Assembly: GCF_988242995.1 (NCBI RefSeq)
Contig: NZ_OZ547043.1
Direction: 5' to 3' (one strand)
Length of the DNA stretch: 64,000 nucleotides
Positions within the stretch are counted from its first letter, which is position 1, and every line of letters starts with the position of its first letter. Shown here one piece after another: positions 1-64,000 of the stretch. A program made the position numbers and the translations under genes. The notes under the pieces were generated by a model. That model was not told the DNA's origin and did no database searches. It saw nothing but the letters and a program-made list of their open reading frames with translations.

Positions 1-580
1 CAAAGTGTTCTGCCATCAGCATAATGTCGCTTTCGCGCTCGCGCAGGGGCGGCAGTTGCACTACATCGAAAGCCAGCCGGTCGAGCAGGTCAGCGCGAAA
101 AGTACCTTCATTGACCATCGCCGGGAGATCGGCATTCGTCGCGCATACCAACCGCACATTCACCTGCAATGGCTGGCTGCCGCCAACGCGCTCCAGTTCA
201 CCGTACTCAATCACGCGCAATAATTTCTCCTGCACCATCATCGGTGCCGTAGCGAGTTCATCAAGAAATAGCGTACCGCCGTCGGCACGTTCAAATCTCC
301 CTGGATGACGTTTTTGCGCACCGGTAAACGCGCCCGCTTCGTGACCAAACAGTTCGGAATCCAGCAGATTTTCATTTAACGCCGCGCAGTTAAGGGAAAT
401 AAACGGCCCCTGCCAACGGGAGGAGAGATAATGCAGACGGCTGGCAATCAGCTCTTTACCTGTGCCGCGCTCGCCGATGATGAGCACCGGTTTGTCCAGC
501 GGTGCGAGATGCGAAACCTGTTCCAGCACTTCGAGAAAGCTGTTTGCCTCACCAAGTAAATTATCTTTGTATTCTGCCAT
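1..580 (-). CDS. pspF: Sigma54-dependent psp operon activator PspF, 5' part of gene lies outside window start
   Basis: Minus-strand translation from ATG at 578-580 reads MAEYKDNLLGEANS; divergent to pspA; AAA+ enhancer-binding family. Confidence 0.9.
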   Translation of the reverse strand, partial: MAEYKDNLLGEANSFLEVLEQVSHLAPLDKPVLIIGERGTGKELIASRLHYLSSRWQGPFISLNCAALNENLLDSELFGHEAGAFTGAQKRHPGRFERADGGTLFLDELATAPMMVQEKLLRVIEYGELERVGGSQPLQVNVRLVCATNADLPAMVNEGTFRADLLDRLAFDVVQLPPLRERESDIMLMAEHF

Positions 581-674
581 GATGAAATTCGCCACTTGTT
601 AGTGTAATTCGCTAACTCATCCTGGCATGTTGCTGTTGATTCTTCAATCAGATCTTTATAAATCAAAAAGATAA

Positions 675-1415
<741 letters not shown>

Positions 1416-1468
1416 TAACATCCAGGCGGCGTCCGAACGCGCCGCCGCTCATCGTCTAAGGAGTCCTT

Positions 1469-1693
1469 ATGAGCGCGCTATTTCTGGCTATTCCGTTAAC
1501 CATTTTTGTGCTGTTTGTTTTACCGATCTGGTTATGGCTGCATTACAGCAATCGTTCTGGTCGCAGTGAATTGTCGCAAAGTGAGCAGCAGCGATTAGCG
1601 CAACTGGCTGATGAAGCAAAACGGATGCGCGAACGTATTCAGGCGCTGGAATCCATTCTTGATGCAGAACATCCGAACTGGAGGGATCGCTAA
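1469..1693 (+). CDS. pspB: Phage shock protein B
   Basis: 74 aa membrane protein, overlaps pspC start. Confidence 0.93.
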   Translation: MSALFLAIPLTIFVLFVLPIWLWLHYSNRSGRSELSQSEQQRLAQLADEAKRMRERIQALESILDAEHPNWRDR

Positions 1694-2052
1694 TGGCGGG
1701 CATTAATCTCAATAAAAAATTATGGCGTATTCCACAGCAGGGTATGGTACGCGGCGTCTGCGCCGGGATTGCCAACTATTTTGATGTACCAGTAAAACTG
1801 GTGCGTATCCTGGTGGTGCTGTCGATTTTCTTCGGTCTGGCGCTGTTTACCCTGGTTGCTTACATCATTTTGTCATTTGCGCTTGATCCAATGCCGGACA
1901 ACATGGCCTTTGGTGAGCAGCTACCTTCCAGCAGCGAATTGCTGGATGAAGTCGACCGTGAACTGGCGGCAAGTGAAACGCGTTTACGCGAGATGGAACG
2001 TTATGTCACTTCCGATACTTTCACGTTACGTAGCCGTTTCCGTCAACTGTGA
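1693..2052 (+). CDS. pspC: Phage shock protein C
   Basis: 119 aa, translationally coupled to pspB. Confidence 0.93.
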
Positions 2053-2060
2053 GGAAAGTT

Positions 2061-2282
2061 ATGAATACTCGCTGGCAACAGGCCGGGCAAAAGGTGAAGC
2101 CTGGTTTCAAATTAGCAGGCAAGCTGGTACTTCTTACCGCACTGCGCTATGGCCCGGCGGGTGTAGCTGGCTGGGCGATAAAATCAGTTGCTCGCCGACC
2201 ACTGAAAATGTTGCTGGCCGTGGCGCTGGAACCGCTGTTAAGTCGGGCTGCCAATAAACTGGCGCAGCGTTATAAAAGGTGA
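2061..2282 (+). CDS. pspD: Phage shock protein D
   Basis: 73 aa from internal Met [10 protein letters not shown] of ORF 2049..2282. Confidence 0.85.
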
Positions 2283-2356
2283 GGGGAGTTTCGCAAAAAT
2301 TGTTAAAGCTAAGGCATATTATGGATGGCAATTTTCATCCATAGAAGGACGCTTAC

Positions 2357-2671
2357 ATGTTTAAAAAAGGCTTACTTGCTCTGACACTGGTGTTTTCACT
2401 GCCCGTTTTCGCCGCTGAACACTGGATCGATGTTCGTGTTCCAGAGCAGTATCAGCAAGAGCACGTTCAGGGGGCCATCAATATTCCCCTGAAGGAAGTA
2501 AAAGAGCGCATTGCCACCGCCGTTTCGGATAAAAACGACACCGTGAAAGTGTATTGCAATGCCGGACGCCAGTCAGGGCAGGCAAAAGAGATCCTTAGCG
2601 AGATGGGATATACTCACGTTGAGAACGCCGGTGGCCTGAAAGACATCGCAATGCCGAAGGTCAAAGGTTAA
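2357..2671 (+). CDS. pspE: Thiosulfate sulfurtransferase (rhodanese) PspE, periplasmic
   Basis: 104 aa with signal peptide and rhodanese CNAGRQS active-site loop. Confidence 0.92.
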   Translation: MFKKGLLALTLVFSLPVFAAEHWIDVRVPEQYQQEHVQGAINIPLKEVKERIATAVSDKNDTVKVYCNAGRQSGQAKEILSEMGYTHVENAGGLKDIAMPKVKG

Positions 2672-2789
2672 CAAATTACTTATTGAGCGGTGTAAACAAC
2701 GCCGCTTATTCATTTGATAAATCAAAATTAACCCACATTATTATCTCCAGTATCTAATCCTTTCTACAGCTTTCTGGCACAGGACAGCA

Positions 2790-4187
2790 ATGAAGCGACT
2801 TAAAAATGAACTCAATGCGCTGGTGAATCGGGGTGTCGACAGACATCTGCGCCTCGCTGTAACCGGACTTAGCCGTAGCGGCAAAACAGCGTTTATCACC
2901 GCGATGGTTAATCAGTTGCTCAATATTCATGCCGGAGCACGTTTGCCGCTTTTAAGTGCGGTGCGTGAAGAGCGCCTGCTGGGCGTAAAACGCATTCCCC
3001 AGCGTGACTTTGGCATTCCGCGCTTCACCTATGATGAAGGACTGGCGCAGTTATATGGCGATCCTCCTGCCTGGCCGACGCCAACGCGCGGCGTCAGTGA
3101 AATCCGCCTGGCGCTACGTTTTAAATCGAACGATTCGCTGCTACGCCACTTCAAGGACACCTCCACGCTGTATCTGGAGATTGTGGATTATCCCGGCGAA
3201 TGGCTGCTCGATCTGCCGATGTTGGCGCAGGACTATTTAAGCTGGTCGCGCCAGATGACGGGCTTACTTAATGGTCAGCGCGGCGAATGGTCGGGGAAAT
3301 GGCGAATGATGTGCGAAGGGCTGGACCCGCTAGCGCCTGCCGACGAAAACCGGCTGGCAGACATTGCCGCTGCGTGGACCGATTATCTCCACCACTGTAA
3401 ACAGCAGGGGCTGCACTTTATTCAGCCAGGGCGCTTTGTCTTGCCGGGAGATATGGCAGGTGCGCCCGCGCTGCAATTCTTCCCGTGGCCGGATATCGAT
3501 GCCTGGGGCGAGTCCAAACTGGCGCAGGCCGATAAGCATACCAATGCCGGAATGCTGCGCGAGCGGTTTAATTATTACTGCGAGAAAGTGGTGAAGGGGT
3601 TCTATAAGAATCATTTTCTGCGCTTTGACCGCCAGATTGTGCTGGTGGATTGCCTGCAGCCTCTCAACAGTGGGCCACAGGCATTTAATGATATGCGTCT
3701 GGCGCTGACGCAGCTGATGCAAAGTTTCCACTACGGGCAGCGAACCCTGTTCCGGCGTTTGTTTTCGCCGGTTATCGATAAGCTATTGTTTGCTGCCACT
3801 AAAGCAGACCATGTGACCATCGATCAGCACGCCAATATGGTTTCATTACTGCAACAACTAATTCAGGATGCCTGGCAAAATGCGGCGTTCGAAGGGATCA
3901 GCATGGATTGCCTGGGGCTGGCGTCTGTTCAGGCGACCACCAGCGGAATTATTGATGTTAACGGTGAGAAAATCCCGGCGCTGCGCGGTAATCGACTCAG
4001 CGATGGCGCACCGCTCACTGTTTATCCTGGCGAAGTTCCCGCACGTTTGCCAGGTCAGGCGTTCTGGGATAAGCAAGGCTTCCAGTTTGAGGCGTTTCGT
4101 CCGCAGGTGATGGATGTCGACAAACCGCTGCCGCATATTCGTCTTGATGCTGCGCTGGAATTTTTAATAGGAGATAAATTGCGATGA
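2790..4187 (+). CDS. ycjX: YcjX family P-loop NTPase (DUF463)
   Basis: 465 aa; Walker A GLSRSGKT near N-terminus. Confidence 0.9.
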
Positions 4188-5245
4188 CCGAACCGTTAAA
4201 ACCACGTATTGATTTCGACGGTCCACTGGAGGTTGATCAGAATCCAAAATTCAGGGCGCAACAGACCTTTGACGAAAATCAGGCGCAAAATTTTGCCCCG
4301 GCCACGCTCGACGAAGCGCAGGAAGAAGAGGGGCAAGTTGAAGCGGTGATGGACGCAGCGTTACGTCCGAAACGCAGCCTGTGGCGCAAAATGGTGATGG
4401 GCGGGTTGGCTCTGTTTGGCGCAAGCGTTGTCGGGCAGGGCGTGCAGTGGACAATGAACGCCTGGCAAACTCAGGATTGGGTAGCGCTGGGTGGATGTGC
4501 CGCTGGGGCATTGATTATCGGCGCTGGCGTAGGTTCTGTGGTAACAGAGTGGCGGCGCTTATGGCGCTTGCGACAGCGCGCCCATGAACGCGACGAAGCG
4601 CGCGATTTGTTGCACAGTCACGGTACGGGTAAAGGCCGCGCATTTTGCGAAAAACTGGCGCAGCAGGCGGGCATCGACCAGTCGCATCCGGCACTGCAAC
4701 GCTGGTATGCCTCAATCCATGAAACGCAAAACGATCGTGAAGTGGTCAGCCTGTATGCTCATCTGGTCCAGCCGGTTTTAGATGCCCAGGCGCGGCGCGA
4801 AATCAGCCGTTCGGCGGCGGAATCAACGTTGATGATTGCGGTCAGCCCGCTGGCGCTGGTGGATATGGCATTTATCGCCTGGCGCAATCTGCGTTTGATC
4901 AATCGCATCGCCACGCTGTATGGCATTGAACTGGGATATTACAGCCGTTTGCGCCTGTTTAAGCTGGTATTGCTGAATATCGCTTTCGCCGGAGCCAGCG
5001 AACTGGTGCGCGAAGTGGGGATGGACTGGATGTCGCAAGATCTCGCTGCGCGTTTGTCTACCCGGGCAGCTCAGGGGATTGGTGCAGGACTTCTGACGGC
5101 ACGACTGGGGATTAAAGCTATGGAGCTTTGCCGCCCTCTGCCGTGGATTGACGATGACAAACCTCGCCTCGGGGATTTCCGTCGTCAGCTTATCGGTCAG
5201 GTGAAAGAGACGCTGCAAAAAGGCAAAACGCCCAGCGAAAAATAA
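4184..5245 (+). CDS. ycjF: YcjF family inner membrane protein (DUF697)
   Basis: 353 aa; start overlaps ycjX stop (coupled). Confidence 0.9.
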
Positions 5246-5392
5246 TGCAATATCGGGTGCTGACCGGATATCTTTACGCCGAAGTGCCCGTTTTTCCGTC
5301 TTTGTGTCAATGATTGTTGACAGAAACCTTCCTGCTATCCAAATAGTGTCATATCATCATATTAATTGTTCTTTTTTCAGGTGAAGGTTCCC

Positions 5393-6934
5393 ATGCGTCT
5401 GGAAGTCTTTTGTGAAGACCGACTCGGTCTGACCCGCGAATTACTCGATCTACTCGTGCTAAGAGGCATTGATTTACGCGGTATTGAGATTGACCCCATT
5501 GGGCGAATCTACCTCAATTTTGCTGAACTGGAGTTTGAGAGTTTCAGCAGTCTGATGGCCGAAATACGCCGTATTGCAGGTGTTACCGATGTCCGTACTG
5601 TCCCGTGGATGCCTTCTGAACGTGAGCATCTGGCGTTGAGCGCGTTACTGGAAGCGTTGCCTGAACCTGTGCTCTCTGTCGATATGAAAAGCAAAGTGGA
5701 TATGGCGAACCCGGCGAGCTGTCAGCTTTTTGGGCAAAAATTGGATCGCCTGCGCAACCATACCGCCGCGCAATTGATTAACGGCTTTAATTTTTTGCGT
5801 TGGCTGGAAAGCGAACCGCAGGATTCGCATAACGAGCATGTCGTTATTAATGGGCAGAATTTCCTGATGGAGATTACGCCTGTTTATCTTCAGGATGAAA
5901 ATGATCAACACGTCCTGACCGGTGCGGTGGTGATGTTGCGATCAACGATTCGTATGGGTCGTCAGTTGCAAAATGTCGCCGCCCAGGACGTCAGCGCCTT
6001 TAGTCAAATTGTCGCCGTCAGCCCGAAAATGAAGCATGTTGTCGAACAGGCGCAGAAACTGGCGATGCTAAGCGCGCCATTGCTGATAACCGGTGATACC
6101 GGCACCGGAAAAGATCTCTTTGCGTATGCCTGTCATCAGGCAAGCCCACGCGCGGGCAAACCCTATCTGGCGCTGAACTGTGCTTCTATCCCGGAAGATG
6201 CGGTCGAGAGTGAACTGTTTGGTCATGCTCCGGAAGGGAAGAAAGGGTTCTTTGAGCAGGCGAACGGTGGTTCGGTACTGCTGGATGAAATAGGTGAGAT
6301 GTCACCACGGATGCAGGCGAAATTACTGCGTTTCCTTAATGATGGCACTTTCCGTCGGGTTGGCGAAGACCATGAGGTGCATGTCGATGTGCGGGTGATT
6401 TGCGCTACGCAGAAGAATCTGGTCGAACTGGTGCAAAAAGGCGTGTTCCGTGAAGATCTCTATTATCGTCTGAACGTGTTGACGCTCAATCTGCCGCCGC
6501 TACGTGACTGTCCGCAGGACATCATGCCTTTAACCGAGCTGTTCGTCGCCCGCTTTGCCGACGAGCAGGGCGTGCCGCGTCCGAAACTGGCCGCTGACCT
6601 GAATACTGTACTTACGCGTTATGCGTGGCCGGGAAATGTGCGGCAGTTAAAGAACGCTATTTATCGCGCACTAACACAACTGGACGGTTATGAGCTGCGT
6701 CCTCAGGATATTTTGTTGCCGGATTATGACGCCGCAACGGTAGCCGTGGGCGAAGATGCGATGGAAGGTTCGCTGGACGAAATCACCAGCCGTTTTGAAC
6801 GCTCGGTATTAACCCAGCTTTATCGCAATTATCCCAGCACGCGCAAACTGGCAAAACGTCTCGGCGTTTCGCATACCGCGATTGCCAATAAGTTGCGGGA
6901 ATATGGTCTGAGTCAGAAGAAGAACGAAGAGTAA
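5393..6934 (+). CDS. tyrR: Transcriptional regulator TyrR
   Basis: 513 aa from MRLEVFCEDRLGLTREL; AAA+ GDTGTGK motif; C-terminal HTH. Confidence 0.95.
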   Translation: MRLEVFCEDRLGLTRELLDLLVLRGIDLRGIEIDPIGRIYLNFAELEFESFSSLMAEIRRIAGVTDVRTVPWMPSEREHLALSALLEALPEPVLSVDMKSKVDMANPASCQLFGQKLDRLRNHTAAQLINGFNFLRWLESEPQDSHNEHVVINGQNFLMEITPVYLQDENDQHVLTGAVVMLRSTIRMGRQLQNVAAQDVSAFSQIVAVSPKMKHVVEQAQKLAMLSAPLLITGDTGTGKDLFAYACHQASPRAGKPYLALNCASIPEDAVESELFGHAPEGKKGFFEQANGGSVLLDEIGEMSPRMQAKLLRFLNDGTFRRVGEDHEVHVDVRVICATQKNLVELVQKGVFREDLYYRLNVLTLNLPPLRDCPQDIMPLTELFVARFADEQGVPRPKLAADLNTVLTRYAWPGNVRQLKNAIYRALTQLDGYELRPQDILLPDYDAATVAVGEDAMEGSLDEITSRFERSVLTQLYRNYPSTRKLAKRLGVSHTAIANKLREYGLSQKKNEE

Positions 6935-6942
6935 GCGCGAAT

Positions 6943-6974
6943 ATGCCTGATGGTGCAACACCATCAGGCATATT
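6943..6974. terminator. Bidirectional hairpin terminator between convergent tyrR and tpx
   Basis: Inverted repeat ATATGCCTGATGGTG-CAAC-ACCATCAGGCATAT. Confidence 0.6.
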
Positions 6975-6977
6975 AAC

Positions 6978-7484
6978 TTATGCTTTCAGTACAGCCAGAG
7001 CTGCTTCGTAATCCGGCTCGGTGGTGATTTCATCCACCAGTTGGCTGAAAATCACATTGTCATTTTCATCAATAACCACAACGGCACGCGCTGCCAGACC
7101 TTTCAGTGGGCCATCAGCAATTGCCACACCGTAGGCTTGCAGGAATTCAGCGTTACGGAAAGTGGAGAGGGTGATAACGTTGTTCAGACCTTCTGCGCCG
7201 CAGAAACGAGACTGGGCGAACGGCAGATCGGCAGAAATACACAGCACAACGGTGTTGTCGATCTCGGTTGCCAGTTGGTTAAACTTACGTACTGATGCGG
7301 CGCAAACACCGGTATCAATACTCGGGAAAATGTTCAGCACTTTGCGTTTACCCGCAAACTGACCGAGGGTGACGTCAGACAGATCTTTTGCCACGAGAGT
7401 AAAAGTCTGCGCTTTGCTACCCGCCTGCGGGATGGAATTGGCGACTGTAACCGGGTTGCCCTGGAAATGAACGGTTTGTGACAT
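6978..7484 (-). CDS. tpx: Thiol peroxidase
   Basis: 168 aa [28 protein letters not shown]. Confidence 0.95.
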
Positions 7485-7592
7485 GATTATCTTTCCTGTT
7501 TACATATAGTTAACGTCACACCTAGTTTATGCTAACTGTCAATAACACAGCAAACGCTATTTGCGCTTAATCCGCAGACCACCGCGACAACA

Positions 7593-8542
<950 letters not shown>

Positions 8543-8568
<26 letters not shown>

Positions 8569-9271
8569 GATGCCAGCGCAGCAAGTTTGCCATCGCAAAG
8601 AGATATTTTTCGCTGGCTTCGTCGGAGGAGATGGGGGGAAACTCTGCGGTGATGCAATGCAGGTTGAGATCCGCACACCAACTACCGAAAGAGCCAGGTG
8701 TTTCATAACCGACGCTGGTTACCAGAGGCAATTCAAACGCCTGGGCCAGCCATTCGCCTAATTCGCTGTGTCTGGGATCTTCAATACAGGCCAGCGGATC
8801 GTGGAATGAGACCACCCAGGCGGGTTGAATGCGGTGTATAAGCTGGCACAGCGCCTGGGTTTCAGGTTCAGAGCCAGGTTTGTCACCTGTCAGCAATACG
8901 ACATCACGTTCTTCAGCGGCGCTGTTCCAGCGATAAACGGTTTCACCTTCCTTCCAGTTCGCCGCCGGAAAGTTTCTGTTTAAATCCACACCATTAGCAT
9001 TGGCCCGTAACCCCAACTGGCAGCCGTCAGGATTCACACACAGCACCACATGATGGCGGCGCAAAGACGGTGTCAAAGTCCGCAGAGCACAGGAGAGCGT
9101 GACGACCGAAGAGTTTTCATCACCGTGAGTGCCAGCCAGAATCAAACCACTTTCGCGGCTGGCTGCAGGGGCCGGAAACCAGATTAACGGCGCGCCCAAT
9201 AATGAACGTCCGTAATGTTCTGTTCCGGGCGGAAATGCGCCGCGTTCGGCGCGTGGGCGAGTTACGGTCAT
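8543..9271 (-). CDS. mpaA: Murein tripeptide amidase A (gamma-D-Glu-Dap amidase)
   Basis: 242 aa from MTVTRPRAERGAFPPG; 3' end overlaps convergent ycjG. Confidence 0.88.
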
Positions 9272-9561
9272 GATCGTCTCTGGTTCAGGAAGTATTACAG
9301 GCAGTGTTGTGCAAATTTTGCGGATTATCAAATCCTTTTCTTCAACGCTATGTCATCGATCTTGTATCACCTTTTTGCCGGAAGTTGTTTGCATTTTCAT
9401 TGATGGTCAGATATTAGAATTGTCGTAATGTTATATACATGGCGTATTTTATTCTTACTGGTTCTACACATGTTAATCGCATCTGATTGATCAGTTCACC
9501 TTAATAAGTTTAATAAATCGTACTGCACATAGTACAGTACGATGGTAGCTATATAATTGAT

Positions 9562-10200
9562 TTACATGAAGAATGGCTTGTCGCCATCAGTCCCGGGTTG
9601 ATTGATTCCTATATTCTCACCAATGTGTTTCTCAGGTTTATCGATGATATCTGTAATTAATGCTGCGACACTCTTACGTGATACGATCGTACCTTTGAAT
9701 GGTTCATTGCGTGAGGTAAGCTCATAATCAATAATATCTTCATCGGTCAGCCAGGCAGGGCGAAGAATTGTATATTCCAGTCCAGAAGCCTCAATTGCAT
9801 CCGCAGCCCTGCGGAATGGTTTTAGGGGTTCACCAATAACTGCATTATTCCATTCGCCAAATTTTCCTGGAACTTCATCATAAATACCGAGGGAAAGAAC
9901 AAAGATCAGACGTTTAACATCACAGGCTTTCATCGCAGCGATCACTGAATTTGCCTGAATATCTAAATCTTCCCCCGTAAGGTTGGCATACACAACATCC
10001 TGTCCCTGCATGGCCTGCTTCAGTGCTGCATGATTCAGTACATCCCCCATAATAATCTTGCTATTAGTGGGATAGGGTTTGTGGATTTTTGCTGGCTGAC
10101 GGGCAAATAAAGTTTGTTTAATGGTTTGTTTATCTGCCAGTTGATTAATCACATGGCGGGCTATCTGACCGCCAGCACCAAGAATCAGTACATTTTTCAT
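9562..10200 (-). CDS. NAD(P)-binding Rossmann-fold protein (intact counterpart of K-12 ymjC/ymjD fragments)
   Basis: 212 aa MKNVLILGAGGQIARHVINQL, GxxGxxG dinucleotide motif. Confidence 0.75.
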   Translation of the reverse strand: MKNVLILGAGGQIARHVINQLADKQTIKQTLFARQPAKIHKPYPTNSKIIMGDVLNHAALKQAMQGQDVVYANLTGEDLDIQANSVIAAMKACDVKRLIFVLSLGIYDEVPGKFGEWNNAVIGEPLKPFRRAADAIEASGLEYTILRPAWLTDEDIIDYELTSRNEPFKGTIVSRKSVAALITDIIDKPEKHIGENIGINQPGTDGDKPFFM

Positions 10201-10270
10201 GAAACTTTTCCCAGATTATTGGCAGCAATATGCCAGGCCATATCACTATTACGGATTTGAATATGTTTCA

Positions 10271-11191
10271 TTACAGAGTTTCCTCAAAGAACGGAGCTAA
10301 TACTGAAATTGCTTCAGCCACATAGACTTTGCCGTCATAAAGATCCATATGGTTTGCGCCTTCAACAATGTGATAGCGTTTATCCTGGCTTGATGCTCGA
10401 TCGTACAGGTCGTCACTCATCCATTTGCTCCCAGCCTGGCTGCCCGCCACAATCTGTATCGGCTGAGTCAGGTACACTTCCGCCATATGGTAAGCATCAT
10501 AGGTAATAATCTGGTTAAGGCTGCGCAAAGTAGCGTAACCCGGTGCTGTTGGGTACTGCGCGCGAGGGGTGTGGTAATACTCCCAGGCCTGACGCAGTTC
10601 TTCGTTCGGCGCATCGGACTCCTTCATTGGTGCCAGTGGCATAGTGGCGTATTCTCCGCTGCTAATATCGCTGGTTCGGGCGTTTGAACCCGCGTCAACG
10701 TATGGTAGGGCATCAATAGATTTCACATTGTTTTCCCAACCATTACGGAACATCGAACCAATATTGACCGCACTAACAGTACCGATGGCCTTGATGCGGC
10801 GATCCTGAATTGCAGCATTGGCTGTATATCCTGCACCGGCACAAATTCCCATCGCACCAATTCGGCTATTGTCGACATAAGAAAGCGTTGTCAGGTAATC
10901 AATCACGGCACTGACGTCTTCAGTACGAATGTATGGGTTTTCTAACTGACGCGGCTCGCCGCCGCTTTCACCTTGATAAGATGCGTCATAAGCAATAGTG
11001 ACAAATCCCTTTTCCGCCAGTTTTTCGGCATAGGTTCCGGCCGTTTGCTCTTTAACGCCCCCACCTGGGTGAGATACCACAATTGCCGGATACTGACGGG
11101 TTTCATCAAATTTTGGAGGGAAATAGATCACTGCAGACAAAGAGATGGTTGGATTATTGCTGTTAGTGAAGCTGACTTTATTATTCATCAT
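10271..11191 (-). CDS. ycjY: Alpha/beta hydrolase family protein YcjY
   Basis: 306 aa from MMNNKVSFTNSNNPTISLSAV within ORF 10271..11203. Confidence 0.85.
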   Translation of the reverse strand: MMNNKVSFTNSNNPTISLSAVIYFPPKFDETRQYPAIVVSHPGGGVKEQTAGTYAEKLAEKGFVTIAYDASYQGESGGEPRQLENPYIRTEDVSAVIDYLTTLSYVDNSRIGAMGICAGAGYTANAAIQDRRIKAIGTVSAVNIGSMFRNGWENNVKSIDALPYVDAGSNARTSDISSGEYATMPLAPMKESDAPNEELRQAWEYYHTPRAQYPTAPGYATLRSLNQIITYDAYHMAEVYLTQPIQIVAGSQAGSKWMSDDLYDRASSQDKRYHIVEGANHMDLYDGKVYVAEAISVLAPFFEETL

Positions 11192-11328
11192 TCCGTTCCT
11201 CATGGAGTTGTCGGTTCGTTTTAACGGTTGGTGATATCACTATAGATATTGATCATTAAGTTGATTAGACCCAAAATCATGATTAGACCTATCATTTAAA
11301 TGATTAATAGATTGTATGGAGATACTGA

Positions 11329-12228
11329 ATGAAGCGTGAAGAAATCGCTGATCTGATGGCGTTTGTCGTCGTTGCAGAGGAGCGTAGCTTCACTCGCGCA
11401 GCAGCCCGCCTGAGCATGGCGCAGTCAGCTTTAAGCCAGATAGTGCGCCGTATAGAAGAACGATTGGGATTGCGGCTTCTGACGCGAACCACGCGCAGCG
11501 TTGTACCCACTGAAGCGGGCGAGCATCTTTTGTCTGTTCTTGGCCCTATGTTGCATGACATAGATTCTGCCCTGACATCCCTGAGCGATCTGCAGAACCG
11601 CCCATCCGGGACAATACGTATTACTACTGTAGAACATGCAGCAAAAACGATATTGTTACCAGCTATGCGCACATTCCTGAAATCGCATCCTGAAATTGAT
11701 ATCCAGCTTACCATTGATTATGGTTTGACCGATGTCGTTTCTGAACGTTTTGATGCAGGCGTCCGTCTGGGTGGGGAGATGGATAAAGATATGATCGCCA
11801 TTCGAATCGGGCCAGATATACCAATGGCTATTGTTGGCTCACCGGATTATTTTTCTCGTCGAAGTGCTCCAACGTCAGTGTCACAATTAATAGATCATCA
11901 GGCAATTAATTTGTATCTTCCCACATCGGGTACAGCAAATCGCTGGAGATTAATACGCGGTGGACGTGAAGTTCGTGTTCGCATGGAAGGTCAGCTTTTA
12001 CTGAATACGATAGACCTGATCATTGATGCTGCAATTGATGGGCATGGATTGGCGTATCTACCTTATGATCAGGTTGAGCGGGCTATTAAAGAAAAAAAAC
12101 TGATACGTGTTTTGGATAAATTCACACCAGATTTACCCGGTTATCACCTGTACTATCCACACCGTCGACATGCTGGCTCGGCATTCTCATTATTTATAGA
12201 TAGGCTGAAGTATAAAGGTGCTGTTTAG
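11329..12228 (+). CDS. pgrR: LysR-family transcriptional regulator PgrR (YcjZ)
   Basis: 299 aa with N-terminal LysR HTH; divergent from ycjY. Confidence 0.88.
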   Translation: MKREEIADLMAFVVVAEERSFTRAAARLSMAQSALSQIVRRIEERLGLRLLTRTTRSVVPTEAGEHLLSVLGPMLHDIDSALTSLSDLQNRPSGTIRITTVEHAAKTILLPAMRTFLKSHPEIDIQLTIDYGLTDVVSERFDAGVRLGGEMDKDMIAIRIGPDIPMAIVGSPDYFSRRSAPTSVSQLIDHQAINLYLPTSGTANRWRLIRGGREVRVRMEGQLLLNTIDLIIDAAIDGHGLAYLPYDQVERAIKEKKLIRVLDKFTPDLPGYHLYYPHRRHAGSAFSLFIDRLKYKGAV

Positions 12229-12564
12229 CACTACTTGCTGATACATTAATTTAATTCTTCTCTTAACGTATTCTCAGTTCCTTTCAACGTTTTGGTCATT
12301 TTTTATTCTTCGTACAATGGCGACAGATGCTGATTATGATACCGAAAACGGGTTTGAACGTGCGAAGCCCGAACGTAGTGTTCGGAGTTCTATGTGCTTT
12401 ACCGCATTTTGGAGACTATTATTTACACTAAATCTGATTTGATATATTGATACTTAAAACATTTGATGCTTCCTTTGTCACTTTTTTGATGGAAGTTGTT
12501 TGCATTTCTTTAAGGCGAAACAAATAATTACGCATCAATTTTAATGTCGGTTAGAGGGAAACTT

Positions 12565-14178
12565 ATGAAGCACTCTGTTTCAGTCACGTGTTGTGCGCTG
12601 TTGGTCAGCAGCATTTCTCTTTCGTATGCTGCTGAAGTTCCGAGCGGCACAGTACTGGCAGAGAAGCAGGAGCTGGTGCGCCACATTAAAGATGAGCCAG
12701 CGTCGCTGGATCCCGCTAAAGCCGTGGGCCTGCCGGAGATTCAGGTCATTCGCGATCTGTTTGAAGGACTGGTGAATCAGAACGAGAAAGGGGAGATTGT
12801 CCCCGGCGTTGCGACTCAGTGGAAAAGTAATGACAACCGTATCTGGACTTTTACCCTGCGCGATAACGCAAAATGGGCGGATGGCACACCGGTAACGACG
12901 CAAGATTTTGTCTACAGCTGGCAACGTCTGGTGGACCCAAAAACATTGTCGCCATTTGCATGGTTTGCCGCGCTGGCGGGAATCAACAACGCACAGGCGA
13001 TTATTGATGGTAAAGCCACGCCTGACCAGCTTGGCGTCACCGCAGTTGATGCCCATACTTTGAAAATCCAGCTTGATAAACCGTTGCCGTGGTTTGTGAA
13101 TTTAACCGCTAACTTTGCCTTCTTCCCGGTGCAAAAAGCCAACGTAGAAAGCAGTAAAGAGTGGACGAAACCCGGAAATCTGATCGGCAATGGCGCTTAT
13201 GTTCTTAAAGAGCGCGTAGTCAATGAAAAACTGGTCGTGGTACCGAATACCCATTATTGGGATAACGCCAAAACGGTGCTGCAAAAAGTGACCTTCCTGC
13301 CAATTAATCAGGAATCCGCAGCCACTAAGCGTTACCTCGCGGGGGATATTGATATCACCGAATCCTTCCCGAAAAATATGTATCAGAAGCTGTTGAAGGA
13401 TATTCCGGGGCAGGTTTATACGCCGCCGCAGCTCGGGACCTATTATTATGCGTTTAACACGCAAAAAGGGCCGACGGCCGATCAGCGTGTTCGCCTGGCA
13501 TTAAGTATGACGATAGATCGCCGCCTGATGACCGAAAAAGTGTTGGGGACGGGGGAAAAGCCAGCGTGGCATTTTACACCAGATGTTACTGCCGGTTTTA
13601 CGCCGGAGCCTTCGCCGTTTGAACAAATGAGTCAGGAAGAACTGAATGCGCAGGCAAAAACTTTGTTGAGCGCAGCTGGTTATGGTCCGCAAAAACCGCT
13701 GAAGCTGACGCTTTTGTATAACACTTCAGAAAACCATCAAAAAATTGCGATTGCTGTAGCATCGATGTGGAAAAAGAACCTTGGCGTAGATGTTAAATTG
13801 CAGAATCAGGAATGGAAAACCTATATCGATAGCCGTAACACCGGCAATTTTGATGTTATCCGCGCCTCATGGGTAGGGGATTATAATGAACCCTCCACTT
13901 TCCTTACGTTGTTAACGTCAACGCATTCAGGGAATATTTCACGCTTTAACAATCCGGCATACGACAAAGTACTGGCCCAGGCATCAACGGAAAATACCGT
14001 TAAAGCGCGTAATGCCGATTACAATGCGGCAGAAAAAATCCTCATGGAGCAAGCACCGATTGCACCAATTTATCAATATACCAATGGACGATTAATCAAG
14101 CCGTGGCTGAAAGGTTATCCCATTAATAACCCGGAAGATGTGGCGTACAGTCGGACTATGTATATTGTGAAGCATTGA
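12565..14178 (+). CDS. mppA: Murein tripeptide ABC transporter periplasmic binding protein
   Basis: 537 aa from MKHSVSVTCCALLVSSISLSYA (signal peptide); OppA-family. Confidence 0.92.
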   Translation: MKHSVSVTCCALLVSSISLSYAAEVPSGTVLAEKQELVRHIKDEPASLDPAKAVGLPEIQVIRDLFEGLVNQNEKGEIVPGVATQWKSNDNRIWTFTLRDNAKWADGTPVTTQDFVYSWQRLVDPKTLSPFAWFAALAGINNAQAIIDGKATPDQLGVTAVDAHTLKIQLDKPLPWFVNLTANFAFFPVQKANVESSKEWTKPGNLIGNGAYVLKERVVNEKLVVVPNTHYWDNAKTVLQKVTFLPINQESAATKRYLAGDIDITESFPKNMYQKLLKDIPGQVYTPPQLGTYYYAFNTQKGPTADQRVRLALSMTIDRRLMTEKVLGTGEKPAWHFTPDVTAGFTPEPSPFEQMSQEELNAQAKTLLSAAGYGPQKPLKLTLLYNTSENHQKIAIAVASMWKKNLGVDVKLQNQEWKTYIDSRNTGNFDVIRASWVGDYNEPSTFLTLLTSTHSGNISRFNNPAYDKVLAQASTENTVKARNADYNAAEKILMEQAPIAPIYQYTNGRLIKPWLKGYPINNPEDVAYSRTMYIVKH

Positions 14179-14228
14179 TGTGATGGGAATTGGCGTTACC
14201 CTTGTGGATAACGCCAGTGATGTCTGAT

Positions 14229-15260
14229 TTAGCGACCCTGGTCCGGCGGTGTAATGTTATCCATATACAGCGTCTGGCTGGGGAAGGCAAAGTCCGCGCC
14301 GTGTGACTGTACAATATCGATAATCTTCAAATAAACGTCTTGCTGTGCAGCAAGCCATTCAGCCCATACCGTGGTTTTGGTAAAGCAATAAACCATAATA
14401 TTTAATGACGAATCGGCAAACTGGTTGAAATAAACCAGTAAGGTTTGTCGCTGGTCGATGGCCGGGTGATTTTTCAGCATCTCACGTACGGCTTCGACAA
14501 TAACGCCCACTTTTGCCGCATCCTCATAACGTAAACCAATGGTCGTGGTAATGCGCCGGTTGGTCATTCGTCCAGGATTTTCTACGCTGATCGACGAAAA
14601 CAGCGAGTTCGGTACGTACAATGGACGATTATCAAAGGTCGTAATTTTGGTAATTCGCCAGCCAATTTCCGCTACTGTACCTTCGATATTTCTGTCCGGT
14701 GAACGGATCCAGTCGCCAATACTAAAAGGACGGTCGAAATAGAGCATAATCCCGGAAAAGAAGTTACTCAGAATATCTTTACCGGCCATACCGACAGCCA
14801 GACCACCAATACCACCAAAGGTCAACAAGCCAGAAAGGCTCATGCCGAAATGTTCGCCATAAAGCAGAACAAGCACCACAATAATGGTGATTTTGATGAT
14901 ACGCGACATAATCCGCGCACTGGTGATATCGCGACCTTTTTTAATCTGCTGTTTTTCAAACTGATTAATCAGCAGAAATAGCTTAATCGTCAGAATAACC
15001 GCAATCAGGGACGTACAGATAAAATCGATAACGCCTGGGGTGATAAATTTGAGTTTATAGTTTTCTATAACATAATTAATGATGCTACCAACAGCACTGA
15101 TAATTATGGTGTAGATTAAAAATTGCACCGCATGGAATAAAAAACCTTTTCTTTTACGATTTCCGCGGCGAAACCAAAAGCTCATCAGAATCAATGCTGC
15201 GCAGCTACCGAAAATAATGACCAGATTAAGCGCATTATTTGTAAACAGTTCAGCGATCAT
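14229..15260 (-). CDS. ynaI: MscS-family mechanosensitive channel
   Basis: 343 aa multi-TM protein with MscS-like C-terminal domain. Confidence 0.9.
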
Positions 15261-15503
15261 TGTTTTATCAGGCTCCTCCAGATAATTGTCGTCATGCCGG
15301 AAACCCCTGGCGGGGCTATTTTACCGCGACAATTCATTCAGATCATCAATAGTCAGGGAAGGAAGTAGCAACATTAGCTAACTAATCAATGCGTTGATTG
15401 TAAATCCAGCTAAGAGGTAAGGTTTTCAGAGCAGACAACGGTAAAATGTCATGGTATTGTTACGTTTAGGTAACAAGAAATTTGTCTGCACAAGGATTAC
15501 ATC

Positions 15504-15761
15504 ATGATTATGGCGAAACTGAAGTCAGCGAAAGGGAAGAAATTTCTCTTTGGTTTGTTGGCGGTTTTCATTATTGCGGCGTCGGTTGTGACTCGCGCGA
15601 CCATCGGCGGCGTTATAGAACAGTACAATATTCCGCTGTCTGAGTGGACGACATCAATGTATGTGATTCAGTCATCGATGATTTTTGTTTATAGCCTGGT
15701 CTTTACTGTGTTGCTGGCAATACCGTTGGGAATTTATTTTCTTGGCGGCGAAGAGCAGTAA
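15504..15761 (+). CDS. ynaJ: Small inner membrane protein YnaJ (DUF2534)
   Basis: 85 aa, two hydrophobic segments. Confidence 0.85.
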   Translation: MIMAKLKSAKGKKFLFGLLAVFIIAASVVTRATIGGVIEQYNIPLSEWTTSMYVIQSSMIFVYSLVFTVLLAIPLGIYFLGGEEQ

Positions 15762-15810
15762 GTAAAAAATAGGCCCGATAACTCGGGCCTTGTCAGTTAT
15801 TGAAGAGTCG

Positions 15811-16761
15811 TTAATCGTCTTCTTCGTCATCCAGTTCAACGGGTGTCTGATACTGGTCAGGTTTAATGACCAGCAGGTCGCAGCGAAGATGATCAATCAC
15901 CTGTTCCGCCGTGTTGCCGAGGAATGCTGCTGAAATACCGGTGCGTCCGACCGTGCCCAGAACCACAATCCCCGCCTGTAAATGCTCCGCCAAATCAGGA
16001 ATCACCTCTTCTGGCAGACCTTTTTCTACGTGCGTCATGTTTTCATTAATGCCGAATTTCTGCCGCAGGGCTTTCATTGCCAGCAAATGTTGCCCACGAA
16101 TGGCATCGTTATAAACGCTCGGATCAAATTCCGGCAGTTCAATCGCGATATTAATTGGCGTTACCGGATAAGCGCCAACCAGATGAACTTCAGTATGGTT
16201 GACTTGTTCTGCCAGTTCGATCGTCTCTTTGACCAGTTTTTCATTGAGCGCATTATGGTACGGCTCTTCACTGGCGAGATTCACCGCCACCAGCGCCTTA
16301 CCCCCTTCCGGCCACGGCTGGTCTTTCACCATCCACACCGGGCTTGGGCATTTGCGTAACAGATGCCAGTCCGTTGGCGTAAAAATCACCGCTTCCAGAC
16401 GGTCATGTTGGTGCGCCATTTTTAGCACCAAATCGTGCCCGCCGCTGATCACTTCCTGAATGATGGCTTCGAAAGGACGGTTATGCCAGACCACTTTAAT
16501 TTCAATGGGAACGCCAGCATTGAGATAATATTTTGCCTGCTCGTGGATCCAGGCTGTACGCTGGCTGATGACGCCCTGACGCATAGCGGTACGTTCGTCC
16601 GGAGAGAGCAGGGTGGTCATTTCGTATGAGAAGTCATAGATCGGCAAAAAGGCTTTAATTTTGCCACCAATCCGTTGATGTAAATAAACAGCTCGCCGCA
16701 ATGCTGGTTGGTCGTCCTGGTTAGGATCGATAACAACGAGCATGTTCTGATACATAGCCAT
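15811..16761 (-). CDS. uspE: Universal stress protein E (tandem Usp domains)
   Basis: 316 aa from [29 protein letters not shown]. Confidence 0.93.
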
Positions 16762-16912
16762 ACAGGGTCTCCTTACAACAACTGTCAACGCAGTTTGTAA
16801 TTAAAAGATTAACCCATATCTGGTGAATGAAACAGTGATGAACCTTCTGCCAGATCAATAAATCAGAAAAATTTAATGATATGACAGAAGGATAGTGAGT
16901 TATGCGGAAAAA

Positions 16913-17665
16913 TCAGGCAACGTTACGCGTATGACCAGCAAGCTGGGCCAGCGCATCGTTATTTTCGATGGTGATGTATTTACCTTTGACTGCCAGCATA
17001 CCGCTTTTCTGGAAGCGACCCAGCAGACGGCTGATGGTTTCTACCGTCAGGCCCAGATAGTTACCGATATCGCCACGAGTCATCGTCAGGCGGAATTCAC
17101 GAGGGGAGAAGCCGCGTTGGGCAAAACGACGGGACAGGTTGTAGATGAATGCAGCCAGACGTTCCTCGGCATTTTTCTTCGACAACAGCAGGATCATGTC
17201 CTGATCGCCTTTGATTTCACCGCTCATCAGACGCATCATCTGCTGACGCAGATTCGGCATTTTACCGGACAAATCGTCCAGCGTTTCGAACGGGATTTCA
17301 CATACCATCGAGGTTTCCAGCGCCTGCGCGAAGCTCGGGTGATGACCGCTGCCGATTGCATCAAATCCCACCAGGTCACCAGCTAAATGGAAACCAGTGA
17401 TTTGCTCGTCGCCTTGCTCAGTAATGGTATAACTTTTAATCGTACCGGAGCGGATGGCATAAAGCGATTTTAGTTCATCACCAGCCTTAAACAGCGTCTG
17501 GCCTTTCTGAATAGGCTTCTTCCGCTCAATGATATTATCAAGCTGATCAAGCTCATGTTCGTTGAGTGTGAACGGGATGCAAAGCTGGCTGATGCTGCAA
17601 TCCTGGCAATGGATAGCACAACCGCCAGACTGAATGCGCCGTATAATTCGCTTTTCCGGGATCAT
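16913..17665 (-). CDS. fnr: Global anaerobic regulator FNR
   Basis: 250 aa from [29 protein letters not shown] (N-terminal Cys cluster); CRP-family HTH. Confidence 0.96.
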
Positions 17666-17859
17666 AGGTCTGCTCAAGCCGTAATTGATATTTGTCAATT
17701 TTAACATCTTTTTAGGGAGCAAGTAAGTCTAAGCAAACCTTAACAGCAGAGAATTCCGATATTAGATGTAAATATATGTCTATCTATTTGAAAACCCTTA
17801 AGTTGTTAAGGGTAACTTTACATAAAAGTGTGAACAAGCTGGCACAAATTGTTTAATGT

Positions 17860-18375
17860 TTACAGCAAAAGATAACCTTCGTGGCGTAATAACCACTCTT
17901 TTCGCTGAACTCTGCCTGCATATCCGGTCATGGTACCGTTTCTGCCAATGACCCGATGACAAGGCACAACAATGCTGATGGGATTCGATCCATTTGCCGC
18001 ACCTACGGCACGCGCCGCACCGGGGCGGCCCAATTGTTCAGCCAGTTGGCCGTAATGCATTACCTGCCCGCAGGGGATAGTACGTAGTGTTTTCCAGACT
18101 TCGCGCTGAAATGGCGTCCCCCCCGTGGCAGTGGGAAGCGTATCAATAATGCTAAGATTACCGGCAAAATATTCACGAAGCTTGTCACTTAAACCACCTG
18201 GGTTGGTGGCAGAAATGCGTTCATAGCCTTCTTTGCGGTAATGGATGTCCAGCAGCTGCACCATGCGTTCGCTGTACTCTTCCCATTCAACCGCCCGCAG
18301 GCGAAATTGCTCATCGCAAATCACCCACAGTGGACCCAGTGGCGTGACAATTTTTTCTTCAAGTAATCTCAGCAT
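17860..18375 (-). CDS. ogt: O6-methylguanine-DNA methyltransferase
   Basis: 171 aa with PCHRV active-site motif. Confidence 0.95.
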
Positions 18376-18385
18376 CCGTTCTCTC

Positions 18386-19912
18386 TTAAGACAAACGTGG
18401 GTAAATCCCCGGACCTATCGGCAGACCGACAAGATACCACGCCAGCAACATCAGCAGCCATACCACCAAAAAGATAAGTGGATAGGGCAAAACTAACGAA
18501 TAGTAAGTACCCAGTTTCGCGTCTGGTTTGTAGCGTTGCAGGAATCCAAGAAACAGTGGAACAAAAGGAGATACCGGCGCTAAAGGCAATACGGATGAGT
18601 CGGCAATACGAAAGAGGATTTGCGCAAATGCCGGGTGAAAGCCAAGTAGCATAAACATCGGTACGAAAATGGGGGCCAGAATCGACCAGATTGCGGAACC
18701 GCTGGCGATAAACATGCATAAGAAAGAGGAAAGCAACTCCAGACCGACAAACGCCGGGATGCCGCTAAGCCCTGAACTTTCCAGTATATCGGTCAGCCCC
18801 ACGGCGATGAATTTCCCCATGTTGCTCCAGTTAAACATGGCGACAAACTGGGCGAGGGGAAAAACCATCACGATAAATCCCGCCATCTCTTTCATCGGTT
18901 CAATCATTAATTGCGGTAAATCCGCCTGATGTCGAATTGTGCGGGTAGCGATGCCATAAGCCAGCGAGACCACAAAGAAAAAAAGAATGATCAGTGGCAC
19001 GATACCTTTAATAAAGGGTGATGGCATCACGGTGTGATTAATTGGATCGCGCAATATCCCGTTTTCCGGGATCACCATCAGCGCAATCGCAGCAATAAAA
19101 AGTAGCGATACGACACCTGCTATGCGTAAACCAAAACGCTGACTTTCGGTCAATGTCTGCAGTTTCTCATCGCTGTTTCCCTGCCATTGACCTAACCGTG
19201 GCTCGATGATTTTGTCGGTTATCAGGCCGCCAACAATCGTCAGTACGACTACGGAGCTGGCCATAAAATACCAGTTATCAATTACACTGACGTGCATTTG
19301 CGGATTGAACGCAGCCGCCGCTTCCGTGCTGATCCCCGACAGCAACACGTCGGTTGTGACAATCAGTAAATTAGCCGTAAAGCCGCAACCTACGCCTGCA
19401 ATGGCGGCAAGTAAACCTGCAACTGGATGCCTGCCCACCGCCAGAAAAATTAGCGCACCCATCGGTGGCATGATCACTAACGCCGCATCGGAAGAAATGT
19501 GGCTGAAAAAAGCAATAAACAGCACCATATAACTGGCGTAGCGGGCATTCACATGCGATGCCATTTTAACCATCAACGCTGGCAGTAAGCCGACGCGCTC
19601 CGCCAGACCGGCACCTAAAACCAGCGCCAGGATCGCACCAAGTGGAGCAAAACCGCTAAAGTTTTTAATAACATTGGGTAAAAACCAGTGTAATCCTTCC
19701 ACACTGAGCAGGTTTTTCACGACCACCGGCGTACCATCGGTCGGGTTTTTCGCACTGACGCCAAAGGCCGACAAAATTGCCGTCGTCACCATGAGTACGA
19801 TAATCAAATAGATAAAGAGCAAAAAAGGATGGGGAACCTTGTTACCAATTCTTTCGACCCAGCCATAGAGCTTCCCGGATTGGGAGGACGACGGTATGGA
19901 TGACATACTCAT
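18386..19912 (-). CDS. abgT: p-Aminobenzoyl-glutamate transporter
   Basis: 508 aa polytopic membrane protein from [18 protein letters not shown]. Confidence 0.92.
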
Positions 19913-19948
19913 GGGCATTCCTCGTTTGTTGTGTTTGCGTTGTTGTTG

Positions 19949-21394
19949 TTATTTTAAAGGTGACGGTGTCACGTTTTTCGGGATAGGGCAGTGATACGGT
20001 TGCGTGTCCGTAACTTGCTGATGCTCTTGTTGGCATTCTTGCAATAGCCCTGAATCAATGAAGAGATTAAGTGTGGTTGCTGCCATAGTTTTCGCCGCCA
20101 GCAGCATTCCTTTATGAGCAATAGATGTTCGCCCCTGGCTAACCAGTTGCCACGTATGTAGCGGGGTACCGACGGCAAAGCAGGGGCTGAAACACTGGGC
20201 AACAGGCAGTTTCCAACTGACGTCGCCGACATCAGTCGATGCCGCAAGCACGTTATCGGTGGCGGCATATGGAGCGACTTCATTCGCCAGTACCGTTTCA
20301 CGATGACGTAGTGCAAAAGCCTTGCCGTTTTCGCCACCGGTTGCAGCGATATTATTCAGACTGTTTTGCCGATCGTTGGGGGTGAGCGTAGCCTGAATTT
20401 GTTTCGCAAAAGCCAGTTCTTCGCAGTTCCATTCCGGAGTACCAAAATGGGATAGGGCCTGGTACATGGCATTTTCTAAGGTGCGATTCGGGAGATAACT
20501 GGAACAGGCTTTGTCGAAGCGGCATTCAACCGTGGTTTCGGTCATCAATGCCGCACCTTCGGCGATTTTGGCGACCCGATCATAAATATGCTGCACATCG
20601 GTCATTTCGGGGGCGCGGATAAGATAAAGCACTTCTGCCTGCGCCTGGACCACGTTGGGCGAGATCCCGCCGCTATCTATGATGGCATAGTGTACGCGCG
20701 CTTTTTCAATAATATGTTCGTTGAGGAAGTTGGTGCCAGTGGTCATCAACGTTACGGCATCAAGGGCGCTGCGTCCCAAATGAGGGGAGTTCGCGGCATG
20801 TGCTGCGATCCCTTTAAAGCGCCATGATGCCTGAATGTTTGCCAGCGTGCGGGTATTGAACATACCGGCAAAGGCTTCCGGGTGCCAGGTGAGTGCCGCA
20901 TCCACATCATCAAATACCCCCTCGCGGACCATGAACGCTTTACCCGAGCCGCCTTCTTCGCCAGGACAACCATAAAAGCGCACCGTGCCGCCTTGCCCAT
21001 ATTGTTCCAGCCATTTCTTGACGGCTATTGCTGCGGCAAAGGCGGCGGTTCCCAGCAAATTGTGTCCGCAACCGTGACCATTTTCACCGGGCGTCGCGGA
21101 TGTAGGTTGCGCGCAACCTGCTTGCTGACTTAAACCTGCCAGGGCGTCATATTCCCCCAGCAGGGCGATAACCGGTTTGCCTTGACCAAACGAAGCAATA
21201 AAGGCATTTGGGATATTGCCTACGTTGCGGGTAACGGTGAAGCCTGCAGACTCCAGCGCCGAAGCCAGATGCTCCGCTGACCAGAACTCTTCAAAACGTG
21301 TTTCTGGATGATCCCAGATTTGATCGGCAATATCGGTATAACGTTGGCGATCGGCTTCAATCGCATCGTCGATAAAACGATAGATTTCCTGCAT
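19949..21394 (-). CDS. abgB: p-Aminobenzoyl-glutamate hydrolase subunit B (M20 peptidase)
   Basis: 481 aa MQEIYRFIDDAIEADRQRYTDIADQIWDHPE. Confidence 0.92.
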   Translation of the reverse strand: MQEIYRFIDDAIEADRQRYTDIADQIWDHPETRFEEFWSAEHLASALESAGFTVTRNVGNIPNAFIASFGQGKPVIALLGEYDALAGLSQQAGCAQPTSATPGENGHGCGHNLLGTAAFAAAIAVKKWLEQYGQGGTVRFYGCPGEEGGSGKAFMVREGVFDDVDAALTWHPEAFAGMFNTRTLANIQASWRFKGIAAHAANSPHLGRSALDAVTLMTTGTNFLNEHIIEKARVHYAIIDSGGISPNVVQAQAEVLYLIRAPEMTDVQHIYDRVAKIAEGAALMTETTVECRFDKACSSYLPNRTLENAMYQALSHFGTPEWNCEELAFAKQIQATLTPNDRQNSLNNIAATGGENGKAFALRHRETVLANEVAPYAATDNVLAASTDVGDVSWKLPVAQCFSPCFAVGTPLHTWQLVSQGRTSIAHKGMLLAAKTMAATTLNLFIDSGLLQECQQEHQQVTDTQPYHCPIPKNVTPSPLK

Positions 21395-22704
21395 CAGATA
21401 CCTCGCGTCCAGGGAAAATTGAGCGCGGTGCGCGCCAGCGTTTCGACGGCAATAGCGAGAACCTGCTCGTCAAAATCGAATTTTTCGTTGTGATGACCTG
21501 CCGCCAGCTGTGTGCCAAACACCATATAGGAGGCTTGCCCTTGATGTTGCTGCACGCGGGCCATCATTAATGTGGCATCTTCGGAACCCGCAGGCGCTTC
21601 AACACGTTCAATGGCCTGATTGACCCCCGCGACCTGAGCTGCCTGACTTTGCAACCATGCGACCCATTGCGGCGAAGGAGAACTGGCGGTAGCTGCACCC
21701 ATCAGACGAGTTTCAACGCCGACACCATACATGGTTGCTGCGCCCTGAATCGCTTGTTGTGCACGGTCAAAAACATATTGATTAATGACGTCGCTGGCCC
21801 CGCGTGTTTCCACTTTCAGCAACGCTGAGGCGGGAACAACATTACGACCGCTTCCTGCCTGCATAACGCCCACGTTTACTCTGGAAGCGCCTTCGCTGTG
21901 CGGGGCGATTGCATGCAGTGCAAGAGTTGCTTGTGCTGCCGCCAACAAGGCATTGTGACCGTCTTCTGGTTTTGCGCCTGCGTGAGCGGCGGTCCCGGTG
22001 AAGTGCGCGTCAAATTTGGTGGTTGCCATAAAATTATCACTGCCGCACACCACGGTGCCCGCAGGTACGCCAGTGCCAATGTGCACGGCAGTAAAATAAT
22101 CAACATCATCCACTACACCTGCATCGACCATCGCCCGCGCGCCACGCGTACCTTCTTCTGCAGGTTGAAAAATCAGTTTGATGACGCCATGTAGTCCGGA
22201 CTCGAACTGTTTAAGGGTATGCGCCAGCCCAAGCCCAATGGTGGTATGTCCATCATGACCACAGGCATGCATCATTCCGGCGTTACATGACGCAAAACCG
22301 TCGCGGTAGGGGCGATGGCTGACATCCTGCTCTTCACTGAGATCCAGCGCGTCCATATCGACACGGAAAGCCATCACCGGACCGGGGCGACCGGTATCCA
22401 GGGTGGCGACGATACCAGTGAAACCGCCTTCAAAAGCCGCAATCCATTGTTCTAGCGCACCCTGTTGACGAGCGCGCTCGAATTCGCGTTGTAGAGTGAA
22501 TTCATCAGGTAATCCCATCCGGCTACTTTCATTAACTACTTCGCGGCCCAGCGCCAGTGAATAACCGAGCTGGTGCAATTCTTCCGCAACAAGGGTGGCA
22601 GTGCGGAATTCCACCCAGCCAGACTCTGCATAGTGGTGAAAATCACGTCGCCAGTGCGATAATTTTGGGGCAAGCGAATTAATAAATTGATTCAAAGACT
22701 CCAT
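21394..22704 (-). CDS. abgA: p-Aminobenzoyl-glutamate hydrolase subunit A (M20 peptidase)
   Basis: 436 aa from MESLNQFINSLAPKLSHWRRDFHHYAESGW. Confidence 0.92.
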   Translation of the reverse strand: MESLNQFINSLAPKLSHWRRDFHHYAESGWVEFRTATLVAEELHQLGYSLALGREVVNESSRMGLPDEFTLQREFERARQQGALEQWIAAFEGGFTGIVATLDTGRPGPVMAFRVDMDALDLSEEQDVSHRPYRDGFASCNAGMMHACGHDGHTTIGLGLAHTLKQFESGLHGVIKLIFQPAEEGTRGARAMVDAGVVDDVDYFTAVHIGTGVPAGTVVCGSDNFMATTKFDAHFTGTAAHAGAKPEDGHNALLAAAQATLALHAIAPHSEGASRVNVGVMQAGSGRNVVPASALLKVETRGASDVINQYVFDRAQQAIQGAATMYGVGVETRLMGAATASSPSPQWVAWLQSQAAQVAGVNQAIERVEAPAGSEDATLMMARVQQHQGQASYMVFGTQLAAGHHNEKFDFDEQVLAIAVETLARTALNFPWTRGI

Positions 22705-22879
22705 AACCTTTCCCGTCATCAGTAAAAAGTGTGACCCGGTTCACGTAGCGATAGTTTTTACTTATCACTAACTGATTTTTCACAGTTTTAACCGTTCATA
22801 AATTACCCTGACACAATCATCTGCATTAAAGTAGATGCCAGTTTCTTTGGTCTGATAAATAACGGTTATCGGTGGCGTC

Positions 22880-23788
22880 ATGGCTTTTCAGGTAAAAATT
22901 CATCAAATTCGGGCTTTTGTTGAAGTGGCTCGTCAGGGCAGCATTCGCGGAGCGAGCCGAATGTTGAATATGTCGCAACCGGCACTGAGTAAATCTATTC
23001 AGGAGCTGGAAGAAGGGTTGGCGGCACAACTCTTTTTTCGCCGTAGTAAAGGCGTGACGTTAACTGATGCCGGCGAAAGTTTTTATCAGCACGCCAGTCT
23101 TATTCTTGAAGAGCTGCGCGCAGCGCAAGAGGATATTCGCCAACGACAAGGGCAACTGGCAGGGCAAATTAATATCGGCATGGGGGCCAGTATTTCCCGC
23201 AGTCTGATGCCAGCTGTCATATCTCGTTTTCATCAGCAGCATCCGCAGGTAAAAGTACGCATTATGGAAGGGCAACTGGTATCGATGATTAATGAATTGC
23301 GCCAGGGGGAACTGGATTTCACCATCAATACCTATTATCAGGGACCCTACGACCACGAATTTACTTTTGAGAAATTACTGGAAAAGCAATTCGCGATCTT
23401 TTGCCGCCCGGGACACCCCGCCATTGGTGTCCGTTCGATCAAACAGTTACTGGACTACAGCTGGACAATGCCGACGCCACACGGCAGCTACTACAAACAG
23501 TTGAGTGAATTGCTTGACGATCAGGCGCAAACGCCACAGGTCGGTGTAGTCTGCGAGACGTTCTCAGCCTGTATCAGTCTGGTGGCAAAAAGCGATTTTC
23601 TCAGCATACTGCCTGAAGAAATGGGCTGCGATCCCTTGCACGGACAGGGGCTGGTGATGTTGCCGGTTAGCGAAATTTTACCGAAAGCGACCTATTATTT
23701 GATTCAGCGGCGTGATAGTCGCCAGACACCACTGACCGCGTCATTAATCACGCAATTTCGGCGAGAATGCGGCTATCTGCAAAGTTAA
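22880..23788 (+). CDS. abgR: LysR-family regulator AbgR
   Basis: 302 aa; divergent from abgABT. Confidence 0.92.
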   Translation: MAFQVKIHQIRAFVEVARQGSIRGASRMLNMSQPALSKSIQELEEGLAAQLFFRRSKGVTLTDAGESFYQHASLILEELRAAQEDIRQRQGQLAGQINIGMGASISRSLMPAVISRFHQQHPQVKVRIMEGQLVSMINELRQGELDFTINTYYQGPYDHEFTFEKLLEKQFAIFCRPGHPAIGVRSIKQLLDYSWTMPTPHGSYYKQLSELLDDQAQTPQVGVVCETFSACISLVAKSDFLSILPEEMGCDPLHGQGLVMLPVSEILPKATYYLIQRRDSRQTPLTASLITQFRRECGYLQS

Positions 23789-23794
23789 AACTGC

Positions 23795-23890
23795 ATAAAA
23801 AAATAGAGCCTGTCGACATCCGCCAGACTCTACAGTACACACAGCAGTGCATCCTCGTCTTAAATCCGGCCTGGTCTCCTCTGTGCCGGT
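23795..23890 (-). ncRNA. mcaS: Small regulatory RNA McaS (IsrA)
   Basis: Minus-strand sequence ACCGGCACAGAGGAGACCAGGCCGGA...GACAGGCUCUAUUUUUUUAUG with terminal hairpin and U-run, in abgR-smrA intergenic region as in K-12. Confidence 0.8.
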
Positions 23891-24117
23891 GACTGTGTTA
23901 TAACGGTTTTAACCTTTAGTTGCCAATTTTCTTCAGTGACAGATTTCACGAAAATATAAGTTACATTATTAATATCGTGAATGAATAATCATGCATAAGC
24001 ATTTTGCTTAAAATATCGGCAACATTTGGAACTCATTACTGGAAATTTGGGTAATACGTTGTTGGACCGACCCGGTCTGGTTATCATATCGCGCTCTTAA
24101 TTGCGGGAGGATGTAAC

Positions 24118-24681
24118 ATGAACCTTGACGACAAATCGCTGTTTCTTGACGCCATGGAAGATGTCCAGCCGCTGAAACGTGCTACAGATGTCCACTGGCA
24201 TCCAACGCGTAACCAACGTGCGCCGCAGCGTATCGACACGCTGCAACTTGATAATTTCCTCACCACCGGATTTCTCGACATCATCCCGCTAAGTCAGCCG
24301 CTGGAGTTTCGGCGGGAAGGGTTGCAACATGGGGTGCTGGATAAGCTGCGCAGTGGTAAATATCCGCAACAGGCGAGCCTGAATCTTTTGCGCCAGCCGG
24401 TGGAAGAGTGCCGCAAAATGATGTTCAGTTTCATTCAACAAGCCATGGCGGATGGTTTGCGTAACGTGCTGATTATTCATGGTAAAGGGCGGGATGATAA
24501 ATCGCATGCCAATATTGTCCGCAGCTATGTGGCGCGCTGGCTGACCGAATTTGATGATGTTCAGGCATATTGCACCGCGCTACCGCATCATGGCGGCAGC
24601 GGGGCGTGTTACGTCGCACTACGTAAAACGGCGCAGGCGAAGCAAGAAAACTGGGAGCGCCACGCTAAGCGCAGCCGTTGA
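24118..24681 (+). CDS. smrA: Smr-domain DNA endonuclease SmrA (YdaL)
   Basis: 187 aa MNLDDKSLFLDAMEDVQPLKRATDVHWHP. Confidence 0.88.
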   Translation: MNLDDKSLFLDAMEDVQPLKRATDVHWHPTRNQRAPQRIDTLQLDNFLTTGFLDIIPLSQPLEFRREGLQHGVLDKLRSGKYPQQASLNLLRQPVEECRKMMFSFIQQAMADGLRNVLIIHGKGRDDKSHANIVRSYVARWLTEFDDVQAYCTALPHHGGSGACYVALRKTAQAKQENWERHAKRSR

Positions 24682-24701
24682 TCTCGAGACGCATCCGCGG
24701 C

Positions 24702-25934
24702 TTATGCCGCCAGCACGCGGTTGCGTCCATCATTTTTCGCCCGATACAAAGCATCATCAACGCGTTTAAACAGTTCATCGATGCTTTCATTTCCTTCGTG
24801 ATGCGCCACACCAATGCTGACGGTAAAGCGTGGTAAGCCTGAAATACTCACTTTTGCCACGCTTACGCGGATAGTTTCAGCCAGCGAAAGCGCGGTATCC
24901 AGTGGGGTTCTTGGTAGCAATAAGACAAACTCTTCGCCTCCCCAACGAAACACCAAATCGCCTTTGCGAGCGCAACTTTCGAGAGTGCGGGCGAGGGCGC
25001 ATAACACCTCATCACCTTTAGAATGCCCATAGAGATCGTTAATGTGTTTAAAACGATCTGTGTCGATGAGCAATAAGCTGTAATCCTGAGCGATGGCGAG
25101 GTGCTGCATTTGGCCTGGCTCGGTAATGTGATAAAACTGTCGCCGATTCAGTAATCCGGTCATCGCGTCATGGTGGGCAGCATGTTCCAGCTGCTCCTCC
25201 AGCCGTTTTTGCTCAGTAATATCATGCACAATACATAACATGAGCTTGTCGCCATAAATTTCAATCGGCCCGGCATAGGTCTGCACATGACGAGTCGAAC
25301 CATCCGCCAGTTTATGAACAAAATTCAAAGGCTTATGACCGCCTGGTAAATGCGAAATTTCATGCATGATAGGCATGACGCGACGCCCGAGCATATTTAT
25401 TTCCCAGGTATGTTTCTGGCACATCGTTTCATGGTTATAACCATAGAAATTGAGCGCGGCGAGGTTAGCATCGACGATTTGGCCATCTCGTGAGGGGTCA
25501 ATCAACAACATTGGTGCAGAGTTAGTCAGAAAAAAGCGCGCATAAAAACCTTGTTTTTTGCGCTGATAATTTGCCGAGCGACTGGCTTTTAAACCCAGCG
25601 TTGCCGGCGCTTCGATACCTTCGAAAATAATCACCGGTTCTGCTTCTGTCAGCTCTCGCAAAACAAGCCGACAGCTCAATGCTGTTTCCTCTTCATTGCG
25701 CTGAACGGTGAGGATTTCGATAATATCGTGTTGGTTTTGCAGATCGGAGAGGTATTTCGGCAGTTCTTTTTGTGAGGAGACGGAATAGGGACCGGTTCGT
25801 AGCTGACTAAACGTGAGGTCTTGCATCAACAGTCGCGCCGCGCTGTTGGCATAAATTAACTGTTCCTCAAATGGCGAAACGATCCAGACAGGACTGGTGA
25901 GTAAGTCCAGGGTATTGAAGTTGTGCGTAATCAT
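24702..25934 (-). CDS. dgcM: Diguanylate cyclase DgcM (YdaM), PAS-GGDEF
   Basis: 410 aa from MITHNFNTLDLLTSPVWIVSPFEE; GGEEF motif RWGGEEFVLLL. Confidence 0.9.
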   Translation of the reverse strand: MITHNFNTLDLLTSPVWIVSPFEEQLIYANSAARLLMQDLTFSQLRTGPYSVSSQKELPKYLSDLQNQHDIIEILTVQRNEEETALSCRLVLRELTEAEPVIIFEGIEAPATLGLKASRSANYQRKKQGFYARFFLTNSAPMLLIDPSRDGQIVDANLAALNFYGYNHETMCQKHTWEINMLGRRVMPIMHEISHLPGGHKPLNFVHKLADGSTRHVQTYAGPIEIYGDKLMLCIVHDITEQKRLEEQLEHAAHHDAMTGLLNRRQFYHITEPGQMQHLAIAQDYSLLLIDTDRFKHINDLYGHSKGDEVLCALARTLESCARKGDLVFRWGGEEFVLLLPRTPLDTALSLAETIRVSVAKVSISGLPRFTVSIGVAHHEGNESIDELFKRVDDALYRAKNDGRNRVLAA

Positions 25935-26167
25935 TGAGATCCCGTTATTTTTATCAATTTTTGTTGCTATCCGATCGCAAAAAAGCCACGTCATATGATC
26001 AGATAATTCTGATAATGATAGACGCTATTTAACACTTCACACGGTTTGTATATGGAAAAGCATTTTGCTTTTTGTATTCAATTTAGACAGAATTTTATTA
26101 ATCATTTCAGGGTAATGGGGGGATGAGATGTTGCGTAACAGGGCCAGAAGGCTAGACTACAAAATAA

Positions 26168-27172
<1,005 letters not shown>

Positions 27173-27217
27173 CAAAAGCAATTTTTCCGGCTATCTGTAT
27201 ACAAAAACGCCGCAAAG

Positions 27218-27232
27218 TTTGAGCGAAGTCAA
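27218..27232 (+). promoter_or_regulatory. FNR-binding site of fnrS promoter
   Basis: TTTGAGCGAAGTCAA resembles TTGAT-N4-ATCAA, centred about 41 bp upstream of predicted FnrS 5' end. Confidence 0.6.
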
Positions 27233-27267
27233 TAAACTCTCTACCCATTCAGGGCAATATCTCTCTT

Positions 27268-27389
27268 GCAGGTGAATGCAACGTCAAGCGATGGGCGTTG
27301 CGCTCCATATTGTCTTACTTCCTTTTTTGAATTACTGCATAGCACAATTGATTCGTACGACGCCGACTTTGATGAGTCGGCTTTTTTTT
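27268..27389 (+). ncRNA. fnrS: FNR-activated small RNA FnrS
   Basis: GCAGGUGAAUGCAACGUCAAGCGAUGGGCGUUGCGCUCCAUAUUGUCUUACUUCCUUUUUUGAAUUACUGCAUAGCACAAUUGAUUCGUACGACGCCGACUUUGAUGAGUCGGCUUUUUUUU; intrinsic terminator; zntB-dbpA intergenic. Confidence 0.85.
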
Positions 27390-27446
27390 GCCTGTTATTT
27401 ATCAGCGTCTACCCTTTAAGAGTCCACCCAATGACCGGAGGGAAAT

Positions 27447-27620
27447 ATGACGACACTTATTTATTTGCAAATTCCTGTCCCTGAACCGATTCCTGGCGAT
27501 CCTGTTCCAGTGCCCGATCCGATCCCTCGCCCGCAACCCATGCCTGACCCACCACCCGATGAAGAACCGATTAAATTGTCGCATCGTGAGCGTAGATCTG
27601 CGAGGATACGCGCCTGCTAA
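27447..27620 (+). CDS. Candidate small proline-rich protein (57 aa), unverified
   Basis: ATG preceded by GGAGGG at spacing 5; MTTLIYLQIPVPEPIPGDPVPVPDPIPRPQPMPDPPPDEEPIKLSHRERRSARIRAC. Confidence 0.35.
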   Translation: MTTLIYLQIPVPEPIPGDPVPVPDPIPRPQPMPDPPPDEEPIKLSHRERRSARIRAC

Positions 27621-27649
27621 CTTTGCGTCGATGACCACGAGAATAGATT

Positions 27650-29023
27650 GTGACCGCTTTTTCTACCCTGAATGTTTTGCCTCCCGCCCAACTCACGAAC
27701 CTTAATGAGTTGGGTTATTTAACCATGACGCCGGTGCAGGCCGCCGCGCTTCCGGCGATCCTTGCCGGAAAAGATGTTCGCGTGCAGGCGAAAACCGGCA
27801 GCGGCAAAACGGCGGCTTTTGGCCTCGGCTTGTTACAGCAAATTGATGCGTCGCTATTTCAAACCCAGGCTTTAGTGCTGTGTCCTACGCGTGAACTGGC
27901 GGATCAGGTGGCAGGTGAATTGCGTCGGCTGGCGCGTTTTCTGCCAAATACCAAAATTTTGACGTTGTGCGGTGGTCAACCGTTCGGTATGCAGCGTGAT
28001 TCGTTGCAACATGCGCCGCATATTATCGTGGCAACGCCGGGCCGTTTGTTGGATCATCTGCAAAAAGGCACGGTATCACTGGATGCGTTGAATACGCTGG
28101 TGATGGATGAGGCCGACCGCATGCTGGATATGGGATTTAGCGACGCCATTGATGATGTCATCCGTTTTGCGCCTGCATCTCGACAGACGCTTCTGTTTTC
28201 GGCAACCTGGCCGGAAGCCATCGCCGCAATCAGCGGACGAGTGCAACGCGATCCTTTGGCGATTGAAATTGACTCAACAGATGCTTTGCCACCCATTGAA
28301 CAACAATTTTATGAGACATCCAGTAAAGGCAAAATTCCTCTGTTGCAACGGTTATTAAGCTTGCATCAGCCATCCTCTTGTGTGGTGTTTTGCAATACCA
28401 AAAAAGATTGCCAGGCTGTCTGCGACGCGCTGAATGAAGTAGGGCAAAGTGCATTGTCGTTACACGGCGATCTGGAGCAACGTGATCGCGATCAGACCCT
28501 GGTACGTTTTGCTAACGGTAGCGCCCGTGTACTGGTTGCGACTGATGTTGCTGCGCGAGGTCTGGATATTAAATCGCTTGAGCTGGTGGTGAACTTTGAG
28601 CTGGCGTGGGATCCTGAAGTTCATGTGCATCGCATCGGTCGTACAGCGCGTGCAGGAAATAGCGGTCTGGCGATCAGTTTCTGTGCCCCGGAAGAAGCAC
28701 AGCGGGCCAATATCATTTCTGACATGTTGCAGATAAAACTTAACTGGCAAACGCCGCCAGTTAATAGTTCCATTGTGCCGCTGGAAGCCGAAATGGCAAC
28801 GTTATGTATCGATGGCGGGAAAAAAGCCAAAATGCGCCCGGGTGATGTATTAGGTGCGCTGACAGGAGATATCGGGCTTGATGGCGCAGATATTGGCAAA
28901 ATCGCCGTGCATCCGGCGCATGTCTATGTCGCGGTGCGTCAGGCTGTTGCTCATAAAGCATGGAAACAGTTACAGGGCGGGAAGATTAAAGGAAAAACGT
29001 GCCGGGTGCGGTTATTAAAATAA
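27650..29023 (+). CDS. dbpA: ATP-dependent RNA helicase DbpA (DEAD-box)
   Basis: 457 aa; AKTGSGKT Walker A, DEAD box (VMDEADRM), SAT. Confidence 0.95.
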   Translation: MTAFSTLNVLPPAQLTNLNELGYLTMTPVQAAALPAILAGKDVRVQAKTGSGKTAAFGLGLLQQIDASLFQTQALVLCPTRELADQVAGELRRLARFLPNTKILTLCGGQPFGMQRDSLQHAPHIIVATPGRLLDHLQKGTVSLDALNTLVMDEADRMLDMGFSDAIDDVIRFAPASRQTLLFSATWPEAIAAISGRVQRDPLAIEIDSTDALPPIEQQFYETSSKGKIPLLQRLLSLHQPSSCVVFCNTKKDCQAVCDALNEVGQSALSLHGDLEQRDRDQTLVRFANGSARVLVATDVAARGLDIKSLELVVNFELAWDPEVHVHRIGRTARAGNSGLAISFCAPEEAQRANIISDMLQIKLNWQTPPVNSSIVPLEAEMATLCIDGGKKAKMRPGDVLGALTGDIGLDGADIGKIAVHPAHVYVAVRQAVAHKAWKQLQGGKIKGKTCRVRLLK

Positions 29024-29067
29024 TGAAATGTTGAATTGCAGGGTGCAAGAGTAAACATCTTCTTCGG

Positions 29068-29140
29068 GATTGCCGGATGCGACGCTGGCCGCGTCTTATC
29101 CGGCCTCCATAAGAGTAGCCCGATAAGCTTGCGCATCGGG
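29068..29140. repeat. REP (repetitive extragenic palindromic) element(s)
   Basis: GCCGGATGCGACGCTGGCCGCGTCTTATCCGGCCT motif between convergent dbpA and ttcA. Confidence 0.7.
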
Positions 29141-29151
29141 CGCTATCCTGG

Positions 29152-30087
29152 TTATTTCACTTCAACCACATTCAGTCGTAACTCATCCAACTGATTTTCA
29201 TCTTCTTCAGGCTGCCAACCCGCCGGTTGTAGAGGGAGCTCTTCGCGATCAAACGCCAGATCACCCCCGTTAACAACTTCAGAACCGTGGGTAATGCCTT
29301 TGAAATCGAACAGGTTGGTATCGCACAGATGCGACGGCACCACATTCTGCATCGCGCTGAACATCGTCTCGATACGCCCCGGATAACGTTTATCCCAATC
29401 ACGCAACATGTCAGCAATCACCTGACGTTGCAGGTTAGGCTGTGAACCGCACAGGTTGCACGGAATAATCGGGAACGCTTTTGCATCGGCAAAGCGCTGA
29501 ATATCTTTCTCGCGGCAGTAGGCCAGCGGACGAATCACAATATGCTTGCCATCATCGCTCATCAGTTTCGGAGGCATACCTTTCATCTTGCCGCCGTAGA
29601 ACATATTTAAGAACAACGTTTGCAGGATATCGTCACGATGGTGACCCAGCGCGATCTTCGTCGCTCCCAGTTCCGTTGCGGTACGATAAAGGATACCGCG
29701 ACGAAGACGAGAACACAGTGAGCAAGTGGTTTTGCCCTCTGGAATTTTCTCTTTCACGATACCGTAAGTGTTCTCTTCCACAATCTTGTACTCAACGCCC
29801 AGCTTTTCAAGATACTCGGGCAGAACGTGTTCCGGGAAGCCCGGTTGCTTTTGATCGAGGTTAACAGCCACCAGCGAAAAATTGATTGGCGCGCTTTGCT
29901 GCAAATTGCGCAGAATCTCCAGCATGGTATAGCTGTCTTTACCCCCGGAGAGGCAAACCATGATGCGATCGCCTTCTTCAATCATATTGAAGTCAGCAAT
30001 GGCTTCGCCCACGTTACGACGCAGACGTTTTTGTAATTTGTTCAGGTTGTATTGTTCTTTCTTTGTAATTTGTTGATTTTCTTGCAT
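29152..30087 (-). CDS. ttcA: tRNA 2-thiocytidine(32) synthetase TtcA
   Basis: 311 aa with PP-loop SGGKDS and CxxC motifs; 5' end abuts prophage integrase. Confidence 0.93.
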
Positions 30088-30138
30088 TATTTCAGTTCTC
30101 TGGTACTAAATGGGGCAAATTGGGGGCAAACTTTGCAA

Positions 30139-31374
30139 CTACGATAACCGCGCATTCAACATGGCTATCTGTTCGTCGTTCATGTCATCAATCCACATAC
30201 CGTAAATTTCATACACCATCTGCGCAGTTTCATGCCCCATTTGGCTGGCTATAAATGCCGGGTTCGCTCCTGCCGTCAACAGCCAGCAGGCAAAAGTATG
30301 CCGCGTATGGTACGGATTACGGCGGCGAATACCAGCACGTTTTACTGCTGCATTCCACCTTGCCCCCAAACTGCTTACCGAGTAATAAGGTTTTTGTTTT
30401 CCGTTACACACCCTGGGCATGAAAACAAAATGCAGTTTTTGCTTTTCGGTTCTGCCGTACTCCCGATGATAAAAGGTGATTTCGCTTTTGCGATGATGCC
30501 CGGTCAGTTTGTATTGCTCCTTCAGTGCTTCAAGAGCAGGCTGCAGTAGTGTTACTGTTCGGATCCCGGCATTTGTTTTTGGGGGACCGAACATATCAAG
30601 TATCGTCAGGTTTCTTCTGACATTCACTATTCCCTTTTCGAGATCCACATCCTCCCACGCCAGAGCTGCCAGTTCCCCGTGACGAAGTCCTGAGTAAACG
30701 GCAAATTTCCACAAGTTCTGGCTCTGTCCTTTTTCACTTTCCATTAATGCATTGAATTCTGTTTTAGATAACGGATCAGGCTTTATTCTGTTTCGCTGTA
30801 ATTTTTTTACTCCTTCAAATGGTTTGGTTGATATAAATCCCGACTGATACGCAAAACGCAACAGCGAACAGAGCAGGGCGATATAGTTATCAACTGTGCG
30901 CACGGTTCTTCCTTTTTTGTTGGATCTTGGATTATCCAGGTAAAGCGTTTCTCCATGCAGCAGTTCATTCCGGTAGTTTAAGATATCGCTATAACGAATA
31001 TGTGATATCGGGGTACTTTCACAAATTATTATTCTGAGTGTTTTTAATTGTGATTTCGTTTTCTTCATTGTGTTTGTTGTTAACTCTGTCTCTTTAATTT
31101 TTGTCCAGATATCACAAAGCTCTCCGAACGTTTTTATGACTCTCGTTGTCACCATTTTTGCCCCAGTGCTGGACTGGGGAAAACGTCTTAAATACTCAAA
31201 TTCACCGGAGTTTATTTCATGAACTATCAGCGCTCTTAAATTTCCGGCCTTTTTAATATTACTGTTTGTAATCTCCCAGCCTTTTAATGTTTCCCGACAT
31301 CGTTTTCCTCGAAACATGAACCAGATGCGAATGTATCTACCTCTAATCTCGACACCTGTTGGTAATTTAGACAT
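30139..31374 (-). CDS. intR: Prophage tyrosine integrase
   Basis: 411 aa with C-terminal HTRHTFA...Y catalytic region. Confidence 0.92.
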   Translation of the reverse strand: MSKLPTGVEIRGRYIRIWFMFRGKRCRETLKGWEITNSNIKKAGNLRALIVHEINSGEFEYLRRFPQSSTGAKMVTTRVIKTFGELCDIWTKIKETELTTNTMKKTKSQLKTLRIIICESTPISHIRYSDILNYRNELLHGETLYLDNPRSNKKGRTVRTVDNYIALLCSLLRFAYQSGFISTKPFEGVKKLQRNRIKPDPLSKTEFNALMESEKGQSQNLWKFAVYSGLRHGELAALAWEDVDLEKGIVNVRRNLTILDMFGPPKTNAGIRTVTLLQPALEALKEQYKLTGHHRKSEITFYHREYGRTEKQKLHFVFMPRVCNGKQKPYYSVSSLGARWNAAVKRAGIRRRNPYHTRHTFACWLLTAGANPAFIASQMGHETAQMVYEIYGMWIDDMNDEQIAMLNARLS

Positions 31375-31375
31375 A

Positions 31376-31591
31376 TCATGAGTCTTTGATAAACTGATTT
31401 ATCTTTGGATAGTTGTACCAGATAATCCCTCGTTTGCTGTCTGGCTTACCTAAAGGAGATACTCGTTTGAAGTGGAAGCCCTCCACCCAACAGTTCTGGC
31501 GGTATGCTTCAATTTGTCTGGCCCCCAGACCAGTGCGAAGCATCAGGCCGTATTCAACCATCCACTCTTCATTAAAGATTACTTGTGCCAT
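31376..31591 (-). CDS. xisR: Prophage excisionase-like protein (YdaQ/XisR)
   Basis: 71 aa from [21 protein letters not shown], directly upstream of int. Confidence 0.8.
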
Positions 31592-31669
31592 CGCATCACC
31601 TCTGGCAGGCGCCAATGTTAGACTGAAATTGACGCCCGATGTTGATTATTAATAATCAGCTATGAAGTT

Positions 31670-31879
31670 TTAATTTGAATACAATGCAATTCTCGAGGAC
31701 TGAAGTTTCTCGCAATTAAAATTTATCAGTTTTACTTTCTGCTCTCTGGAAACGCCTGCTTCTTTTTTACCTGAGAGCATTTTTTCGCATTCTGATTTCG
31801 TTAGTTTAGATTTTGAATATCTTGTCCAGTTAGTAGGAGTGCCACCTTCCTTTTCAATAGTGGCGGTAATTTTATACAT
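31670..31879 (-). CDS. ydaC: Rac prophage protein YdaC (DUF1187)
   Basis: about 69 aa from MYKITATIEKEGG; start chosen among alternative Mets, uncertain. Confidence 0.6.
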   Translation of the reverse strand: MYKITATIEKEGGTPTNWTRYSKSKLTKSECEKMLSGKKEAGVSREQKVKLINFNCEKLQSSRIALYSN

Positions 31880-32066
31880 GAACACCTCCATTATTATTTC
31901 CAGTGGTTCGTTTATTCCATCTTTCGAGTGCTTCTTTTTCACTTCCACCATAACCGGTTCGGGATTCGCATCCGTTACACTTCGCTCGGTAATATCCTGA
32001 AATGGCTTTCACCGTTACTGATGGACAACCACAAAATGGACATGGTTTAACATTGTCATATCTCAT
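31872..32066 (-). CDS. ralR: Restriction alleviation protein RalR (Lar), type I TA toxin
   Basis: 64 aa MRYDNVKPCPFCGCPSVTVKAISGYYRAKCNGCESRTGY with zinc-ribbon Cys pairs. Confidence 0.85.
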   Translation of the reverse strand: MRYDNVKPCPFCGCPSVTVKAISGYYRAKCNGCESRTGYGGSEKEALERWNKRTTGNNNGGVHV

Positions 32067-32122
32067 AACTTTTCTCATAAAAAATATTTCAAGTTGGCGG
32101 TGCATTACACCGCCAGGCTGAA

Positions 32123-32932
32123 TTATTCCTCTGAATTATCGATTACACTGTATTCCCCGGTTAATACAGAGGAATCTGCAGGATCGATTGTCAGTGGTTC
32201 CTTTTCATCCATTGATACTGCACGCTGGATCTCAATTGATACGGGCAGATATTTGAACAGGCGACGAATAGCCGTTTTCTTTGCCATTTCTTCCCAGTGA
32301 GTTACCCACGGCCCGTTATTACCAGCTTTACTCAGGCTGCGCACCAGCTCAATCTGTTTGCGCGTCATAACTTCAAACTGAGTACCTCCGTCTTTCAGTC
32401 TTGCGACAGCATAGACGTGGGTAACCGGGGCATCTTCGTTTTCTCCCGGGCGGTGTATTAACTTTTCATCAAGGCCAAATTCGAAGCTAAACTCGTCACC
32501 TTCACGGACAACACGGGCTGACAGGCTGGCGATTTGACCAGAACGGCGAGCCAGATCAATCATGCCGCGATAGCCAATGATTAGCTGAACGTTCTTTTTA
32601 CCGCTCTTTTCGTTTTTATTACCAAAAGGCAGTAAATATGCATGACCGAGGGCGCTACCTGGCTCAAGTCCGAGCTGTGAACACTGTACGATCGCACTGA
32701 CAAAACTCATAGTGTCACAGTTTCCTAACGCCGGAACTTTACGAATTTCTGTAGTGGCGATACGGATCATACGTTCAGCCGTCATATGGCGTGGAAGAGC
32801 TGCTGCCAGTTGCTCTTTCATTGATGGCTGGTTAATAAAGCTAATCACGTCGCTATTTTTAACTGCTGCTGGTGCACGGTTTCCCTGAGTTTTTTGCAGA
32901 TCGGCTTTTGCGATTGGTGGTTGCTTAGTCAT
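32123..32932 (-). CDS. recT: Recombinase RecT (single-strand annealing protein)
   Basis: 269 aa from [21 protein letters not shown]. Confidence 0.93.
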
Positions 32933-35525
32933 TTGCATATTCCTTAGCCCAGCGGGGCAGTGATAATGTCTTAATAGCTGGCCATTCATCGGTATTCAGG
33001 CAGTCAGACAGGGTTCGCAGATTGCGGTGATATTCCTGTTGACCTGCCAGTTTTGCTTCTTCGCCCATCATGAAAATTTCAACCGGATAACGTCCGCATT
33101 CAATAGTTGTGCTGGCAACCAGAAAAACGAAAGTTGGCTGCACTCCAAACTGTGCTTCATAACCGTCACTGTAGAATGCATCCTGAACGTGATAGCGGTA
33201 GTCGTAATAAGCGGTTTTGAATCGTTGAATATCCGCCGTAGTTTTCACGTCCATGATCCAGTGAAATTCAGGGATAATTTTGTCCGGACGGCACCGACAC
33301 AAAATTCCTGTTTCAGGATCTTCCCAGTAAATTGATGATTCAGCGTGTCCGGCGCTTTCAACAAGCCATTGCCCCAGCGGCAAAGCCATAACGCTTTGAT
33401 ACATGAGTTCAATTTTCCGGCCTTCTTCCGCAGTGATAACCGTTTTTCCTGTGCTTGCGCATTCCATCAGAAACGCTTTCTCTTCTTCTTTTCCGGCGTT
33501 TGTACGGCGGTTAAATTCAGGTGCTACGATAAAGCGGTTACTGAATTCTTCCGGTTCAAGTACCCGGCAGTGGAAAGCAGTTCCTAAATCGAGCGTTTTT
33601 GTCTTTGTGGTGTCCACGGGGGCATTTTTACGCCACAAATATAGTGCCGGAGTATCAGCAATGTCATCGAGCTGAGACTTACTGATACCGGGACCCGCGT
33701 GGTAATTCTCATTCGAAATTCCGTAATAAATACCTGGCTCTATGTCTTCTACGATTACGGGATCTGCGACTTCGCCAGTTTCATCACTGCAATCGTGATG
33801 CGGATCGCTGCCAGCATTCTCATTGTGCGGATGTTCAGCGCCTTCCATTTCCTCCGGATCATTTTCCTTAGCTTCAACCTGACTCTCTTCATCGAATGTT
33901 TCCTGGTATGTTGCGTCGCCCATCACCGCACCACAGTCAGGGCAGTTATCCCCGCCAGTCTGGCCGCAGGCATTGCAGGCTATTTCCGGTTCCTGTTGCA
34001 CTACTGGCTCAGGTTGATTCATATCTGGGCTGGTTTTTTCCGTTTCTGGCTGGTTCTGGTACACACAATCGCGAGTCTGGATCCCCTTTACCCATTTCGG
34101 ATCGTTCGGGTCGCTAATTCCGTCAACAAATTCACCACGTGATGCAGCAAGCAATTTATCGGCATCGACAGGATTTTTTGATGGAATGTTTTTCCGGGCT
34201 TCATGGAGTTCTGCCCACAGTTCCTGATATTTCGCATCAACAGAATTTACCTGTGACTGAGCATCCAGCGGCTGCGTGTCCTGATGATGTTCAGTTGCGT
34301 CCGGTTCCATTGTTTCAGCCTCTCCCTGTTCAACTGCCGTTGTTCCAGATGGTTGCGGTTTTTCTTCATCATCCTGTTTTCCTTCTTCTGTTACTCGCTG
34401 CGGCATCGGGGCAGAGGAGCGACCGCAGGCAATATCCACGATTTCCGGATCAGGGTTGGCATGATCGGTTTCAGTCAGTACTTTGTTCAGATATTCAGTG
34501 ACGTGCGCGGGGATGACCTCGATCCCAATTGGTGCTTCTTTTACGGACGCAACCACGATGGCGCGGGAATAATCCAGCCCGCCAGGCATGGTGATGAATT
34601 TGTCGCGGAAAACAGAAAAGGGCGGTTTATTTTCAGCGATAATTTCCTCAATGCGTTTAGCGTGTGCCGGATGAAGGTTATAGATGTCCAGATCCATTGA
34701 ACGGGCCAGTACGCCAGTGGCTACGTCGCGCGCCAGTGACGTCAGATCGTGTACGAAACCTTCGCCGCGATCGGTGAGGTTTCCGCCGCCAGCATTAGCA
34801 CCGGAAGCCGTGCGAGTGATGTGTGAAACACGATTACCCTTCATCCACTCTTTTGTCAGCAGTCCTCGATCGGTGTAGTCAGCGTTCAGGTATGCTTCGA
34901 AAAAAGCAGTTATCAGTCCCAGGTTTGAATTACCAGGATTAGGGAAAACTTTGTCAGTGTCACGAACCAGTTTGTGGAGTTCGCGAATTTCCAGCGGGTC
35001 GAGCAGGCTGGTTTTGTGGGAAACAGCCAGGGCAGTAACAGCCGGTAGTTCTTCAGCCCGAGCAATGTGTAATGCCTGGAGTCCGTCGCGTGAAACGTGC
35101 GTTACCGGTTTTTCGCTGCCGTGTTGAGCAAGCCAACGAATGGGCAGTTCCTGGCCAGAAATTGGGAGTAGCATATTCTCCTCAATCTCAGTCATGTCTT
35201 CGCCGTTGACGTTGGTATTGCCTTGATAGTGAGCGTTGTCTGGTGCTGCTCCCGGTTTTAGTTCCCATGTCATGGAGTCTTTGCTGAGTTGATAGCGTTC
35301 ACTCCAGGTAAAATCGATCTCACCTTCAGTGGGCAGGTCATTAACGACAGGAAAATTCGTGGCAACAGCTTTAAAATAGCTGCTCAGTTTTTTACCTGAC
35401 TTAACGATCAGGTAGTCCAGAGTGGCACAGGTCGATTCAAAATCGTTGCTTGCCCACAGGACGACGTCAGGTTCACCGGATGATTTTTTCGCTTTCCGTA
35501 ACAGGAAGAGTGGTTTTGTGCTCAT
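32925..35525 (-). CDS. recE: Exodeoxyribonuclease VIII RecE
   Basis: 866 aa full-length; overlaps recT start. Confidence 0.93.
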
Positions 35526-35624
35526 TGTTTTTTAACCTCAACTCAGATTAAAATTCGTTTTGTTCAGTGAATGATCTTGCCGGATACACACTGTTCATAG
35601 CCTGCGCCATACGCAGGCTATTTC

Positions 35625-36337
35625 TTGTGCACAGAAAACCCCCAGCTAGGCTGGGGGTTCCGGAAAGCTTTCAGCTTTGAGCCAGTTATTAAAACCCCTT
35701 TTGATTTGTTAAAACACTTTGCGGTCTGGCAACTGCAAGTGTCAAACAAGAAATCAAAAGGGGGTCCCAATGGGGAACGAAAAGAGCTTAGCGCACACCC
35801 GATGGAACTGTAAATATCACATAGTTTTTGCGCCAAAATACCGAAGACAGGTGTTCTACAGAGAGAAGCGTAGAGCAATAGGCAGTATTTTGAGAAAGCT
35901 GTGTGAGTGGAAAAGCGTACGGATTCTGGAAGCTGAATGCTGTGCAGATTATATCCATATGCTTGTGGAGATCCCGCCCAAAATGAGCGTATCCGGCTTT
36001 ATGGGATATCTGAAAGGGAAAAGCAGTCTGATGCTTTACGAGCAGTTTGGTGATTTGAAATTCAAATACAGGAACAGGGAGTTCTGGTGCAGAGGGTACT
36101 ACGTCGATACAGTGGGTAAGAACACGGCGAAGATACAGGATTACATAAAGCACCAGCTTGAAGAGGATAAAATGGGAGAGCAGTTATCGATTCCCTATCC
36201 GGGCAGCCCGTTTACGGGCCGTAAGTAACGAAGTTGGATGCAAATGTCAGATCGTGTGCGCCTGTTAGGGCGCGGCTGGTAAGAGAGCCTTATAGGCGCA
36301 TTTGAAAAACCTCCGGCTATGCCGGAGGATATTTATT
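35625..36337 (+). mobile_element. IS200-type insertion sequence, copy A
   Basis: About 711 bp near-identical to copy B; left-end hairpin CCCCCAGCTAGGCTGGGGG, right-end hairpin CCTCCGGCTATGCCGGAGG; contains tnpA. Confidence 0.9.
35770..36228 (+). CDS. tnpA: IS200/IS605 family Y1 (HUH) transposase TnpA
   Basis: 152 aa MGNEKSLAHTRWNCKYHIVFAPKYRRQVFY with HxH motif CADYIHMLVEIPP. Confidence 0.92.
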   Translation: MGNEKSLAHTRWNCKYHIVFAPKYRRQVFYREKRRAIGSILRKLCEWKSVRILEAECCADYIHMLVEIPPKMSVSGFMGYLKGKSSLMLYEQFGDLKFKYRNREFWCRGYYVDTVGKNTAKIQDYIKHQLEEDKMGEQLSIPYPGSPFTGRK

Positions 36338-36613
36338 TCAGATTTCACCTTTTAATTTCATTGCAATTAGAGTTGCCAGAAATTCGGCTTTTTTTTCTGC
36401 GGGCAGATTCTTTCCGATATGCACCAGGCACATTTTTTTGACACCTTCATCAAGTGTTTTTACGTTGCCTGATGGACCATCGATATCAACCACAGTGAAT
36501 GGGGTTTCTTTATTTTCTGTTTTAATTACGTAGCCAATGCGCTTTCCTTCCAGATTCACCTCGTGAACAATGTCATCGGTAGTTACAACAGTGGCTTCAT
36601 AATTGGTAATCAT
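36338..36613 (-). CDS. racC: Rac prophage protein RacC
   Basis: 91 aa from MITNYEATVVTTDDIVHEVNLEGKRIGYVI; stop codon abuts IS200 copy A. Confidence 0.85.
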   Translation of the reverse strand: MITNYEATVVTTDDIVHEVNLEGKRIGYVIKTENKETPFTVVDIDGPSGNVKTLDEGVKKMCLVHIGKNLPAEKKAEFLATLIAMKLKGEI

Positions 36614-36687
36614 GTTTTTCTCCTTAATTAAGGTTGAGCGAATACCTGCCATTTCTGGCATAAATTTAGTTTCGAATAGTCAATTAA

Positions 36688-36858
36688 TTAAAGTTCATGT
36701 GCCATCTGGTCTTTTTCGGCACAAGCTTCACTGCAATATTTTCTCGGTTCGTCTTTTGATAAAATCCCGTGCATGAAGTGAAGCATTCTTTCAATAGCTT
36801 TGCTTTCTTCAACGTCTTTTTTGCAAAGGTGGTAAGCACATTTTATTTTCTTAGTCAT
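36688..36858 (-). CDS. ydaE: Small Cys-rich metal-binding protein YdaE
   Basis: 56 aa ORF read by hand on minus strand ([18 protein letters not shown]...QMAHEL); not in ORF track. Confidence 0.7.
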   Translation of the reverse strand: MTKKIKCAYHLCKKDVEESKAIERMLHFMHGILSKDEPRKYCSEACAEKDQMAHEL

Positions 36859-37079
36859 CACCATGACTCCGCCTTTACAGGTAAACCATCACGACCGAGG
36901 AAGACTTTAATCATGCGGTCAGTAATGCATGTTTTTGTGGTCAGGTTACGAATATATAGTTTTCGCTTTTTAATATTGTTTGCCGAGGCAATATATGTCC
37001 GGCCTTCATGAAGAACATAATCGCCAGGAGTCACACACTGACGTGGTATTTCATCAGTTCCGAAGTGATGTGCAATCAT
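36858..37079 (-). CDS. kilR: FtsZ inhibitor KilR
   Basis: 73 aa from [26 protein letters not shown]. Confidence 0.88.
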
Positions 37080-37520
37080 AATTATCTCCATTTTTACAAA
37101 TGAACTTTGTTGATGCGGTGCCTGGTGCCTCCAGGTGACTGCAACCAGTTAACAATTACAGTCGGCTTTCCCACCCAAACCAATAAGGACTAACATGACT
37201 TTTAACTGTGCCACGTGCGCTTAGCCGCATTCACCGCATCACAAAATTCACTTTAAAAAGGGCGGACATCAGCCGAACTTCAAGAAAAAAACTGATGCCG
37301 CCAGGACTACACACAGCAATGTCGTTATTTACAACCGGAGGCGCACTCCCACCATTTAAATTTAACAGACAAGACCGACTCTTTATGGATATCGGAAATG
37401 CGCCTTCGTGTTGTGCCCGGTTTTATTTCACCACCTCCGGGCTTCGGTGGTCTCGGCTATACCCCTACAGCGAGAGCTTGTGTTAACATTTCAATACCCT
37501 TACAGTTGAGAGTTATTGAT

Positions 37521-38009
37521 ATGTTGGATGTATTTACTCCATTGTTGAAACTTTTTGCTAACGAGCCACTCGAAAGACTTATGTATACGATTATCATTTT
37601 TGGTCTCACTCTCTGGCTGATACCGAAAGAGTTTACTGCCGCATTCAATGCTTATACTGAAATACCTTGGCTCTTTCAGATTATCGTTTTTGCCTTTTCT
37701 TTCGTGGTCGCCATTTCCTTCTCAAGATTGCGAGCACATATTCAAAAGCATTATTCATTACTACCAGAGCAACGAGTATTGCTTCGTTTATCTGAGAAAG
37801 AAATCGCTGTATTTAAAGATTTCCTTAAAACAGGAAATCTTATTATCACTTCTCCTTGCCGTAACCCGGTTATGAAAAAATTAGAACGGAAGGGCATCAT
37901 TCAACATCAGAGTGATAGCGCAAACTGTTCTTATTATCTCGTCACCGAAAAATACTCCCATTTTATGAAGTTATTCTGGAACAGCAGGAGTAGACGTTTT
38001 AATCGTTAG
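37521..38009 (+). CDS. sieB: Superinfection exclusion protein SieB
   Basis: 162 aa from MLDVFTPLLKLFANEPLERLMYTIIIFGLT; membrane segments. Confidence 0.88.
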   Translation: MLDVFTPLLKLFANEPLERLMYTIIIFGLTLWLIPKEFTAAFNAYTEIPWLFQIIVFAFSFVVAISFSRLRAHIQKHYSLLPEQRVLLRLSEKEIAVFKDFLKTGNLIITSPCRNPVMKKLERKGIIQHQSDSANCSYYLVTEKYSHFMKLFWNSRSRRFNR

Positions 38010-38161
38010 CTTACTGTGTGCTTCTCCAACCATCGGCGCGCACCAGTTTCGGTTTTAAATGTTTTGCTTTTGGTATACGTCATGGCAGTGAACGTTCCAT
38101 CCTGGTTGGGGAACACGCCGCACACCAGGGATTCGTTGTTGCCGAGGTCGATTTTTTGCAT
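38006..38161 (-). CDS. ydaF: Rac prophage small protein YdaF
   Basis: 51 aa hand-translated MQKIDLGNNESLVCGVFPNQDGTFTAMTYTKSKTFKTETGARRWLEKHTVS. Confidence 0.75.
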   Translation of the reverse strand: MQKIDLGNNESLVCGVFPNQDGTFTAMTYTKSKTFKTETGARRWLEKHTVS

Positions 38162-38171
38162 TTTGCGAATC

Positions 38172-38306
38172 TCACATCTTGTTGCTACGTATAGCGACTT
38201 CTGCCTGCCAGAGATCCCAGTCGTTGCTGCGTAAAGCCTGCACAGCCTGGTTGTAAGTGATACCGCAACAATCCATCAAATACTGAACTACTTCGTAATG
38301 CACCAT
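38172..38306 (-). CDS. ydaG: Rac prophage small protein YdaG
   Basis: 44 aa hand-translated MVHYEVVQYLMDCCGITYNQAVQALRSNDWDLWQAEVAIRSNKM. Confidence 0.7.
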   Translation of the reverse strand: MVHYEVVQYLMDCCGITYNQAVQALRSNDWDLWQAEVAIRSNKM

Positions 38307-38614
38307 CTTATCTCTCCCCTTAACGCCGGGTGGCGGAACTAACTGCTGCACTGCAAAATTTGAATCCCGCCGTCATGTTCATACGCCTCGGGCTGGCTAC
38401 TTAACCCCTTACCACTGCCTGGTAACTCGAAGTATTGCCCGGCGTTCTGTGGGGCGGGGTGGGTGGTATGCTGGAACTATAGGTAATGCCTAATTGATTG
38501 TCAATAGGCTATGCCTAATGTTTTGAGCGTAACCTAATAGGTGATGGCGACAGCAGAAAGTGATGGGGGGGTTAAATAACGGAATCCAGGAGTTTTCCGT
38601 CAGACCATATAAGT

Positions 38615-39091
38615 TTAAGTTCCAGTTTTTGTGATGTTCTGGCTTTTCCGTTCAGATTCTAGAGCTTTCAGATACTTACCCACTTTCATTTCCATCGCTG
38701 CTATATAGGCGCGAACATCGTGGTCAACCCAATCTGGTTCTGTAGCATTTCCAGATAACAGGAAAGCTACAATCGCTCTTATTTCATCAGAGGCTGCTTG
38801 ATAAAGGTTGTTTATATCTAAAAGTTCACTTTTTGTATCTGAATTGGTGGGGGTTGGTATGGGGTATTCGTTAAGCCCCCAATGCTCTGGACCAACAACA
38901 TCAGAAAAGAAACGCCATAATTCTGGAAGTTTATCTTTACTTATAGAGCCTTTCTTAATCCAGTCATAAATTGATGGTGGTTGGACTTTGAAGTGGCGTG
39001 CGACCTCCGCCTTTGATTTGACGGATCCCGATGCGATTTTTTTGTTAATGGCCTGCTCTATCGCTCGGCCTAAGTCTTTACCACTAAGCAT
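38615..39091 (-). CDS. racR: Prophage repressor RacR (HTH)
   Basis: 158 aa; divergent from ydaS, typical immunity-region layout. Confidence 0.88.
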   Translation of the reverse strand: MLSGKDLGRAIEQAINKKIASGSVKSKAEVARHFKVQPPSIYDWIKKGSISKDKLPELWRFFSDVVGPEHWGLNEYPIPTPTNSDTKSELLDINNLYQAASDEIRAIVAFLLSGNATEPDWVDHDVRAYIAAMEMKVGKYLKALESERKSQNITKTGT

Positions 39092-39214
39092 TGCTTAATA
39101 TTCTCCTATGCGCATTACATTAGGCAATCCCTACCCTTACCGCATTAGGCACAGCCTATTGACAATTGCGTTAGGCGTCGCCTAATATTTCTGTGTGTTT
39201 TTGGAGTTCATTCG

Positions 39215-39511
39215 ATGAAAAAAGAGAACTATTCATTCAAGCAAGCTTGTGCTGTTGTCGGTGGGCAATCAGCAATGGCTAGGCTTTTAGGTGTATCACC
39301 TCCAAGCGTAAATCAATGGATCAAAGGGGTACGTCAATTGCCTGCCGAGAGATGTCCAGCAATTGAACGTGCAACAAGAGGTGAGGTTCTGTGCGAAGAA
39401 CTTCGTCCTGATATTGACTGGTCATATTTACGACGTTCGGCATGTTGTTCGCAGAATATGTCAGTGAAGCAACTAAATGACAGTAACAAATCCTCATTTG
39501 ATCATACCTGA
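39215..39511 (+). CDS. ydaS: Cro-like HTH protein YdaS
   Basis: 98 aa; HTH segment QACAVVGGQSAMARLLGVSPPSVNQW. Confidence 0.88.
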   Translation: MKKENYSFKQACAVVGGQSAMARLLGVSPPSVNQWIKGVRQLPAERCPAIERATRGEVLCEELRPDIDWSYLRRSACCSQNMSVKQLNDSNKSSFDHT

Positions 39512-39533
39512 AACATCAAGAGGCAAATGATTC

Positions 39534-39956
39534 ATGAAAATCAAGCATGAGCACATCGAATCAGTGTTGTTTGCCCTAGCAGCCGAAAAAGGGCAGGCAT
39601 GGGTAGCCAATGCAATTACTGAAGAATATCTGCGCCAGGGGGGCGGCGAATTGCCCCTGGTTCCAGGCAAGGACTGGAACAATCAGCAGAATATCTATCA
39701 CCGTTGGTTGAAAGGTGAAACGAAAACGCAAAGAGAAAAAATTCAGAAGCTGATCCCAGCAATTCTGGCAATCCTTCCGCGCGAGCTGCGTCACCGACTC
39801 TGCATCTTCGATACCCTGGAACGCCGTGCATTACTGGCGGCGCAGGAAGCGTTAAGTACGGCAATTGATGCGCATGATGATGCAGTCCAAGCCGTTTACC
39901 GGAAAGCGCATTTCAGCGGCGGCGGTTCTTCCGACGATTCTGTCATTGTTCATTAA
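39534..39956 (+). CDS. ydaT: Rac prophage protein YdaT (cII-like position)
   Basis: 140 aa directly downstream of ydaS. Confidence 0.85.
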   Translation: MKIKHEHIESVLFALAAEKGQAWVANAITEEYLRQGGGELPLVPGKDWNNQQNIYHRWLKGETKTQREKIQKLIPAILAILPRELRHRLCIFDTLERRALLAAQEALSTAIDAHDDAVQAVYRKAHFSGGGSSDDSVIVH

Positions 39957-39968
39957 GCAAAAGTTTCC

Positions 39969-40826
39969 ATGCTGTTTGTGCTTATTCTAAGCCACCGGGC
40001 AGCATCATACGGGGCAATTATGGCCGCATTACCATACATGCAACTGTACATAGCTGATTACCTGGCTGACACCATGCATTTGTCAGCAGAGGAGCATGGT
40101 GCGTATTTGTTGCTGATGTTCAATTACTGGCAAACAGGAAAGCCAATACCTAAAAACAGGCTGGCAAAAATTGCCCGTCTGACTAACGAGCGATGGGCTG
40201 ATGTTGAACCATCCTTGCAGGAGTTTTTTTGCGATAACGGCGAGGAATGGGTGCATCTTCGGATTGAGGAAGATCTGGCATCAGTCAGGGAAAAATTAAC
40301 CAAAAAATCAGCCGCAGGAAAAGCATCTGTTCAGGCCAGAAGAAGCAGAAAGGAAGCAGATGTTCAAACAAAACAAGAGAGAAATTTAACAGGTGTTCAA
40401 ACAGATGTTGAAGTGGTGTTTGAACATGATGTCAACACAAAGGCAACTAATAAAGATACAGATAAAGATCTAAAAACAGATCCCCCCCTAAATCCCCCCC
40501 GGGGGAATCGAGGTGTCAAAAAGTTTGACCCTCTGGATATTGCTTTGCCGAACTGGATTTCTGTCTCGCTTTGGCGTGAGTGGGTTGAATTTCGCCAGGC
40601 ATTGCGAAAACCGATTCGAACGGAGCAGGGCGCTAACGGGGCGATACGGGAGCTGGAAAAATTCCGCCAGCAGGGTTTTTCACCTGAGCAGGTGATTCGA
40701 CACAGCATCGCCAATGAATACCAGGGCTTGTTCGCGCCGAAAGGTGTTCGACCTGAGACGTTACTCCGACAGGTTAACACCGTCTCGTTACCGGATAGTG
40801 CGATCCCGCCAGGCTTCAGGGGGTAA
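39969..40826 (+). CDS. ydaU: Phage replication initiation protein (O-like) YdaU
   Basis: 285 aa; precedes DnaC-like ydaV. Confidence 0.82.
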   Translation: MLFVLILSHRAASYGAIMAALPYMQLYIADYLADTMHLSAEEHGAYLLLMFNYWQTGKPIPKNRLAKIARLTNERWADVEPSLQEFFCDNGEEWVHLRIEEDLASVREKLTKKSAAGKASVQARRSRKEADVQTKQERNLTGVQTDVEVVFEHDVNTKATNKDTDKDLKTDPPLNPPRGNRGVKKFDPLDIALPNWISVSLWREWVEFRQALRKPIRTEQGANGAIRELEKFRQQGFSPEQVIRHSIANEYQGLFAPKGVRPETLLRQVNTVSLPDSAIPPGFRG

Positions 40827-40832
40827 CTGACC

Positions 40833-41579
40833 ATGAAAAATATTGCGACAGGCGATGTTCTTGAACGTATCCGCAGACTGGCCCCGTCACATGTAACCGC
40901 GCCATTCAAGACGGTAGCGGAGTGGCGCGAGTGGCAACTTTCCGAAGGCCAGAAACGTTGTGAGGAGATCAACCGTCAGAATCGTCAGTTGCGGGTGGAA
41001 AAAATTCTTAATCGCTCTGGCATCCAGCCATTGCACCGCAAATGCTCGTTTTCGAATTACCAGGTGCAGAACGAAGGGCAGCGATACGCGTTGAGTCAGG
41101 CGAAATCCATCGCTGATGAACTGATGACCGGGTGTACAAATTTTGCGTTCAGCGGAAAACCTGGTACCGGAAAAAACCATCTGGCGGCGGCTATCGGGAA
41201 TCGCCTGCTGAAAGATGGCCAGACAGTGATTGTGGTTACCGTGGCTGATGTCATGAGTGCCCTACACGCCAGCTATGACGACGGGCAATCAGGCGAAAAA
41301 TTTTTGCGGGAACTGTGCCAAGTGGATCTGCTGGTTCTTGATGAAATTGGCATTCAGCGCGAGACAAAAAACGAGCAGGTGGTGCTGCACCAGATTGTTG
41401 ATCGCCGGACAGCGTCGATGCGCAGCGTGGGGATGCTGACAAACCTGAATTATGAGGCCATGAAAACATTGCTCGGCGAGAGGATTATGGATCGCATGAC
41501 CATGAACGGCGGGCGATGGGTGAATTTTAACTGGGAGAGCTGGCGTCCGAATGTCGTCCAGCCAGGAATTGCGAAGTAA
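40833..41579 (+). CDS. ydaV: DnaC-like helicase loader (IstB-like ATPase) YdaV
   Basis: 248 aa; Walker [16 protein letters not shown], Walker B LLVLDEIG. Confidence 0.88.
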
Positions 41580-41601
41580 TTTTTACCGGGAGAAAAATTT
41601 A

Positions 41602-42363
41602 ATGGAGACTGTTTTTGACGCACTGAAAGCAATGGGAAAAGCCACATCCATAGAACTTGCTGCGCGACTTGATATCAGCCGTGAAGAAGTGCTGAACGAA
41701 CTATGGGAACTGAAAAAGGCTGGTTTCGTTGATAAAAGCGCGTACACCTGGCGTGTGGCTGATAACAACGTTCAGCAGGAACAGCCAGCGCCGGCAGAAC
41801 TGCCGGAAGAAACTACCACGGCAACAGTCGCGAAAATTTCAGAGAGCGATTTAACTGCGACGATTGAACAACGTGGTCCACTAACTGCGGATGAACTGGC
41901 TACGTTGTTCGGTACCACATCCCGCAAAGTGGCTTCAACGCTGGCAATGGCAATCAGCAAAGCTCGTCTGATTCGCGTTAATCAGAACGGTAAATTTCGT
42001 TACTGCATGCCGGGCGGTAATTTACCAGCAGAGCCGAAAGCTGCATCGGTAGCGGAAACAGATGGTAAAGCCTTTCCTCAGCTAGCCGGTGTTGCGTTAC
42101 CAGTACAGGAAGCTGCAACACAGGAAGATATTAAAACAGAAACTGTGGCGGACATTGTGCAGTCGTTGCCATCGTTTACTGAAACGCAAGCGGATAACCT
42201 GATTTTACCATCGCTGCATATGGCAAACCGTGAACTGCGTCGGGCGAAAAATCATGTCCAGAAGTGGGAGCGAGTCTGCGCCGCGCTGCGGGAGCTGAAC
42301 AAGCACCGGGATATTGTTCGACAGATTTTCGATTCCTCCAGTCGTATTGTGTCGGAAAAGTGA
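41602..42363 (+). CDS. ydaW: Rac prophage protein YdaW (apparently full-length here)
   Basis: about 253 aa from [30 protein letters not shown] (winged-helix-like N-terminus). Confidence 0.7.
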
Positions 42364-42378
42364 TTGCCGGAGGCACCT

Positions 42379-42810
42379 ATGGCAAAAGTATTTACACCAG
42401 AAGAGCGGGAAAAAATTAAAGGGCAGGTTGTTGAACTTGTACGTCTGAGCGGTCGCGAGACGTTACGGGCTCTGGAGGCTAAAACCGGTGCATCAAGGTA
42501 TTACATAAGCACTCTCGCCAGAGAACTGGTCGCCAGTGGTGATGTTTACAATTCAGGCTACGGATTATTCCCGTCTGAGCAGGCTCGTAAGGACTGGCAA
42601 AACGCCCGCAAAAAACTATCCAGGGCAAAGGTGAAAAAAACGGTTGTGGTTGATCCTGACCTTATCTGGTCATTACCAGACGGAGAAATACGCCGCTACG
42701 ACAGGCGCCTGAATATAATCTGTCGCGAGTGCCGGAAAAGCGAAGTTATGCAGCGTGTACTGGCATTTTACCAGAGTAATTTCAGGAGGTTGTCTGGTGA
42801 GCACGATTAA
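42379..42810 (+). CDS. Hypothetical protein with CxxC pair, function unknown
   Basis: 143 aa from MAKVFTPEEREKIKGQVVELV; contains IICRECRK. Confidence 0.55.
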   Translation: MAKVFTPEEREKIKGQVVELVRLSGRETLRALEAKTGASRYYISTLARELVASGDVYNSGYGLFPSEQARKDWQNARKKLSRAKVKKTVVVDPDLIWSLPDGEIRRYDRRLNIICRECRKSEVMQRVLAFYQSNFRRLSGEHD

Positions 42811-42843
42811 CTACTAGGGGGGATAACAATAAAATAAAGCCTC

Positions 42844-43884
42844 CTAGGAGGCTTTGATTATATTAAGCAAATGTTTTCCAATCGTTTCAGACATCTTCGG
42901 AGGGACCGCATTTCCTATTTGACGAGCCCGAGATTGCAAAGAACCAATAAATTTATAATCCAAAGGAAATGTTTGTAGACACGCTGCTTCACGAACCGAT
43001 ATTGCTCGATTTTGTGTTGGATGTCCAAAACGTCCATTTGAATAGCTAATACAACGAGTTGTTAGTCCGCTGGCTGGTTTGTCCCAACTCAAACGTCCAT
43101 ATACGTCTGTATGCCCTTTATGGTTACGATGGCATTCTAAAATCAATTCATCTGGCCAAAATTCTCGACTTCCACCTTCAGGAGTGCATTTTATTCTACG
43201 TAAATTAAGCTCTGATAAGCGTGCAGCTTCATGATCAGGAATACTATTATGCTTTTCTCCTGCTTCTATCTTCGGTAAATTAGCGATCCAGTCCTTTACT
43301 GTTGAATAGGGAGTATTTCCAACCCCATGTGTAGGAGAAGGCAATGCGACATAAAAATCCTTGGATGCAATGAGCACTAATCTTTCTCGCGTCTGTGGTA
43401 CACCGTACCACGCAGCTGGCATTACTTTATAATCTACACTATATCCCTTTGATGAAAGCATTTCTAAAAACATCATGAATGTTCCTTCATTTTTGTTAAA
43501 CTTTTGCATTCCTGGCACGTTTTCAACAAAAATAAAATCAGGCATATAATGCTCTACAAAGCGACTGAATTCCTTTAATAGATCTAATCGTGGATCATCA
43601 TTTTTCTTATTTGAGTTTTGCTTAGAGTACGGTTGACAAGGCGCACATCCTGAAAAAAGAATGTAATCATTACGATGTTTTTTTACTAACTTGTTTATGG
43701 CATTGTTGTCGATTAACCTAATGTCCGAGTTAATAAAAGCAGCCTGCGGGAAATTTGCACGAAATGAACTGGCTGCATCAACGTCGAAATCGAGGCCAAA
43801 AACAATATCCATTCCAGCTTGATGGAAACCTTGGCTGGTTCCACCACAACCGGAAAAGAAGTCAAACACTTTGATTTTTTTCAT
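42844..43884 (-). CDS. DNA (cytosine-5)-methyltransferase
   Basis: 346 aa from MKKIKVFDFFSGCGG; motif I FSGCGG, motif IV GCAPCQPYS, motif VI ENVPGM, motif VIII QTRERLVLIA, motif X GNAVPP; RBS AGAGGGA. Confidence 0.9.
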   Translation of the reverse strand: MKKIKVFDFFSGCGGTSQGFHQAGMDIVFGLDFDVDAASSFRANFPQAAFINSDIRLIDNNAINKLVKKHRNDYILFSGCAPCQPYSKQNSNKKNDDPRLDLLKEFSRFVEHYMPDFIFVENVPGMQKFNKNEGTFMMFLEMLSSKGYSVDYKVMPAAWYGVPQTRERLVLIASKDFYVALPSPTHGVGNTPYSTVKDWIANLPKIEAGEKHNSIPDHEAARLSELNLRRIKCTPEGGSREFWPDELILECHRNHKGHTDVYGRLSWDKPASGLTTRCISYSNGRFGHPTQNRAISVREAACLQTFPLDYKFIGSLQSRARQIGNAVPPKMSETIGKHLLNIIKAS

Positions 43885-43907
43885 TTTTCCCTCTGCATCC
43901 AGAATCA

Positions 43908-45737
43908 CTACCTAATGATACCACGGTCAAGAGCCTGAGTAATTATTTTTCTTATTTTTATAAATTCAGGCAATTCATTTTTAAGTCTTGCGGTCATCAT
44001 TTGTTGGAGGCAAAAAATTTCCTCTGCATTTACTTCTTCTTTATCATACAGGTGTTGCGCTAATAATCTTATTTGATTCTTATACAGTTCTGGATCATTA
44101 GAACTCCAGGTCTGTGAATCAATTATTTCTTTTTCACTTGGCGTAATTGCCTTTTCAATGAGTAATTGTTCGGGAGTATCAAATGGTAAATACTTCACTT
44201 TATTGAATGCATACTCAAGCACTTGCCTTTTGAGTCTATTAGATTCTTGTTCATTTTTTTTGCCATTACTACCACTGGCATTGATAATTAACTCGCAACC
44301 ATAATATTTGCACATTGTATTAACTAAATCAGCATCAGCAATTTCACTAATTCTTACTGGTTTTATTTTTTTGTTTTTATCACCATCAAGTAAAAACAAA
44401 ATATCATTGCGTTCTACCACAGCGTAACTGGGAAGATGCTTGCTTAAAATGGTCTCCGAACCACCTGGTATATAACTTACACTAAATGATAAGCTTAATC
44501 TTTCATCATTTTTAATCGCTTTATCTATAATTGCTTTAGCTAATTTATCTTCTACAATTATTGTTTTCTTGTTAATATCATGCCCTAGCTCTATAAAAGC
44601 TTCATCCGGTGCTATATTTTGAACTATTTTAGCTGTTTCACTCTCTTCATCAAAAACAAATAATTTAATGGCATCTTTGGGAAGAGTGTTCACAATAACA
44701 GGAGAATGGGTTGATATTACCACTTGATGTTTTTTCTGCTCAACAATAGAGTACAGAACATCCATCATCCTTTTTTGTGCACCAGGGTGAAGTGAAACTT
44801 CTGGTTCGTCAAGAAGAATTAATGAATTAGGTTTGGCCGAATAAATATTGAGTATTAGTGAAACTATTGCAAATTCACCACTTCCAGCAAACGCTTCTGT
44901 ATAGTTCAACTTATCAGTTGAAAGTAAAGCGGTTCCTCCTCTGGTTCCAAATAACCGATGCTCAAGAAATTTAATGACTTTATATTTTTTCCCTAATATA
45001 AATGAGACGTGCTCAACTAGTTCTGGCGCCAAGGTTATATTTTTAACAATGGTTTCCGCCCCCCAGAGTCTTAAATTACTTAGCTTTTCATCAAAAGCTT
45101 TCTTTATATATTTAGATTTGCTTCTGATATAGTCTTGCTTTGTAATTAATACACCACTCTTCTTCTTTCTTAATTTAAAATCAGAGTGATACATACATCT
45201 ATCAAATGCACTTATTTCCGATCTGAAATCTAGGAAAACCAATCCCTTCTTGATTTTTTTCCATCTGGTTGCATTACTATTAGCACCCAGATCATCCGAA
45301 ATACTCTCCATGTTATCACCAACAGATGGTCGACTTGTTTCCCAATAATCGATTGTTTTCTTGGTAGCATTGATACGTGCTTGGAGTATTTCAACTAAAC
45401 GGCCATCAGCATTTTTATATCCATATATATATCTAGGTTTAAGAGAACTGCCATCAGCAAGTTTTAGGTCAGGAAACTCATCTGTTTCAGTTGTGAACCA
45501 ATAACGAGTTATATTTTTACCATGTGGGCAACCAAATAGCGCTTTGATAACAGAACTTTTATTAGTTCCATTTTTTCCTACTAAAGCCGTTATAGGGAAC
45601 TGAAAATCGATCCTTGCATTCTGCTCTATATTTTTAAAGTATGGAAAACGGATATGTTGTATGAATGGTTCAAATTCACCGTTTTTTAACGCGCACTGGA
45701 GTGTTCGAATTTTGCTCTTGTATGCGGAAGTGCTCAT
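43908..45737 (-). CDS. ABC-type ATPase fused to C-terminal Toprim-like domain (OLD-family-like nuclease candidate)
   Basis: 609 aa; Walker A LVGKNGTNKSS, Walker B/D-loop SLILLDEPEVSLHP, H-loop VISTHSPVI; C-terminal IIVEDKLAKA glutamate and FLLDGDKN DxD suggest Toprim; 23 bp upstream of MTase on same strand. Confidence 0.7.
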   Translation of the reverse strand: MSTSAYKSKIRTLQCALKNGEFEPFIQHIRFPYFKNIEQNARIDFQFPITALVGKNGTNKSSVIKALFGCPHGKNITRYWFTTETDEFPDLKLADGSSLKPRYIYGYKNADGRLVEILQARINATKKTIDYWETSRPSVGDNMESISDDLGANSNATRWKKIKKGLVFLDFRSEISAFDRCMYHSDFKLRKKKSGVLITKQDYIRSKSKYIKKAFDEKLSNLRLWGAETIVKNITLAPELVEHVSFILGKKYKVIKFLEHRLFGTRGGTALLSTDKLNYTEAFAGSGEFAIVSLILNIYSAKPNSLILLDEPEVSLHPGAQKRMMDVLYSIVEQKKHQVVISTHSPVIVNTLPKDAIKLFVFDEESETAKIVQNIAPDEAFIELGHDINKKTIIVEDKLAKAIIDKAIKNDERLSLSFSVSYIPGGSETILSKHLPSYAVVERNDILFLLDGDKNKKIKPVRISEIADADLVNTMCKYYGCELIINASGSNGKKNEQESNRLKRQVLEYAFNKVKYLPFDTPEQLLIEKAITPSEKEIIDSQTWSSNDPELYKNQIRLLAQHLYDKEEVNAEEIFCLQQMMTARLKNELPEFIKIRKIITQALDRGIIR

Positions 45738-45885
45738 TGTTTACTAAAGTCCATAATAGGCTATTAACAGGTTGAGGATGACATGATAACGATTTTTAAT
45801 GCAGATAAAAGAGGTTTGTTGGTTAGCACACAACAGAAAAAGTGACCTTACCGCTTGAACGAAAGGTAAGGGTAAGTAGGCTGTG

Positions 45886-46038
45886 ATGCAGCAAAAGACG
45901 ATGTTAATCGCCCTGATTGTCATCTGTATTACCGTCGTTGTGATGGCACTGGTAACAAGGAAAGACTTCTGCGAGGTACAAATCCGAACCGGTCAGACGG
46001 AGGTCGCTGTCTTCACAGCTTACGAACCTGAGGAGTGA
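45886..46038 (+). CDS. Hok/Gef-family type I toxin
   Basis: 50 aa MQQKTMLIALIVICITVVVMALVTRKDFCEVQIRTGQTEVAVFTAYEPEE; single TM then conserved C-terminal tail; 3' hairpin GCGAGGGAGAAATCCCTCGC at 46047-46066; below ORF-track size cutoff. Confidence 0.8.
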   Translation: MQQKTMLIALIVICITVVVMALVTRKDFCEVQIRTGQTEVAVFTAYEPEE

Positions 46039-46503
46039 GAGACCAGGCGAGGGAGAAATCCCTCGCCACCTCTGATGAGTCAGGCATCCTCAACGCACCC
46101 GCACTTAACCAACTTTGGCGGGTATATTTTATCTGTGAATATTTTTATAAAAATAATGCCCACGCACAGCATAAAACAAAAAGTATTACAGATAAAAAAG
46201 GAACGTAATGTGCAGATTTGTTGTTTTCCATATTTACTCACCTTAATATGATTAACCCTAATAGGGTTGTTATTTCAGCGGTTTTCAAATGAGATATTAT
46301 GGTGATCTGGCAGATTTGCATAACATTAAAATTTAATTTGTTTAACCGCTTTTAATAATAAGCGTTGTTTGTATCCCAGCAATCTGTTGTTTGGTTTTTA
46401 TTCCATTAAGGTGGGGCTTTACACTGGAGCCAGTTTATTTATACTTCATACGTCAGCCTGAACAACTGGCATCTGCTGCGCTGCGCCATCGAGAGATTAA
46501 GAA

Positions 46504-47103
46504 ATGGCGCATATACAACTGGTCAAACAAACCTCTTCCGGATTACTTCTCCCGGCGACGCCGGAGAGTTGTGATTTTCTGCATCAAATCAAAATAGGCG
46601 AGTGGATACACGCAGACTTTAAGCGTGTGCGTAACTACGCATTCCACAAGCGTTTTTTCAAACTCCTGCAACTGGGATTCGATTACTGGACTCCGGTCGG
46701 TGGGGCGATCACGCCTCGCGAACGAGAACAGCTGTCTGGTTTCGTTGATTACCTGTGCGAATCAGTTGGTCGGGAACACACGCCAGCCCTGAGTGATGCC
46801 GCAGAGCAATATCTGAATACAGTTGCGACACGCAGAACCCGGGATACGGCATTGCTAAAGTCGTTTGAGGCTTTTCGCGAGTGGGTAACCATTCAGGCTG
46901 GATTTTACACCGAACATTTTTATCCGGACGGTAGCCGCGGGCGTCGGGCAAAATCTATCGCTTTTGCGAATATGGACGAAACCGAGTTTCAGCAGGTTTA
47001 TAAATCTGTTCTGAATGTGCTGTGGAACTGGATTCTGTTCCGTAAATTTTCCTCTCCGGAACAAGTCGAAAATGTGGCCGCGCAGCTGCTGGAGTTTGCG
47101 TAA
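46504..47103 (+). CDS. Phage nin-region protein, DUF1367 (YbcN-like)
   Basis: 199 aa; position between replication genes and Q. Confidence 0.6.
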   Translation: MAHIQLVKQTSSGLLLPATPESCDFLHQIKIGEWIHADFKRVRNYAFHKRFFKLLQLGFDYWTPVGGAITPREREQLSGFVDYLCESVGREHTPALSDAAEQYLNTVATRRTRDTALLKSFEAFREWVTIQAGFYTEHFYPDGSRGRRAKSIAFANMDETEFQQVYKSVLNVLWNWILFRKFSSPEQVENVAAQLLEFA

Positions 47104-47393
47104 TGGTGGATTTACGTAAAGCGGCGCGGGGGCAGATGTGCACCGTCAGAATTCCTGGCTACTGCAATCACAATCCCGAAACATCTGTGCTGGCGCATTA
47201 CAGGCTGGCGGGGACGTGCGGAACAGCGACAAAACCACACGATATGCAGGCAGCGATTGCCTGTAGCTCATGCCACGATTTAATCGACGGGCGGGTAAAA
47301 ACCAGCGATTACACCAAAGAAGAATTACGCCTGATGCATGCAGAAGGTGTTTTTCGCACACAAGAAATCTGGAGAAAGGAAGGTTATTTATGA
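47103..47393 (+). CDS. Phage nin-region Cys-rich protein, DUF1364 (YbcO-like)
   Basis: 96 aa with CxxC...CxxC spacing (CTVRIPGYC, CSSCHD). Confidence 0.6.
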   Translation: MVDLRKAARGQMCTVRIPGYCNHNPETSVLAHYRLAGTCGTATKPHDMQAAIACSSCHDLIDGRVKTSDYTKEELRLMHAEGVFRTQEIWRKEGYL

Positions 47394-47932
47394 TTTACCC
47401 AACAAATACAGGCAAAAGCGGGGAACACCTTCGTCTCACCACGCTGGAAAGTGTCTGGATTCAGGGAAAACTGCGCATGTGGGGGCGCTGGTCGTATATT
47501 GGCGGCGGTAAGACGGGAAATATGTTTAACCAGTTGCTGGCATCCAAAAAATTGACGAAAACAGCCGTCAATGAAGCCCTGCGCAGGATGAAAAAAGCGG
47601 GAATAGAGAAACCTGAGCTGGAAGCGTTTTTGCGAGAGATGATCAATGGCAAGCAAAAGACCTGGCTGGCGCATTGTACTGATGCAGAGGCGTTATGTAT
47701 TGATAGAGTCATAAGTGAGGTGCTGGCAGAGCATCCTGGATTGATTAGTGTCCTCCGGCAACGGTATGAAGGACGGGGGATGACTAAGCGCAAAATGGCT
47801 GAATTGCTAAATGATGCACATCCTGAGTGGTGTTTTAGCACATGCGAAAAGCGAATTGCTAATTGGTTGGCTGTTGCTGAGTATGCCCTATATATTCCCA
47901 TGCGAGAATTATTTGCTCAAAAAATAGCTTGA
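47390..47932 (+). CDS. Late-gene antiterminator Q-like protein
   Basis: 180 aa from MIYPTNTGKSGEHLRLTTLE; immediately upstream of lysis region. Confidence 0.6.
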   Translation: MIYPTNTGKSGEHLRLTTLESVWIQGKLRMWGRWSYIGGGKTGNMFNQLLASKKLTKTAVNEALRRMKKAGIEKPELEAFLREMINGKQKTWLAHCTDAEALCIDRVISEVLAEHPGLISVLRQRYEGRGMTKRKMAELLNDAHPEWCFSTCEKRIANWLAVAEYALYIPMRELFAQKIA

Positions 47933-48038
47933 TTTTTTACGCATAAACTGCTTCAATTCCGGTATGCTTCGCAAAGCTGTATCGCGAGGCGAACCAAGCG
48001 CATGAACTTTACCAGAACCCGCCATTGAGCGGGTTTTG

Positions 48039-48751
48039 TTGTGCACAGAAAACCCCCAGCTAGGCTGGGGGTTCCGGAAAGCTTTCAGCTTTGAGCCAGT
48101 TATTAAAACCCCTTTTGATTTGTTAAAACACTTTGCGGTCTGGCAACTGCAAGTGTCAAACAAGAAATCAAAAGGGGGTCCCAATGGGGAACGAAAAGAG
48201 CTTAGCGCACACCCGATGGAACTGTAAATATCACATAGTTTTTGCGCCAAAATACCGAAGACAGGTGTTCTACAGAGAGAAGCGTAGAGCAATAGGCAGT
48301 ATTTTGAGAAAGCTGTGTGAGTGGAAAAGCGTACGGATTCTGGAAGCTGAATGCTGTGCAGATTATATCCATATGCTTGTGGAGATCCCGCCCAAAATGA
48401 GCGTATCCGGCTTTATGGGATATCTGAAAGGGAAAAGCAGTCTGATGCTTTACGAGCAGTTTGGTGATTTGAAATTCAAATACAGGAACAGGGAGTTCTG
48501 GTGCAGAGGGTACTACGTCGATACAGTGGGTAAGAACACGGCGAAGATACAGGATTACATAAAGCACCAGCTTGAAGAGGATAAAATGGGAGAGCAGTTA
48601 TCGATTCCCTATCCGGGCAGCCCGTTTACGGGCCGTAAGTAACGAAGTTGGATGCAAATGTCAGATCGTGTGCGCCTGTTAGGGCGCGGCTGGTAAGAGA
48701 GCCTTATAGGCGCATTTGAAAAACCTCCGGCTATGCCGGAGGATATTTATT
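48039..48751 (+). mobile_element. IS200-type insertion sequence, copy B
   Basis: Near-identical to copy A, same orientation, same terminal hairpins. Confidence 0.9.
48184..48642 (+). CDS. tnpA: IS200/IS605 family Y1 transposase TnpA
   Basis: Identical 152 aa product to copy A. Confidence 0.92.
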   Translation: MGNEKSLAHTRWNCKYHIVFAPKYRRQVFYREKRRAIGSILRKLCEWKSVRILEAECCADYIHMLVEIPPKMSVSGFMGYLKGKSSLMLYEQFGDLKFKYRNREFWCRGYYVDTVGKNTAKIQDYIKHQLEEDKMGEQLSIPYPGSPFTGRK

Positions 48752-48864
48752 GTTTCTGGTACTGGCGAACCTGATGTTTCATTTCTGGAGCGCGATTCCT
48801 GGCGGAATACCTAGAATCGAGACATTCTGGTAAAATTGTTTTCAGTACAGGATGTGGAGGTGAG

Positions 48865-49434
48865 ATGAGAGAACTACCTAAAGATTATTTTTTAGGAGTA
48901 GATGATGAGCTCGTCGATTATCTTGAAAAACAAGGGGAAGAGACGATACGAGAGATTCATCTTTCTAACAAAACCAATGTTGAGAATGGATACAAACTTC
49001 TGAACATTCAGATTGTTGGAATTGGTTCATCTTTTTTATTGCTGACACAGAAAACTAATTTCGATTTTCTCACCGCCGGAATTACCACATTTACATTACT
49101 ATGGACATGGTGCGCCATTTACTTGGTATGTACTGGTTTATCTGTGAAGGTTAGGGGCCTGATCAATGCCCCTCCTGATCATCTATATCATGAAAAATAT
49201 AAGGATATGGAGCCCTCGAGCTTTAAAATATTCGCTGATGCAGGATATTTAGGACCTGATAAGTTATTGCCGCTTATACGAAGGTATCGCCTTGTTGACT
49301 TGAGTGATACAGCAAGAGAGTTACTGTTGGAAAATGAGAAAATCCGCACGAGTCTCGATAAAGCAAGGATGTATACCATCCTTGCTCCGGTAGCGGCGAT
49401 GTTTATCTCGGCTGTTTTTTTATATGTTCAATGA
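48865..49434 (+). CDS. Hypothetical membrane protein (cargo between Q and holin)
   Basis: 189 aa with hydrophobic segments (GIGSSFLLLTQ, TFTLLWTWCAIYLVCTGL, ILAPVAAMFISAVFLYV); AT-rich. Confidence 0.5.
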   Translation: MRELPKDYFLGVDDELVDYLEKQGEETIREIHLSNKTNVENGYKLLNIQIVGIGSSFLLLTQKTNFDFLTAGITTFTLLWTWCAIYLVCTGLSVKVRGLINAPPDHLYHEKYKDMEPSSFKIFADAGYLGPDKLLPLIRRYRLVDLSDTARELLLENEKIRTSLDKARMYTILAPVAAMFISAVFLYVQ

Positions 49435-49659
49435 CTGAGTCGGCAGAATCTCCAACAAAAACACGACGTGTAGCAAAGTCTGTAGTACTTTGTGTTGGAG
49501 TTGGTTTTGGTGCCACGGGGTGCTGAGGTTTATTTTCACCTTGTGGTTTGTTTTTTTCAGACATAAAAATCCTCTTTGTTTGAATTGTTACTTTTGGCGA
49601 TTTAACGATATCAAACACGAGTATATACCGCCAGAAGCTTAATCTGGCACTCCATCTGA

Positions 49660-49685
49660 CCCCGGCATGTCCCGGGGCTTTTTCG
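49660..49685 (+). terminator. Hairpin plus T-run upstream of holin (possible tR'-like terminator)
   Basis: CCCCGG-CATGTC-CCGGGG followed by CTTTTT. Confidence 0.4.
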
Positions 49686-49781
49686 TTGTTAGGCTCCGGA
49701 AACATCCTCGACTTCTTGTTAGCAAGCCTGAGAGCCTGAATCTTACACTTAGCACCATCCGAACTCTCGGAGGTGAGGCTT

Positions 49782-50123
49782 ATGAAAATGCACAATGCCC
49801 CTCATTCCTGGCCTGACTTACTGGAACTCTTACAAAGTTGGTGGCGTGGAGATACGCCGCTGGGTGCAGTGGTTATGTCAATTATTATGGCTGGTTTGCG
49901 CATTGCCTATTTTGGCGGTGGCGGCGGCTGGAAACGAAAAACGCTTGAGATTCTGCTTTGTGGTGCTCTGACGCTGACCTTTGCATCCGCGCTTGAGTAT
50001 GTCGGATGGCCTAAATCACTTTCTGTTGCCATTGGTGGTGGGGTGGGGCTGATTGGTGTTGATGCTATTCGTAGTGCGGCAATGAGGGTCATCGGTAACA
50101 AGTTCGGTGCCCATAAGGAGTAA
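49782..50123 (+). CDS. Class I holin with dual-start motif
   Basis: 113 aa from MKMHNAPHS (Met-Lys-Met like lambda S107/S105); hydrophobic segments; upstream of endolysin. Confidence 0.75.
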   Translation: MKMHNAPHSWPDLLELLQSWWRGDTPLGAVVMSIIMAGLRIAYFGGGGGWKRKTLEILLCGALTLTFASALEYVGWPKSLSVAIGGGVGLIGVDAIRSAAMRVIGNKFGAHKE

Positions 50124-50126
50124 TTA

Positions 50127-50603
50127 ATGCAGACACTTAATTCCCAGCGTAAAGCTTTCCTTGATATGGTGGCATGGTCAGAAGGAACAGATAACGGACG
50201 GCAGAAAACCAGAAATCACGGTTATGATATTATTGTCGGTGGCGAACTGTTCACTGATTACTCCGATCACCCCCGCAAACTTGTCACGCTAAATCCGAAA
50301 CTCAAATCAACAGCCGCTGGACGTTACCAGCTTCTTTCACGCTGGTGGGATGCCTACCGCAAGCAACTTGGCCTGAAAGATTTTTCTCCAGAAAGTCAGG
50401 ATGCTGTAGCGCTGCAGCAGATTAAAGAGCGTGGCGCTTTGCCGATGATTGATCGCGGTGATATCCGTCAGGCTATCGACCGTTGCAGCAATATATGGGC
50501 TTCACTGCCGGGCGCTGGTTATGGTCAGTTCGAGCATAAGGCTGACAGTCTGATTGCAAAATTCAAAGAAGCTGGCGGAACGGTCAGAGAGATTGAGGTA
50601 TGA
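50127..50603 (+). CDS. Lambda R-like endolysin (lytic transglycosylase)
   Basis: 158 aa; near-identical over most of its length to lambda R as recalled ([28 protein letters not shown]). Confidence 0.92.
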
Positions 50604-51064
50604 GCAGAGTAACCGCGATTATCTCCGCTCTGGTTATCTGCATCGTCGTCTGCCTGTCATGGGGTGTTAATCATTACCGTGATAACGCCATCGCCTACAA
50701 AGAACAGCGCGACAAAAATGCCAGAGAACTGAAGCTGGCGAACGCGGCAATTACTGAGATGCAGATGCGTCAGCGTGATGTTGCTGCGCTCGATGCAAAA
50801 TACACGAAGGAGTTAGCTGATGCGAAAGCTGAAAATGATGCTCTGCGTGATGATGTTGCCGCTGGTCGTCGTCGGTTGCACATCAAAGCAGTCTGTCAGT
50901 CAGTGCGTGAAGCCACCACCGCCTCCGGCGTGGATAATGCAGCCTCCCCCCGACTGGCAGACACCGCTGAACGGGATTATTTCACCCTCCGGGAACGACT
51001 GGTAATGATGCAGGCCCAACTTGAAGGTGCTCAGCAATACATAACCGAGCAGTGTTTAAAGTAA
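50600..51064 (+). CDS. Spanin inner-membrane subunit Rz
   Basis: 154 aa [30 protein letters not shown]; overlaps endolysin stop. Confidence 0.9.
50820..51005 (+). CDS. Spanin outer-membrane lipoprotein Rz1 (embedded in Rz, +1 frame)
   Basis: 61 aa; lipobox VVGC and proline-rich [15 protein letters not shown]. Confidence 0.88.
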
Positions 51065-51201
51065 AATCTTAACTACAATATGATTCATTTTGATGATTGT
51101 TTCATAAGGAACAGTGAAGTAAGATCTAAGAGGAGTTAAATTTTATACAGTATAATCATAATATTGCAGCAAGGTGGTTATAATTGAAAGAATATTTAGA
51201 T

Positions 51202-52659
51202 ATGAATACATCTCATGTAAGAGTTGTTACTCATATGTGTGGGTTCCTGGTTTGGCTCTATAGTCTTTCAATGTTGCCACCAATGGTTGTAGCATTGTTT
51301 TATAAAGAAAAAAGCCTGTTTGTTTTCTTTATAACTTTCGTTATATTTTTTTGCATTGGTGGCGGAGCGTGGTATACAACTAAGAAATCTGGCATTCAAT
51401 TACGTACCCGTGATGGGTTTATTATAATTGTAATGTTTTGGATTTTGTTTTCTGTTATTAGTGCATTCCCTTTATGGATTGACTCAGAACTTAATTTAAC
51501 GTTCATTGATGCTCTGTTTGAAGGGGTTTCTGGAATAACAACAACAGGAGCAACTGTAATTGATGATGTTAGTTCATTACCTCGGGCATATTTGTACTAT
51601 CGGTCACAGTTAAATTTTATAGGTGGTTTAGGAGTTATTGTTCTGGCGGTTGCTGTATTGCCATTATTGGGTATTGGTGGTGCAAAGCTTTATCAGTCAG
51701 AAATGCCGGGGCCATTTAAGGATGACAAACTCACTCCCCGCCTGGCCGATACGTCACGGACACTGTGGATAACTTATTCTTTATTAGGTATTGCTTGTAT
51801 TGTCTGTTATAGACTTGCAGGAATGCCTTTGTTTGATGCTATTTGTCACGGGATTTCCACAGTTTCGCTTGGTGGTTTCTCAACTCATAGCGAGAGTATC
51901 GGATATTTTAATAACTATTTGGTTGAGCTGGTGGCTGGTTCTTTTTCCCTGCTATCGGCTTTCAACTTCACTCTTTGGTATATTGTTATTAGCAGGAAAA
52001 CGATAAAACCTTTAATCAGAGATATTGAACTTCGTTTCTTTCTGTTAATAGCCTTAGGTGTGATCATTGTTACCTCTTTCCAGGTCTGGCATATAGGTAT
52101 GTATGACTTGCATGGAAGTTTTATTCATTCGTTTTTTCTTGCCAGCTCCATGCTCACTGATAATGGTTTAGCTACGCAGGATTATGCAAGTTGGCCCACG
52201 CACACGATAGTGTTTTTGCTGTTGTCAAGTTTCTTTGGGGGATGTATAGGTTCAACTTGTGGTGGAATTAAGTCACTTCGATTTCTTATACTTTTCAAAC
52301 AAAGCAAACACGAGATAAATCAGCTTTCTCATCCCAGAGCGTTGTTGAGTGTAAATGTAGGAGGGAAGATAGTTACAGATCGTGTAATGAGGTCTGTATG
52401 GAGTTTCTTTTTTCTTTATACTCTCTTCACGGTGTTTTTTATACTGGTGTTAAATGGTATGGGATATGATTTTCTTACATCATTTGCAACAGTGGCTGCA
52501 TGCATTAATAATATGGGATTAGGTTTTGGGGCTACTGCATCGTCATTCGGAGTGCTTAATGACATTGCAAAATGTTTAATGTGCATAGCTATGATTCTTG
52601 GTCGCCTTGAAATTTATCCTGTTATTATATTGTTTTCAGGTTTTTTTTGGCGCTCCTAA
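51202..52659 (+). CDS. trkG: Potassium uptake protein TrkG (TrkH paralogue, prophage-borne)
   Basis: 485 aa from MNTSHVRVVTHMCGFLVWLYS; AT-rich codon usage. Confidence 0.92.
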   Translation: MNTSHVRVVTHMCGFLVWLYSLSMLPPMVVALFYKEKSLFVFFITFVIFFCIGGGAWYTTKKSGIQLRTRDGFIIIVMFWILFSVISAFPLWIDSELNLTFIDALFEGVSGITTTGATVIDDVSSLPRAYLYYRSQLNFIGGLGVIVLAVAVLPLLGIGGAKLYQSEMPGPFKDDKLTPRLADTSRTLWITYSLLGIACIVCYRLAGMPLFDAICHGISTVSLGGFSTHSESIGYFNNYLVELVAGSFSLLSAFNFTLWYIVISRKTIKPLIRDIELRFFLLIALGVIIVTSFQVWHIGMYDLHGSFIHSFFLASSMLTDNGLATQDYASWPTHTIVFLLLSSFFGGCIGSTCGGIKSLRFLILFKQSKHEINQLSHPRALLSVNVGGKIVTDRVMRSVWSFFFLYTLFTVFFILVLNGMGYDFLTSFATVAACINNMGLGFGATASSFGVLNDIAKCLMCIAMILGRLEIYPVIILFSGFFWRS

Positions 52660-52796
52660 TATATGGCTGATTTATAATTGTGAGTTTAATATTATGTTGA
52701 CTCACTCATTGATCCAATACCTAACTTTACCAGCAACACCTCCGTCCCCAGTAGCACTGGCTGCTGGGGTGCGTTTTATTCATAAAGCAAGGCTGT

Positions 52797-53588
52797 ATGA
52801 GCGAGAAATTAAAGATAGTCTATCGCCCATTACAAGAATTGTCACCGTATGCGCACAACGCCAGGACGCACAGTACTGAGCAGGTGGCACAACTGGTAGA
52901 AAGTATTAAGCAATTCGGCTGGACTAATCCGGTGCTGATTGACGAAAAGGGCGAAATTATTGCGGGTCACGGTCGTGTTATGGCGGCTGAAATGCTCAAA
53001 ATGGATTCTGTTCCGGTCATTGTTCTGTCTGGCCTGACGGATGAGCAGAAAAAGGCGTACCGCCTGGCAGATAATCGCCTGCCGATGAATGCTGGCTGGG
53101 ATGAAGATCTGTTGCGGATGGAGCTGTCGGACCTAATCAATGCTGATTTTGATGTCTCCCTGACAGGCTTCATCCCGACAGAAATTGATGAACTGTTGAC
53201 GGATGTTTTGCCCGGTACAGGAAATGAGGAGGAGCCGTATACGACGAAAATTGATACGCCTGTTTATGAGCCGTCGGGCGGTAAACCGGATATCAGTGAA
53301 CTGTACGACGATACGAAAACTCAGGAGCTGATCAGCCGGATACGTTCGGCGTCCCTTGAGCCTGATATTGAGAAATTCCTCCTGTGTGCGGCAGAACGTC
53401 ACACGGTGTTTAATTTCAGCAGAATTGCGGACTATTACGCTCACGCCCCCTCTGAAATTCAGTGTTTTTTCGAGGAGTCGGCGCTGGTGATCATTGATTA
53501 TCAGCAGGCTATTGAAAATGGATTTGTCCGGATGACGCAGCGCATGGTGGAGATCATGCATGGTGGTGAGGAGGAGGAATATGCGTGA
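52797..53588 (+). CDS. ParB-like nuclease domain protein (full-length counterpart of K-12 ynaK)
   Basis: 263 aa; ParB/Srx-type motif IIAGHGRVMAA. Confidence 0.65.
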   Translation: MSEKLKIVYRPLQELSPYAHNARTHSTEQVAQLVESIKQFGWTNPVLIDEKGEIIAGHGRVMAAEMLKMDSVPVIVLSGLTDEQKKAYRLADNRLPMNAGWDEDLLRMELSDLINADFDVSLTGFIPTEIDELLTDVLPGTGNEEEPYTTKIDTPVYEPSGGKPDISELYDDTKTQELISRIRSASLEPDIEKFLLCAAERHTVFNFSRIADYYAHAPSEIQCFFEESALVIIDYQQAIENGFVRMTQRMVEIMHGGEEEEYA

Positions 53589-54513
53589 TGATTTTTGCGC
53601 CTTTATTCTGACTCACGGGCGACCGGACAAAGTTCTGACTTACCGGACGTTGCGTCGTGCTGGCTATACCGGGAAAATTTTTATCGTTGTTGATGATGAA
53701 GATAAGACACGGCATCAGTACATGGCTGAATTTGGTGAACAGGTGCTGGTGTTTTCCAAAGCCGATATCGCCAGTCGTTTTGACGAAGCCGATAATTTCT
53801 GTGACCGCCGCTCAATTTTTTACGCCCGTAATGCCTGTTTCGACCTGGCAAAACTGGTCGGGTGTAAATACTTCATTCAGCTCGATGATGATTATCACGA
53901 GTTCCAGTTTCGGGTGGATCGCAACTATGACCAGGCCTATTTTCCGATAAGGAAACTGGATGCGATCCTTTCTGAAATGCTGGCGTACTACGAATCAATA
54001 CCTGCTCTTTCCATCGCTATGTCGCAGGGCGGGGATTTTCTTGGTGACAATGGCGGCCATGCTTCGTGGGTGAAACGCAAGGCAATGAACAGCTTTATCT
54101 GTTCGGTTGATCGACCGTTCTCATTCATGGGGCGCATTAACGAGGATGTGAATACGTACACGAATCTCGGTCGCTGTGGTGAATTGTTTATGACGATCGG
54201 TGCTGTCCAGTTAGGGCAGAAACAGACGCAGAAAAACAGCGGCGGAATGACCGAGCTGTATCTGGATTCCGGAACCTACGTTAAAAGTTTTTACTCCGTC
54301 ATGTATGCGCCGTCGTGCGTAAAAATTTCACTGATGGGTGCCAGCCATAAACGCATTCACCATCAGGTCACCTGGAACAACGCTGCAGTAAAAATCCTTC
54401 ACGAAAAATACAGGAAGAAGACACCCTGCATATCAATGGGGGTGACAAATGATTCCGTATTCGAAAGTCGAGTCTCTGGCAGCGTGCCGGATGACTGCAC
54501 AACAAATCGCTGA
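53581..54513 (+). CDS. Hypothetical protein with acidic DDDY motif, function unknown
   Basis: about 310 aa from MRDDFCAFILTHGRPDKV; IFIVVDDEDK and FIQLDDDYHEF segments. Confidence 0.5.
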   Translation: MRDDFCAFILTHGRPDKVLTYRTLRRAGYTGKIFIVVDDEDKTRHQYMAEFGEQVLVFSKADIASRFDEADNFCDRRSIFYARNACFDLAKLVGCKYFIQLDDDYHEFQFRVDRNYDQAYFPIRKLDAILSEMLAYYESIPALSIAMSQGGDFLGDNGGHASWVKRKAMNSFICSVDRPFSFMGRINEDVNTYTNLGRCGELFMTIGAVQLGQKQTQKNSGGMTELYLDSGTYVKSFYSVMYAPSCVKISLMGASHKRIHHQVTWNNAAVKILHEKYRKKTPCISMGVTNDSVFESRVSGSVPDDCTTNR

Positions 54514-54700
54514 CGTTCTGGATGTTGATCTGAACCGACTGAAAGAAAATCGGGAAGCAATGACAGATTTTTATGCGGCCATCCGTAAGGGCAGAGCGAA
54601 AGGTGAAGCCGAGTTACGAGCGGCATTGTTTAAGCTTGCCAGAAAAGGGGATGCCTTTGCTCTGCGCGAACTACTCAGGGTGGATAAAAATCAGGACTAA
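54491..54700 (+). CDS. Small hypothetical protein upstream of terminase (start uncertain)
   Basis: ORF 54449..54700; internal Met MTAQQIADVLDV gives about 69 aa. Confidence 0.4.
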   Translation: MTAQQIADVLDVDLNRLKENREAMTDFYAAIRKGRAKGEAELRAALFKLARKGDAFALRELLRVDKNQD

Positions 54701-54703
54701 CTG

Positions 54704-55798
54704 ATGAGCAGACCGGACTGGGGGGCGTTGCAGCAGGAGTATATTGCTGAATACACCCGCTCCGGTATATCTCCGGTGGCATGGTGTGAAGCAAGGGGAC
54801 TGAATTACGCAACAGCCCGTCGTTACATCAAAAAAACTCCGAAAAATGCGCAGACAGAAATGTGCAAAACTGCGCAAAAAAGTGCGCAGAAAAAATCTGC
54901 GCAGACTGCACAAAAGCGGAACGAAAAATCTCAGGAAAAAAAGCCAGTATTCGATGCGGGCCTGAATGAGGGCGACGCGGAGGAATTTTCGTTCTGTCCC
55001 GATGAATTCGGCATTTCTGACCAGCAGGCTAAGTTTGCGATGCTTGTTGCTCAGGGTAAAAAGCCGACAGAGGCGTACCGACTAGCCGGTTATGAGGGGC
55101 AAGGTGCGACAGCTAACAGCAACGCCAGTCGTATGCTTAGAAATGCCAGGGTTTTTCGCGCTATCAGCTACTTCCGCAATCAGTACCAGAAACGCTATAC
55201 CGCAGACCTGGATTTACTAGTGAGTCAGTTGATGGCTATTGTCCTGGCCGACCCCAATCAGCTTGCACAATTTCGCCGTGTTAACTGCCGTTATTGCTGG
55301 GGCGAGAATCATCTCTACCAGTGGCGCGATATAGCAGAATTCGACAAGGCAGCGGCGCAGGCTTCCAGAGATGGCAAACCCGAACCGGAATATGGAGGCC
55401 TCGGCTTTGTTGATAACGCCATACCCAATCCGGACTGCCCGAAGTGCTGCGGTGAGGGAACGGGACAGCTTTATATGGCTGATACCACTCTGCTTGATGG
55501 GGATGCGCGGCAATTATATGCAGGGGCAAAATTCGGAAAATTCGGCGTTGAGATCCTGCTGGAGGATAAGGCTGCCGCCCGGCGTGAATTGTTGCGTTTG
55601 TTTTCTGCTGGCGGGGCTTTATGTGCAGATAAACGGCTACAGGAACTGGAAATTGAACGGCGCAGAATGGAAAACCAGAAGCTGCGCAAAGAGATCGAAA
55701 CGGTGGAAGATAATGAACATCCCCAGCCTGTGGCGATCAATATTAATGTGGTTGATGCCAGAGTAAGGAGTGATGAAGATGATCTCTCCGACGCTTAA
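54704..55798 (+). CDS. Terminase small subunit (candidate)
   Basis: 364 aa; N-terminal HTH-like SGISPVAWCEARGLNYATARRYIKK; directly upstream of large terminase. Confidence 0.55.
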   Translation: MSRPDWGALQQEYIAEYTRSGISPVAWCEARGLNYATARRYIKKTPKNAQTEMCKTAQKSAQKKSAQTAQKRNEKSQEKKPVFDAGLNEGDAEEFSFCPDEFGISDQQAKFAMLVAQGKKPTEAYRLAGYEGQGATANSNASRMLRNARVFRAISYFRNQYQKRYTADLDLLVSQLMAIVLADPNQLAQFRRVNCRYCWGENHLYQWRDIAEFDKAAAQASRDGKPEPEYGGLGFVDNAIPNPDCPKCCGEGTGQLYMADTTLLDGDARQLYAGAKFGKFGVEILLEDKAAARRELLRLFSAGGALCADKRLQELEIERRRMENQKLRKEIETVEDNEHPQPVAININVVDARVRSDEDDLSDA

Positions 55799-57080
55799 TG
55801 TGCCTCAGGCGCGATTTCTTTCAATGCCCCATAAATTTAAAGCCTATATTGCTGGTTTTGGCTCGGGCAAAACATGGGTTGGGTGTAGCGGCATATGCAA
55901 GGGGATTTGGGAGCATCCAGGTATAAATCAGGGATATTTTGCGCCAACGTATCCCCAAATTCGCGATATTTTTTACCCTACAGTGGAAGAAGTTGCTGCT
56001 GACTGGGGATTGAACGTAAAAATTAATGAGGGAAATAAAGAGGTTCACTTTTATTACGGACGCCAGTATCGGGGAACCACTATCTGCAGATCGATGGAGA
56101 AGCCACAAACGATCGTCGGTTTCAAAATTGGTAATGCGTTGGTGGATGAACTGGACATTTTGCCGAAGGAAAAAGCCAGAACGGCGTGGCGCAAGATAAT
56201 TGCACGTATGCGTTATAAGATTGATGGACTTCGCAACGGTATTGACGTTACAACCACGCCGGAAGGATTCAAATTTGTCTACGAGCAGTTTGTTAAAGCC
56301 GTGCGTGAAAAAACAGAGCTGGCCTCACTGTATGGTCTGGTGCAGGCATCTACTTTCGATAATGAAAAGAACCTGCCAGCAGATTACATTCCTTCGCTTC
56401 TTGAATCATACCCTCCAGAGCTGATTAAAGCCTATCTTCGAGGACAGTTTACTAACCTGACAAGTGGTACTGTTTACCATCAGTTTGACCGGAAACTGAA
56501 TAATTGCGAAGAAGTGGAGCAGCCAGGGGAGCCGATTTATATTGGGATGGATTTTAACGTTGGAAAGATGGCGGGAATCGTCCATGTGCTGCGTTTGGGG
56601 CTTCCATGTGCGGTAACTGAAATCATCAATGCCTACGATACGCCGGATATGATCCGCATCATTAAAGAACGCTTCTGGCTGTATGATGGGAATGATTACC
56701 GGAAAGTGAGGGAAATTTATATTTATCCAGATGCTTCCGGGGATTCCAGAAAATCAAGTAACGCAAGTACGACGGATATAGCCCAGCTTAAGCAGGCTGG
56801 TTTTAACGTTGTGGTGAACAGCTCGAACCCGCCAGTAAAAGATCGCGTTAACTCAATGAATGCAATGTTCTGCAATGCCAATGGTGAGCGTCGCTATAAA
56901 GTTAATGTGAAGCGTTGCCCGTTATATGCCGAATCTCTGGAGCAACAGGTCTGGGATGAGAAGGGGGAGCCTGATAAAAAATCTGGCAATGATCACCCGA
57001 ATGATGCCGGAGGTTATTTCATCGTTAAGCAATTCCCTATTGTCAAACCGACCGGAAGAGTCACATCACTTCGGATTTAA
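55770..57080 (+). CDS. Terminase large subunit
   Basis: 436 aa; Walker A AGFGSGKTW; C-terminal acidic nuclease-like region; start codon uncertain among M1/M2/M4. Confidence 0.75.
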   Translation: MMKMISPTLNVPQARFLSMPHKFKAYIAGFGSGKTWVGCSGICKGIWEHPGINQGYFAPTYPQIRDIFYPTVEEVAADWGLNVKINEGNKEVHFYYGRQYRGTTICRSMEKPQTIVGFKIGNALVDELDILPKEKARTAWRKIIARMRYKIDGLRNGIDVTTTPEGFKFVYEQFVKAVREKTELASLYGLVQASTFDNEKNLPADYIPSLLESYPPELIKAYLRGQFTNLTSGTVYHQFDRKLNNCEEVEQPGEPIYIGMDFNVGKMAGIVHVLRLGLPCAVTEIINAYDTPDMIRIIKERFWLYDGNDYRKVREIYIYPDASGDSRKSSNASTTDIAQLKQAGFNVVVNSSNPPVKDRVNSMNAMFCNANGERRYKVNVKRCPLYAESLEQQVWDEKGEPDKKSGNDHPNDAGGYFIVKQFPIVKPTGRVTSLRI

Positions 57081-57082
57081 TT

Positions 57083-58489
57083 ATGGCTGATATATCAACA
57101 CCCAACCTCGACTATAACGATATGCTGGAGGCGTGGGATATTAACGACGCACTGATGGGCGGTACGCTTGAAATGCGCAGGCAGGGGGAAAATTATCTCC
57201 CAAAATGGCCTAACGAAGATGAAGACGCTTATAAAAAACGCCTGTCTGTGGCTACGCTACTTCCTGTGTATGAAGAAAGCATCAAGCAAAATATTGGGCG
57301 CATATTTGCAGAGCCGACAGTATTGAGTGAGGAAACGCCGGCAAAAATCAGGGAATATGCAGAAAATATCGACATGGAGGGGAGCCGACTGGATGTGTGG
57401 GCGCAGCAATTTTTCAGCCTCGCATTTCAGTATGGTGTGGCACATGCGCTGGTGGACTATCCACGAACGGATATGAAAGAGATTCGGACAAAAGCCGATG
57501 AAAACGCGACCGGTGGTCGTCCGTACGTTACGATGCTGAATCCACGCCAGGTTATTGGATGGAAATCGAAAGTTGAAAAAGGGAAAGTTGTTCTCACTGA
57601 TTTGCGTATAAAAGAGGTCATCATTATTGATGGTGATGATTTCGGGCAGAAGAAGGTGGAGCAGATCCGCCATATTATGCCCCGTCGAGTTGAAATTTAT
57701 CGACGTAGCGAAGGCACTAATGGCGAATCTGTCTGGACGCTTCATGAGTCATGGAATACCAGCCGTGATGATATTCCTCTGGTAACACTGTACACGAAGA
57801 AAACAGGATTTATGCGTGGTACACCGCCATTGCTTAATCTTGGCTTGCTGAATATCAAGCACTGGCAAAGCCAGAGCGAGCAGGACAATATTCTTCATGT
57901 TGCCCGCGTTCCATTGCTGGTGGCCTACGGGCTGGACAGGAATGAAGAACTGACGGTTGGTGCATCCACCGCTACGATTTTTGAGGACAGAACAAAAAAT
58001 GGCCTCGAATATGTTGAACATAGTGGCGCAGCGATAGAATCTGGCGAAACATCACTTGAGAAGCTGGAAAATCAGATGCGTCATGCCGGCGCTAAACTTC
58101 TGCGTGCTGAAAATACATCCACCAAATCTGTTGATCAGACTAATGAAGAGCGAATGCAGGAAAACTCGCCGCTTTATACAATGGCGAACTCCCTCGAAGA
58201 TGCTCTCGATAATATTCTCCAGATAATGGCGGAATGGATCGGAGAGAGTTGCGGTGGCAATGTGGATGTGCGCACTGAACTGGATGTATCTGCCCAGGTG
58301 TTTGACTCATCCTCCGCGCTGGCTGTTCAGTCATTGCGTCAGGGCGGTGATATACGTCAGATTGATGCGGTTCGGGTGTTGCAGGCGTTGAAATTTATCG
58401 ATCAGGATTCCCGTCCAGAGGAAGTGATCGATGAATTAAAAAATCAGAGTGTAATGCTGATGGAAATCAATGATGCAAACCGTGAATGA
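57083..58489 (+). CDS. Portal protein
   Basis: 468 aa following terminase; size and position. Confidence 0.7.
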   Translation: MADISTPNLDYNDMLEAWDINDALMGGTLEMRRQGENYLPKWPNEDEDAYKKRLSVATLLPVYEESIKQNIGRIFAEPTVLSEETPAKIREYAENIDMEGSRLDVWAQQFFSLAFQYGVAHALVDYPRTDMKEIRTKADENATGGRPYVTMLNPRQVIGWKSKVEKGKVVLTDLRIKEVIIIDGDDFGQKKVEQIRHIMPRRVEIYRRSEGTNGESVWTLHESWNTSRDDIPLVTLYTKKTGFMRGTPPLLNLGLLNIKHWQSQSEQDNILHVARVPLLVAYGLDRNEELTVGASTATIFEDRTKNGLEYVEHSGAAIESGETSLEKLENQMRHAGAKLLRAENTSTKSVDQTNEERMQENSPLYTMANSLEDALDNILQIMAEWIGESCGGNVDVRTELDVSAQVFDSSSALAVQSLRQGGDIRQIDAVRVLQALKFIDQDSRPEEVIDELKNQSVMLMEINDANRE

Positions 58490-59585
58490 ACGGCTGCGTG
58501 ATGAATCAATTGCTCATGCAGTCTGGATATCCCGCTATAGCACTGGCGTGGCTGCCAGAATGGTGAAAATACTGAATGACAGCGATGCGGAACTTACTGC
58601 TCGCCTGCTGATAGCACTGGACAGCCTCGATCCAGGTAATTTTACCGTTAAGCGCCTGGAGTCACTTCTGGCGAGCGTCAGAGAGGTTAACCGCACTGCT
58701 ATTAACAGCATGTTTACCAGTCTCTCCGGAGAGCTGAACGAGCTGGCAATTTATGAGGCTGGTTATCAGTTAAGTCTGTTTGATTCTATGCTACCTGATT
58801 TTGTTGCTGATGTTCACCCTCTGGTTGGTATCTCTCCTGATGCACTTTATGCCGCTGCAATGGCGCGACCATTCCAGGGACGACTGCTCAGTGAGTGGGC
58901 CTCAGATCTTGAGGCGGATCGGCTCAGACGCATAACAAATACAGTGCGTCAGGGTTTTTTGCTGGGGGATACCAATGAGCAGATCGCAAGAAAAATTCGG
59001 GGACATGTCAGTAAGGGATTTCAGGATGGTGCATTGCAGATGAGCCGGGCTAATGCGGCCAGCATTGCAAAAACAGCGGTTGGACATCTTGCTGCTACTG
59101 CCCGTGAGAGTTTTGCCAGCGCGAATAATGATTTGATTAAGGGTAAGCAATGGTTATCAACGCTTGATAATCGTACTACGCCACAATGTCGAATCAGGGA
59201 TCGCCTCAAATATACGCTGAATAATAAACCTGTAGGTCACAGCGTGCCTTATTTGCAGGGGCCGGGAAAAATTCATTTCTGCTGCCGCTCAACGGAAACG
59301 TTCATTCTGAAATCAGCGAAGGAACTGGGTATTGATGTTCGCGATATTTCCCCGGCTGAGCGGGCCAGCATGGATGGCGTGGTGGCCGGAGATACAACCT
59401 ACAGGGAATGGTTTTTGCGTCAGCCTTACACCAGACAAAAACAGATTGTGGGGGAAACCCGAGCAAAGCTGATTCGGGATGGTGGTATGTCGCCAGATGA
59501 ATTTTACACCGATAAAGGCGAATGGCTGACGCTGAAGCAGCTCCGTGAGCGTGATGCACAGGTATTCAGAAAAGCAGGGATTTAA
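58470..59585 (+). CDS. Head morphogenesis / minor head protein (Mu F-like, candidate)
   Basis: 371 aa immediately after portal, overlapping its 3' end. Confidence 0.55.
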   Translation: MMQTVNERLRDESIAHAVWISRYSTGVAARMVKILNDSDAELTARLLIALDSLDPGNFTVKRLESLLASVREVNRTAINSMFTSLSGELNELAIYEAGYQLSLFDSMLPDFVADVHPLVGISPDALYAAAMARPFQGRLLSEWASDLEADRLRRITNTVRQGFLLGDTNEQIARKIRGHVSKGFQDGALQMSRANAASIAKTAVGHLAATARESFASANNDLIKGKQWLSTLDNRTTPQCRIRDRLKYTLNNKPVGHSVPYLQGPGKIHFCCRSTETFILKSAKELGIDVRDISPAERASMDGVVAGDTTYREWFLRQPYTRQKQIVGETRAKLIRDGGMSPDEFYTDKGEWLTLKQLRERDAQVFRKAGI

Positions 59586-59604
59586 ATAAATCATTTATTA
59601 CAAC

Positions 59605-59629
59605 AGGCTACCTTCGGGTGGCCTTTTTT
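59605..59629 (+). terminator. Rho-independent terminator after head morphogenesis gene
   Basis: AGGCTACC-TTCG-GGTGGCCT followed by TTTTTT. Confidence 0.6.
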
Positions 59630-59689
59630 ATTGCTGCGATCCGGATGGTGAGCAGCGTAACTGTCGGAAGACTTAAACCAGGTACTAAT

Positions 59690-60454
59690 ATGAAACTGAA
59701 AACGGTCGAGATTAACGGAAAACAATACGCAGAAATTGATACTGCTGGCCTGCCAGTTTATGTGCACGACGATGGTAAAGAAATTGGCTTCGATGCACCG
59801 CTGGCGACAAAAAAAATTACAGAGCTTAATGGCGAGGCAAAAAATCATCGCCTGGCTAAAGAAGCTGCAGAGGAAAAACTGGCTAAGTTTGCCGCTATCG
59901 AAGACCCGAAGAAGGCGATCGAGGCACTGGAAATGCTGTCAAAAATCGACCAGAAAAAGCTGCTCGATGCGGGACAGGTTGACCAGGTTAAGGCAGAAAT
60001 TACGAAAAATTTTCAGCAGCAATTAGATGAAGAAAAGCAACGCTCTCAGATGCTGGAGAAGCAGCTTTACGATTCTATGATTGGCGGTAGTTTTGCGGGT
60101 TCAAAATATATTGCCGATAAAATTGCGATCCCGGCAGATTTATTACAAGCCCGCTTCGGGCAGGCATTCAAAGTGGAAGAAGGGAGGATCGTTGCTTATG
60201 ACGCTTCCGGCAACAAAATTTATTCCCGCGCGAAGCCTGGCGAACTGGCGCAGTTTGATGAGGCGCTGGAGTTCCTTGTCGAAAATTACCCTCAGAAAGA
60301 CTACATCCTGAAAGCCAGTGGCAACAATGGCGGCGGCTCCCGTCCGACACAGCATGATATTGGTCAGAAAACGATGAAACGCTCTGCTTTTGATGCACTG
60401 GATGTTGCAGGTAAGCAAAACGCATTGAAAGACGGTATCACAATCGTTGATTAA
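59690..60454 (+). CDS. Scaffolding protein (candidate)
   Basis: about 254 aa from MKLKTVEINGKQYAEID; charged coiled-coil-like middle; precedes capsid gene. Confidence 0.5.
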   Translation: MKLKTVEINGKQYAEIDTAGLPVYVHDDGKEIGFDAPLATKKITELNGEAKNHRLAKEAAEEKLAKFAAIEDPKKAIEALEMLSKIDQKKLLDAGQVDQVKAEITKNFQQQLDEEKQRSQMLEKQLYDSMIGGSFAGSKYIADKIAIPADLLQARFGQAFKVEEGRIVAYDASGNKIYSRAKPGELAQFDEALEFLVENYPQKDYILKASGNNGGGSRPTQHDIGQKTMKRSAFDALDVAGKQNALKDGITIVD

Positions 60455-60552
60455 CACATTTGTCAGCTTCCGGATGGGAGCTGGTGTCAGGGCTGGATAG
60501 CTCATTACTCCATCTATTCACAATTACGCAAATTTTTAAGGAATATTTAATT

Positions 60553-61692
60553 ATGGCTGGAAATACCCTGACCGGGTTGATCCCGACTATTTATACCGCC
60601 CTGGATGTTGTATCCCGTGAGCAGGTAGGTTTTATCCCTGCGGTAGCAAAAAACGCAAAAGCTGACGCCGCAGCAAAAGATCAGACGGTAACCGCGCCAG
60701 TTGCGCCTGAGGCGAAAACCGAAGATATCGTACCGGGGCCGTCAGCTCCGAATACCGGTGATCAAAATATTGGCACTGTTGATGTAAAAATTACTAAATC
60801 CAAAATGGCACCGGTTAAATGGAATGGTGAAGAACAACTGGCTCTTGGCCCTTCAGGGACTTACAACACCATTCTGGCTGATCAGTTCAAGCAGGCTTTT
60901 CGCGCCCTTGCAAACGAGGTTGAGGCTGATCTTGGTGCGTTGTATTTCGGTGCTTCCCGCGCCGTGGGAACCGCAGGGACAACGCCGTTTGGTGTTAAAG
61001 ATGATCTTTCTGATGCTGCTCTGGCTCGTCAGGTTCTGGAGGATAACGGCGCACCGACAACCGATCTGCAGATGGTGCTTGGCTCCACTGCCATTGCTAA
61101 TTTGCGCGGAAAACAGTCTGTATTGTTTAAAGTGAATGAATCCGGCACTGAACAGCTACTGCGTGAGGGCGTGTTGGGGCGTCTGGAGGGATTCAATATT
61201 CACAGTTCGGCAGGTGTGAAACGAGCGCCAAAGGTTGCTGCAACTGGTTATCTCGTGAATGGAGAGAAAAAAGAAGGCGATGTTCTTATTTCCATTGATA
61301 CTGGTTCGGGGAGTATTTCTGCAGGTCAGATTGTTACGTTCGCTGGTGATCCGAATCAGTATGTTGTGGCAGCAGCGACCAGCAATCTGATTACTCTTGC
61401 AGCGCCCGGACTGCGTCAGGATCTGGCCGATGATACTGCCATCACAGTTGTTGGGGCCTTTACTGCAAATATGGCGTTTGATCGCAACGCGTTTCTGCTG
61501 GCATCCCGTACTCCGGCAATGCCGGAAGGTGGCGATAATGCTGATGATGTAATGAATGTTACGGACCCGATTTCAGGGATTACGTTCCAGATTGCACTGT
61601 ATCGTCAGTATCGCCAGGTGCGCTATGAAGTTGGACTGGCATGGGGTGTTTCATCAGTGAAGCCGGCACATGGTTGTCTGATTCTTGGTTAA
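60553..61692 (+). CDS. Major capsid protein (candidate)
   Basis: about 379 aa from MAGNTLTGLIPTIYTALDVVSRE; followed by strong terminator. Confidence 0.6.
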   Translation: MAGNTLTGLIPTIYTALDVVSREQVGFIPAVAKNAKADAAAKDQTVTAPVAPEAKTEDIVPGPSAPNTGDQNIGTVDVKITKSKMAPVKWNGEEQLALGPSGTYNTILADQFKQAFRALANEVEADLGALYFGASRAVGTAGTTPFGVKDDLSDAALARQVLEDNGAPTTDLQMVLGSTAIANLRGKQSVLFKVNESGTEQLLREGVLGRLEGFNIHSSAGVKRAPKVAATGYLVNGEKKEGDVLISIDTGSGSISAGQIVTFAGDPNQYVVAAATSNLITLAAPGLRQDLADDTAITVVGAFTANMAFDRNAFLLASRTPAMPEGGDNADDVMNVTDPISGITFQIALYRQYRQVRYEVGLAWGVSSVKPAHGCLILG

Positions 61693-61701
61693 ACATTCAA
61701 A

Positions 61702-61722
61702 CGGGGCTTCGGCCCCATTTTT
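61702..61722 (+). terminator. Rho-independent terminator after capsid gene
   Basis: GGGGC-TTCG-GCCCC followed by ATTTTT. Confidence 0.55.
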
Positions 61723-61734
61723 AATGGAGGGCAT

Positions 61735-61911
61735 ATGGCCGGATTAACTAAAGAGCAAAGAGCACAGCGTGAAGCCGCACAAAAAACGCAAATTGAGTTA
61801 GTGGTTATGGTGACCGATTATCAGATGTTTCCCGGCGCACCAACTATCGCTAATGTTCATCCTGATGAAGTTGACAACTGGAAGGCTATGGGCTGGAAAA
61901 CTCAGGAGTAA
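61735..61911 (+). CDS. Small phage protein (58 aa), function unknown
   Basis: GGAGG RBS then ATG; MAGLTKEQRAQREAAQKTQIELVVMVTDYQMFPGAPTIANVHPDEVDNWKAMGWKTQE. Confidence 0.5.
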   Translation: MAGLTKEQRAQREAAQKTQIELVVMVTDYQMFPGAPTIANVHPDEVDNWKAMGWKTQE

Positions 61912-61914
61912 CAC

Positions 61915-62310
61915 ATGATCACTTACGTGACCTGTGATGACGTTGATAATGCGTTTGGGAACGCCTGGACGAGTGAGAACGCTAAAAATAAAGCTGTTTT
62001 AATGGCTAATGCCTGGCTTAATGGCTTCAACCTGAAAATTAACCCATCCCGTATTCCGGAAGAGGTAAAACTTGCGGGAGCATATGCAGCCAGAATTGCC
62101 TCATTCGGTAAGTTGTTTCAGCAGAAAAATGATTCTGGCGTTGTTATCAGTAAAGCCGTGTCGGCTGACGGGGTCAGTGTATCGAAATCATTTGCTGAGT
62201 TGCCAGCAAACAGCACTGTATTGCTTGAACCCGATTTACAGCTTGCGATAGCACTGCTGAAACCGTACGGACTTAGTCGCTCACAAGTCAGGGTTGTGAG
62301 GGGGGGATAA
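61915..62310 (+). CDS. Head-tail connector / head completion protein (candidate)
   Basis: 131 aa; first of four tightly coupled small genes between capsid and tail genes. Confidence 0.45.
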   Translation: MITYVTCDDVDNAFGNAWTSENAKNKAVLMANAWLNGFNLKINPSRIPEEVKLAGAYAARIASFGKLFQQKNDSGVVISKAVSADGVSVSKSFAELPANSTVLLEPDLQLAIALLKPYGLSRSQVRVVRGG

Positions 62311-62693
62311 TGGGGCTTCGTGAAGAGATTCAGTCAGAGGTTGCCGCTGCTTTTGATGAGGATTTAGCGGACGCCGTGAGTGATTTTTCTGGTTCTTACG
62401 TTACGCACCGGCACTGGGATCCTGTGACGGAAACTGGCGGCGAATCCACCGCAATCTATACCGGGCGAGGCGTGTTGACACGTTATAAGCTGGGCAGAAT
62501 TGATGGGATTAATATTTTGCATGGTGACCTTAAATTAACCGCTCTGGTATGCGAGGTTACGGATAAACCCGCTGTCGACCATATTATTGAGATTTATGAT
62601 CCTGTATTAAGGCAGTTACAACGATACGAGGTAATTACAGCGAGTGTAGATCCTTCCGCATCAGTTTACTCTATCCAGTTAAGGAGAGCGTAA
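62310..62693 (+). CDS. Head-tail joining protein (candidate)
   Basis: 127 aa; start overlaps previous stop. Confidence 0.45.
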   Translation: MGLREEIQSEVAAAFDEDLADAVSDFSGSYVTHRHWDPVTETGGESTAIYTGRGVLTRYKLGRIDGINILHGDLKLTALVCEVTDKPAVDHIIEIYDPVLRQLQRYEVITASVDPSASVYSIQLRRA

Positions 62694-63074
62694 ATGGCAA
62701 AGGCATGGGATATAGAACCGTCAATATTTGCCGGGATGATTGAGGAAGATGTGGGGCTGAAAATTCGCTACATCGCTATGCAGATTCTTACTGCTATTGA
62801 TATTGCTGCTCCGGTTGATACCGGACGTTTCAGAAATAACAACCTGGTGTCGTTACAGCATCCCGATTTTGGTATATCTGATAACGTGGATCCGAACGGT
62901 ACGATTGCGGTTCAGCGTGGGATCGGGGTTATTTCGAAAGCTGCAAATTACGGAGTTATTTATATCCAGAATAACCTTCCTTATGCAGAGGCTCTTGAAA
63001 ACGGTCATTCACAACAAGCGCCAACTGGCGTGTATGCCAACGCTTTTCATGGTGTTTTACAGGCTTACAAATGA
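62694..63074 (+). CDS. Head-tail adaptor / tail completion protein (candidate)
   Basis: 126 aa; coupled. Confidence 0.45.
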   Translation: MAKAWDIEPSIFAGMIEEDVGLKIRYIAMQILTAIDIAAPVDTGRFRNNNLVSLQHPDFGISDNVDPNGTIAVQRGIGVISKAANYGVIYIQNNLPYAEALENGHSQQAPTGVYANAFHGVLQAYK

Positions 63075-63463
63075 CGTTTACTGAAATCAGAAATACGGTT
63101 ATTTCCAGAATGACGGCACAGACGATTATTGATGGAAAAGACGTATTGTATCCGAACGCGCCAACGTTCGATCCTTCCGGTAAGTTAATCTGGGCGCGGT
63201 TAAGTAATATTCCCGGGCAGGCTGGAGTTAATGAAATTGGCGCGGGGCCGATTGTTTATCGCACGGGGATAATCATTATTCAGTTATTTGTCCCCGCAGG
63301 TTCTGGTTCAAAACTCATTACTGAGACAGCCGATAAATTGCGGGAACTGTTTGAGTTTCAGGATGACGATCGTCTCAGTTACCAGGCTGTTTCCTCAATA
63401 GCCGTTGGCGAAAAGAATGGCTGGTTCCAGCTTAATCTTCAAATTCCATATCGCGCGCTCTAG
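63071..63463 (+). CDS. Tail terminator / neck protein (candidate)
   Basis: 130 aa; overlaps previous stop by 4 nt. Confidence 0.45.
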   Translation: MTFTEIRNTVISRMTAQTIIDGKDVLYPNAPTFDPSGKLIWARLSNIPGQAGVNEIGAGPIVYRTGIIIIQLFVPAGSGSKLITETADKLRELFEFQDDDRLSYQAVSSIAVGEKNGWFQLNLQIPYRAL

Positions 63464-63489
63464 CGCAATTAATGACATAGGAGGCTCCT

Positions 63490-64000
63490 GTGAGTTCAGG
63501 TGCAAAGGTTATCTCGGCATTTATCCGGGAGACGGTTGCAGGCACTACGCCAGCAAGTGGTGACTGGAGTTTATTAAAACGCACAAGCTGGGGAGTAAAA
63601 CCCACCCAGAATAAAGGCGAAAATAATGAGATTGGTGGCTCCCGGATGGCTCAGGGGGCGACGCCTGGCACTGTGGATGTCGGCGGTGATGTTGGTACCA
63701 AATTTCGCTGGGGTCAACATGATGATTTTCTTGCATCCTGTTTCGGCGCGGAATGGTCAGGCGATTCTCTGACAATGGGGAATGAGCGAATAACATTTTC
63801 TCTGGCGACCTATGCGTCCGATGTCGGAATTGCCTCTGTCGTCAGAGGAGCGCAGGTTGGCTCATGGAAAATGCAGATCCCTAACGACGGCGATATTACA
63901 GCGACCGTAACCTTTGCCGGACTGGACTGGGAATCAAAGGCCGATGATACGAATTTTATCAAAGGCGAACCTGTGGATAGTGCAGGAAAGCTACGTTATT
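63490..64000 (+). CDS. Major tail protein (candidate), 3' end beyond window
   Basis: GTG start after GGAGG; open frame to window end (VSSGAKVISAFIRETVAGTTPASGDW...). Confidence 0.45.
   Translation, partial: MSSGAKVISAFIRETVAGTTPASGDWSLLKRTSWGVKPTQNKGENNEIGGSRMAQGATPGTVDVGGDVGTKFRWGQHDDFLASCFGAEWSGDSLTMGNERITFSLATYASDVGIASVVRGAQVGSWKMQIPNDGDITATVTFAGLDWESKADDTNFIKGEPVDSAGKLRY

Follow-up and report, generated by a model that had tools for sequence, protein, structure and literature searches.

The window, as we call the whole 64,000-nucleotide stretch of DNA analysed here, carries pspE directly next to ycjX, with a short spacer between them that very probably never held the gene island found at this place in most other E. 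coli. In the history that we propose with this degree of confidence, the window would retain the ancestral pspABCDE-ycjX-ycjF-tyrR order, in which a conserved terminator of its own would close pspE, with the ycjX promoter about 5-25 bp further on. A 14.0-14.1-kb cluster (ycjMNOPQRSTUV, ompG, ycjW) would have been inserted in most other E. coli between that terminator and that promoter, at a time predating the divergence of the phylogroups, and the spacer of the phylogroup-D-type haplotype would have stayed free of it throughout. The phenomenon is already known in kind, as it is the lineage-specific presence or absence of a known accessory cluster in a known conserved neighbourhood.

The pspE-ycjX junction and its distribution

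The window starts with the truncated pspF' on the reverse strand, ahead of pspA. The forward-strand ORFs pspA (747-1415), pspB (1469-1693) and pspC (1693-2052) are each 100% identical to the K-12 protein by tblastn and are annotated at the same coordinates in the colinear genome 19KM1831; pspD (2061-2282, forward strand) is also 100% identical to K-12 by tblastn and annotated at the same place in that genome, and it scores 136 bits against the NCBIfam PspD equivalog. The pspE gene (2357-2671, forward strand) is an intact ORF for a thiosulfate sulfurtransferase (rhodanese) of 104 aa, 98% identical to K-12 PspE, with 211.5 bits against the NCBIfam PspE equivalog NF007627 (cut-off 102). It is followed on the same strand by ycjX (2790-4187), an intact ORF of 465 aa that is 99% identical to K-12 YcjX, and by an intact ycjF (4184-5245; 99-100% to K-12 by tblastn, 433 bits against TIGR01620). 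Downstream of ycjF come tyrR (5393-6934; an ORF, named from the annotation of the colinear genome) and then tpx on the reverse strand (6978-7484). From psp to tpx, the proteins of the window show 98-100% identity to their K-12 counterparts by tblastn. With the pspE stop codon ending at 2671 and the ATG of ycjX located at 2790, a forward-strand spacer of exactly 118 bp (2672-2789) is left, which confirms the adjacency, with about 118 bp between the genes, that was reported in the initial annotation of this DNA. We refer to this spacer, which we read as an uninterrupted ancestral intergenic region, as the empty site.

In the K-12 derivative HST04 (locus L001), 14,113 bp separate the end of pspE (19500) from the start of ycjX (33614), and this interval is occupied by ycjM, N, O, P, Q, R, S and T, pgmB (ycjU), a frameshifted ycjV, ompG and, on the reverse strand, ycjW, so that the K-12 gene order given in the initial annotation was right according to the annotation of this locus; the block that it placed there is present, although its size is 14.1 kb and not the 15 kb that had been estimated. 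This cluster, the YcjW regulon for kojibiose/glucosylglycerate catabolism together with the OmpG porin, occupies the same neighbourhood as the empty site, between flanking genes 96-99% identical to those of the window, but all of its 12 genes are absent from the window. In fact, the ycj island proteins gave no tblastn match anywhere within the 64 kb, and the claim that this strain lacks the island holds.

The pspE-ycjX interval measures 14,043-14,113 bp across K-12 (phylogroup A), 55989 (B1), O157:H7 (E), IAI39 (F) and CFT073 (B2), and all five representatives share the same sequence at the left junction and at the right one. In RefSeq, the genes annotated in the island of these five genomes are all metabolic, transport, porin or regulator genes, with no integrase or transposase. 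Likewise, ARAGORN detected no tRNA or tmRNA in positions 1-9000 of the window, Rfam gave no match in positions 2200-3000 at E ≤ 1, and no foreign base composition was seen, the G+C content of the island being 0.44-0.56 per kb versus 0.45-0.57 in the flanks. The pseudogenes of the island vary by strain, with a ycjV frameshift in K-12 (L001 30318-31399), a ycjM frameshift and a ycjN stop in O157:H7 (L086 20710-23694) and a ycjS stop in 55989 (L087 27327-28382); such differences among strains suggest relaxed selection.

A 1,118-bp query across the window junction was run against 5,426 complete E. coli genomes, 5,423 of which matched. The junction was contiguous in 372 of the 5,426 (6.9%), all of them at least about 98% identical over the 1,118 bp; in the other matching genomes the query was found in two pieces, with breaks at window position 2690 and at about 2771-2777. 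A 95-bp piece from the middle of the spacer (2686-2780) occurred in those same 372 genomes, in one copy each and at 95-100% identity, and can serve as a clean single-copy marker for the empty haplotype. In the converse search, where K-12 ompG-ycjW-ycjX was the query and matches with a coverage of at least 80% were counted, the right-hand end of the island (ompG-ycjW joined to ycjX) was present in 4,997 of the 5,426 genomes (about 92%). By these two queries, some 57 genomes had neither the contiguous junction nor the island right-hand end. The chance that the window owes its adjacency to an island collapsed or dropped during contig assembly is negligible, since the identical contiguous junction was found in 372 independently assembled complete genomes, and four of the island-lacking genomes listed (H186-H189) matched the converse query at the ycjX end only. 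The latter observation also argues against the island genes being located elsewhere in the genome.

Among the named genomes with an empty site are strain 042 and an O166:H15 strain, both of phylogroup D (PMC7500659). The best 24-kb match of the window is also 042, at 99.1%, with no genome in the collection matching better than about 99.1%, and the psp and tyrR flanks of the window cluster with those of 042. Judged by these similarities, the window belongs to a phylogroup-D-type haplotype shared by 042 and 371 other complete genomes, where the phylogroup of the 372 is taken from a few named strains and from flank similarity rather than from whole-genome typing. Strain 042 and other phylogroup D genomes have an identical 118-bp spacer and the same pspF-pspABCDE-ycjX-ycjF-tyrR-tpx order as the window. 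In the literature collection that was searched, there was no specific statement that phylogroup D lacks ycj/ompG. According to its citation in PMC13118800, the work of Deng et al. (2014, Water Res) uses ycjM, a gene of variable presence, as a marker for enteric E. coli and notes its absence, as with the island here, from some Escherichia, namely environmental and cryptic-clade isolates; however, the frame of that work as cited is enteric versus environmental, whereas the empty genomes found here are mostly human and animal isolates of a 042-type lineage.

Other presence/absence differences were observed nearby. In CFT073 (L084 8944-9616), the puuPADRCBE cluster is missing between ymjA and pspF, where just a small annotated pseudogene remnant is found, a further difference of this type located one gene from the psp operon. 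About 110 bp separate abgR from smrA in the window (23997-24107), while the otherwise colinear 19KM1831 has a 3.6-kb block at that place (an HTH regulator, an HlyD-family protein and a frameshifted DHA2 MFS transporter), of which CFT073 keeps decayed remnants. The colinearity of the window with 19KM1831 stops beside ttcA. The 24 kb that come next (~30080-54000, and probably beyond) are matched at 99.9%, in a few dozen genomes, by a Rac-like prophage with intR, recE, trkG and a DNA cytosine methyltransferase.

Ancestry of the spacer

The gene order in other bacteria was surveyed by a YcjX scan of one genome per species, which gave 80 loci, followed by tblastn of the psp, island and ycjXF proteins. 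In most of the ~80 loci (Enterobacterales, Vibrionaceae and Aeromonas), ycjX-ycjF, mostly with tyrR behind it, comes directly after the last psp gene. This adjacency was seen in E. albertii, in the cryptic-clade-like Escherichia of locus L004 (named 'E. coli'), in Citrobacter youngae, Phytobacter, most Enterobacter, Kluyvera, Kosakonia and Serratia, and also in Yersinia, Pantoea, Erwinia, Photorhabdus, Proteus, Vibrionaceae and Aeromonas. The window has this same layout, that is, the last psp gene, a short spacer and then ycjX, ycjF and tyrR on the same strand. As the adjacency is found in the outgroups and in most Enterobacterales, the direct psp-ycjX order is ancestral and the island state derived.

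The linkage of psp and ycjXF has been described for many Gammaproteobacteria (Huvet et al., 2011, PMC3041696; Darwin, 2005, cited therein), and the systems treated in PMC3041696 resemble the window in having ycjX-ycjF immediately 3' of the last psp gene and on the same strand. On the evidence of that paper and of the loci surveyed here, pspE is a late addition at the end of the psp operon. The portion of PMC3041696 considered here uses K-12, with its separated genes, as the reference for E. coli and describes no E. coli with direct pspE-ycjX adjacency.

The spacer itself (2672-2789) is 100% identical in N3, 042 and 19KM1831, and it aligns end to end with those of L004 (90.7%) and E. albertii (85.8%). 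Both figures come near the divergence of the genes on either side, which is 6-9% for L004 and 9-11% for E. albertii. The homology of the window to K-12, on the other hand, is lost at about 2690 and becomes strong again only at 2777, where a 13-nt block on the forward strand, GCACAGGACAGCA (2777-2789), in the ycjX ribosome-binding region is identical in the empty and the K-12 island haplotypes. The central 86 bp of the spacer showed no significant similarity to the K-12 island flanks; when the anchor blocks were left out, 266 of 2,000 and 478 of 2,000 shuffles scored as well as the local alignments of the spacer with these flanks. The idea of an ancestral hairpin duplicated at both island ends was dropped, as the flank alignments were no better than shuffles.

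These comparisons bear on the possibility that the window arose by simple deletion from a K-12-like arrangement, with 2672-2789 as the scar. The only candidate for its substrate is TTTTTTTTCTG, an 11-nt T-rich direct match near both K-12 island ends (L001 19534-19544 and 33578-33588), which exceeds in length whatever 300 mononucleotide shuffles produced and might, in principle, have served for a deletion; no other match, and no convincing flanking repeats, were found at the island ends. The relaxed selection suggested by the strain-specific pseudogenes would also be in line with loss of the island. However, this repeat is of low complexity and is not reflected in the empty spacer, and a deletion between its two copies is estimated to leave ~70-75 bp of K-12-type flanks, versus the 118 bp found here. 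Moreover, the central 86 bp of the spacer are unlike the K-12 flanks, and over its whole length it is 86-91% identical to the outgroup spacers. Because a deletion cannot recreate an ancestral sequence, the match to the outgroup spacers means that 2672-2789 is not a deletion scar, and we consider an origin by simple deletion very improbable. A scar or repeat at these positions, contemplated in the initial annotation, was thus looked for with a negative outcome; what is found there is an intact ancestral intergenic region.

Terminator, promoter and insertion point

A terminator scan and folding located a forward-strand stem-loop at 2684-2708, beginning 12 nt past the pspE stop, with 10 pairs (5 of them G-C) formed by the arms 2684-2693 and 2699-2708 and with AAACA as the 5-nt loop. 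Its centroid energy is -14.7 kcal/mol (z = -4.8), and none of 200 shuffles folded as well. A hairpin is present at the same place after pspE in nine sequences (Escherichia of both haplotypes, Citrobacter and Phytobacter), among which 5 of the 10 pairs are preserved via compensatory double changes. The T-rich tail TTCATTTGAT at 2709-2718 satisfies the 5-of-8 rule of the scan, yet it is interrupted; the K-12 pspE terminator has a different stem and a run of nine Ts, so that the U-tract of the window is the weaker of the two. The stability and the compensatory changes support the prediction that the hairpin at 2684-2708 is the pspE terminator, in agreement with the initial annotation, which had proposed that role for a hairpin near 2683-2712.

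Further downstream, a sigma-70-type scan pointed to a promoter-like region for ycjX on the forward strand (2714-2741), composed of TTGATA at 2714-2719, 16 nt, and CATTAT at 2736-2741. The sequence CCCACATT at 2732-2739 overlaps CATTAT and resembles a sigma-32 -10 element. TTGATAA (2714-2720) is invariant in the eight aligned spacers, and, as read by eye, many Enterobacteriaceae have a -35-like hexamer followed by a CCCCAT/CCCACAT element, with which CCCACATT lines up, equally far from the ycjX ATG. A sigma-32 promoter has been reported for ycjX (PMC3041696, citing Nonaka, 2006). TTGATA and CCCACATT would fit such a promoter, and we propose the region as the putative ycjX promoter.

In K-12, the terminator hairpin lies to the left of the island and the TTGATAA..TCAA block to its right. 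From the alignments, the equivalent of the island position in other E. coli would be 2709-2713 in the window (no strand assigned), between the terminator and the -35 element of the ycjX promoter. This putative insertion point is good to about ±10 bp, as the remnant similarity is weak and, without the anchor blocks, non-significant on shuffling. The 80 nt located 5' of ycjX in K-12 (L001 33534-33613) are only 68% identical to 2710-2789 of the window. A donor for the island haplotype was sought with these 80 nt and none was identified, the identity being 51-70% to every sampled genus, including the island-bearing Enterobacter and Lelliottia. The comparison suggests that the island haplotype brought its own, foreign, intergenic DNA.

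The 80 nt that precede ycjX in island-bearing E. coli show only 66-71% identity to the empty allele, while the flanking genes differ by 2-4%; the empty allele of the same stretch is 90% identical to that of E. albertii. On the other side of the island, conservation between E. coli and Enterobacter covers the region upstream of ycjM (TTTGCG.CAGCTCACA, TTGACAG, GGAGTAG, TGGGACCGCTACCA; L001 19573-19712 versus L092 4860-4975). By this conservation, the region marks the putative true left edge of the transferred cluster, ~70 nt past the pspE stop, and the YcjW operator probably lies within it.

The position of the cluster relative to pspE varies among genera. The order is pspD-pspE-island-ycjX in E. 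coli, pspD-island-pspE-ycjX in the Citrobacter werkmanii type, and pspD-island-ycjX, without pspE, in the Enterobacter cloacae type; the loci that illustrate the three positions are L060 (4318-6001), L094 (10938-12639), L095 (4702-5097) and, for Enterobacter, L091 and L092. A speculative extension, to which we assign a rather low probability, is that the psp-ycjX gap may be a recurrent landing site for the same ~14-kb ycjM-ompG-ycjW cluster, used at three positions relative to pspE in three genera and with no mobile-element genes. In E. coli, the arrival of the block would also have replaced the DNA of the pspE terminator and the ycjX promoter with sequence of foreign-level divergence, and the polymorphism of empty and occupied sites would be older than the phylogroup radiation and persist in D.

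Age of the island and meaning of its absence

The island differs by 1.5% between phylogroups A and B1, by 3.2% to E and by 4.4-4.8% to F and B2, a divergence at least as deep as that of the flanking core genes. Since these values follow the accepted phylogroup relationships, the island is old in the species and does not represent a gain by K-12. The initial annotation had offered a gain in K-12 as the alternative to this strain lacking the island. That the island is the derived state stands, as the genes are adjacent in the outgroups; a K-12-specific gain does not, given the 4,997 of 5,426 genomes with the right-hand end of the island and the presence of the whole island in representatives of phylogroups A, B1, E, F and B2.

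Seven genomes with the empty site were compared, namely the window, N3, 042, 19KM1831, RM14516, S1-ZIM-01-A and 266917_2. Their spacers are 0-1 base apart, and their psp and tyrR genes cluster at a difference of at most 1.5%. They differ from the other phylogroups by 1.2-3.5% in psp and tyrR and by 2.5-5.4% in ycjX-ycjF, and from L004 and E. albertii by 6-12% in the flanks. There is thus no excess of flank divergence and nothing to indicate that the empty allele came from outside E. coli, an origin that we rejected on these grounds. The alleles of ycjX-ycjF differ by up to 5% among the empty genomes. These two genes are, in general, unusually polymorphic (3-5% between phylogroups) and mosaic (window 2790-5245, L096 5119-7574, L097 5014-7469); RM14516 and S1-ZIM-01-A carry ycjXF similar to that of 55989 (B1), with a 0.9-2.2% difference, within D-like psp and tyrR flanks. 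B1-like ycjXF in D-like flanks places recombination breakpoints right beside the spacer.

Two histories could account for the empty site in lineage D. We lean, by a modest margin of confidence, towards lineage D having simply retained the empty allele. In the usual phylogeny of E. coli, D branches after B2/F/G. With D placed there and an island tree that looks vertical (B2, F, E, A/B1), retention would require incomplete lineage sorting or a spread of the island within the species by recombination. The other history, which seems to us possible but rather doubtful, is a secondary allelic replacement, in which an island-bearing ancestor of D would have received an island-free allele from a close relative via recombination across pspE-ycjX. 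The deep island tree, congruent with the phylogroups (1.5-4.8%), suggests that the ancestor common to B2, F, E and A/B1 already had the island, and phylogenies usually nest D within this set; recombination next to the spacer is, in addition, frequent, as RM14516 and S1-ZIM-01-A exemplify. However, the flanks of the empty genomes are those of ordinary E. coli, no further from the other phylogroups (1.2-2% in psp, 2-4% in ycjXF and tyrR) than the island-bearing phylogroups are from one another, nothing points to a tract imported from beyond the species, and within E. coli sensu stricto no donor was identified. Whether by retention, which we prefer, or by replacement, the DNA at 2672-2789 never held the island.

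As to the functions involved, which we take from RefSeq gene names and from the K-12 literature, the strain is expected to be without OmpG, an ABC transporter, the kojibiose and glucosylglycerate phosphorylases, a beta-phosphoglucomutase and the LacI-type repressor YcjW. The YcjW of K-12 controls the ycjM operon, with a binding site upstream of ycjM, and when it is lost, pspE mRNA and PspE-dependent H2S production rise (PMC6599011). With YcjW absent, this effect on the expression of pspE could not operate in the present strain, and the K-12 models that tie YcjW to pspE and H2S would not transfer to about 7% of E. coli. The finding matters mainly for annotation, as it defines a 042-like, phylogroup D type of strain without OmpG, the YcjW regulon and the kojibiose/glucosylglycerate pathway. 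It also corrects a view of this locus centred on K-12, since the psp-ycjX adjacency is the ancestral state and the separation of these genes in K-12 the derived one.

Follow-up and report, generated by a model that had tools for sequence, protein, structure and literature searches.

An intact NAD(P)H-binding SDR gene at the ymjC locus of Escherichia coli, very probably the last gene of a cassette that has decayed stepwise in this species

The stretch of DNA analysed here, called the window throughout, comprises 64,000 nucleotides of contig NZ_OZ547043.1 (NCBI RefSeq assembly GCF_988242995.1). The order of its genes matches that of the E. coli region tyrR-tpx-ycjG-mpaA-[SDR]-ycjY-pgrR-mppA, in which SDR denotes the gene under study (Table 1). 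The gene ycjY is the first of a cassette and the SDR gene is the last. Among 5,426 complete E. coli genomes, the best match to window positions 1..24000 is E. coli 042 with 99.1% identity, and the window is somewhat divergent from all of the genomes in this set. The 3' ends of ycjG (plus strand) and mpaA (minus strand) converge and overlap by 26 bp (window 8543..8568), and they do likewise in K-12. In the pgrR-mppA interval of O157 (locus L002, 6908..6982) and of SE11 (locus L014, 5447..5542), PGAP annotates a short, internal pseudogene fragment of queH (epoxyqueuosine reductase).

Table 1. Genes and other features around the SDR gene, in coordinates of the window
Feature	Position	Strand	Basis
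SDR gene, full-length counterpart of K-12 ymjC	9562..10200	-	ORF list, Pfam, 3QVO, WP_000800177.1
mpaA, murein tripeptide amidase, downstream neighbour	8543..9271	-	annotation transfer from collinear loci
ycjY, alpha/beta hydrolase of dienelactone-hydrolase/Peptidase_S15 type, GICAG nucleophile motif	10271..11191	-	collinear annotation
pgrR (ycjZ), LysR-type regulator, divergent from ycjY	11329..12228	+	ORF list, collinear annotation
Remnant ORF of 24 codons, equivalent of K-12 ymjD	10197..10271	-	translation and alignment with SE11 hydrolase-2
Segment of 665 bp missing from K-12	9397..10061		four-way alignment and junction walk
Terminator-like hairpin, 12-bp stem, 3-nt loop	9517..9543	-	RNA fold

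The ORF list gives the SDR gene as an ATG-initiated frame of 212 aa that runs without interruption to a stop codon included in its coordinates, and an ORF of this kind is far beyond chance. The initial annotation had placed an uninterrupted Rossmann-fold ORF with the motif GAGGQIARHV at exactly these positions, leaving the minus strand unstated. The motif is present in the N-terminus of the protein (MKNVLILGAGGQIARHV), where the glycine-rich dinucleotide-binding signature GxxGxx[GA] reads G8-A-G-G-Q-I-A14, and the protein matches the Pfam profile PF13460 (NAD_binding_10) over its entire length (1-184 of 184) with E=3e-54 and 184.1 bits, the gathering cut-off being 27.2 bits. Matches to the NmrA and Epimerase profiles are weaker and confined to the N-terminal half, and the catalytic YxxxK of classical SDRs was not found in the 212 residues, whose tyrosines lie at positions 43, 71, 107, 143 and 159; on these two grounds the protein is classed as an 'atypical' SDR. 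Because YxxxK is absent, catalysis by the protein is unreadable from its sequence, and among its NmrA-like relatives there are some that act as sensors and not as enzymes. An NCBIfam search returned sub-threshold matches only (no more than 24 bits, with cut-offs of at least 367), so the protein receives no equivalog name. Its sequence is exactly that of WP_000800177.1 ('SDR family oxidoreductase'), which is found in E. coli SE11 and 2012C-4221. Positions 9562..10200 thus hold an ordinary, intact copy of the gene for a small NAD(P)H-binding reductase, and one that is already known: thousands of genomes carry an annotation for it, the structure of the protein has been solved and the K-12 copy is flagged as incomplete by PGAP.

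In a search of solved structures, chain A of 3QVO was identical to the SDR at 209 of 212 residues over the full length (E=2.6e-138). PDB 3QVO ('NmrA family protein') is essentially the same protein, from which the window SDR differs by the three substitutions K48Q, V69I and G114V; the deposited chain carries an N-terminal tag, and the entry, which we take to be a structural-genomics deposition from Shigella flexneri, has no function label. A distant homologue from Veillonella parvula, an NADP-binding protein of the NAD-dependent epimerase/dehydratase family (3R6D, 4HNG, 4HNH and 4IPT), aligns end to end with SDR residues 2-211 (E=1.6e-19) and shares with it GAxGQIA, an Arg-Gln pair that follows strand 2 and, in the C-terminal part, YTILR..WL and PGT..DKP. 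Similarity to BLVRB (biliverdin-IX-beta/flavin reductase; 1HDO) and to the haem-utilisation proteins ChuY/ShuY (5GUY, 5FFQ) is marginal (E of 1e-5 to 1e-6; 4.5e-6 to 2.5e-5), although these proteins, of ~205-215 aa, are of the same NAD_binding_10/atypical-SDR fold class. They use NADPH to reduce tetrapyrroles, flavins or quinones and do without the classical YxxxK. Their genomic context differs, the partners of the window SDR being Cys-nucleophile hydrolases, and no haem-uptake genes were found near the SDR gene among the ORFs of the window or in the collinear E. coli loci. Given the marginal similarity and the absence of haem genes, membership of the BLVRB/ChuY family was rejected, although the SDR may work in a similar manner.

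In MG1655 the only annotated genes between mpaA and ycjY are ymjC (b4525; 60 aa, 1390680..1390862) and ymjD (b4673; 21 aa, 1390868..1390933), and in another K-12 assembly PGAP labels the place of ymjC 'NAD-dependent dehydratase, incomplete, missing C-terminus'. We aligned the window with MG1655, O157:H7 Gim1-1 and 2012C-4221 and walked the junction base by base. The DNA of ymjC is collinear with the window as far as the junction of a 665-bp deletion, where one base of microhomology makes 9398..10062 as valid as the coordinates in Table 1. Of the deleted segment, 500 bp belong to the SDR coding sequence (codons 47-212 with the stop codon) and 165 bp to the spacer between the SDR gene and mpaA, and K-12 thereby lacks the C-terminal 78% of the gene. 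Residues 1-46 of the ymjC product are identical to those of the window SDR (46/46) and are followed by an unrelated tail of 14 residues (KMQTTSGKKVIQDR), which is translated from DNA that lies between genes in all of the other forms of the locus; the distance from the stop codon to mpaA is 81 bp for ymjC in K-12 and 290 bp for the SDR gene in the window. K-12 ymjC keeps the glycine motif, yet it can form no complete Rossmann domain. Flanking gene order and collinear DNA identify the window SDR gene as the full-length orthologue of K-12 ymjC. The initial annotation had held that K-12 carries this gene split into the fragments ymjC and ymjD. It was right that K-12 has no intact copy, and the alignment with the K-12 region revealed no identical intact ORF there, but the gene is truncated by deletion of its codons 47-212 rather than split.

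Nor is ymjD a piece of the SDR gene, as had been supposed. It lies upstream of ymjC, it starts at the final base of the stop codon of ycjY, and it shows no similarity to the 212-aa SDR. Between ycjY and the SDR gene, O157:H7 and SE11 carry a second alpha/beta hydrolase gene of 310 codons (hydrolase-2), which is intact in SE11, where its product starts MKHIQIRNSDMAWHIAAN and ends HLG, and frameshifted in O157 Gim1-1. The K-12 ymjD product (MKHIQIRNSDMDWHIAANNLG) matches residues 1-18 and the last two residues (LG) of SE11 hydrolase-2, and the window remnant (MKHIQIRNSDMAWHIAANNLGKVS) is composed of the first 18 codons of hydrolase-2, a junction codon, the last two codons and a read-through. The K-12 version has 21 codons and that of the window 24, the TAA of K-12 reading AAA in the window. 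The hydrolase-2 deletion, whose junction lies between window positions 10217 and 10216 and is common to the window and K-12, removes 867 bp in frame; a further 12 bp lost upstream of the SDR start make up the remainder of the size difference, the gap between the flanking genes being 70 bp as against 949 bp. The start of the remnant overlaps the ycjY stop (TAATG), and its TGA overlaps the SDR start (ATGA). By these matches, ymjC and ymjD each derive from a gene of their own and are not halves of one. EcoGene, we assume, calls ymjD an 'expressed deletion pseudogene fusion remnant'; our literature search on ymjC/ymjD returned mostly unrelated acronyms and no paper pairing 'ymjC' with 'pseudogene'. 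As to the frameshifted hydrolase-2 gene of O157:H7 Gim1-1 (locus L002, 3922..4853), it contains a run rich in G (GTGTGTGTGGGGGGGGTGG), and in other O157 genomes 840 bases match the hydrolase-2 query of 841 bp, which together suggest homopolymer length variation in the hydrolase-2 gene of O157.

A protein search with the SDR returned 4,745 homologues at E<=1e-10, nearly all of 211-216 aa and all with generic names. Identity is 79-84% in Enterobacter, Raoultella, Klebsiella aerogenes, Citrobacter koseri, Kluyvera and Serratia, and 67-71% in Stenotrophomonas, Burkholderia, Halomonas and Pseudomonas. At loci L005-L007, labelled Salmonella/Klebsiella from their source names, a divergent LysR gene, hydrolase-1, hydrolase-2 and the SDR gene are followed by genes for an adh_short protein and an OYE flavoreductase, and Serratia (locus L008) has LysR, hydrolase-1, hydrolase-2 and SDR in the same order. 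Pairwise identities to the window proteins (87% for PgrR, 93% for YcjY against hydrolase-1 of L005 and 83% for the SDR, with the LysR proteins of L005 and L008 at 86-87%) confirm that these are orthologues; YcjY and hydrolase-2 are paralogues with 42% identity. The loci of Burkholderia and Stenotrophomonas have the SDR gene and a gene like that of hydrolase-2 amid adh_short, OYE, flavodoxin-like, CMD and DLH genes. Judged by gene order, pgrR-ycjY-hydrolase-2-SDR is a cassette conserved across genera, of which the window retains hydrolase-2 as a remnant only. The cassette is bordered in Salmonella/Klebsiella by a variable defence-gene spot whose anti-phage-type genes differ by genome; those that come after the cassette are AGS_C/Guanylate_cyc and PycTM at L005 (8068..9978) and SMODS/AGS_C and SLATT_6 at L006 (7988..9936).

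Three forms of the locus can be distinguished in E. coli, namely form B with all four genes (SE11, O157), form A in which hydrolase-2 has been lost (the window) and form C in which the 665 bp have also been lost (K-12). Since the outgroups have the same four-gene order, form B is the ancestral one, and the order of change is B to A (window) to C (K-12). The proposal that the window strain retains an ancestral functional gene holds in part: the SDR orthologues of Serratia and Salmonella/Klebsiella are also 212 aa long, and the intact SDR is therefore the older state, but the hydrolase-2 junction that the window has in common with K-12 makes the locus as a whole intermediate and not ancestral. 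The passage from form B to form A was the loss of the in-frame 867 bp and of the 12 bp, with the 24-codon equivalent of ymjD left behind, and the passage from A to C the loss of the 665 bp, which left the first 46 SDR codons as ymjC and placed mpaA close behind the ycjY transcription unit.

Frequencies were taken from the 5,426 complete E. coli genomes, a collection biased to clinical isolates, by threshold-based counts. The full SDR region, scored as at least 80% of window positions 9300-10400, is present in 2,895/5,426 genomes (~53%), so retention of the gene is common and not peculiar to the window strain. The K-12 deletion junction occurs in 2,293 of the 5,426; hydrolase-2 was found in 1,272 of them and the junction left by its deletion in 3,949. 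These counts correspond to ~23% for form B, ~30% for form A, ~42% for form C and ~4% for other states. Two independent subtractions give 1,623 or 1,656 genomes of form A, and as they agree, form C can be taken as a subset of the genomes in which hydrolase-2 is deleted. Other lesions were also seen: an IS5 element lies inside the SDR gene of CRE444, a frameshifted allele of 171 aa diverges after residue 159 (388 database members) and an N-truncated allele of 162 aa is called from Met51 (332 database members). With ~42% of genomes deleted, and with the IS5, frameshifted and N-truncated alleles, the SDR is clearly dispensable in E. coli. The serotype O157:H7 belongs to phylogroup E. A gene labelled 'ymjC' has been reported as enriched in lactic-acid-resistant E. 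coli, with a presence of 90% in phylogroup A and 0% in phylogroup E (PMC9602453). We rejected this as functional evidence on the SDR, as the phylogroup pattern misfits and O157:H7 has the gene intact; the pan-genome label probably tracks particular allele clusters.

The SDR gene has a dN/dS ratio of 0.05 when compared with its Salmonella/Klebsiella orthologue. Within E. coli, where 8 synonymous and 3 non-synonymous changes were counted, the ratio is 0.11. Values of 0.05-0.1 indicate that the gene is under purifying selection, and the sequence data suggest that the SDR of the window is still functional. We consider it very likely that this intact gene for an NAD(P)H-binding SDR is the last of a cassette that has decayed stepwise in E. 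coli. With hydrolase-2 gone from the window, however, the pathway may be broken, and the SDR could be intact but useless, a dispensable passenger heading for loss in E. coli, its pathway having been broken already by the deletion of hydrolase-2. The absence of hydrolase-2 from the window speaks for such a state, as does the repeated independent inactivation of the SDR gene in E. coli, by the 665-bp deletion (2,293/5,426), by IS5 and in the 171-aa and 162-aa alleles. It is nonetheless unlikely, given that the window SDR is identical to that of SE11, where the whole cassette is kept, and that ~1,650 genomes of form A have a full-length ORF region; the dN/dS of 0.11 within E. coli also argues against it, although it comes from few substitutions and is compatible with a recent relaxation.

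As to what a functional SDR would do, the N-terminal GAGGQIA Rossmann motif together with Arg34 most likely binds NADPH, a preference that we infer from Arg34-Gln35 after strand 2, the pair that the NADP-bound Veillonella homologue also has. The protein probably reduces a carbonyl, a quinone or an activated C=C of a small molecule on which the partner hydrolases act as well. These hydrolases have the GxCxG nucleophile motifs GICAG and GVCGG and match the DLH and Peptidase_S15 families, and a hydrolase pair that elsewhere stands with OYE, classical SDRs and flavodoxin-like reductases is typical of a LysR-controlled catabolic or detoxification module. The cassette would accordingly serve in the catabolism or detoxification of lactones, esters or electrophiles and not in peptidoglycan recycling. 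We further infer that the SDR gene is co-transcribed with ycjY under repression by PgrR. No strong Shine-Dalgarno sequence was found before the SDR ATG, which counts against this reading. The TAATG and ATGA overlaps of the remnant would fit a common transcript that starts at the ycjY promoter and is translated in a coupled manner.

PgrR has been described as regulating peptidoglycan recycling, and ycjY-ymjDC-mpaA belongs to its regulon (PMC5934670; PMC3946193); the ycjY-ymjDC-mpaA operon of K-12 goes back to Shimada et al. 2013, as cited in PMC5934670 and PMC12711010. The sequence TAGACC-18-TATCAT, the divergent promoter of pgrR according to a report on K-12 (PMC3946193), was found in the window, where pgrR, the divergent promoter region, ycjY and mpaA stand in the same order as these K-12 regulon genes. 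The window differs from the K-12 operon in that an intact SDR gene, a 290-bp spacer and a hairpin separate ycjY from mpaA, and the operon structure described for K-12 may be inapplicable to it. The hairpin begins 19 nt past the SDR stop, has a U-rich tail (UUUAUUAAACUUAUU) that reaches to ~9502 and folds with -19.4 kcal/mol (z=-2.57). It lies within the segment deleted from K-12 and is conserved in the window, O157, 2012C-4221 and SE11, that is, in all forms that keep the spacer. A strict terminator scan left it uncalled. The consensus promoter scan gave 3 promoter-like sites against a shuffled mean of 4.8 and no separate mpaA promoter in the spacer, and the Rfam scan of window positions 9000..11500 at E<=1 gave no match, so the spacer lost by K-12 contains no known RNA. 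The hairpin was also considered as a LexA box (CTGT...CAG; TACTGTAC...GCAGTA) and rejected, as its half-sites stand one base too close together and the right one is GCAG rather than ACAG. The SDR-mpaA spacer of SE11 (locus L014; columns 145-162 of alignment A1) has an extra 18 bp (TTACATCTAAGTCAGCAT) that is absent from the window, O157 and 2012C-4221.

The position of the SDR gene in E. coli, between mpaA/ycjG and mppA, invites the reading that it is a peptidoglycan-recycling enzyme acting with MpaA, YcjG and MppA on the breakdown products of murein peptides. The name and description of PgrR and the inclusion of ycjY-ymjDC-mpaA in its regulon (PMC5934670) point the same way, as does the filamentation seen on overexpression of ycjY (PMC3614548). 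We nevertheless hold this to be very unlikely. In all of the loci outside E. coli (Salmonella/Klebsiella, Serratia, Burkholderia and Stenotrophomonas), mpaA, ycjG and mppA are absent beside the cassette, which is flanked instead by other reductases or by unrelated genes. Within E. coli, the 290-bp spacer and the terminator-like hairpin part the intact SDR gene from mpaA, the close spacing of ymjC and mpaA exists only after the K-12 deletion, and K-12 recycles murein peptides without the SDR. That the K-12 state should be the original one, the window having gained DNA by insertion or recombination that created a long ORF by luck, has next to no probability and is refuted by the outgroup comparison: the bare difference in length between the loci is all that favours it, whereas a protein of the same 212 aa and 68-83% identity occurs from Serratia to Burkholderia, and ymjC leaves this family after residue 46 to enter sequence that is intergenic in the other forms.

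With the SDR gene taken as the last member of a catabolic or detoxification cassette, the arrangement in K-12 can be viewed in a different way. The deletion removed the 3' end of the SDR gene together with the hairpin and left the ymjC stop 81 bp from mpaA, and it may thereby have produced a transcriptional fusion specific to form C. We offer, as a possibility that we do not rate as probable, that the K-12 ycjY-ymjDC-mpaA operon is a by-product of the 665-bp deletion, which would have fused an unrelated, horizontally shared cassette to mpaA. The role of PgrR in peptidoglycan recycling rests largely on this operon. If the suggestion were true, control of mpaA by PgrR would come about through read-through and would be limited to the ~42% of E. 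coli with the deletion, and the native task of the cassette would be to catabolise or detoxify a lactone, ester or electrophile and not to recycle the cell wall.

The value of the locus as a discovery is small, and its uses are modest. It corrects a likely misreading of ymjC and ymjD. K-12 is the most decayed of the three common states of this locus, and conclusions drawn from it on the PgrR regulon and on the transcription of mpaA need not hold for most E. coli. The conserved cassette, in which a reductase stands with two Cys-nucleophile hydrolases, is accessible to study in strains such as SE11 but not in K-12.

Follow-up and report, generated by a model that had tools for sequence, protein, structure and literature searches.

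The small-protein gene ynaL between fnrS and dbpA: a conserved acidic proline-rich core and a nucleotide-invariant 3′ end

The open reading frame (ORF) located between fnrS and dbpA in the window, i.e., the whole stretch of 64,000 nucleotides analyzed here, corresponds to ynaL of E. coli. The find is genuine, but RefSeq, Pfam and the small-protein literature already contain the gene. Taking all the evidence jointly, we regard it as probable that this genuine, known gene has its own promoter, that it encodes an acidic rod acting in trans and that it is coupled to dbpA in the E. coli clade. The modestly new part of the present analysis is the separation of ynaL into a core selected at the protein level and a nucleotide element linked to dbpA, together with the stand-alone homologues.

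Identity, layout and candidate promoter of ynaL

The ORF comprises 57 codons on the + strand (27447–27620), runs from ATG to TAA and encodes MTTLIYLQIPVPEPIPGDPVPVPDPIPRPQPMPDPPPDEEPIKLSHRERRSARIRAC, a product with 16 proline residues, including PPP at residues 35–37 (27549–27557). The Shine-Dalgarno (SD) sequence GGAGGG (27437–27442, + strand) is separated from the ATG by a 4-nt spacer (AAAT), or by 5 nt when counted from GGAGG. Upstream, the fnrS sRNA gene including its intrinsic terminator occupies 27268–27389 on the same strand, as delimited by Rfam (RF01796, match at 27268–27385, 134.8 bits) and by a terminator scan, which places the stem at 27362–27381 and the T-tract at 27382–27389; the distance from the end of the T-tract to the ynaL ATG is 57 nt. 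Downstream, dbpA, which encodes the ATP-dependent RNA helicase DbpA, begins with GTG and extends from 27650 to 29023 on the + strand, as judged from sequence and annotation, leaving a gap of 29 nt after the ynaL stop codon. The gene order in this E. coli chromosomal window is zntB (26189–27172), fnrS, ynaL, dbpA and ttcA, the last on the − strand. An earlier note, made from the letters of the window, had described a proline-rich 57-aa peptide with a strong SD (GGAGGG, spacing 5) about 55 bp past the FnrS terminator; the peptide sequence was reproduced exactly, and both the SD and the position were recovered, at the spacing and distance given above. Elsewhere in the region, an FNR-box-like sequence, TTGAG-N4-GTCAA (27219–27232), stands 5′ of fnrS and is near-invariant across the loci, as is the entire fnrS gene, and a 15-codon ORF (26128–26175, + strand), named ‘protein YnaN’ in RefSeq, lies 13 nt 5′ of zntB and is possibly a zntB leader.

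When positions 27200–27700 were compared by megablast with 5,426 complete E. coli genomes, the locus was found in 5,392 of them, 5,390 at a coverage of at least 80%, and the RefSeq feature under the match reads “ynaL: proline-rich small protein YnaL” in about 5,390 of the 5,426; in NZ_CP023820.1, the CDS WP_001296046.1 lies between zntB and dbpA. The protein matches the dedicated Pfam family PF23677 “YnaL” with 136.9 bits (cutoff 27; E = 2.1e-40), residues 1–57 aligning with profile positions 1–57. The gene was placed between fnrS and dbpA, at K-12 coordinates 1409308–1409481, by VanOrsdel et al. 2018 (Proteomics, PMC6001520), and the 57-aa sequence given there is identical to that of the window. 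In that study, YnaL was detected by immunoblot of a chromosomal SPA-tagged allele, the detection relying on a C-terminal tag, and its signal in tetracycline ribosome profiling was positive; the paper also notes that a mass-spectrometry proteome study obtained zero peptides for any of its small proteins. In the library covered, a literature search on YnaL returned nothing dealing with it besides this paper (PMC6001520). The earlier note had offered the ORF as a candidate small protein, to be checked by start-site ribosome profiling, codon-level conservation and a translational fusion; the candidate proved to be a gene annotated in RefSeq and Pfam whose tagged product has been detected, and both the profiling and the tagged chromosomal allele were already published with positive results. 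With its frame, ATG and SD retained in 36 of 36 orthologous loci and a PF23677 match of E = 2e-40, the ORF is more than a product of chance.

It is likely, from the pattern of conserved bases, that ynaL has its own weak sigma-70 promoter, whose −35 hexamer would share bases with the sRNA terminator. The candidate (27388–27415, + strand) consists of TTGCCT (−35, 27388–27393), which overlaps the end of the fnrS terminator T-tract, a 16-nt spacer and TACCCT (−10, 27410–27415), and these hexamers are the sole conserved islands between the fnrS terminator and the ynaL SD. TTGC-type and TACCCT-type hexamers are exactly 16 nt apart in 32 of the 36 loci with spacers of variable sequence, and exact TTGCCT and TACCCT occur in 26 of the 36. 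The Erwinia equivalent, TTGCCA-17-TATGCT, was called by the promoter scan, and its −10 is again 31 nt from an SD-preceded ATG. The E. coli hexamers agree with the consensus at only 7 of 12 positions, and TTGCCT-16-TACCCT was not called when the E. coli sequence was scanned. A 9-nt deletion in three Citrobacter species destroys the −35 spacing.

Protein-level conservation and family breadth

A pattern scan with one genome per species yielded 30 loci from Escherichia, Citrobacter, Salmonella, Enterobacter, Lelliottia, Silvania, Pseudocitrobacter and Klebsiella; the total comparison covers 36 orthologous loci, and PPP motifs were counted over 31 species. The ynaL frame, ATG and SD are present in every one of the 36 loci, including those in which dbpA is not adjacent. 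Most orthologues have a GGAGG-type SD ahead of the ATG and a few Escherichia species have AAAGGG, and the spacing from fnrS to the ATG is 49–60 nt across the 30 scanned loci, with 99 nt in Klebsiella.

Conservation at the protein level is concentrated in a core of residues 18–41, DPVPVPDPIPRPQPMPDPPPDEEP (27498–27569, + strand), delimited by its codon conservation pattern. Here, 20 of 21 degenerate codon columns vary synonymously with the amino acids conserved, all four CCN codons being in use, and the variable columns at codon positions 1, 2 and 3 number 13, 12 and 27, respectively. The conservation of the core shows three-base periodicity, its dN/dS against E. coli ranges between 0.04 and 0.18, and conservation extends to the non-proline residues R28, Q30, M32 and D34. 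The codons vary freely while the amino acids stay conserved, which argues for selection on the core at the protein level, and this synonymous change under a conserved Pro-rich sequence is also the answer to the codon-level check proposed in the earlier note. The first ~17 residues are hypervariable (pN/pS ~0.6). As judged by these substitution patterns, purifying selection is acting on the amino-acid sequence of the Pro-rich core, and the N-terminus drifts almost freely.

The core consists of alternating x-Pro units and is net acidic, and the tail of E. coli YnaL is net basic. AlphaFold, run with the family alignment, predicted neither secondary structure nor a globular fold (pTM 0.23), and an extended conformation for residues ~21–40 with pLDDT ~90. 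The stand-alone homologues do not share this tail, which is therefore probably not the functional part of YnaL; by this comparison, the conserved part is a predicted acidic x-Pro rod of ~25 residues and not the basic tail.

Outside the close relatives, the family is small. A profile search of 1.84 billion representative proteins gave 32 YnaL matches only, and the divergent ones, by source name, come from Kosakonia, Phytobacter, Scandinavium, Erwinia and Mixta; they retain the core SDPxPTDPVPxPDPIPxPQPxPDPP and differ in their C-termini. Going by these sequences, the YnaL family is conserved across Enterobacteriaceae and extends to Erwiniaceae. All 36 loci share the order zntB-fnrS-ynaL, and the 30 from the pattern scan continue it with dbpA and ttcA. 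Phytobacter diazotrophicus and ‘Enterobacter sp. BIGb0383’ have zntB-fnrS-ynaL-ttcA, dbpA being missing from the fnrS–ttcA interval, and Erwinia has zntB-fnrS-ynaL-ttcA-dbpA, with ttcA inverted and placed between ynaL and dbpA. In each of these three, ynaL is followed by a stable hairpin (z = −2.2 to −4.2), the one in Erwinia carrying a U-tract. In Kosakonia cowanii, ynaL ends early (...PIKMSR*), 62 nt ahead of dbpA. A search with the DbpA protein for outgroup loci returned close relatives only. The loss of dbpA and the inversion of ttcA indicate that the locus has been rearranged repeatedly (L034, L038 and L035) with fnrS and ynaL kept together, and since loci without an adjacent dbpA retain fnrS-ynaL, the core belongs to a stand-alone gene tied to fnrS and not to dbpA.

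Some single loci are of note in themselves. E. coli strain E69 (L009, 3001–3138) carries a natural in-frame deletion of 33 nt, by which 11 residues of the Pro-rich region are lost and a 46-aa YnaL is left; short direct repeats, e.g., TCCTGTCCC and TCCTGTTCC, occur at 27473–27508 of the window, the segment of the E69 deletion. In K. cowanii (L037, 2725), the dbpA start is apparently TTG and not GTG, and Citrobacter sp. NCU1 (L024) has a 3-nt deletion right after the dbpA start codon.

The 3′ end of ynaL and the start of dbpA

Within the last ~55 nt of ynaL, two blocks are invariant, synonymous sites included, across the Enterobacteriaceae genera aligned. Block 1, CCGATTAAA[T/A]TGTCGCA (27567–27583, + strand), covers ynaL codons 41–46, and block 2, GATCTGCGAGGATACGCGCC (27595–27614, + strand), covers codons 50–56 with the rare codons AGA, AGG and ATA; between them, the sequence is variable and the length constant. 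Only 1 of 13 degenerate codon columns varies in the two blocks, compared with 20 of 21 for the core (Fisher p = 3e-7). The dbpA start region (27648–27663, TTGTGACCGCTTTTTC), which is made up of the first 14 nt of dbpA and the two preceding bases, is likewise near-invariant in nucleotides. The 29-nt spacer between ynaL and dbpA (27621–27649, + strand) is variable except for CGAGA (27638–27642), a weak SD-like sequence 7 nt 5′ of the GTG, and the distance from the ynaL stop to the dbpA GTG is 23–29 nt in most species and 14 nt in Klebsiella.

Block 2 is kept as non-coding DNA ahead of dbpA in K. cowanii, and neither block is present in Phytobacter, Erwinia or ‘Enterobacter sp. BIGb0383’, whose ynaL has no adjacent dbpA, so the tail element belongs to dbpA and not to YnaL. 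Together with the dbpA start region, the blocks look like an undescribed dbpA leader element.

Several searches were made for a structure or signal in this junction. No terminator was found by the scan of the ynaL–dbpA interval, and the fold of 27596–27650 is not stabler than shuffled sequences (z = +0.5). RNAalifold paired GUCGCA (27578–83), CG and GAAGAA (27561–66) with UGUGAC (27649–54), CG and UUUUUC (27658–63), respectively. This helix between block 1 and the dbpA start can form in 98.4% of the alignment cells, a count equal to that of the shuffled control; both sides are near-invariant, no two-sided change (covariation) was seen in it, and K. cowanii breaks one pair. If it forms, the block 1 helix would keep the dbpA start inaccessible until ribosomes have passed ynaL codons 39–46. 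The local hairpins of the junction are invariant across the alignment and equally uninformative. A CsrA-type GGA hairpin, GCG-AGGAUA-CGC (27600–27611), is invariant in most species, with one pair broken in Kosakonia, and a literature search on dbpA with CsrA gave nothing apparently relevant to E. coli dbpA. A permissive Rfam 15 scan of 27386–27760 returned nothing up to E = 10, and the junction has no second copy in E. coli, occurring in one place per genome.

Further candidates were tried and rejected. Mimicry of 23S rRNA was assessed against a 182-nt stretch around hairpin 92, which is 100% identical to E. coli rrl, and the local score of the junction was 14, below the random-window mean of 16.8. 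The duplex energy of FnrS with the junction was no better than that of random windows, full-length duplex folding being uninformative in any case. No sigma-70 promoter of dbpA was called inside ynaL by the scan, and by eye no hexamer pair spaced by 16–18 nt fits blocks 1 and 2; the consensus sequences of sigma-E, sigma-28, sigma-32 and sigma-54 promoters do not fit the tail either. A +1-frame ORF was set aside because its ATG (27559) is lost in six species. An antisense ORF of 78 aa (27402–27638) shares its codon boundaries with ynaL, so that the third-base changes of the Pro codons would alter its protein; the synonymous changes in the core would be non-synonymous there, which rules this co-registered frame out.

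Explanations for the conservation and comparison with known systems

Our best guess is that YnaL is a trans-acting, extended acidic proline rod and that the coupling to dbpA is incidental in the E. coli clade. As reconstructed from the sequence comparisons, YnaL would be a cytoplasmic, polyproline-II-like rod that works by binding a partner, and in E. coli and its closest relatives ynaL would open a probable unit with dbpA as the second cistron. Ribosomes on ynaL would probably deliver or unmask initiation at dbpA through translational coupling, and the DPPPD motif would make the flow to dbpA EF-P-sensitive in E. coli, as a side effect and not as a conserved purpose. A bicistron with such coupling is plausible because the interval holds no terminator or significant fold, the SD ahead of dbpA is CGAGA only and the start is GTG. 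The looser idea that translation of ynaL may have an effect on that of dbpA in the E. coli clade is also compatible with the data, given the gap of 23–29 nt in most species, the weak dbpA SD with GTG, the lack of a terminator and the invariant junction. The conservation of the non-proline core residues could equally come from recognition of the nascent chain inside the ribosome, i.e., in cis, as an alternative to a product acting in trans.

The earlier note had also suggested that consecutive prolines would make the ORF an EF-P-dependent stalling leader for dbpA. The PPP codons (P35–P37, 27549–27557, + strand) are a potential EF-P-dependent pause site, as DPPPD is a combination of strong EF-P-dependent motifs and a strong pause is expected in E. 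coli. Though PPP is present in 26 of the 31 species, it is missing in 5: E. albertii and three Citrobacter species have PSP instead (DPSPD), without any two prolines in a row, and C. amalonaticus has PPQ (DPPQED), so that an EF-P-dependent dbpA leader is not the conserved function. The view that ynaL is mainly a cis-acting leader, in which a DPPPD stall at low EF-P activity changes dbpA expression, has in its favor the closeness of dbpA in most species with its weak SD and GTG and no terminator between, the nucleotide-invariant junction, the helix that block 1, just 3′ of the PPP site, could form with the dbpA start codon in 98% of the alignment cells, and the fact, correlative only, that DbpA and EF-P are both commoner in exponential phase. 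Against it stand the conserved R28, Q30, M32 and D34, which a pure stall sensor does not need, the homologues that lack an adjacent dbpA and have a terminal hairpin of their own, the K. cowanii ORF that ends 62 nt short of dbpA, and the failure to find a covarying alternative structure. We consider this view unlikely, and ynaL is probably not just a stalling leader; the suggestion of the earlier note is therefore not supported as a conserved role, given the loss of PPP, the conserved non-proline residues and the homologues without an adjacent dbpA. Published EF-P data could not separate the effects, since DbpA itself has PP motifs. We hold it to be similarly doubtful that the tail of ~55 nt, the spacer and the first 14 nt of dbpA form a cis element through which ynaL translation, EF-P-sensitive via DPPPD in E. 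coli, gates dbpA, the trans function of YnaL predating the linkage to dbpA.

An action of nascent or released YnaL on the ribosome, whether as an arrest peptide, as a peptide resembling Pro-rich antimicrobials of the exit tunnel or by interaction with DbpA during 50S assembly, would accord with the conservation of specific x-Pro core residues, with a loose likeness of the core IPRPQP to the motifs of Pro-rich peptides (PRP), and with the gene for a 23S-rRNA-specific helicase that adjoins ynaL in the E. coli clade. However, the core is strongly acidic and Pro-rich peptides that target the ribosome are cationic; the linkage to dbpA is not universal, and the junction bears no likeness to the part of 23S rRNA targeted by DbpA (score 14, control mean 16.8), and for these reasons we rate this action as very improbable. 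The chance that the ORF is incidental, the region being a non-coding 5′ leader of dbpA in which RNA alone is conserved, appears close to negligible. It would explain the nucleotide constraint on the 3′ 55 nt and the block that is non-coding in K. cowanii, but the core codons change synonymously under conserved amino acids with three-base periodicity, the loci without dbpA retain the frame, ATG and SD just as all others do, neither the antisense nor the +1 frame shows conservation, and tagged YnaL has been detected on a published immunoblot.

Overall, the comparison narrows the options for YnaL, in that an acidic x-Pro rod is conserved, the gene is tied to fnrS and not to dbpA, and in E. coli its tail doubles as a nucleotide element of dbpA. 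Deletion of ynaL or tagging of its 3′ end is likely to disturb dbpA expression, and a gating of dbpA by ynaL, if true, would link 50S assembly capacity to elongation capacity.

Among known systems, leaders that sense EF-P or Pro-tRNA are represented by Salmonella mgtP, a Pro-codon leader acting on mgtCBR. The ynaL ORF resembles this type in being a short upstream ORF with consecutive Pro codons and a nearby gene with a weak start; it differs in that selection acts on residues other than proline and conservation does not extend to the consecutive prolines; neither a terminator nor an anti-terminator was found for it as an alternative structure, and the ORF also occurs without the downstream gene. 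With translationally coupled upstream small ORFs, ynaL-dbpA shares the short, fixed gap, the weak SD, the non-ATG start of the distal gene, the lack of a terminator and the conserved junction, the differences being the gap of 62 nt in K. cowanii and that coupling is here inferred from sequence. The alternating x-Pro units of YnaL (DP/VP/IP) and the extended rigid rod predicted for it recall the proline-rich spacer of TonB (EP/KP), but YnaL lacks both a membrane anchor and the C-terminal domain of TonB and is, by inference, cytoplasmic. Homology to TonB was rejected, as NF008084 scored 20.8 bits against a cutoff of 315 and PF16031 (Pfam TonB_N) 11 against 33, a low-complexity match to polyproline only. 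With the YnaL family itself (PF23677; WP_001296046.1), the window protein shares the identical sequence, the locus between fnrS and dbpA and the full-length HMM match; it shows no difference and is the type member of the family.

Follow-up and report, generated by a model that had tools for sequence, protein, structure and literature searches.

We found a Rac-type lambdoid prophage that runs from an attL core in ttcA to the end of the window, the 64,000-nucleotide stretch of NZ_OZ547043.1 (GCF_988242995.1) analysed here. To judge from its sequence, the element is a long, undeleted form of Rac, an ordinary E. coli prophage of a type described before. Our reference was the cryptic Rac of MG1655 (NC_000913.3, 1411899-1434958), and in a whole-prophage alignment the two are colinear at 99.0-99.9% identity on either side of each K-12 deletion, with two blocks missing from K-12 present in the window. 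Compared with the annotated near-identical relative LST200A, the prophage has no indels except two 711-bp copies of IS200. All 46 of the 46 CDSs mapped from LST200A are full length, and no frameshift or deletion was seen in any gene in the window. Integration, immunity, replication, lysis, packaging and the head are each covered by complete, uninterrupted genes, as full-length profile matches also indicate. The colinearity, the full-length CDSs and an attL identical to that of K-12 thus point to an undeleted Rac-type prophage, and the initial annotation was right in describing one with genes that the K-12 remnant has lost. It is very probable that the element has the undeleted Rac architecture, integrated by IntR/XisR at the 26-bp ttcA core, to which two IS200 copies were added without breaking a CDS. 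The window holds 34 kb of the element (GC 45.5%), and relatives extend about 20 kb more through the tape measure, tail tip, fibres and attR. The features are listed in Table 1.

Table 1. Features of the Rac-type prophage, with positions counted from the first nucleotide of the window
Feature	Position	Strand	Remarks
ttcA	29152-30087	minus	
attL core TTGTTCAGGTTGTATTGTTCTTTCTT	30038-30063		inside ttcA 5' end; identical to K-12 attL
intR integrase	30139-31374	minus	LST200A length, 0 aa differences; colinear with K-12
xisR excisionase	31376-31591	minus	LST200A length, 0 aa differences; colinear with K-12
rcbA, ralR, recT, recE	31670-35525	minus	all intact
RalA sRNA	31695-31873	plus	Rfam RF02694, 225 bits
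IS200 copy 1	35627-36337	plus	711 bp, separates recE from the racC stop codon; tnpA about 35771-36229
racC, ydaE, kilR	within 36338-38306	minus	intact, lengths as in LST200A
sieB	within 36338-38306	plus	intact, length as in LST200A
ydaF, ydaG	within 36338-38306	minus	intact, lengths as in LST200A
racR	within 38615-41579	minus	intact relative to LST200A
ydaS (Cro-like), ydaT (CII-like)	within 38615-41579		Pfam and PHROGs; intact
ydaU (primosomal/O-like), ydaV (DnaC/IstB-like)	within 38615-41579		Pfam and PHROGs; intact
YdaW homologue	41602-42363	plus	DUF1627, 253 aa
DUF977/Ren-like protein	within 41602-42810	plus	after YdaW
C5 DNA methyltransferase	42844-43884	minus	Pfam/PADLOC
ABC-ATPase/OLD-like nuclease	43908-45737	minus	Pfam/PADLOC
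hok/gef	45883-46038	plus	
DUF1367 protein, YbcO-like nuclease	within 46504-47932	plus	before the Q-like gene
Q-like antiterminator	47390-47932	plus	DUF1133, Phage_antitermQ match
Hairpin and T-tract	48016-48040	plus	3' of the Q-like gene; -16.1 kcal/mol, z = -3.6
IS200 copy 2	48041-48751	plus	just 3' of the Q-like gene; 100% identical to copy 1
189-aa protein	48865-49434	plus	between Q-like gene and holin; phrog_11870 (function unknown)
Holin	49782-50123	plus	Pfam PF05106, E=8e-28
Endolysin	50127-50603	plus	158 aa
Rz	50600-51064	plus	PF03245
Rz1	50820-51005	plus	PF06085; embedded in Rz, other frame
trkG cargo gene	51202-52659	plus	485/485 aa identical to K-12
YnaK homologue	52797-53588	plus	ParB_N domain, 263 aa
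TAGT/GREB1-like glycosyltransferase	53581-54513	plus	
69-aa ORF	within 52797-54700	plus	after the glycosyltransferase
TerS, TerL, portal (DUF4055), MuF-like head protein, scaffold	within 54704-61692	plus	full-length PHROG matches
P22-family major capsid protein	within 54704-61692	plus	after scaffold; full-length PHROG match
58-aa ORF	within 61735-64000	plus	
Head-tail adaptor Ad1, head closure Hc1, tail completion, tail terminator	up to 63463	plus	
Tail tube	63490-64000	plus	first 170 aa, cut by window end

The prophage had been taken to begin at position 30088; the element is indeed there, but its boundary lies further left, at the att core inside the 5' end of ttcA. The same 26-bp core is found at the K-12 attR (ttcC) and the LST200A attR, and the annotated start of K-12 Rac is the base equivalent to that of the attL core. 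From there the gene order is that of K-12 Rac (int-xis-rcbA-ralR/RalA-recT-recE-racC-ydaE-kilR-sieB-racR-ydaSTUV), and the early region from intR to ydaSTUV is colinear with K-12 at 99.0-99.3% identity over 15.2 kb. In profile searches RacR had no Pfam match, no PHROG match and no recognisable self-cleaving peptidase domain. YdaW has 253 residues versus 186 in K-12, where the protein aligns over the first 151 residues only. The accessory block beyond it (42844-46038), with a GC content of 35% at 44001-46000, is absent from K-12.

The hairpin behind the Q-like gene is also present in the IS-free site of LST200A and, by analogy, may be a tR'-type terminator. The 189-aa protein that follows has no Pfam match. 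We then found a lambda-type lysis cassette: an S-family holin that starts ATG-AAA-ATG (MKM), a dual-start motif, an R-like endolysin, and Rz with Rz1 within it. Residues 3-158 of the endolysin align with lambda lysozyme (1AM7, E=7.5e-102) with a handful of differences, while the likeness of the holin to that of lambda is a match at the level of the Pfam family. Unlike in lambda, the Q-like gene is separated from the holin by the 189-aa gene and a copy of IS200, and trkG is directly 3' of Rz/Rz1. K-12 retains the cassette sequence only from 50620 onward, and TrkG and Rz1 are identical in the two elements. The low GC content of trkG (38% versus 45.5% across the window's share of the prophage) and the order Rz/Rz1-trkG-ParB-like gene support the proposal that it is phage cargo between the lysis and packaging modules; trkG as Rac cargo has already been discussed (PMC5700373). 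The YnaK homologue has 263 residues versus 87 in K-12; this ParB-like gene, ydaW and the lysis cassette are all as full as had been supposed. A literature search for pairs of ParB and a TET-associated glycosyltransferase in phages found none. The genes from TerS to the capsid are intact relative to LST200A. Of the complete terminase-portal-scaffold-capsid-connector-tail series that the initial annotation listed, the part from terminase to tail terminator holds; the complete tail does not, as the window ends within the tail tube gene.

By homology, RacR would act as a repressor opposed by YdaS and YdaT. The analogy with lambda and the K-12 literature suggest a leftward early operon, kilR-racC-recET-ralR-xis-int, and a rightward operon that would carry the replication genes ydaU and ydaV and end with the Q-like antiterminator. 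Q-dependent late transcription would then cross the terminator, read holin, endolysin and Rz/Rz1, pass trkG, and continue through the ParB and glycosyltransferase genes, terminase, portal, scaffold, P22-fold capsid and connector into a lambda-like tail. We infer the late promoter, tR', Q activity and the structure of the early-left operon by analogy.

We then investigated the two insertions. The IS200 copies, which the initial annotation did not mention, are identical (100%), have the same orientation and lie 12,414 bp apart. Each comprises a single Y1 transposase gene (Y1_Tnp PF01797, E=7e-37), a left-end terminator hairpin and an art200/STnc490 region (Rfam STnc490 at 35637-35760 in copy 1; RF01405 matched twice in the window, at 144.6 bits). 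Compared with the empty sites, each is a 711-bp insertion without target duplication, its boundaries ambiguous by 2 nt. These properties are those of the Salmonella/E. coli IS200 of the IS200/IS605 family (PMC4513863), for which 707 bp is quoted in Salmonella. Copy 1 is missing from LST200A and K-12, and not one of 5,426 complete E. coli genomes has the junction of copy 1 or that of copy 2. Each copy sits immediately after a terminator-like hairpin and its T-tract and leaves every CDS unbroken. IS200 directly follows a hairpin and T-tract in both window copies and at 13 of 13 sites in other genera; these 13 came from an unbiased pattern scan and replaced four sites chosen by flank similarity (L004-L007). 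In our literature searches, with Beuzon 1999 outside their scope, no statement of this placement was found, and the strict placement of IS200 behind terminator T-tracts may itself be under-described.

The transcription units are interrupted by foreign insertions with terminator hairpins, copy 1 sitting inside the putative early-left operon, and it is an even call whether the prophage, although gene-complete in the window, is functionally impaired and in early decay, possibly with a further lesion in the tail region beyond the window. Two sense terminators of copy 1, between racC and recE, would cut recET-ralR-xis-int off from the early-left promoter. Both end hairpins of copy 1 have the form of minus-strand terminators, with UUUUUC after the right-end hairpin and UUUUCUGU after the left-end hairpin (-15.5 and -20.7 kcal/mol, respectively). 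The native hairpin at this site points along the plus strand, and therefore the terminators in the sense direction are newly introduced there. Arguments against impairment are possible antitermination read-through in Rac, the native terminator ahead of copy 2, which late transcription has to overcome in any case, and the lack of any coding lesion in the window. Moreover, recET is dispensable for lambdoid growth. Structural genes disrupted by IS elements are nevertheless frequent in close relatives: the portal gene of CH459 has two annotations next to an IS3 transposase, and in LST200A tail genes L and K are separated by an IS110.

A prophage that is fully functional, excising, replicating, lysing and releasing an infectious siphovirus, with harmless IS200 copies, is a possibility that we hold tentatively. 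Q-modified polymerase would have to read through copy 2, and xis and int would need promoters of their own; K-12 xisR is reportedly induced via RpoS (PMC4632033). With no broken gene in 34 kb and an intact attL, full function is conceivable, and the head module is of a type viable in phage HK639. A precedent is the 46.8-kb Rac-like prophage KingRac, also integrated at ttcA, which responds to mitomycin induction, produces particles and can lysogenise K-12 (PMC6731689; bioRxiv 10.64898/2026.05.27.728231). However, the tail genes and attR lie beyond the window, and the left end of IS200, now present in both the early-left and the late transcription unit, is a documented bidirectional terminator (PMC4513863).

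We regard as rather unlikely the more specific scenario of a recent, terminator-homing IS200 whose copy 1 uncouples recET-ralR-xis-int from the early-left promoter as the first 'grounding' of a complete Rac phage, the direct repeats favouring loss of the segment between them. If it were true, recombination between the repeats, 12.4 kb apart, would delete the whole kil-immunity-replication-Q segment. A strain with a Rac that is gene-complete in the window and two IS200 copies in its operons could put IS200 polarity and prophage grounding to a natural test.

K-12 aligns with the window at 26139-35626, 36323-42051 and 50620-53050 only. The first deletion starts at 42052, within ydaW, and the missing sequence (42052-50619) holds the ydaW C-terminus, the methylase/nuclease pair, hok, the nin-like genes, Q, the holin, the endolysin and the Rz N-terminus. 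The second starts at 53051, and from there K-12 lacks the ParB C-terminus, the glycosyltransferase, terminase, head, connector and tail tube genes. Judged against LST200A, a third block is also absent, from the tape measure to lom. The comparison indicates that K-12 Rac derives from the undeleted architecture by three internal deletions (ydaW-Rz, ynaK-ydaY and tape measure-lom). K-12-type deletion junctions were found in 336 and 348 genomes only of the 5,426 (about 340), showing that the deletions are lineage-specific. In addition, K-12 Rac has an IS5 in lomR, and the window strain has its two IS200 copies. That a Rac early region was instead joined to an unrelated late region, with nothing to say about the K-12 Rac ancestor, is very improbable: lambdoid prophages are mosaic, Rac-SA53 has only 18% of window 39001-64000, and only 36 genomes cover the left query (29000-53000) to 80% or more versus 168 for the right query (40000-64000), but on both sides of every deletion the flanking sequence survives in K-12, in unchanged order and with 99-99.9% identity (ydaW N-terminus, Rz C-terminus with Rz1, trkG, ynaK N-terminus, ydaY and tape-measure N-terminus), and we therefore rejected a mosaic origin. 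As an undeleted Rac, the window element is a clean reference for the losses of K-12 Rac, namely three deletions whose ends are placed to the base.

The element itself is no novelty. The 168 complete E. coli genomes mentioned above contain at least 80% of its right-hand 24 kb in one place, and LST200A, EFF60, vB_EcoS-683R6 and vB_EcoS-666R9 are full-length Rac-type elements with 98.4-99.9% nucleotide identity to the window. None of these four has IS200 at either site, and several carry other IS elements; in LST200A, where each gene was mapped, gene order and CDS lengths match those of the window. We rejected the vB_EcoS entries as isolated phages with the same late region, as they are PHASTER-predicted prophages from clinical isolates, and Rac-SA53 was likewise set aside on the small fraction that it shares. 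Rac-like prophages at ttcA have been described (PMC4632033), among them O157 Sp10 and CP-933R, similar by description in site and full phage size; their 99% identity to K-12 Rac is limited to the leftmost 8 kb (PMC4632033). A Rac-like phage that can be induced and transmitted is known in KingRac (Frazao et al. 2019; PMC6731689), which resembles our element by description only (Rac-like, ttcA-integrated, full phage size); KingRac makes tailed particles and replaces K-12 Rac. The practical value of the element is small, and as inducible Rac-like phages and trkG cargo are already documented, it opens no new question. IS elements (IS110, IS3, IS5 and IS1203) are frequent in the structural genes of near-identical relatives, making decay plausible in the part to the right of the window. 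By capsid protein, the nearest isolated phages are Klebsiella phage 5 LV-2017 (83% amino acid identity) and then HK639 (75%).

The window is E. coli chromosome, in which ttcA is followed by a Rac-type prophage that continues beyond the right edge. Window 16000-64000 is colinear with LST200A (NZ_CP110858), a near-identical annotated E. coli relative, and aligns to it without gaps at 98.8-99.9% identity, save for two extra 711-bp segments. Positions 30038-30063 hold the attL core TTGTTCAGGTTGTATTGTTCTTTCTT, which does not differ from the K-12 attL; its 26 bp are repeated at the attR of both K-12 and LST200A. The initial annotation had started the prophage at 30088; given the position of this core, the real left boundary is ~50 bp farther left. 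The GC content is 45.5% in the prophage part of the window and 49.6% in the host part.

Rac-like prophages at ttcA have already been published, so the prophage type itself is not new. Sp10 and CP-933R are Rac-like prophages at this site and are stated to be able to infect other strains (PMC4632033). A survey of Rac gene content across 154 genomes found trkG and recE to be the best conserved genes (PMC5700373). KingRac, likewise a Rac-like prophage at ttcA (46,834 bp), shows weak mitomycin induction, forms tailed particles and displaces K-12 Rac in the mouse gut (Frazao et al., PMC6731689); it is also packaged and transduces the adjacent fnr region (2026 preprint, 10.64898/2026.05.27.728231). 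When genomes with 80% or more of a stretch in one place were counted, 168 complete genomes were found for window 40000-64000 and 36 for 29000-53000. Prophages of this kind are common and have been both annotated and published. Similar GenBank 'phage' entries were rejected as isolated phages, because they are prophages predicted by software; among isolated phages, Klebsiella phage 5 LV-2017 and HK639 come closest in the head module (83% and 75% capsid identity, respectively). A record labelled as Salmonella phage SPF_0923 (ON032529.1) is 99.8% identical to window 50863-64000 and starts inside Rz, which reflects either cross-genus spread of the late module or a host-label issue.

The initial annotation had described this copy as fuller than the K-12 remnant, and alignment to K-12 bears this out to base-level breakpoints. 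K-12 MG1655 matches only window 26139-35626, 36323-42051 and 50620-53050 (99.0-99.9% identity); thus, K-12 Rac lacks 42052-50619 and everything from 53051 past the window end. With LST200A as the reference, three deletions are seen in K-12 Rac; K-12 deletion junctions were found in 336 and 348 genomes. YdaW and the ParB-like YnaK are, as had been proposed, full-length and longer than the K-12 forms. YdaW has 253 aa, whereas the 186-aa K-12 YdaW can be aligned over its first 151 residues only; YnaK has 263 aa with a ParB_N domain, of which K-12 retains only the first 86 aa. TrkG is identical to that of K-12 at 485 of 485 residues.

All coding sequences annotated in LST200A from ttcA to the tail terminator (46 in total) were mapped onto the window. 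Each keeps its LST200A length, with start and stop codons, no internal stop and 0-9 aa differences, so that careful alignment for frameshifts or deletions returned 46/46 full-length genes. The proposed lysis cassette, with a dual-start holin, a lambda-R-like endolysin and Rz/Rz1, is present in its entirety, as judged by Pfam and by alignment to 1AM7. The proposed terminase-to-tail series holds for the terminase, portal, scaffold, capsid and connector genes, whereas the tail module itself lies outside the window. The RacR repressor gave no Pfam or PHROG match, and neither an HTH nor an S24 peptidase profile could be recognised in it; YdaS is matched to P22 Cro, and YdaT to a CII-like family. 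For the hok/gef-family toxin ORF, no Sok-type RNA came up to the Rfam gathering threshold. Because a terminator-like hairpin follows it, the 189-aa phrog_11870 gene looks like a late-region cargo gene.

Features of the prophage region and K-12 Rac deletions
Feature	Window position	Particulars
ttcA	29152-30087	minus strand
Hairpin and T-tract at copy 1	35597-35626	GC-rich
IS200 copy 1	35627-36337	between racC stop codon and recE start
RacR repressor	38615-39091	minus strand
Methyltransferase/nuclease block	42844-45737	minus strand; low GC
hok/gef-family toxin ORF	45883-46038	51 aa; GTG start; annotated in LST200A
Q-like antiterminator	47390-47932	DUF1133/Phage_antitermQ
Hairpin and T-tract at copy 2	48016-48040	GC-rich
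IS200 copy 2	48041-48751	108 bp past Q-like gene
189-aa protein	48865-49434	between Q-like gene and holin; phrog_11870 (function unknown); no Pfam match
Terminator-like hairpin	49660-49677	downstream of 189-aa gene
Holin	49782-50123	lambda S family PF05106; start ATG-AAA-ATG
Endolysin	50127-50603	158 aa; lambda lysozyme 1AM7, E=7.5e-102, handful of differences
Rz with Rz1 inside		PF03245; PF06085 in a different frame
trkG		38% GC, below the 45.5% of the prophage
ParB_N and glycosyltransferase genes	52797-54513	8-bp overlap
TerS, TerL, portal, MuF-like head protein, scaffold, major capsid		full-length PHROG profile matches
Adaptor Ad1, head closure Hc1, tail completion, tail terminator		full-length PHROG profile matches
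Tail tube	from 63490	first 170 aa as in LST200A, then window edge
K-12 deletion, ydaW to Rz		7,857 bp, against LST200A
K-12 deletion, ynaK to ydaY		11,560 bp, against LST200A
K-12 deletion, tape measure to lom		9,869 bp, including the LST200A IS110; against LST200A

In LST200A, the equivalent of the ~20 kb beyond the window carries ydaY, the tape measure gene, M, L, K, I, J, lom, fibres, sitABCD and attR, giving a prophage total of ~54 kb. We consider it an even chance that the prophage is gene-complete but impaired. IS elements are frequent in the copies of close relatives: in LST200A an IS110 separates tail genes, CH459 has a portal gene annotated twice with an IS3 transposase alongside, and others carry IS3, IS5 or IS1203. 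We consider a fully infectious phage less likely; in its favour, nothing in the coding sequence of the 34 kb seen speaks against function. Apart from trkG, LST200A has a further cargo locus: its sitABCD iron/manganese transporter (7104-10553 of locus L003, from that genome) is placed inside the right end of the prophage, with a fragment of a tail-fibre-assembly gene on one side and attR on the other.

Two gene pairs were also noted. The full-length YnaK (ParB_N) gene overlaps the start of a TET-associated/GREB1-like glycosyltransferase gene (PF20691; phrog_842, annotated as 'beta-glucosyl-HMC-alpha-glucosyltransferase') a short way upstream of the terminase. The two may form a DNA-modification module; no TET/JBP gene was present among the genes examined. 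A low-GC block (35% GC over 44001-46000), missing in K-12, encodes a C5 DNA methyltransferase and a 609-aa ABC-ATPase/OLD-like nuclease with HEC-04 and ATPase-Toprim as best PADLOC matches. Flanked by the replication genes and the Q-like gene, the two resemble a pair of the restriction or defence type.

The two 711-bp segments, on which the initial annotation was silent, are 100% identical and in the same orientation; 12,414 bp separate them, and neither is flanked by a target duplication. Both code for a Y1 transposase (PF01797) and have an Rfam match to STnc490, the IS200 antisense RNA region, which identifies them, by sequence, as IS200. Neither junction was found among 5,426 complete E. 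coli genomes; the two insertions are the sole strain-specific feature of the prophage. It is known that IS200 transposition is very rare and that the IS200 left end is a bidirectional rho-independent terminator (Ellis et al., PMC4513863). The kilR-racC-recE-...-xis-int genes lie on the minus strand, and in that sense copy 1 has two hairpins, each with a U-run after it (-15.5 and -20.7 kcal/mol); the native hairpin at this site faces the plus strand. Copy 1 may thus be polar on recET-ralR-xis-int, unless their own promoters drive those genes; in K-12, xisR induction is RpoS-dependent (PMC4632033). On the plus strand, copy 2 is situated after a native terminator, and the U-tracts of its own hairpins on this strand are weaker. 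We infer that late transcription already has to override this native terminator; provided that the Q-like protein acts as lambda Q does, copy 2 is probably tolerated.

The left end of both copies adjoins the T-tract of a GC-rich hairpin that already exists in the empty sites of LST200A. Four further E. coli IS200 sites are alike, but these were chosen by flank similarity. An unbiased exact-pattern scan with the IS200 left end gave 15 loci in other genera, including Citrobacter, Kluyvera, Kosakonia and Raoultella; in all 13 loci with a flank long enough to read (12 distinct flanks), a hairpin and T-tract immediately precede IS200. We found no statement of this terminator-T-tract rule in the literature searched. 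Such target choice explains the IS200 positions without selection for silencing the prophage. In a different lambdoid prophage (3501-3633 of locus L004, from strain MFDS1019527, NZ_CP169309), a truncated IS200 left end of ~108 nt lies directly after a homologous hairpin, between the Q gene and the holin gene. Thus, IS200 appears to land recurrently at the Q-to-lysis terminator.

Follow-up and report, generated by a model that had tools for sequence, protein, structure and literature searches.

The RalR/RalA toxin-antitoxin locus of a Rac-type prophage and its overlap with the gene rcbA/ydaC

Organization of the ralR locus

The window analyzed here, a stretch of 64,000 nucleotides, contains the left end of a Rac-type lambdoid prophage. 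The genes in and around the ralR locus are as follows:

30139-31374, minus strand: intR, at the left end of the Rac-type lambdoid prophage
31376-31591, minus strand: xisR, also at the left end of the prophage
31670-31879, minus strand: rcbA/ydaC, an ORF of 69 aa (DUF1187)
31695-31873, plus strand: ralA, gene for the 179-nt sRNA antitoxin (Rfam RF02694)
31872-32066, minus strand: ralR (lar), an ORF of 64 aa (Lar family)
32123-32932, minus strand: recT
32925-35525, minus strand: recE

The gene order, intR-xisR-rcbA-ralR-recT-recE, is the same as that of K-12. Positions 31670-32120, which the first-pass annotation had assigned to ralR, do include this gene, but rcbA/ydaC takes up the left 40% of the span, and the leader of ralR occupies its right end (32067-32120). 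The two minus-strand genes ralR and rcbA/ydaC share 8 nt and, judging from this overlap, are probably co-transcribed. RalA lies wholly inside rcbA/ydaC on the opposite strand and is convergent with ralR; its overlap with the ralR coding sequence is only 2 nt (31872-31873, within the ralR stop codon). Consequently, the first-pass description of RalA as an antisense RNA overlapping the ralR region is only partly right. At the level of the coding sequences, RalA is antisense to rcbA/ydaC rather than to ralR. At the level of the transcript, however, a native ralR-ydaC co-transcript would bear the full 179-nt complement of RalA, given the 8-nt gene overlap and the lack of a terminator between the genes.

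This arrangement allows a reading in which the plus-strand RNA acts chiefly in cis, as an antisense regulator of rcbA/ydaC or the entire co-transcript, with the 16-nt trans-pairing described below being secondary or seen only upon over-expression. The position of RalA, entirely inside ydaC on the other strand, and a native ralR mRNA that probably bears the full RalA complement both favor such a role, which we consider a real but tentative possibility; the published genetic experiments, which speak against it, are taken up with the pairing.

A base-by-base comparison finds ralR, RalA, and rcbA to be each 100% identical to K-12 MG1655. The ralR ORF is intact, as had been noted in the first pass, and its 64-aa product is identical to K-12 b1348. 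RalA matches K-12 ralA (b4714) at 179 of 179 positions, a comparison that had been set beforehand as the check for the antitoxin gene, and in NC_000913.3, b4714 occupies the corresponding place, at an unchanged offset from rcbA and ralR. By its sequence, then, the locus is the known RalR/RalA type I toxin-antitoxin pair of the Rac cryptic prophage, which has already been described in K-12 (Guo et al. 2014, PMC4041452; RF02694). The earlier statement that ralR is the toxin of a type I pair in Rac holds through this identity, toxicity having been published for the K-12 locus (PMC4041452). We have high confidence in the identity of the locus and moderate confidence in the published mechanism as physiology.

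The sequences, the gene order, and the 16-nt pairing elements are all those of the K-12 system; there is no difference within the system itself, and the differences that exist lie outside of it. In the span 31670-32120 there is a single one, at 32069, where the mRNA strand has G in place of the K-12 A, at position -3 of the ralR start. Elsewhere, the window differs from K-12 by SNPs in ttcA, recT, and recE and by an IS200-type insertion upstream of recE. A region of ~1.3 kb around the locus is matched in 1936 of 5426 complete E. coli genomes, with at least 99% identity in 1174.

Other features of the window can be noted in passing. The IS200-type element is ~700 bp long and is present in two copies (35627-36322 and 48035-48751), each having a Y1-transposase ORF and a match to Rfam STnc490 of 144.6 bits. 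The first copy, with its transposase ORF at 35719-36228 on the plus strand, is inserted between recE and racC relative to K-12 and may exert a polar effect on early-left transcription running into recE-recT-ralR. Upstream of the prophage there are two chromosomal sRNA genes, FnrS (27268-27385, plus strand, 134.8 bits) and McaS (23795-23890, minus strand, 111.6 bits), a placement that is expected for the ttcA-side flank in E. coli.

The RalR toxin

The RalR protein (64 aa, MRYDNVKPCPFCGC...GGVHV) matches the Pfam family Lar_restr_allev (PF14354) over residues 5-54, with 53.5 bits against a cut-off of 28.6. Its four cysteines (C9, C12, C30, and C33) have a zinc-ribbon arrangement. RalR is thus a member of the Lar/Ral restriction-alleviation proteins of lambdoid phages, with which it also shares an early-left position, near recombination genes and upstream of xis/int. 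It differs from them in its published activity: the 2014 paper moves RalR from restriction alleviation to a non-specific DNase toxin (PMC4041452).

Between recT and ralR, a strong hairpin is present on the minus strand (32075-32134), extending from the recT stop codon to just before the ralR start and ending with a run of six U. It is formed by an inverted repeat with the core GGCGGUG-UAAUG-CACCGCC and is identical in K-12. The predicted fold has a free energy of -26.3 kcal/mol (z = -5.19), and none of 200 shuffled sequences was equally stable. From this modeling, the hairpin resembles either a terminator that follows recT or a structure in the leader of ralR; in the plus-strand direction, any read-through from RalA might be limited by it.

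The RalA RNA

The RalA gene, which the first-pass annotation had expected on the opposite strand near ralR, is found at 31695-31873 on the plus strand as a full-length match to RF02694 (model positions 1-179 of 179) with 225.1 bits and E = 1e-54; the gathering score of this family is 170 bits. Elements that may bear on the ends of the RNA are the following:

31629-31656, plus strand: best σ70-like site of the promoter scan, TTGACG-16-AATAAT (10 of 12 matches), in the xisR-ydaC spacer
31680-31685, plus strand: nearer candidate -10-like sequence, TACAAT, without a good -35 element
31696-31733, plus strand: predicted RalA 5' stem-loop (fold and Rfam consensus)
31840-31873, plus strand: predicted RalA 3' hairpin (5-6 bp stem, 14-nt loop), then GGUAAUUUU (fold and Rfam consensus)

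The 5' end of RalA has been mapped by primer extension using plasmid-expressed RNA (PMC4041452). The promoter scan detects no strong σ70 site that is correctly spaced for this end; the best candidate, at 31629-31656, ends 39 nt upstream of it. Initiation from this site would extend the primary transcript by ~30 nt relative to the annotated RalA. The published 3' end is predicted, not mapped, from a hairpin whose 5-bp stem closes a loop of 14 nt and is followed by four U, with support from qRT-PCR amplicons (PMC4041452). This published 'terminator' corresponds to the 3' hairpin at 31840-31873, which is weak and atypical and has only four U. A terminator scan calls no intrinsic terminator within 31300-32300, the published one failing the usual criteria.

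The minimum free energy fold of RalA equals the Rfam consensus structure (-35.5 kcal/mol). Relative to shuffled sequence, this fold has no extra stability (z = -0.26), and the pairs of the 5' stem-loop are lost in the diverged homologues discussed below.

A fold no more stable than chance, a weak terminator, and the lack of a well-placed promoter would be expected if RalA were a product of pervasive antisense transcription of AT-rich prophage DNA, its complementarity to ralR being a by-product of codon usage and its antitoxin phenotype appearing only with plasmid over-expression. We regard this as unlikely. An independent study from 2025 saw RalA by RNA-seq under all of the conditions tested (PMC12266141), which argues against incidental transcription. 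The literature on independent validation of RalA consists of just this detection and a negative result: a transcriptome-wide map of RNase III cleavage finds none at ralR/ralA, in contrast to several other type I systems, including hok/sok, where sites were found in the same study (PMC6212723). The lack of RNase III cleavage also argues against abundant long duplexes at the locus, such as would be formed by a cis-antisense regulator.

Pairing of RalA with the ralR mRNA

RalA has been described as an sRNA that is encoded in trans and is complementary to the ralR mRNA over 16 nt (PMC4041452). The two elements are present here as:

31757-31772, plus strand: RalA pairing element, RalA nt 63-78, TGCTTCTTTTTTACCT (direct repeat D1)
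31929-31944, minus strand: ralR pairing element, nt 123-138 of the coding sequence (codons 41-46), AAGTGAAAAAGAAGCA (direct repeat)

The position of the RalA element fits the paper, which puts the start of the transcript 62 nt ahead of the repeat (PMC4041452). Across the 16 positions there are 14 Watson-Crick pairs and one G-U pair, including a stretch of 11 contiguous Watson-Crick pairs followed by the G-U pair and two more Watson-Crick pairs; the free energy of the duplex is -17.5 kcal/mol. Whole-length RNAduplex predictions for RalA and ralR give -75 to -84 kcal/mol for real and shuffled sequences alike. Since this procedure forces long, imperfect duplexes, it is uninformative, and the longest perfect complement and the in-register duplex of the 16-mers were used instead. 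A perfect complement of 11 nt between RalA and ralR is reached in only 3 of 300 dinucleotide shuffles of RalA (about 1%); thus, it is unlikely to arise by chance, which weighs against a fortuitous complementarity of a pervasive transcript.

The pairing element is a direct repeat that occurs in two sense genes, where it specifies Glu-Lys-Glu-Ala in ralR and Lys-Lys-Glu-Ala in ydaC. The core common to both, AA AAA GAA GCA, amounts to three identical, common codons plus two bases. Judged from these sequences, the 16-nt pairing is derived from the shared Lys-Glu-Ala codons of ralR and ydaC. An origin of this kind is also what would be expected if the complementarity had no function of its own. In addition, the ralR site lies ~120 nt into the coding sequence, an unusual spot for blocking the initiation of translation.

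The genetic evidence for the pairing is published. An arabinose-induced pBAD-ralA construct, which makes only the RNA from the strand opposite ydaC, rescues cells from RalR toxicity in trans (PMC4041452). Single and quadruple mutations in the seed weaken or abolish this rescue, and the matched M1/M1 combination restores it. RalA lowers the amount of RalR protein, the ralR mRNA not being lowered, its action requires Hfq, and a fosfomycin phenotype has been reported for the deletion (all PMC4041452). Compensatory mutations that restore function, together with the Hfq dependence and the deletion phenotype, are difficult to reconcile with a transcript that has no role. They also argue against a regulator that acts mainly in cis on ydaC: in the published work, pBAD-ralA neutralizes RalR made from a plasmid containing only the ralR coding sequence, and both the seed mutations and the compensating mutations behave according to the 16-nt model (PMC4041452). 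All of these functional tests used plasmids, and the insert of pCA24N-ralR-ralA ends just 25 nt upstream of the RalA +1 (PMC4041452); this leaves some weight with a phenotype that depends on over-expression.

Within the pairing element, a run of A6/T6 (31760-31771) constitutes a hotspot for slippage. In several E. coli ydaC alleles (clusters P0041, P0072, and P0075), a frameshift coincides precisely with the Lys-Lys codons, and an A7 run is seen in one viral locus. Slippage at this run would alter YdaC and the RalA seed together.

ydaC (rcbA) as a protein-coding gene

The paper describing RalA states that ydaC encodes no protein (PMC4041452). The sequence data point to the opposite. YdaC matches Pfam PF06688 (DUF1187) with 131.7 bits against a cut-off of 20.7. 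Among 9 loci from several genera, all of which (including all eight diverged homologues) retain an intact ORF, dN/dS is 0.05-0.3, with synonymous sites that are often saturated. The nucleotide differences fall mostly at third codon positions (e.g., 5/0/17 and 3/3/20 by codon position). A profile run against 1.84 billion representative proteins yields 106 members at E <=0.001 and 54 at E <=1e-10, and in an alignment of 58 sequences, residues W18, C31, F54, and C56 are kept down to 31% identity. Translation could begin from a well-placed ribosome binding site:

31883-31889, minus strand: ydaC Shine-Dalgarno sequence, GGAGGTG, 5 nt before the ATG and inside the last ralR codons

Finally, AlphaFold2 predicts with confidence a compact beta-beta-alpha-beta domain for YdaC (mean pLDDT of 80, with 33 residues at 90 or above), and a structural search with this model returns no significant match. 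On the strength of the DUF1187 match, the dN/dS values, the intact ORFs, the size of the family, the conserved residues, the Shine-Dalgarno sequence, and the predicted fold, ydaC/RcbA is a genuine protein-coding gene, contrary to the RalA paper (PMC4041452). What the published ydaC start and stop mutants establish is that antitoxin activity does not depend on the protein; they do not show that no protein is made. The annotation retains both rcbA and ralA. A gene that encodes a selected protein and has a strong Shine-Dalgarno sequence is also one worth regulating, which adds to the case for a cis-antisense role of the plus-strand RNA.

The name rcbA was given for a reduction in double-strand breaks (annotation; reference 34 of PMC4041452), and beyond the 2014 paper, nothing further was found in the literature on rcbA/ydaC (PMC4041452). 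This name, together with the purifying selection, the confident fold, and the presence of Lar-family neighbors in several lineages, might suggest that protection from RalR is due to the YdaC/RcbA protein, either as a protein antitoxin or as a factor that reduces DNA breaks, rather than to the RNA. Such an explanation is most improbable. Mutants of ydaC in which the ATG is changed to ACG or an early stop is introduced still neutralize RalR, the RNA-only pBAD construct of the opposite strand works as well (PMC4041452), and a Lar-family neighbor is missing from five of the eight diverged ydaC homologues. A role of YdaC as a protein antitoxin was therefore rejected, given the behavior of these published mutants and the occurrence of ydaC without ralR in the five loci.

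Conservation of RalA beyond the E. coli Rac prophage

A scan of viral contigs with RalR returned 80 near-identical copies of Rac with little diversity; useful divergence was obtained through homologues of YdaC. DNA was available for eight diverged homologues: L083, L084, L087 (Citrobacter braakii), L088, L089 (Izhakiella), and L090-L092 (Buttiauxella). In three of these (L084, L087, and L088), a Lar-family gene is located directly upstream of ydaC. The other five have unrelated neighbors, such as Rrf2 regulators, and no Lar/RalR gene, so that YdaC is not an obligate partner of RalR. The set with both genes outside of E. coli is small: three loci, two of which are close to each other. One of the three, the metagenomic L084, has a RalR homologue of 61 aa (1542-1727; Pfam Lar, 53.8 bits) directly upstream of the ydaC homologue, and this gene was missed by the source annotation.

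The three loci that combine the two genes lack the pairing: in register, the 16-mers match at 6-8 of 16 positions, with free energies of -4.5 to -6.9 kcal/mol, and nowhere does a perfect complement exceed 7-8 nt, which is the expectation from shuffling. The RF02694 model gives only 30-38 bits, with many broken pairs, on the diverged loci L083 and L084; RalA is not callable in diverged loci, as such scores are far below the threshold. The K-12 RalA structure was also examined for covariation, using a gap-free alignment anchored by the ydaC codons. Changes on both sides were found for 15 pairs (28 cells) versus 8-17 pairs (13-28 cells) for slid controls, so that covariation is not above that of the controls. 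The eight diverged homologues form only 50% of the K-12 RalA pairs versus 38-46% for the slid controls. From these comparisons, neither the RalA fold nor the pairing is conserved outside the E. coli Rac lineage, and the conservation that is seen in the RalA region is explained by coding constraint on ydaC.

Within the lineage, the situation is different. Among ~80 loci representing E. coli Rac variants, the ralR 16-mer is invariant and an 11-12-nt core of the RalA element is retained, including in the class with ~93% identity. Taken by sequence comparison, the antitoxin pairing seems to have been acquired recently and within this lineage only, rather than being an ancient feature of the ralR-ydaC pair. 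The loss of fold and pairing in diverged ralR-ydaC loci, the absence of covariation above the controls, and a coding constraint that accounts for the sequence conservation are all compatible with RalA as pervasive transcription; the core pairing kept across the E. coli Rac variants counts against it.

The same comparisons can be assembled into a picture of three overlapping genes, in which ydaC is a genuine, widely conserved phage protein and RalA is a young antisense transcript, with pairing derived from codons and confined to the E. coli Rac lineage. We consider this picture rather doubtful as a whole. In its strongest form, the antisense RNA would control ydaC or have no role, and the antitoxin activity would be limited to over-expression.

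[quoted passage not shown]

The locus is very probably best explained as a RalR/RalA type I toxin-antitoxin system that is identical to that of K-12 and functions by the published mechanism. An intact small toxin ORF and an antitoxin RNA complementary to the toxin mRNA, as in a type I pair, are both found here; none of the sequence elements is missing or damaged, and the complementarity is genuine. The published work on the identical sequence is the source for transcription, toxicity, Hfq dependence, and compensatory rescue. In this mechanism, the minus-strand ralR gene would produce a 64-aa, Lar-family zinc-ribbon protein, the published DNase toxin. The 179-nt RalA, whose transcription is known from the literature, would be made on the plus strand from inside ydaC, converging on ralR, and its nt 63-78 would pair in trans with nt 123-138 of the ralR mRNA. 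According to the published experiments, this Hfq-dependent pairing at ralR codons 41-46 would result in less RalR protein, with the level of the mRNA being kept.

Among other type I systems, two groups come closest to RalR/RalA. As in TisB/IstR-1, ShoB/OhsC, and ZorO/OrzO, the gene for the antitoxin RNA adjoins the toxin gene rather than lying opposite to it, and the complementarity is short (18-21 nt in those systems, 16 nt for RalA; PMC4041452). However, pairing in those systems is in the 5' UTR of the toxin, whereas in ralR it is ~120 nt inside the coding sequence, and those toxins are small membrane peptides, whereas RalR is a soluble zinc-ribbon protein. Furthermore, unlike these three systems, ralR and ralA converge on each other, and the RNA shares its DNA with a third gene, which encodes a protein. 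As in the cis-antisense type I systems, the RNA antitoxin lies opposite the toxin operon, and RalA is fully complementary to the presumed ralR-ydaC co-transcript. In the cis-antisense systems, however, there is substantial overlap with the toxin gene, while RalA overlaps ralR by only the 2 nt of its stop codon and overlaps rcbA/ydaC instead.

Implications

For the annotation of this strain, the value of the result is small: its Rac prophage holds an intact copy of the published toxin/antitoxin pair. The automated PGAP annotation labels ralR and rcbA, but usually without the ralA RNA gene. The comparative results bear more on the system itself. With a selected protein and an RNA encoded on opposite strands of the same DNA, and with the fold and pairing of the RNA not conserved, phenotypes of ydaC/ralA deletions are not assignable to the RNA alone. 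Thus, for those who use RalR/RalA as a model system, the presence of protein and RNA in the same DNA calls for caution.

Follow-up and report, generated by a model that had tools for sequence, protein, structure and literature searches.

Two identical, directly repeated IS200C copies in a Rac-like cryptic prophage

Two IS200 copies bracket 11.7 kb of a lambdoid prophage in the 64,000-nt stretch of contig NZ_OZ547043.1 (NCBI RefSeq assembly GCF_988242995.1) that we analyzed here and call the window. Do these copies form a composite element with the DNA between them, or did they arrive separately, and what could they do to that DNA? The segments at 35625-36337 and 48039-48751 are identical over 713 nt on the same strand, with 0 mismatches and an offset of 12,414 nt. 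No other repeat of 100 nt or more, direct or inverted, occurs in the 64-kb window, and the flanks of copy A are unrelated to those of copy B on both sides. Compared with the unoccupied sites in a related genome (NZ_CP110858, hereafter L001), the inserted unit is 711 nt in each case; the remaining 2 nt of the 713-nt identity are a TT that each empty site also has once, leaving the IS ends ambiguous by 2 nt. A sequence-only reading of this DNA had described the repeats as essentially identical IS200 copies in the same orientation, which our comparison bears out: the substantial divergence that it named as counter-evidence is absent, and the element is isoform IS200C. The elements and their parts are as follows.

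35625..36335, plus strand: IS200C copy A, 711-nt inserted unit, defined by identity with copy B, the empty site in L001 and 99.7% identity to annotated IS200C; identity runs on to 36337 through the target-shared TT.
48039..48749, plus strand: IS200C copy B, 711-nt inserted unit, defined by identity with copy A and the empty site in L001; exact identity runs on to 48751.
35770..36228, plus strand: tnpA of copy A, a 152-aa Y1/HUH transposase with H61Y (NF033573, 142 bits; homologues of solved structure).
48184..48642, plus strand: tnpA of copy B, 100% identical to that of copy A at an offset of 12,414 nt.
35637..35760, plus strand: left-end RNA/structure module of copy A, with a terminator hairpin at 35637-35659 and a tnpA 5′UTR stem-loop, and art200/STnc490 (RF01405) on the opposite strand.
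48051-48174, plus strand: left-end module of copy B, the same as in copy A.
36310..36328, plus strand: right-end subterminal hairpin of copy A, CCTCCGGC-TAT-GCCGGAGG, terminator-like on both strands by scan.
48724-48742, plus strand: right-end subterminal hairpin of copy B, the same as in copy A and terminator-like on both strands.

Both copies match annotated IS200C (CFT073 and others) at 99.7% over 711/711 nt. Like the IS200C of E. coli CFT073, a genome with ~20 IS200 matches, they combine a length of 711 nt with a single tnpA, a left-end module and a right-end hairpin; they differ from the CFT073 copy at two nucleotides, C326T (H61Y in TnpA) and the synonymous G373C. TnpA scores 142.2 bits against the equivalog model NF033573 transpos_IS200 (cutoff 55), the identical protein has Pfam Y1_Tnp on record, and homologues with solved structures include 2EC2, 2F4F, 2A6M and 2VHG (PDB E-values down to 3e-22). 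The left end matches the full Rfam model RF01405 STnc490 (art200) at 144.6 bits (gathering score 56; E=3e-31), and its terminator hairpin, 5′UTR stem-loop and art200 are organized as described for IS200 (PMC4513863). Thus, in length (~0.7 kb), in the subterminal hairpins at both ends and in a left-end terminator with art200/STnc490, copies A and B have the structure of IS200. Occupied sites exceed empty ones by exactly 711 nt, showing that insertion occurred without a conventional target-site duplication and with only the TT ambiguity. Relative to IS608 and ISDra2, whose TnpA structures are solved, the proteins belong to the same fold family (E 1e-15 to 3e-18) with HUH and catalytic Tyr positions aligned, and the strand-specific, replication-coupled mechanism of those elements is assumed for IS200C by homology. 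Whereas IS608 and ISDra2 recognize a tetra- or pentanucleotide target and carry tnpB, IS200C lacks tnpB and inserts here at a hairpin followed by a T-run.

The host DNA is a Rac-like lambdoid cryptic prophage, integrated next to ttcA at the Rac locus of K-12, with the same gene order as K-12 Rac, an order also seen in the annotation of L001 and L026. Over K-12 1,395,000-1,425,630 the window is colinear in the same orientation, in blocks at 1,397,239-1,423,201 and 1,423,200-1,425,630. Identity to K-12 Rac is 98.8-99.0% from ttcA/intR to ydaW and 99.9% again from Rz/trkG, and the window diverges from K-12 after 53050. K-12 lacks the DNA at 42052-50619, which holds the C-terminal part of ydaW, DUF977, the methyltransferase/ATPase cargo, hok, nin and Q-like genes, holin and lysozyme, and it carries no IS200 at site A. 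Two features describe the DNA between the copies.

36336..48038, no strand assigned: bracketed segment of 11,703 nt from racC to the Q-like gene, including racR, ydaS, ydaT, replication genes, the methyltransferase/ATPase cargo and hok.
42844..45737, minus strand: cargo identified by profile matches, a cytosine-5 DNA methyltransferase (42844-43884) and a 609-aa ABC/AAA_21-type ATPase (43908-45737).

By colinearity with annotated L001 and K-12, the bracketed genes are racC, ydaE, kilR, sieB, ydaF, a ydaG-like gene, racR, ydaS, ydaT, ydaU and ydaV, followed by DUF1627 (full-length ydaW), DUF977, the cytosine-5 methyltransferase, the 609-aa ATPase (annotated as an ATP-dependent nuclease), and finally hok, DUF1367, DUF1364/YbcO and the DUF1133 Q-like gene. 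The sequence-only reading had placed immunity, replication, cargo and nin/Q genes between the copies, correctly. The methyltransferase matches TIGR00675 dcm (166 bits) and the ATPase matches Pfam AAA_21 and AAA_15; PADLOC models matching the cargo are MTase_II (322 bits), HEC-04 (117 bits) and ATPase-Toprim_I-B (90 bits).

The same prophage, at ~99.9% identity and with neither IS, is present in 17 complete E. coli genomes, where the corresponding spans are shorter by 1,422 nt, or 2 x 711. We read the empty-site junctions base by base in L001, and K-12 is likewise empty at site A. Such precise empty sites argue that A and B are two separate, recent, simple insertions. Three queries of 1,311 nt, representing occupied A, occupied B and a predicted A/B deletion junction, were also run against 5,426 complete E. 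coli genomes, in which no place covers at least 80% of any of them. The exact A-left and B-right junctions are absent from JGI metagenome contigs, as is the exact A-left junction from GTDB representative genomes. An exact-protein look-up found tnpA beside RacC, or beside the 189-aa ORF next to site B, in 0 of 10 places each, which is weak evidence given that 24 blocks were sampled of tens of thousands. Deletion or single-copy variants, for which the sequence-only reading had looked to related genomes, turned up neither among the 5,426 genomes nor in the scans of metagenome contigs and GTDB representatives. Its statement that IS200 transposes rarely is generally true (PMC4513863) but needs qualifying, since two or more insertions here postdate the split from relatives of 99.9% identity.

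Both insertions lie immediately 3′ of a hairpin on the plus strand.

35597..35621, plus strand: target A, a 10-bp hairpin then TTCTT in the racC-recE intergenic region, terminator-like by scan (dG -16.7 kcal/mol, z -5.5), with its T-run abutting the IS left end.
48013..48038, plus strand: target B, hairpin AACCCGC-CATTGA-GCGGGTT then TTG(TT), ~80 nt downstream of the Q-like gene (dG -15.4, z -3.4), with an empty site in L001.

The target A hairpin is present in the unoccupied L001 site and in K-12. The target B hairpin may be the late-operon terminator. A promoter-like site lies at 47867-47896, upstream of target B. At 11/11 IS200C insertion sites (A, B and nine others), a stable hairpin with dG between -10.7 and -17.3 ends 0-5 nt before the left end, the left end falls inside a T-run, and TT is found at both junctions. 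Insertion after terminator-like hairpins is thus common to the window copies and other IS200C sites, and an excess of terminators upstream of IS200/IS605 elements has been reported (bioRxiv 10.1101/2025.07.22.666184). Cumulative GC skew is positive in the window, and the plus strand is here the lagging-strand template, to which the IS200/IS605 family is biased (PMC5371812, PMC5027513). In the proposed mechanism, the IS200 left end would join a strand-specific single-stranded target, the T-run just 3′ of a GC-rich hairpin. Since both targets are plus-strand hairpins followed by T-runs, the shared orientation of A and B follows from the target and not from composite design. The target-site signatures that had been proposed for inspection are in place: a plus-strand hairpin and T-run at each site, with the TT ambiguity. 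Overall, these data very probably reflect two separate, recent, simple insertions of one IS200C variant, each 3′ of a terminator-like hairpin, into a pre-existing Rac-like cryptic prophage. Copy A probably hinders leftward transcription from racC into recE-recT, through the polar effect of the terminators inside IS200. The pair is ordinary insertion-sequence biology, and provides two clean, dated examples of IS200C insertion into the T-run of terminator-like hairpins.

Other accounts of the pair have to be weighed against separate insertion. The sequence-only reading had seen a resemblance to a composite element, and two identical direct copies do flank cargo-bearing DNA; moreover, a left and a right end on one strand are in principle all that TnpA needs, such that the left end of A and the right end of B might act together and move a 13.1-kb block as one. 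The resemblance is not supported by the relatives, however, as 17 genomes have the segment at this locus with neither IS, at ~99.9% identity, and no IS-flanked instance was found here or elsewhere among the 5,426 genomes. Relative to L001, we counted 5 SNPs in the 11.7 kb inside the bracket and 5 and 7 in the 4-kb flanks. Because the same segment is IS-free at the same locus and SNPs are no denser in it than in the flanks, it was not brought in as an IS-flanked unit, and we rejected import of the bracket as a unit. IS200 transposition follows a “peel and paste” route that uses the single-stranded DNA of the replication fork, which extends over ~1.5-2 kb (PMC5027513); excision of the composite would need both ends to be single-stranded on the lagging-strand template across 13 kb, and TnpA processing of the outer ends over that length would be expected to be poor. 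With H61Y in both tnpA genes as well, we consider a composite transposon extremely improbable. We give equally little credence to an assembly artefact, whether a single genuine IS200 copy entered at two positions or a repeat joined wrongly. Assemblers do tend to fail at perfect repeats, but the four junctions are all unique, removing the IS at each site gives back, without a base of difference, the empty site of the relatives, and both sites obey the hairpin-plus-T-run rule with correct polarity, as at nine independent sites; a mis-join would not reproduce such sites.

The insertions could also have been retained as insulators of the early region, their terminators blocking leftward read-through into recET-xis-int and separating the Q-like gene from the lysis genes, so that the prophage is locked in and harmless. 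Copy A separates racC from recE, copy B has the Q-like gene and its downstream hairpin on one side and the lysis genes on the other, and the right-end hairpin is terminator-like on both strands. The IS200 left end includes a terminator that acts in both directions, and it was as a polar insertion that IS200 was discovered (PMC4513863). Retention as insulators is nonetheless improbable in our view, as the positions are fully explained by target preference and no other genome among the 5,426 carries the A or B insertion, giving no sign of selection. The prophage is, moreover, defective in any case: trkG follows the lysis genes immediately, as it does in K-12. Q-modified polymerase would also read through terminators.

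Returning to separate insertion, the two copies share an unusual transposase allele.

35950..35952, plus strand: codon 61 of copy A tnpA, TAT (Tyr) where other IS200C have CAT (His), changing DHIHM to DYIHM.
48364-48366, plus strand: codon 61 of copy B tnpA, TAT (Tyr), the same change as in copy A.

Residue 61 corresponds to the first metal-binding His of the HUH motif and aligns with the first His of “dhih” in 2EC2, 2F4F, 2A6M and 2VHG; 144/148 aligned family representatives have His at this position. Both copies therefore have Y-I-H in place of H-I-H and lack an intact HUH motif, while the Tyr and Gln positions of the alignment are still occupied by Y125 and Q129. This substitution bears on the autonomy of the copies and not on their ancestry, and copies A and B are probably non-autonomous as a result of it. 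Among 2,546 matching records, the T allele at nt 326 was found in the best match of one, a decayed plasmid copy. That plasmid, NZ_AP026938, is the only complete-genome record with the T allele, and we rejected it as the same lineage, as its copy is truncated and 97% identical, with indels and frameshifts. No fully identical 711-nt copy is present in the complete genomes searched (best 99.7%), and a 30-mer specific for H61Y has no match in GTDB representative genomes. The variant protein occurs on 25 contigs, versus at least 1,000 for wild type. Because A and B are identical and have this very rare allele in common, they probably share an immediate parent, or one is the parent of the other.

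In other assemblies, the identical 711-nt H61Y variant occupies two further chromosomal sites, rplT-pheM (L027) and pmrD-ymgL (L029/L032). It is thus found at no fewer than four different chromosomal sites, two in the window and two elsewhere, without any further base change, and has moved at least three times, which fits trans-mobilization and equally fits a still-active enzyme. In the former case, H61Y copies would be moved by wild-type TnpA supplied in trans. That a Tyr at the metal-ligand position still supports single-strand transposition, making the HUH motif less strict in Y1 transposases than assumed, seems unlikely. A more conservative reading is that a non-autonomous IS200 was mobilized efficiently in trans, with a short 12-kb hop within the prophage. 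At ~20 IS200 copies per genome, a pair within 12 kb by chance would not be unusual, which weakens the case for a local hop. The rare allele in both copies is only a mildly new item, the rest being already documented, and the pair offers a natural test of trans-mobilization, or of HUH motif variability, in IS200.

With respect to what the repeats could do, the copies are 713 nt of 100% identity in direct orientation, 12,414 nt apart on one replicon. Unequal exchange through RecA could remove the 12,414-nt unit or double it in tandem, a sound but purely predicted outcome: that a 711-nt perfect direct repeat is a substrate for homologous recombination is established knowledge, and IS-IS recombination has been measured in E. 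coli K-12 mutation-accumulation lines at ~4.5e-5 per genome per generation (PMC5009759). In the same lines, new IS insertions are biased to nearby sites (PMC5009759). The window resembles the IS1 and IS5 pairs of that work in its ~0.7-kb perfect direct repeats 12.4 kb apart on one chromosome arm, but recombination products were seen there, whereas the window shows the substrate only. The sequence-only reading, in proposing RecA-mediated deletion between the copies, thus identified a legitimate substrate, but the recombinant junction (recE side, one IS200, 189-aa ORF side) is absent from the 5,426 complete genomes at 80% coverage or more, and no recombinant was found in the metagenome and GTDB scans. 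Beyond this strain the pair adds little, with IS pairs as recombination substrates, IS200 dormancy and terminator association already documented. Within it, one recombination step may lose or amplify a 12.4-kb unit that carries the prophage repressor together with its toxic targets, as well as replication genes, the methyltransferase/ATPase cargo and hok. racR is essential as the repressor of ydaS-ydaT (PMC5700377, PMC5700373), and deletion of the unit should be viable because racR would be lost together with kilR and the toxic genes under its control, ydaS and ydaT.

Direct comparison of 35625-36337 (copy A) with 48039-48751 (copy B) shows that the two 713-nt stretches are 100% identical and lie on the same strand at an offset of 12,414 nt, an identity that far exceeds chance. 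The DNA flanking the two copies is unrelated, and the pair is the sole repeat of at least 100 nt within the 64-kb window. The sequence-only reading had described essentially identical IS200 copies in the same orientation; the repeat is in fact exact and direct, and the IS200 assignment is borne out. Each copy encodes a 152-aa transposase (TnpA) that matches the NCBIfam IS200 transposase equivalog at 142 bits (cutoff 55) and can be aligned to solved Y1 transposases from Sulfolobus, IS608 and ISDra2. The 124 nt directly inside the left end match the full Rfam STnc490 model at 144.6 bits (gathering score 56); STnc490 is the IS200 left-end module, comprising a terminator hairpin and a tnpA 5'UTR stem-loop, with the antisense RNA art200 encoded opposite (PMC4513863). 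Compared with annotated IS200C copies from CFT073 and other strains, each repeat shows 2 differences in 711 nt, which identifies it as this known element.

Features of the two copies and their insertion targets (site A and site B)
35597-35621, +: site A hairpin, ATAGCCTGCG-CCATA-CGCAGGCTAT, then TTCTT
35770-36228, +: tnpA ORF of copy A, 152-aa product
35950-35952: TnpA codon 61 of copy A (H61Y)
36310-36328: right-end hairpin of copy A
directly before copy B, +: site B hairpin, AACCCGC-CATTGA-GCGGGTT, then TTGTT
48184-48642, +: tnpA ORF of copy B, 152-aa product
48364-48366: TnpA codon 61 of copy B (H61Y)
48724-48742: right-end hairpin of copy B

Both copies sit in a Rac-like cryptic prophage that occupies the locus of K-12 Rac. 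The genes listed earlier for the 11,703 nt between the copies are correct throughout: racC, ydaE, kilR, sieB, ydaF, a ydaG-like gene, racR, ydaS, ydaT, ydaU and ydaV, followed by DUF1627, DUF977, a cytosine-5 methyltransferase, a 609-aa ATPase of the AAA_21/AAA_15 type that carries an ATP-dependent nuclease annotation, hok, DUF1367, DUF1364 and a Q-like gene (DUF1133). Copy A lies inside the leftward early operon, between racC and recE, and runs antiparallel to it. IS200 has a bidirectional terminator in its left end and first came to light through a polar insertion (PMC4513863), and the right-end hairpin resembles a terminator on the minus strand as well; we therefore infer that copy A would lower the transcription that continues from racC into recE-recT and further on. 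Copy B lies about 80 nt beyond the Q-like gene, directly after a hairpin. A promoter-like site at 47867-47896 (TTGGCT-18-TATATT) falls in the end of the Q-like gene, with the site B hairpin about 115 nt further on. This layout (47867-48038), with copy B directly after it, recalls a lambdoid late promoter and terminator, and we offer as a hypothesis that the site B hairpin may be the late-operon terminator at which the Q-like protein exerts its effect.

A 15-kb query over the region matches 17 complete E. coli genomes at 99.8-99.9% identity. The matched span is 13,705 nt in 15 of these, 1,422 nt (2 x 711) below the query length, and the sole further difference in the remaining two is an IS3 insertion. 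Both junctions were read in L001 (NZ_CP110858, an annotated E. coli relative), where sites A and B are intact and unoccupied; at each site the window differs from L001 by just a 711-nt insertion, with ends ambiguous by 2 nt (TT). Site A is unoccupied in K-12 too. Relative to L001, the 11.7-kb interior between the copies carries 5 SNPs, versus 5 and 7 in the two 4-kb flanks. These counts indicate that the prophage segment was in place before either IS, with two separate simple insertions coming later. None of 5,426 complete genomes carries an IS at site A or site B, exact scans of metagenome contigs and GTDB representative genomes found no occupied-site junctions, and limited exact-protein look-ups found no tnpA beside racC or the ORF adjoining site B.

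The earlier suggestion was to look for target-site signatures at each end: at both sites a GC-rich + strand hairpin ends in a T-run that directly adjoins the IS left end. Nine further IS200C insertions in other genomes show the identical pattern, for a total of 11 of 11 sites, with stable hairpins of dG -10.7 to -17.3 kcal/mol (z -2.3 to -6.5) that end 0-5 nt ahead of the left end, and with TT at both junctions in every case. In a recent survey, IS200/IS605 was the family with the greatest excess of terminator-like sequence immediately upstream (bioRxiv 10.1101/2025.07.22.666184). Since a hairpin-plus-T-run target is strand-specific, its strand fixes the orientation of the IS. [quoted passage not shown] Two independent insertions are thus expected to give direct orientation, which is no mark of composite design. 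The site A hairpin is a strong terminator-like structure in the racC-recE intergenic region, and neither K-12 nor L001 has an annotated + strand gene upstream of it.

In both copies, a C-to-T change at nt 326 of the IS (35950 and 48364 in the window) turns D-H-I-H-M into D-Y-I-H-M. Residue 61 aligns with the first HUH histidine in all four structure alignments printed, and the HUH histidines bind an essential metal ion (PMC5027513). Among the best 150 family representatives out of 1.84 billion proteins, of which 148 aligned, this column is His in 144 and Tyr in 3. This allele is very rare. The exact H61Y protein occurs on 25 contigs and the wild type on at least 1,000, and just one of 2,546 IS200-bearing E. 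coli records, a decayed plasmid copy, has the T allele as its best match. Because so rare an allele is shared by two otherwise identical copies 12 kb apart, the sequences point to one copy having given rise to the other, or to both having the same immediate parent. An identical 711-nt variant is also found in three draft assemblies, downstream of the rplT terminator and upstream of pheM in GCA_034225025.1 (L027:3800-4600), and in the pmrD-ymgL interval of GCA_032614775.1 and GCA_044698625.1 (L029:3800-4600, L032:1-700). Its presence at these loci indicates that the variant has transposed several times without further change. Such movement could mean that a Y-I-H TnpA is still active; we favor mobilization of the variant in trans by wild-type TnpA. 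This is otherwise a known element showing known behavior in one strain, and the shared HUH-motif substitution is a small exception to that ordinariness.

The resemblance to a composite element noted earlier is unsupported, and we reject that interpretation on four grounds. The segment between the copies is present without ISs in relatives, and an IS-flanked version was found nowhere among the collections searched. The single-strand mechanism of the family (PMC5027513) acts at the fork on stretches of about 1.5-2 kb rather than 13 kb, and both tnpA genes are probably defective through H61Y.

RecA-dependent unequal exchange can use a perfect direct repeat of 711 nt as its substrate, and would here yield deletion or, equally, tandem duplication of a 12,414-nt unit. 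Mutation-accumulation lines of E. coli K-12 show IS-IS recombination at a total rate, across all IS pairs, of about 4.5e-5 per genome per generation, and new IS insertions in them favor nearby sites (PMC5009759). Loss of the unit should be tolerated, since racR is essential solely through its repression of ydaS-ydaT (PMC5700377, PMC5700373), and ydaS-ydaT and kilR would go together with it. The proposal of recombination between the copies is reasonable and its substrate real, but the genomes searched hold no recombinant: among 5,426 complete genomes, we found neither the predicted A/B junction (recE side, single IS200, 189-aa ORF side) nor any deletion or single-copy variant in related E. coli.

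K-12 Rac lacks window 42052-50619 (8.6 kb, or 7.9 kb minus the IS), a stretch that starts in the C-terminal part of ydaW, extends to Rz and includes site B; the K-12 prophage is thus a deletion derivative of the form seen in the window. The K-12 IS5 beside ynaJ (K-12 1,396,044-1,397,238) is absent from the window (15378-15381). The match to K-12 Rac ends after ynaK (53050) and 53050-64000 differs, so the late region of this prophage is unlike that of K-12. In two loci from other genomes (L020:1-1500 and L023:1-1500), recT-recE-racC-ydaE-kilR-sieB-ydaF-ydaG leads straight into another lysis cassette (holin_2_1, DUF1327, lysozyme), and these prophages lack racR, ydaS, ydaT, the replication genes and IS200. 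Viable Rac-like prophages without the immunity and replication region therefore exist.

The methyltransferase and ATPase occupy 42844-45737, between DUF977 and hok, and the best PADLOC matches of the ATPase are HEC-04 and ATPase-Toprim_I-B. Prophages in other genomes that are otherwise similar are annotated, at what is putatively the equivalent place, with DUF262 and an AAA ATPase, with SIR2 and an adenosine deaminase, or with a KilA-N protein. This variation in cargo suggests that the slot is a defense-gene hotspot.
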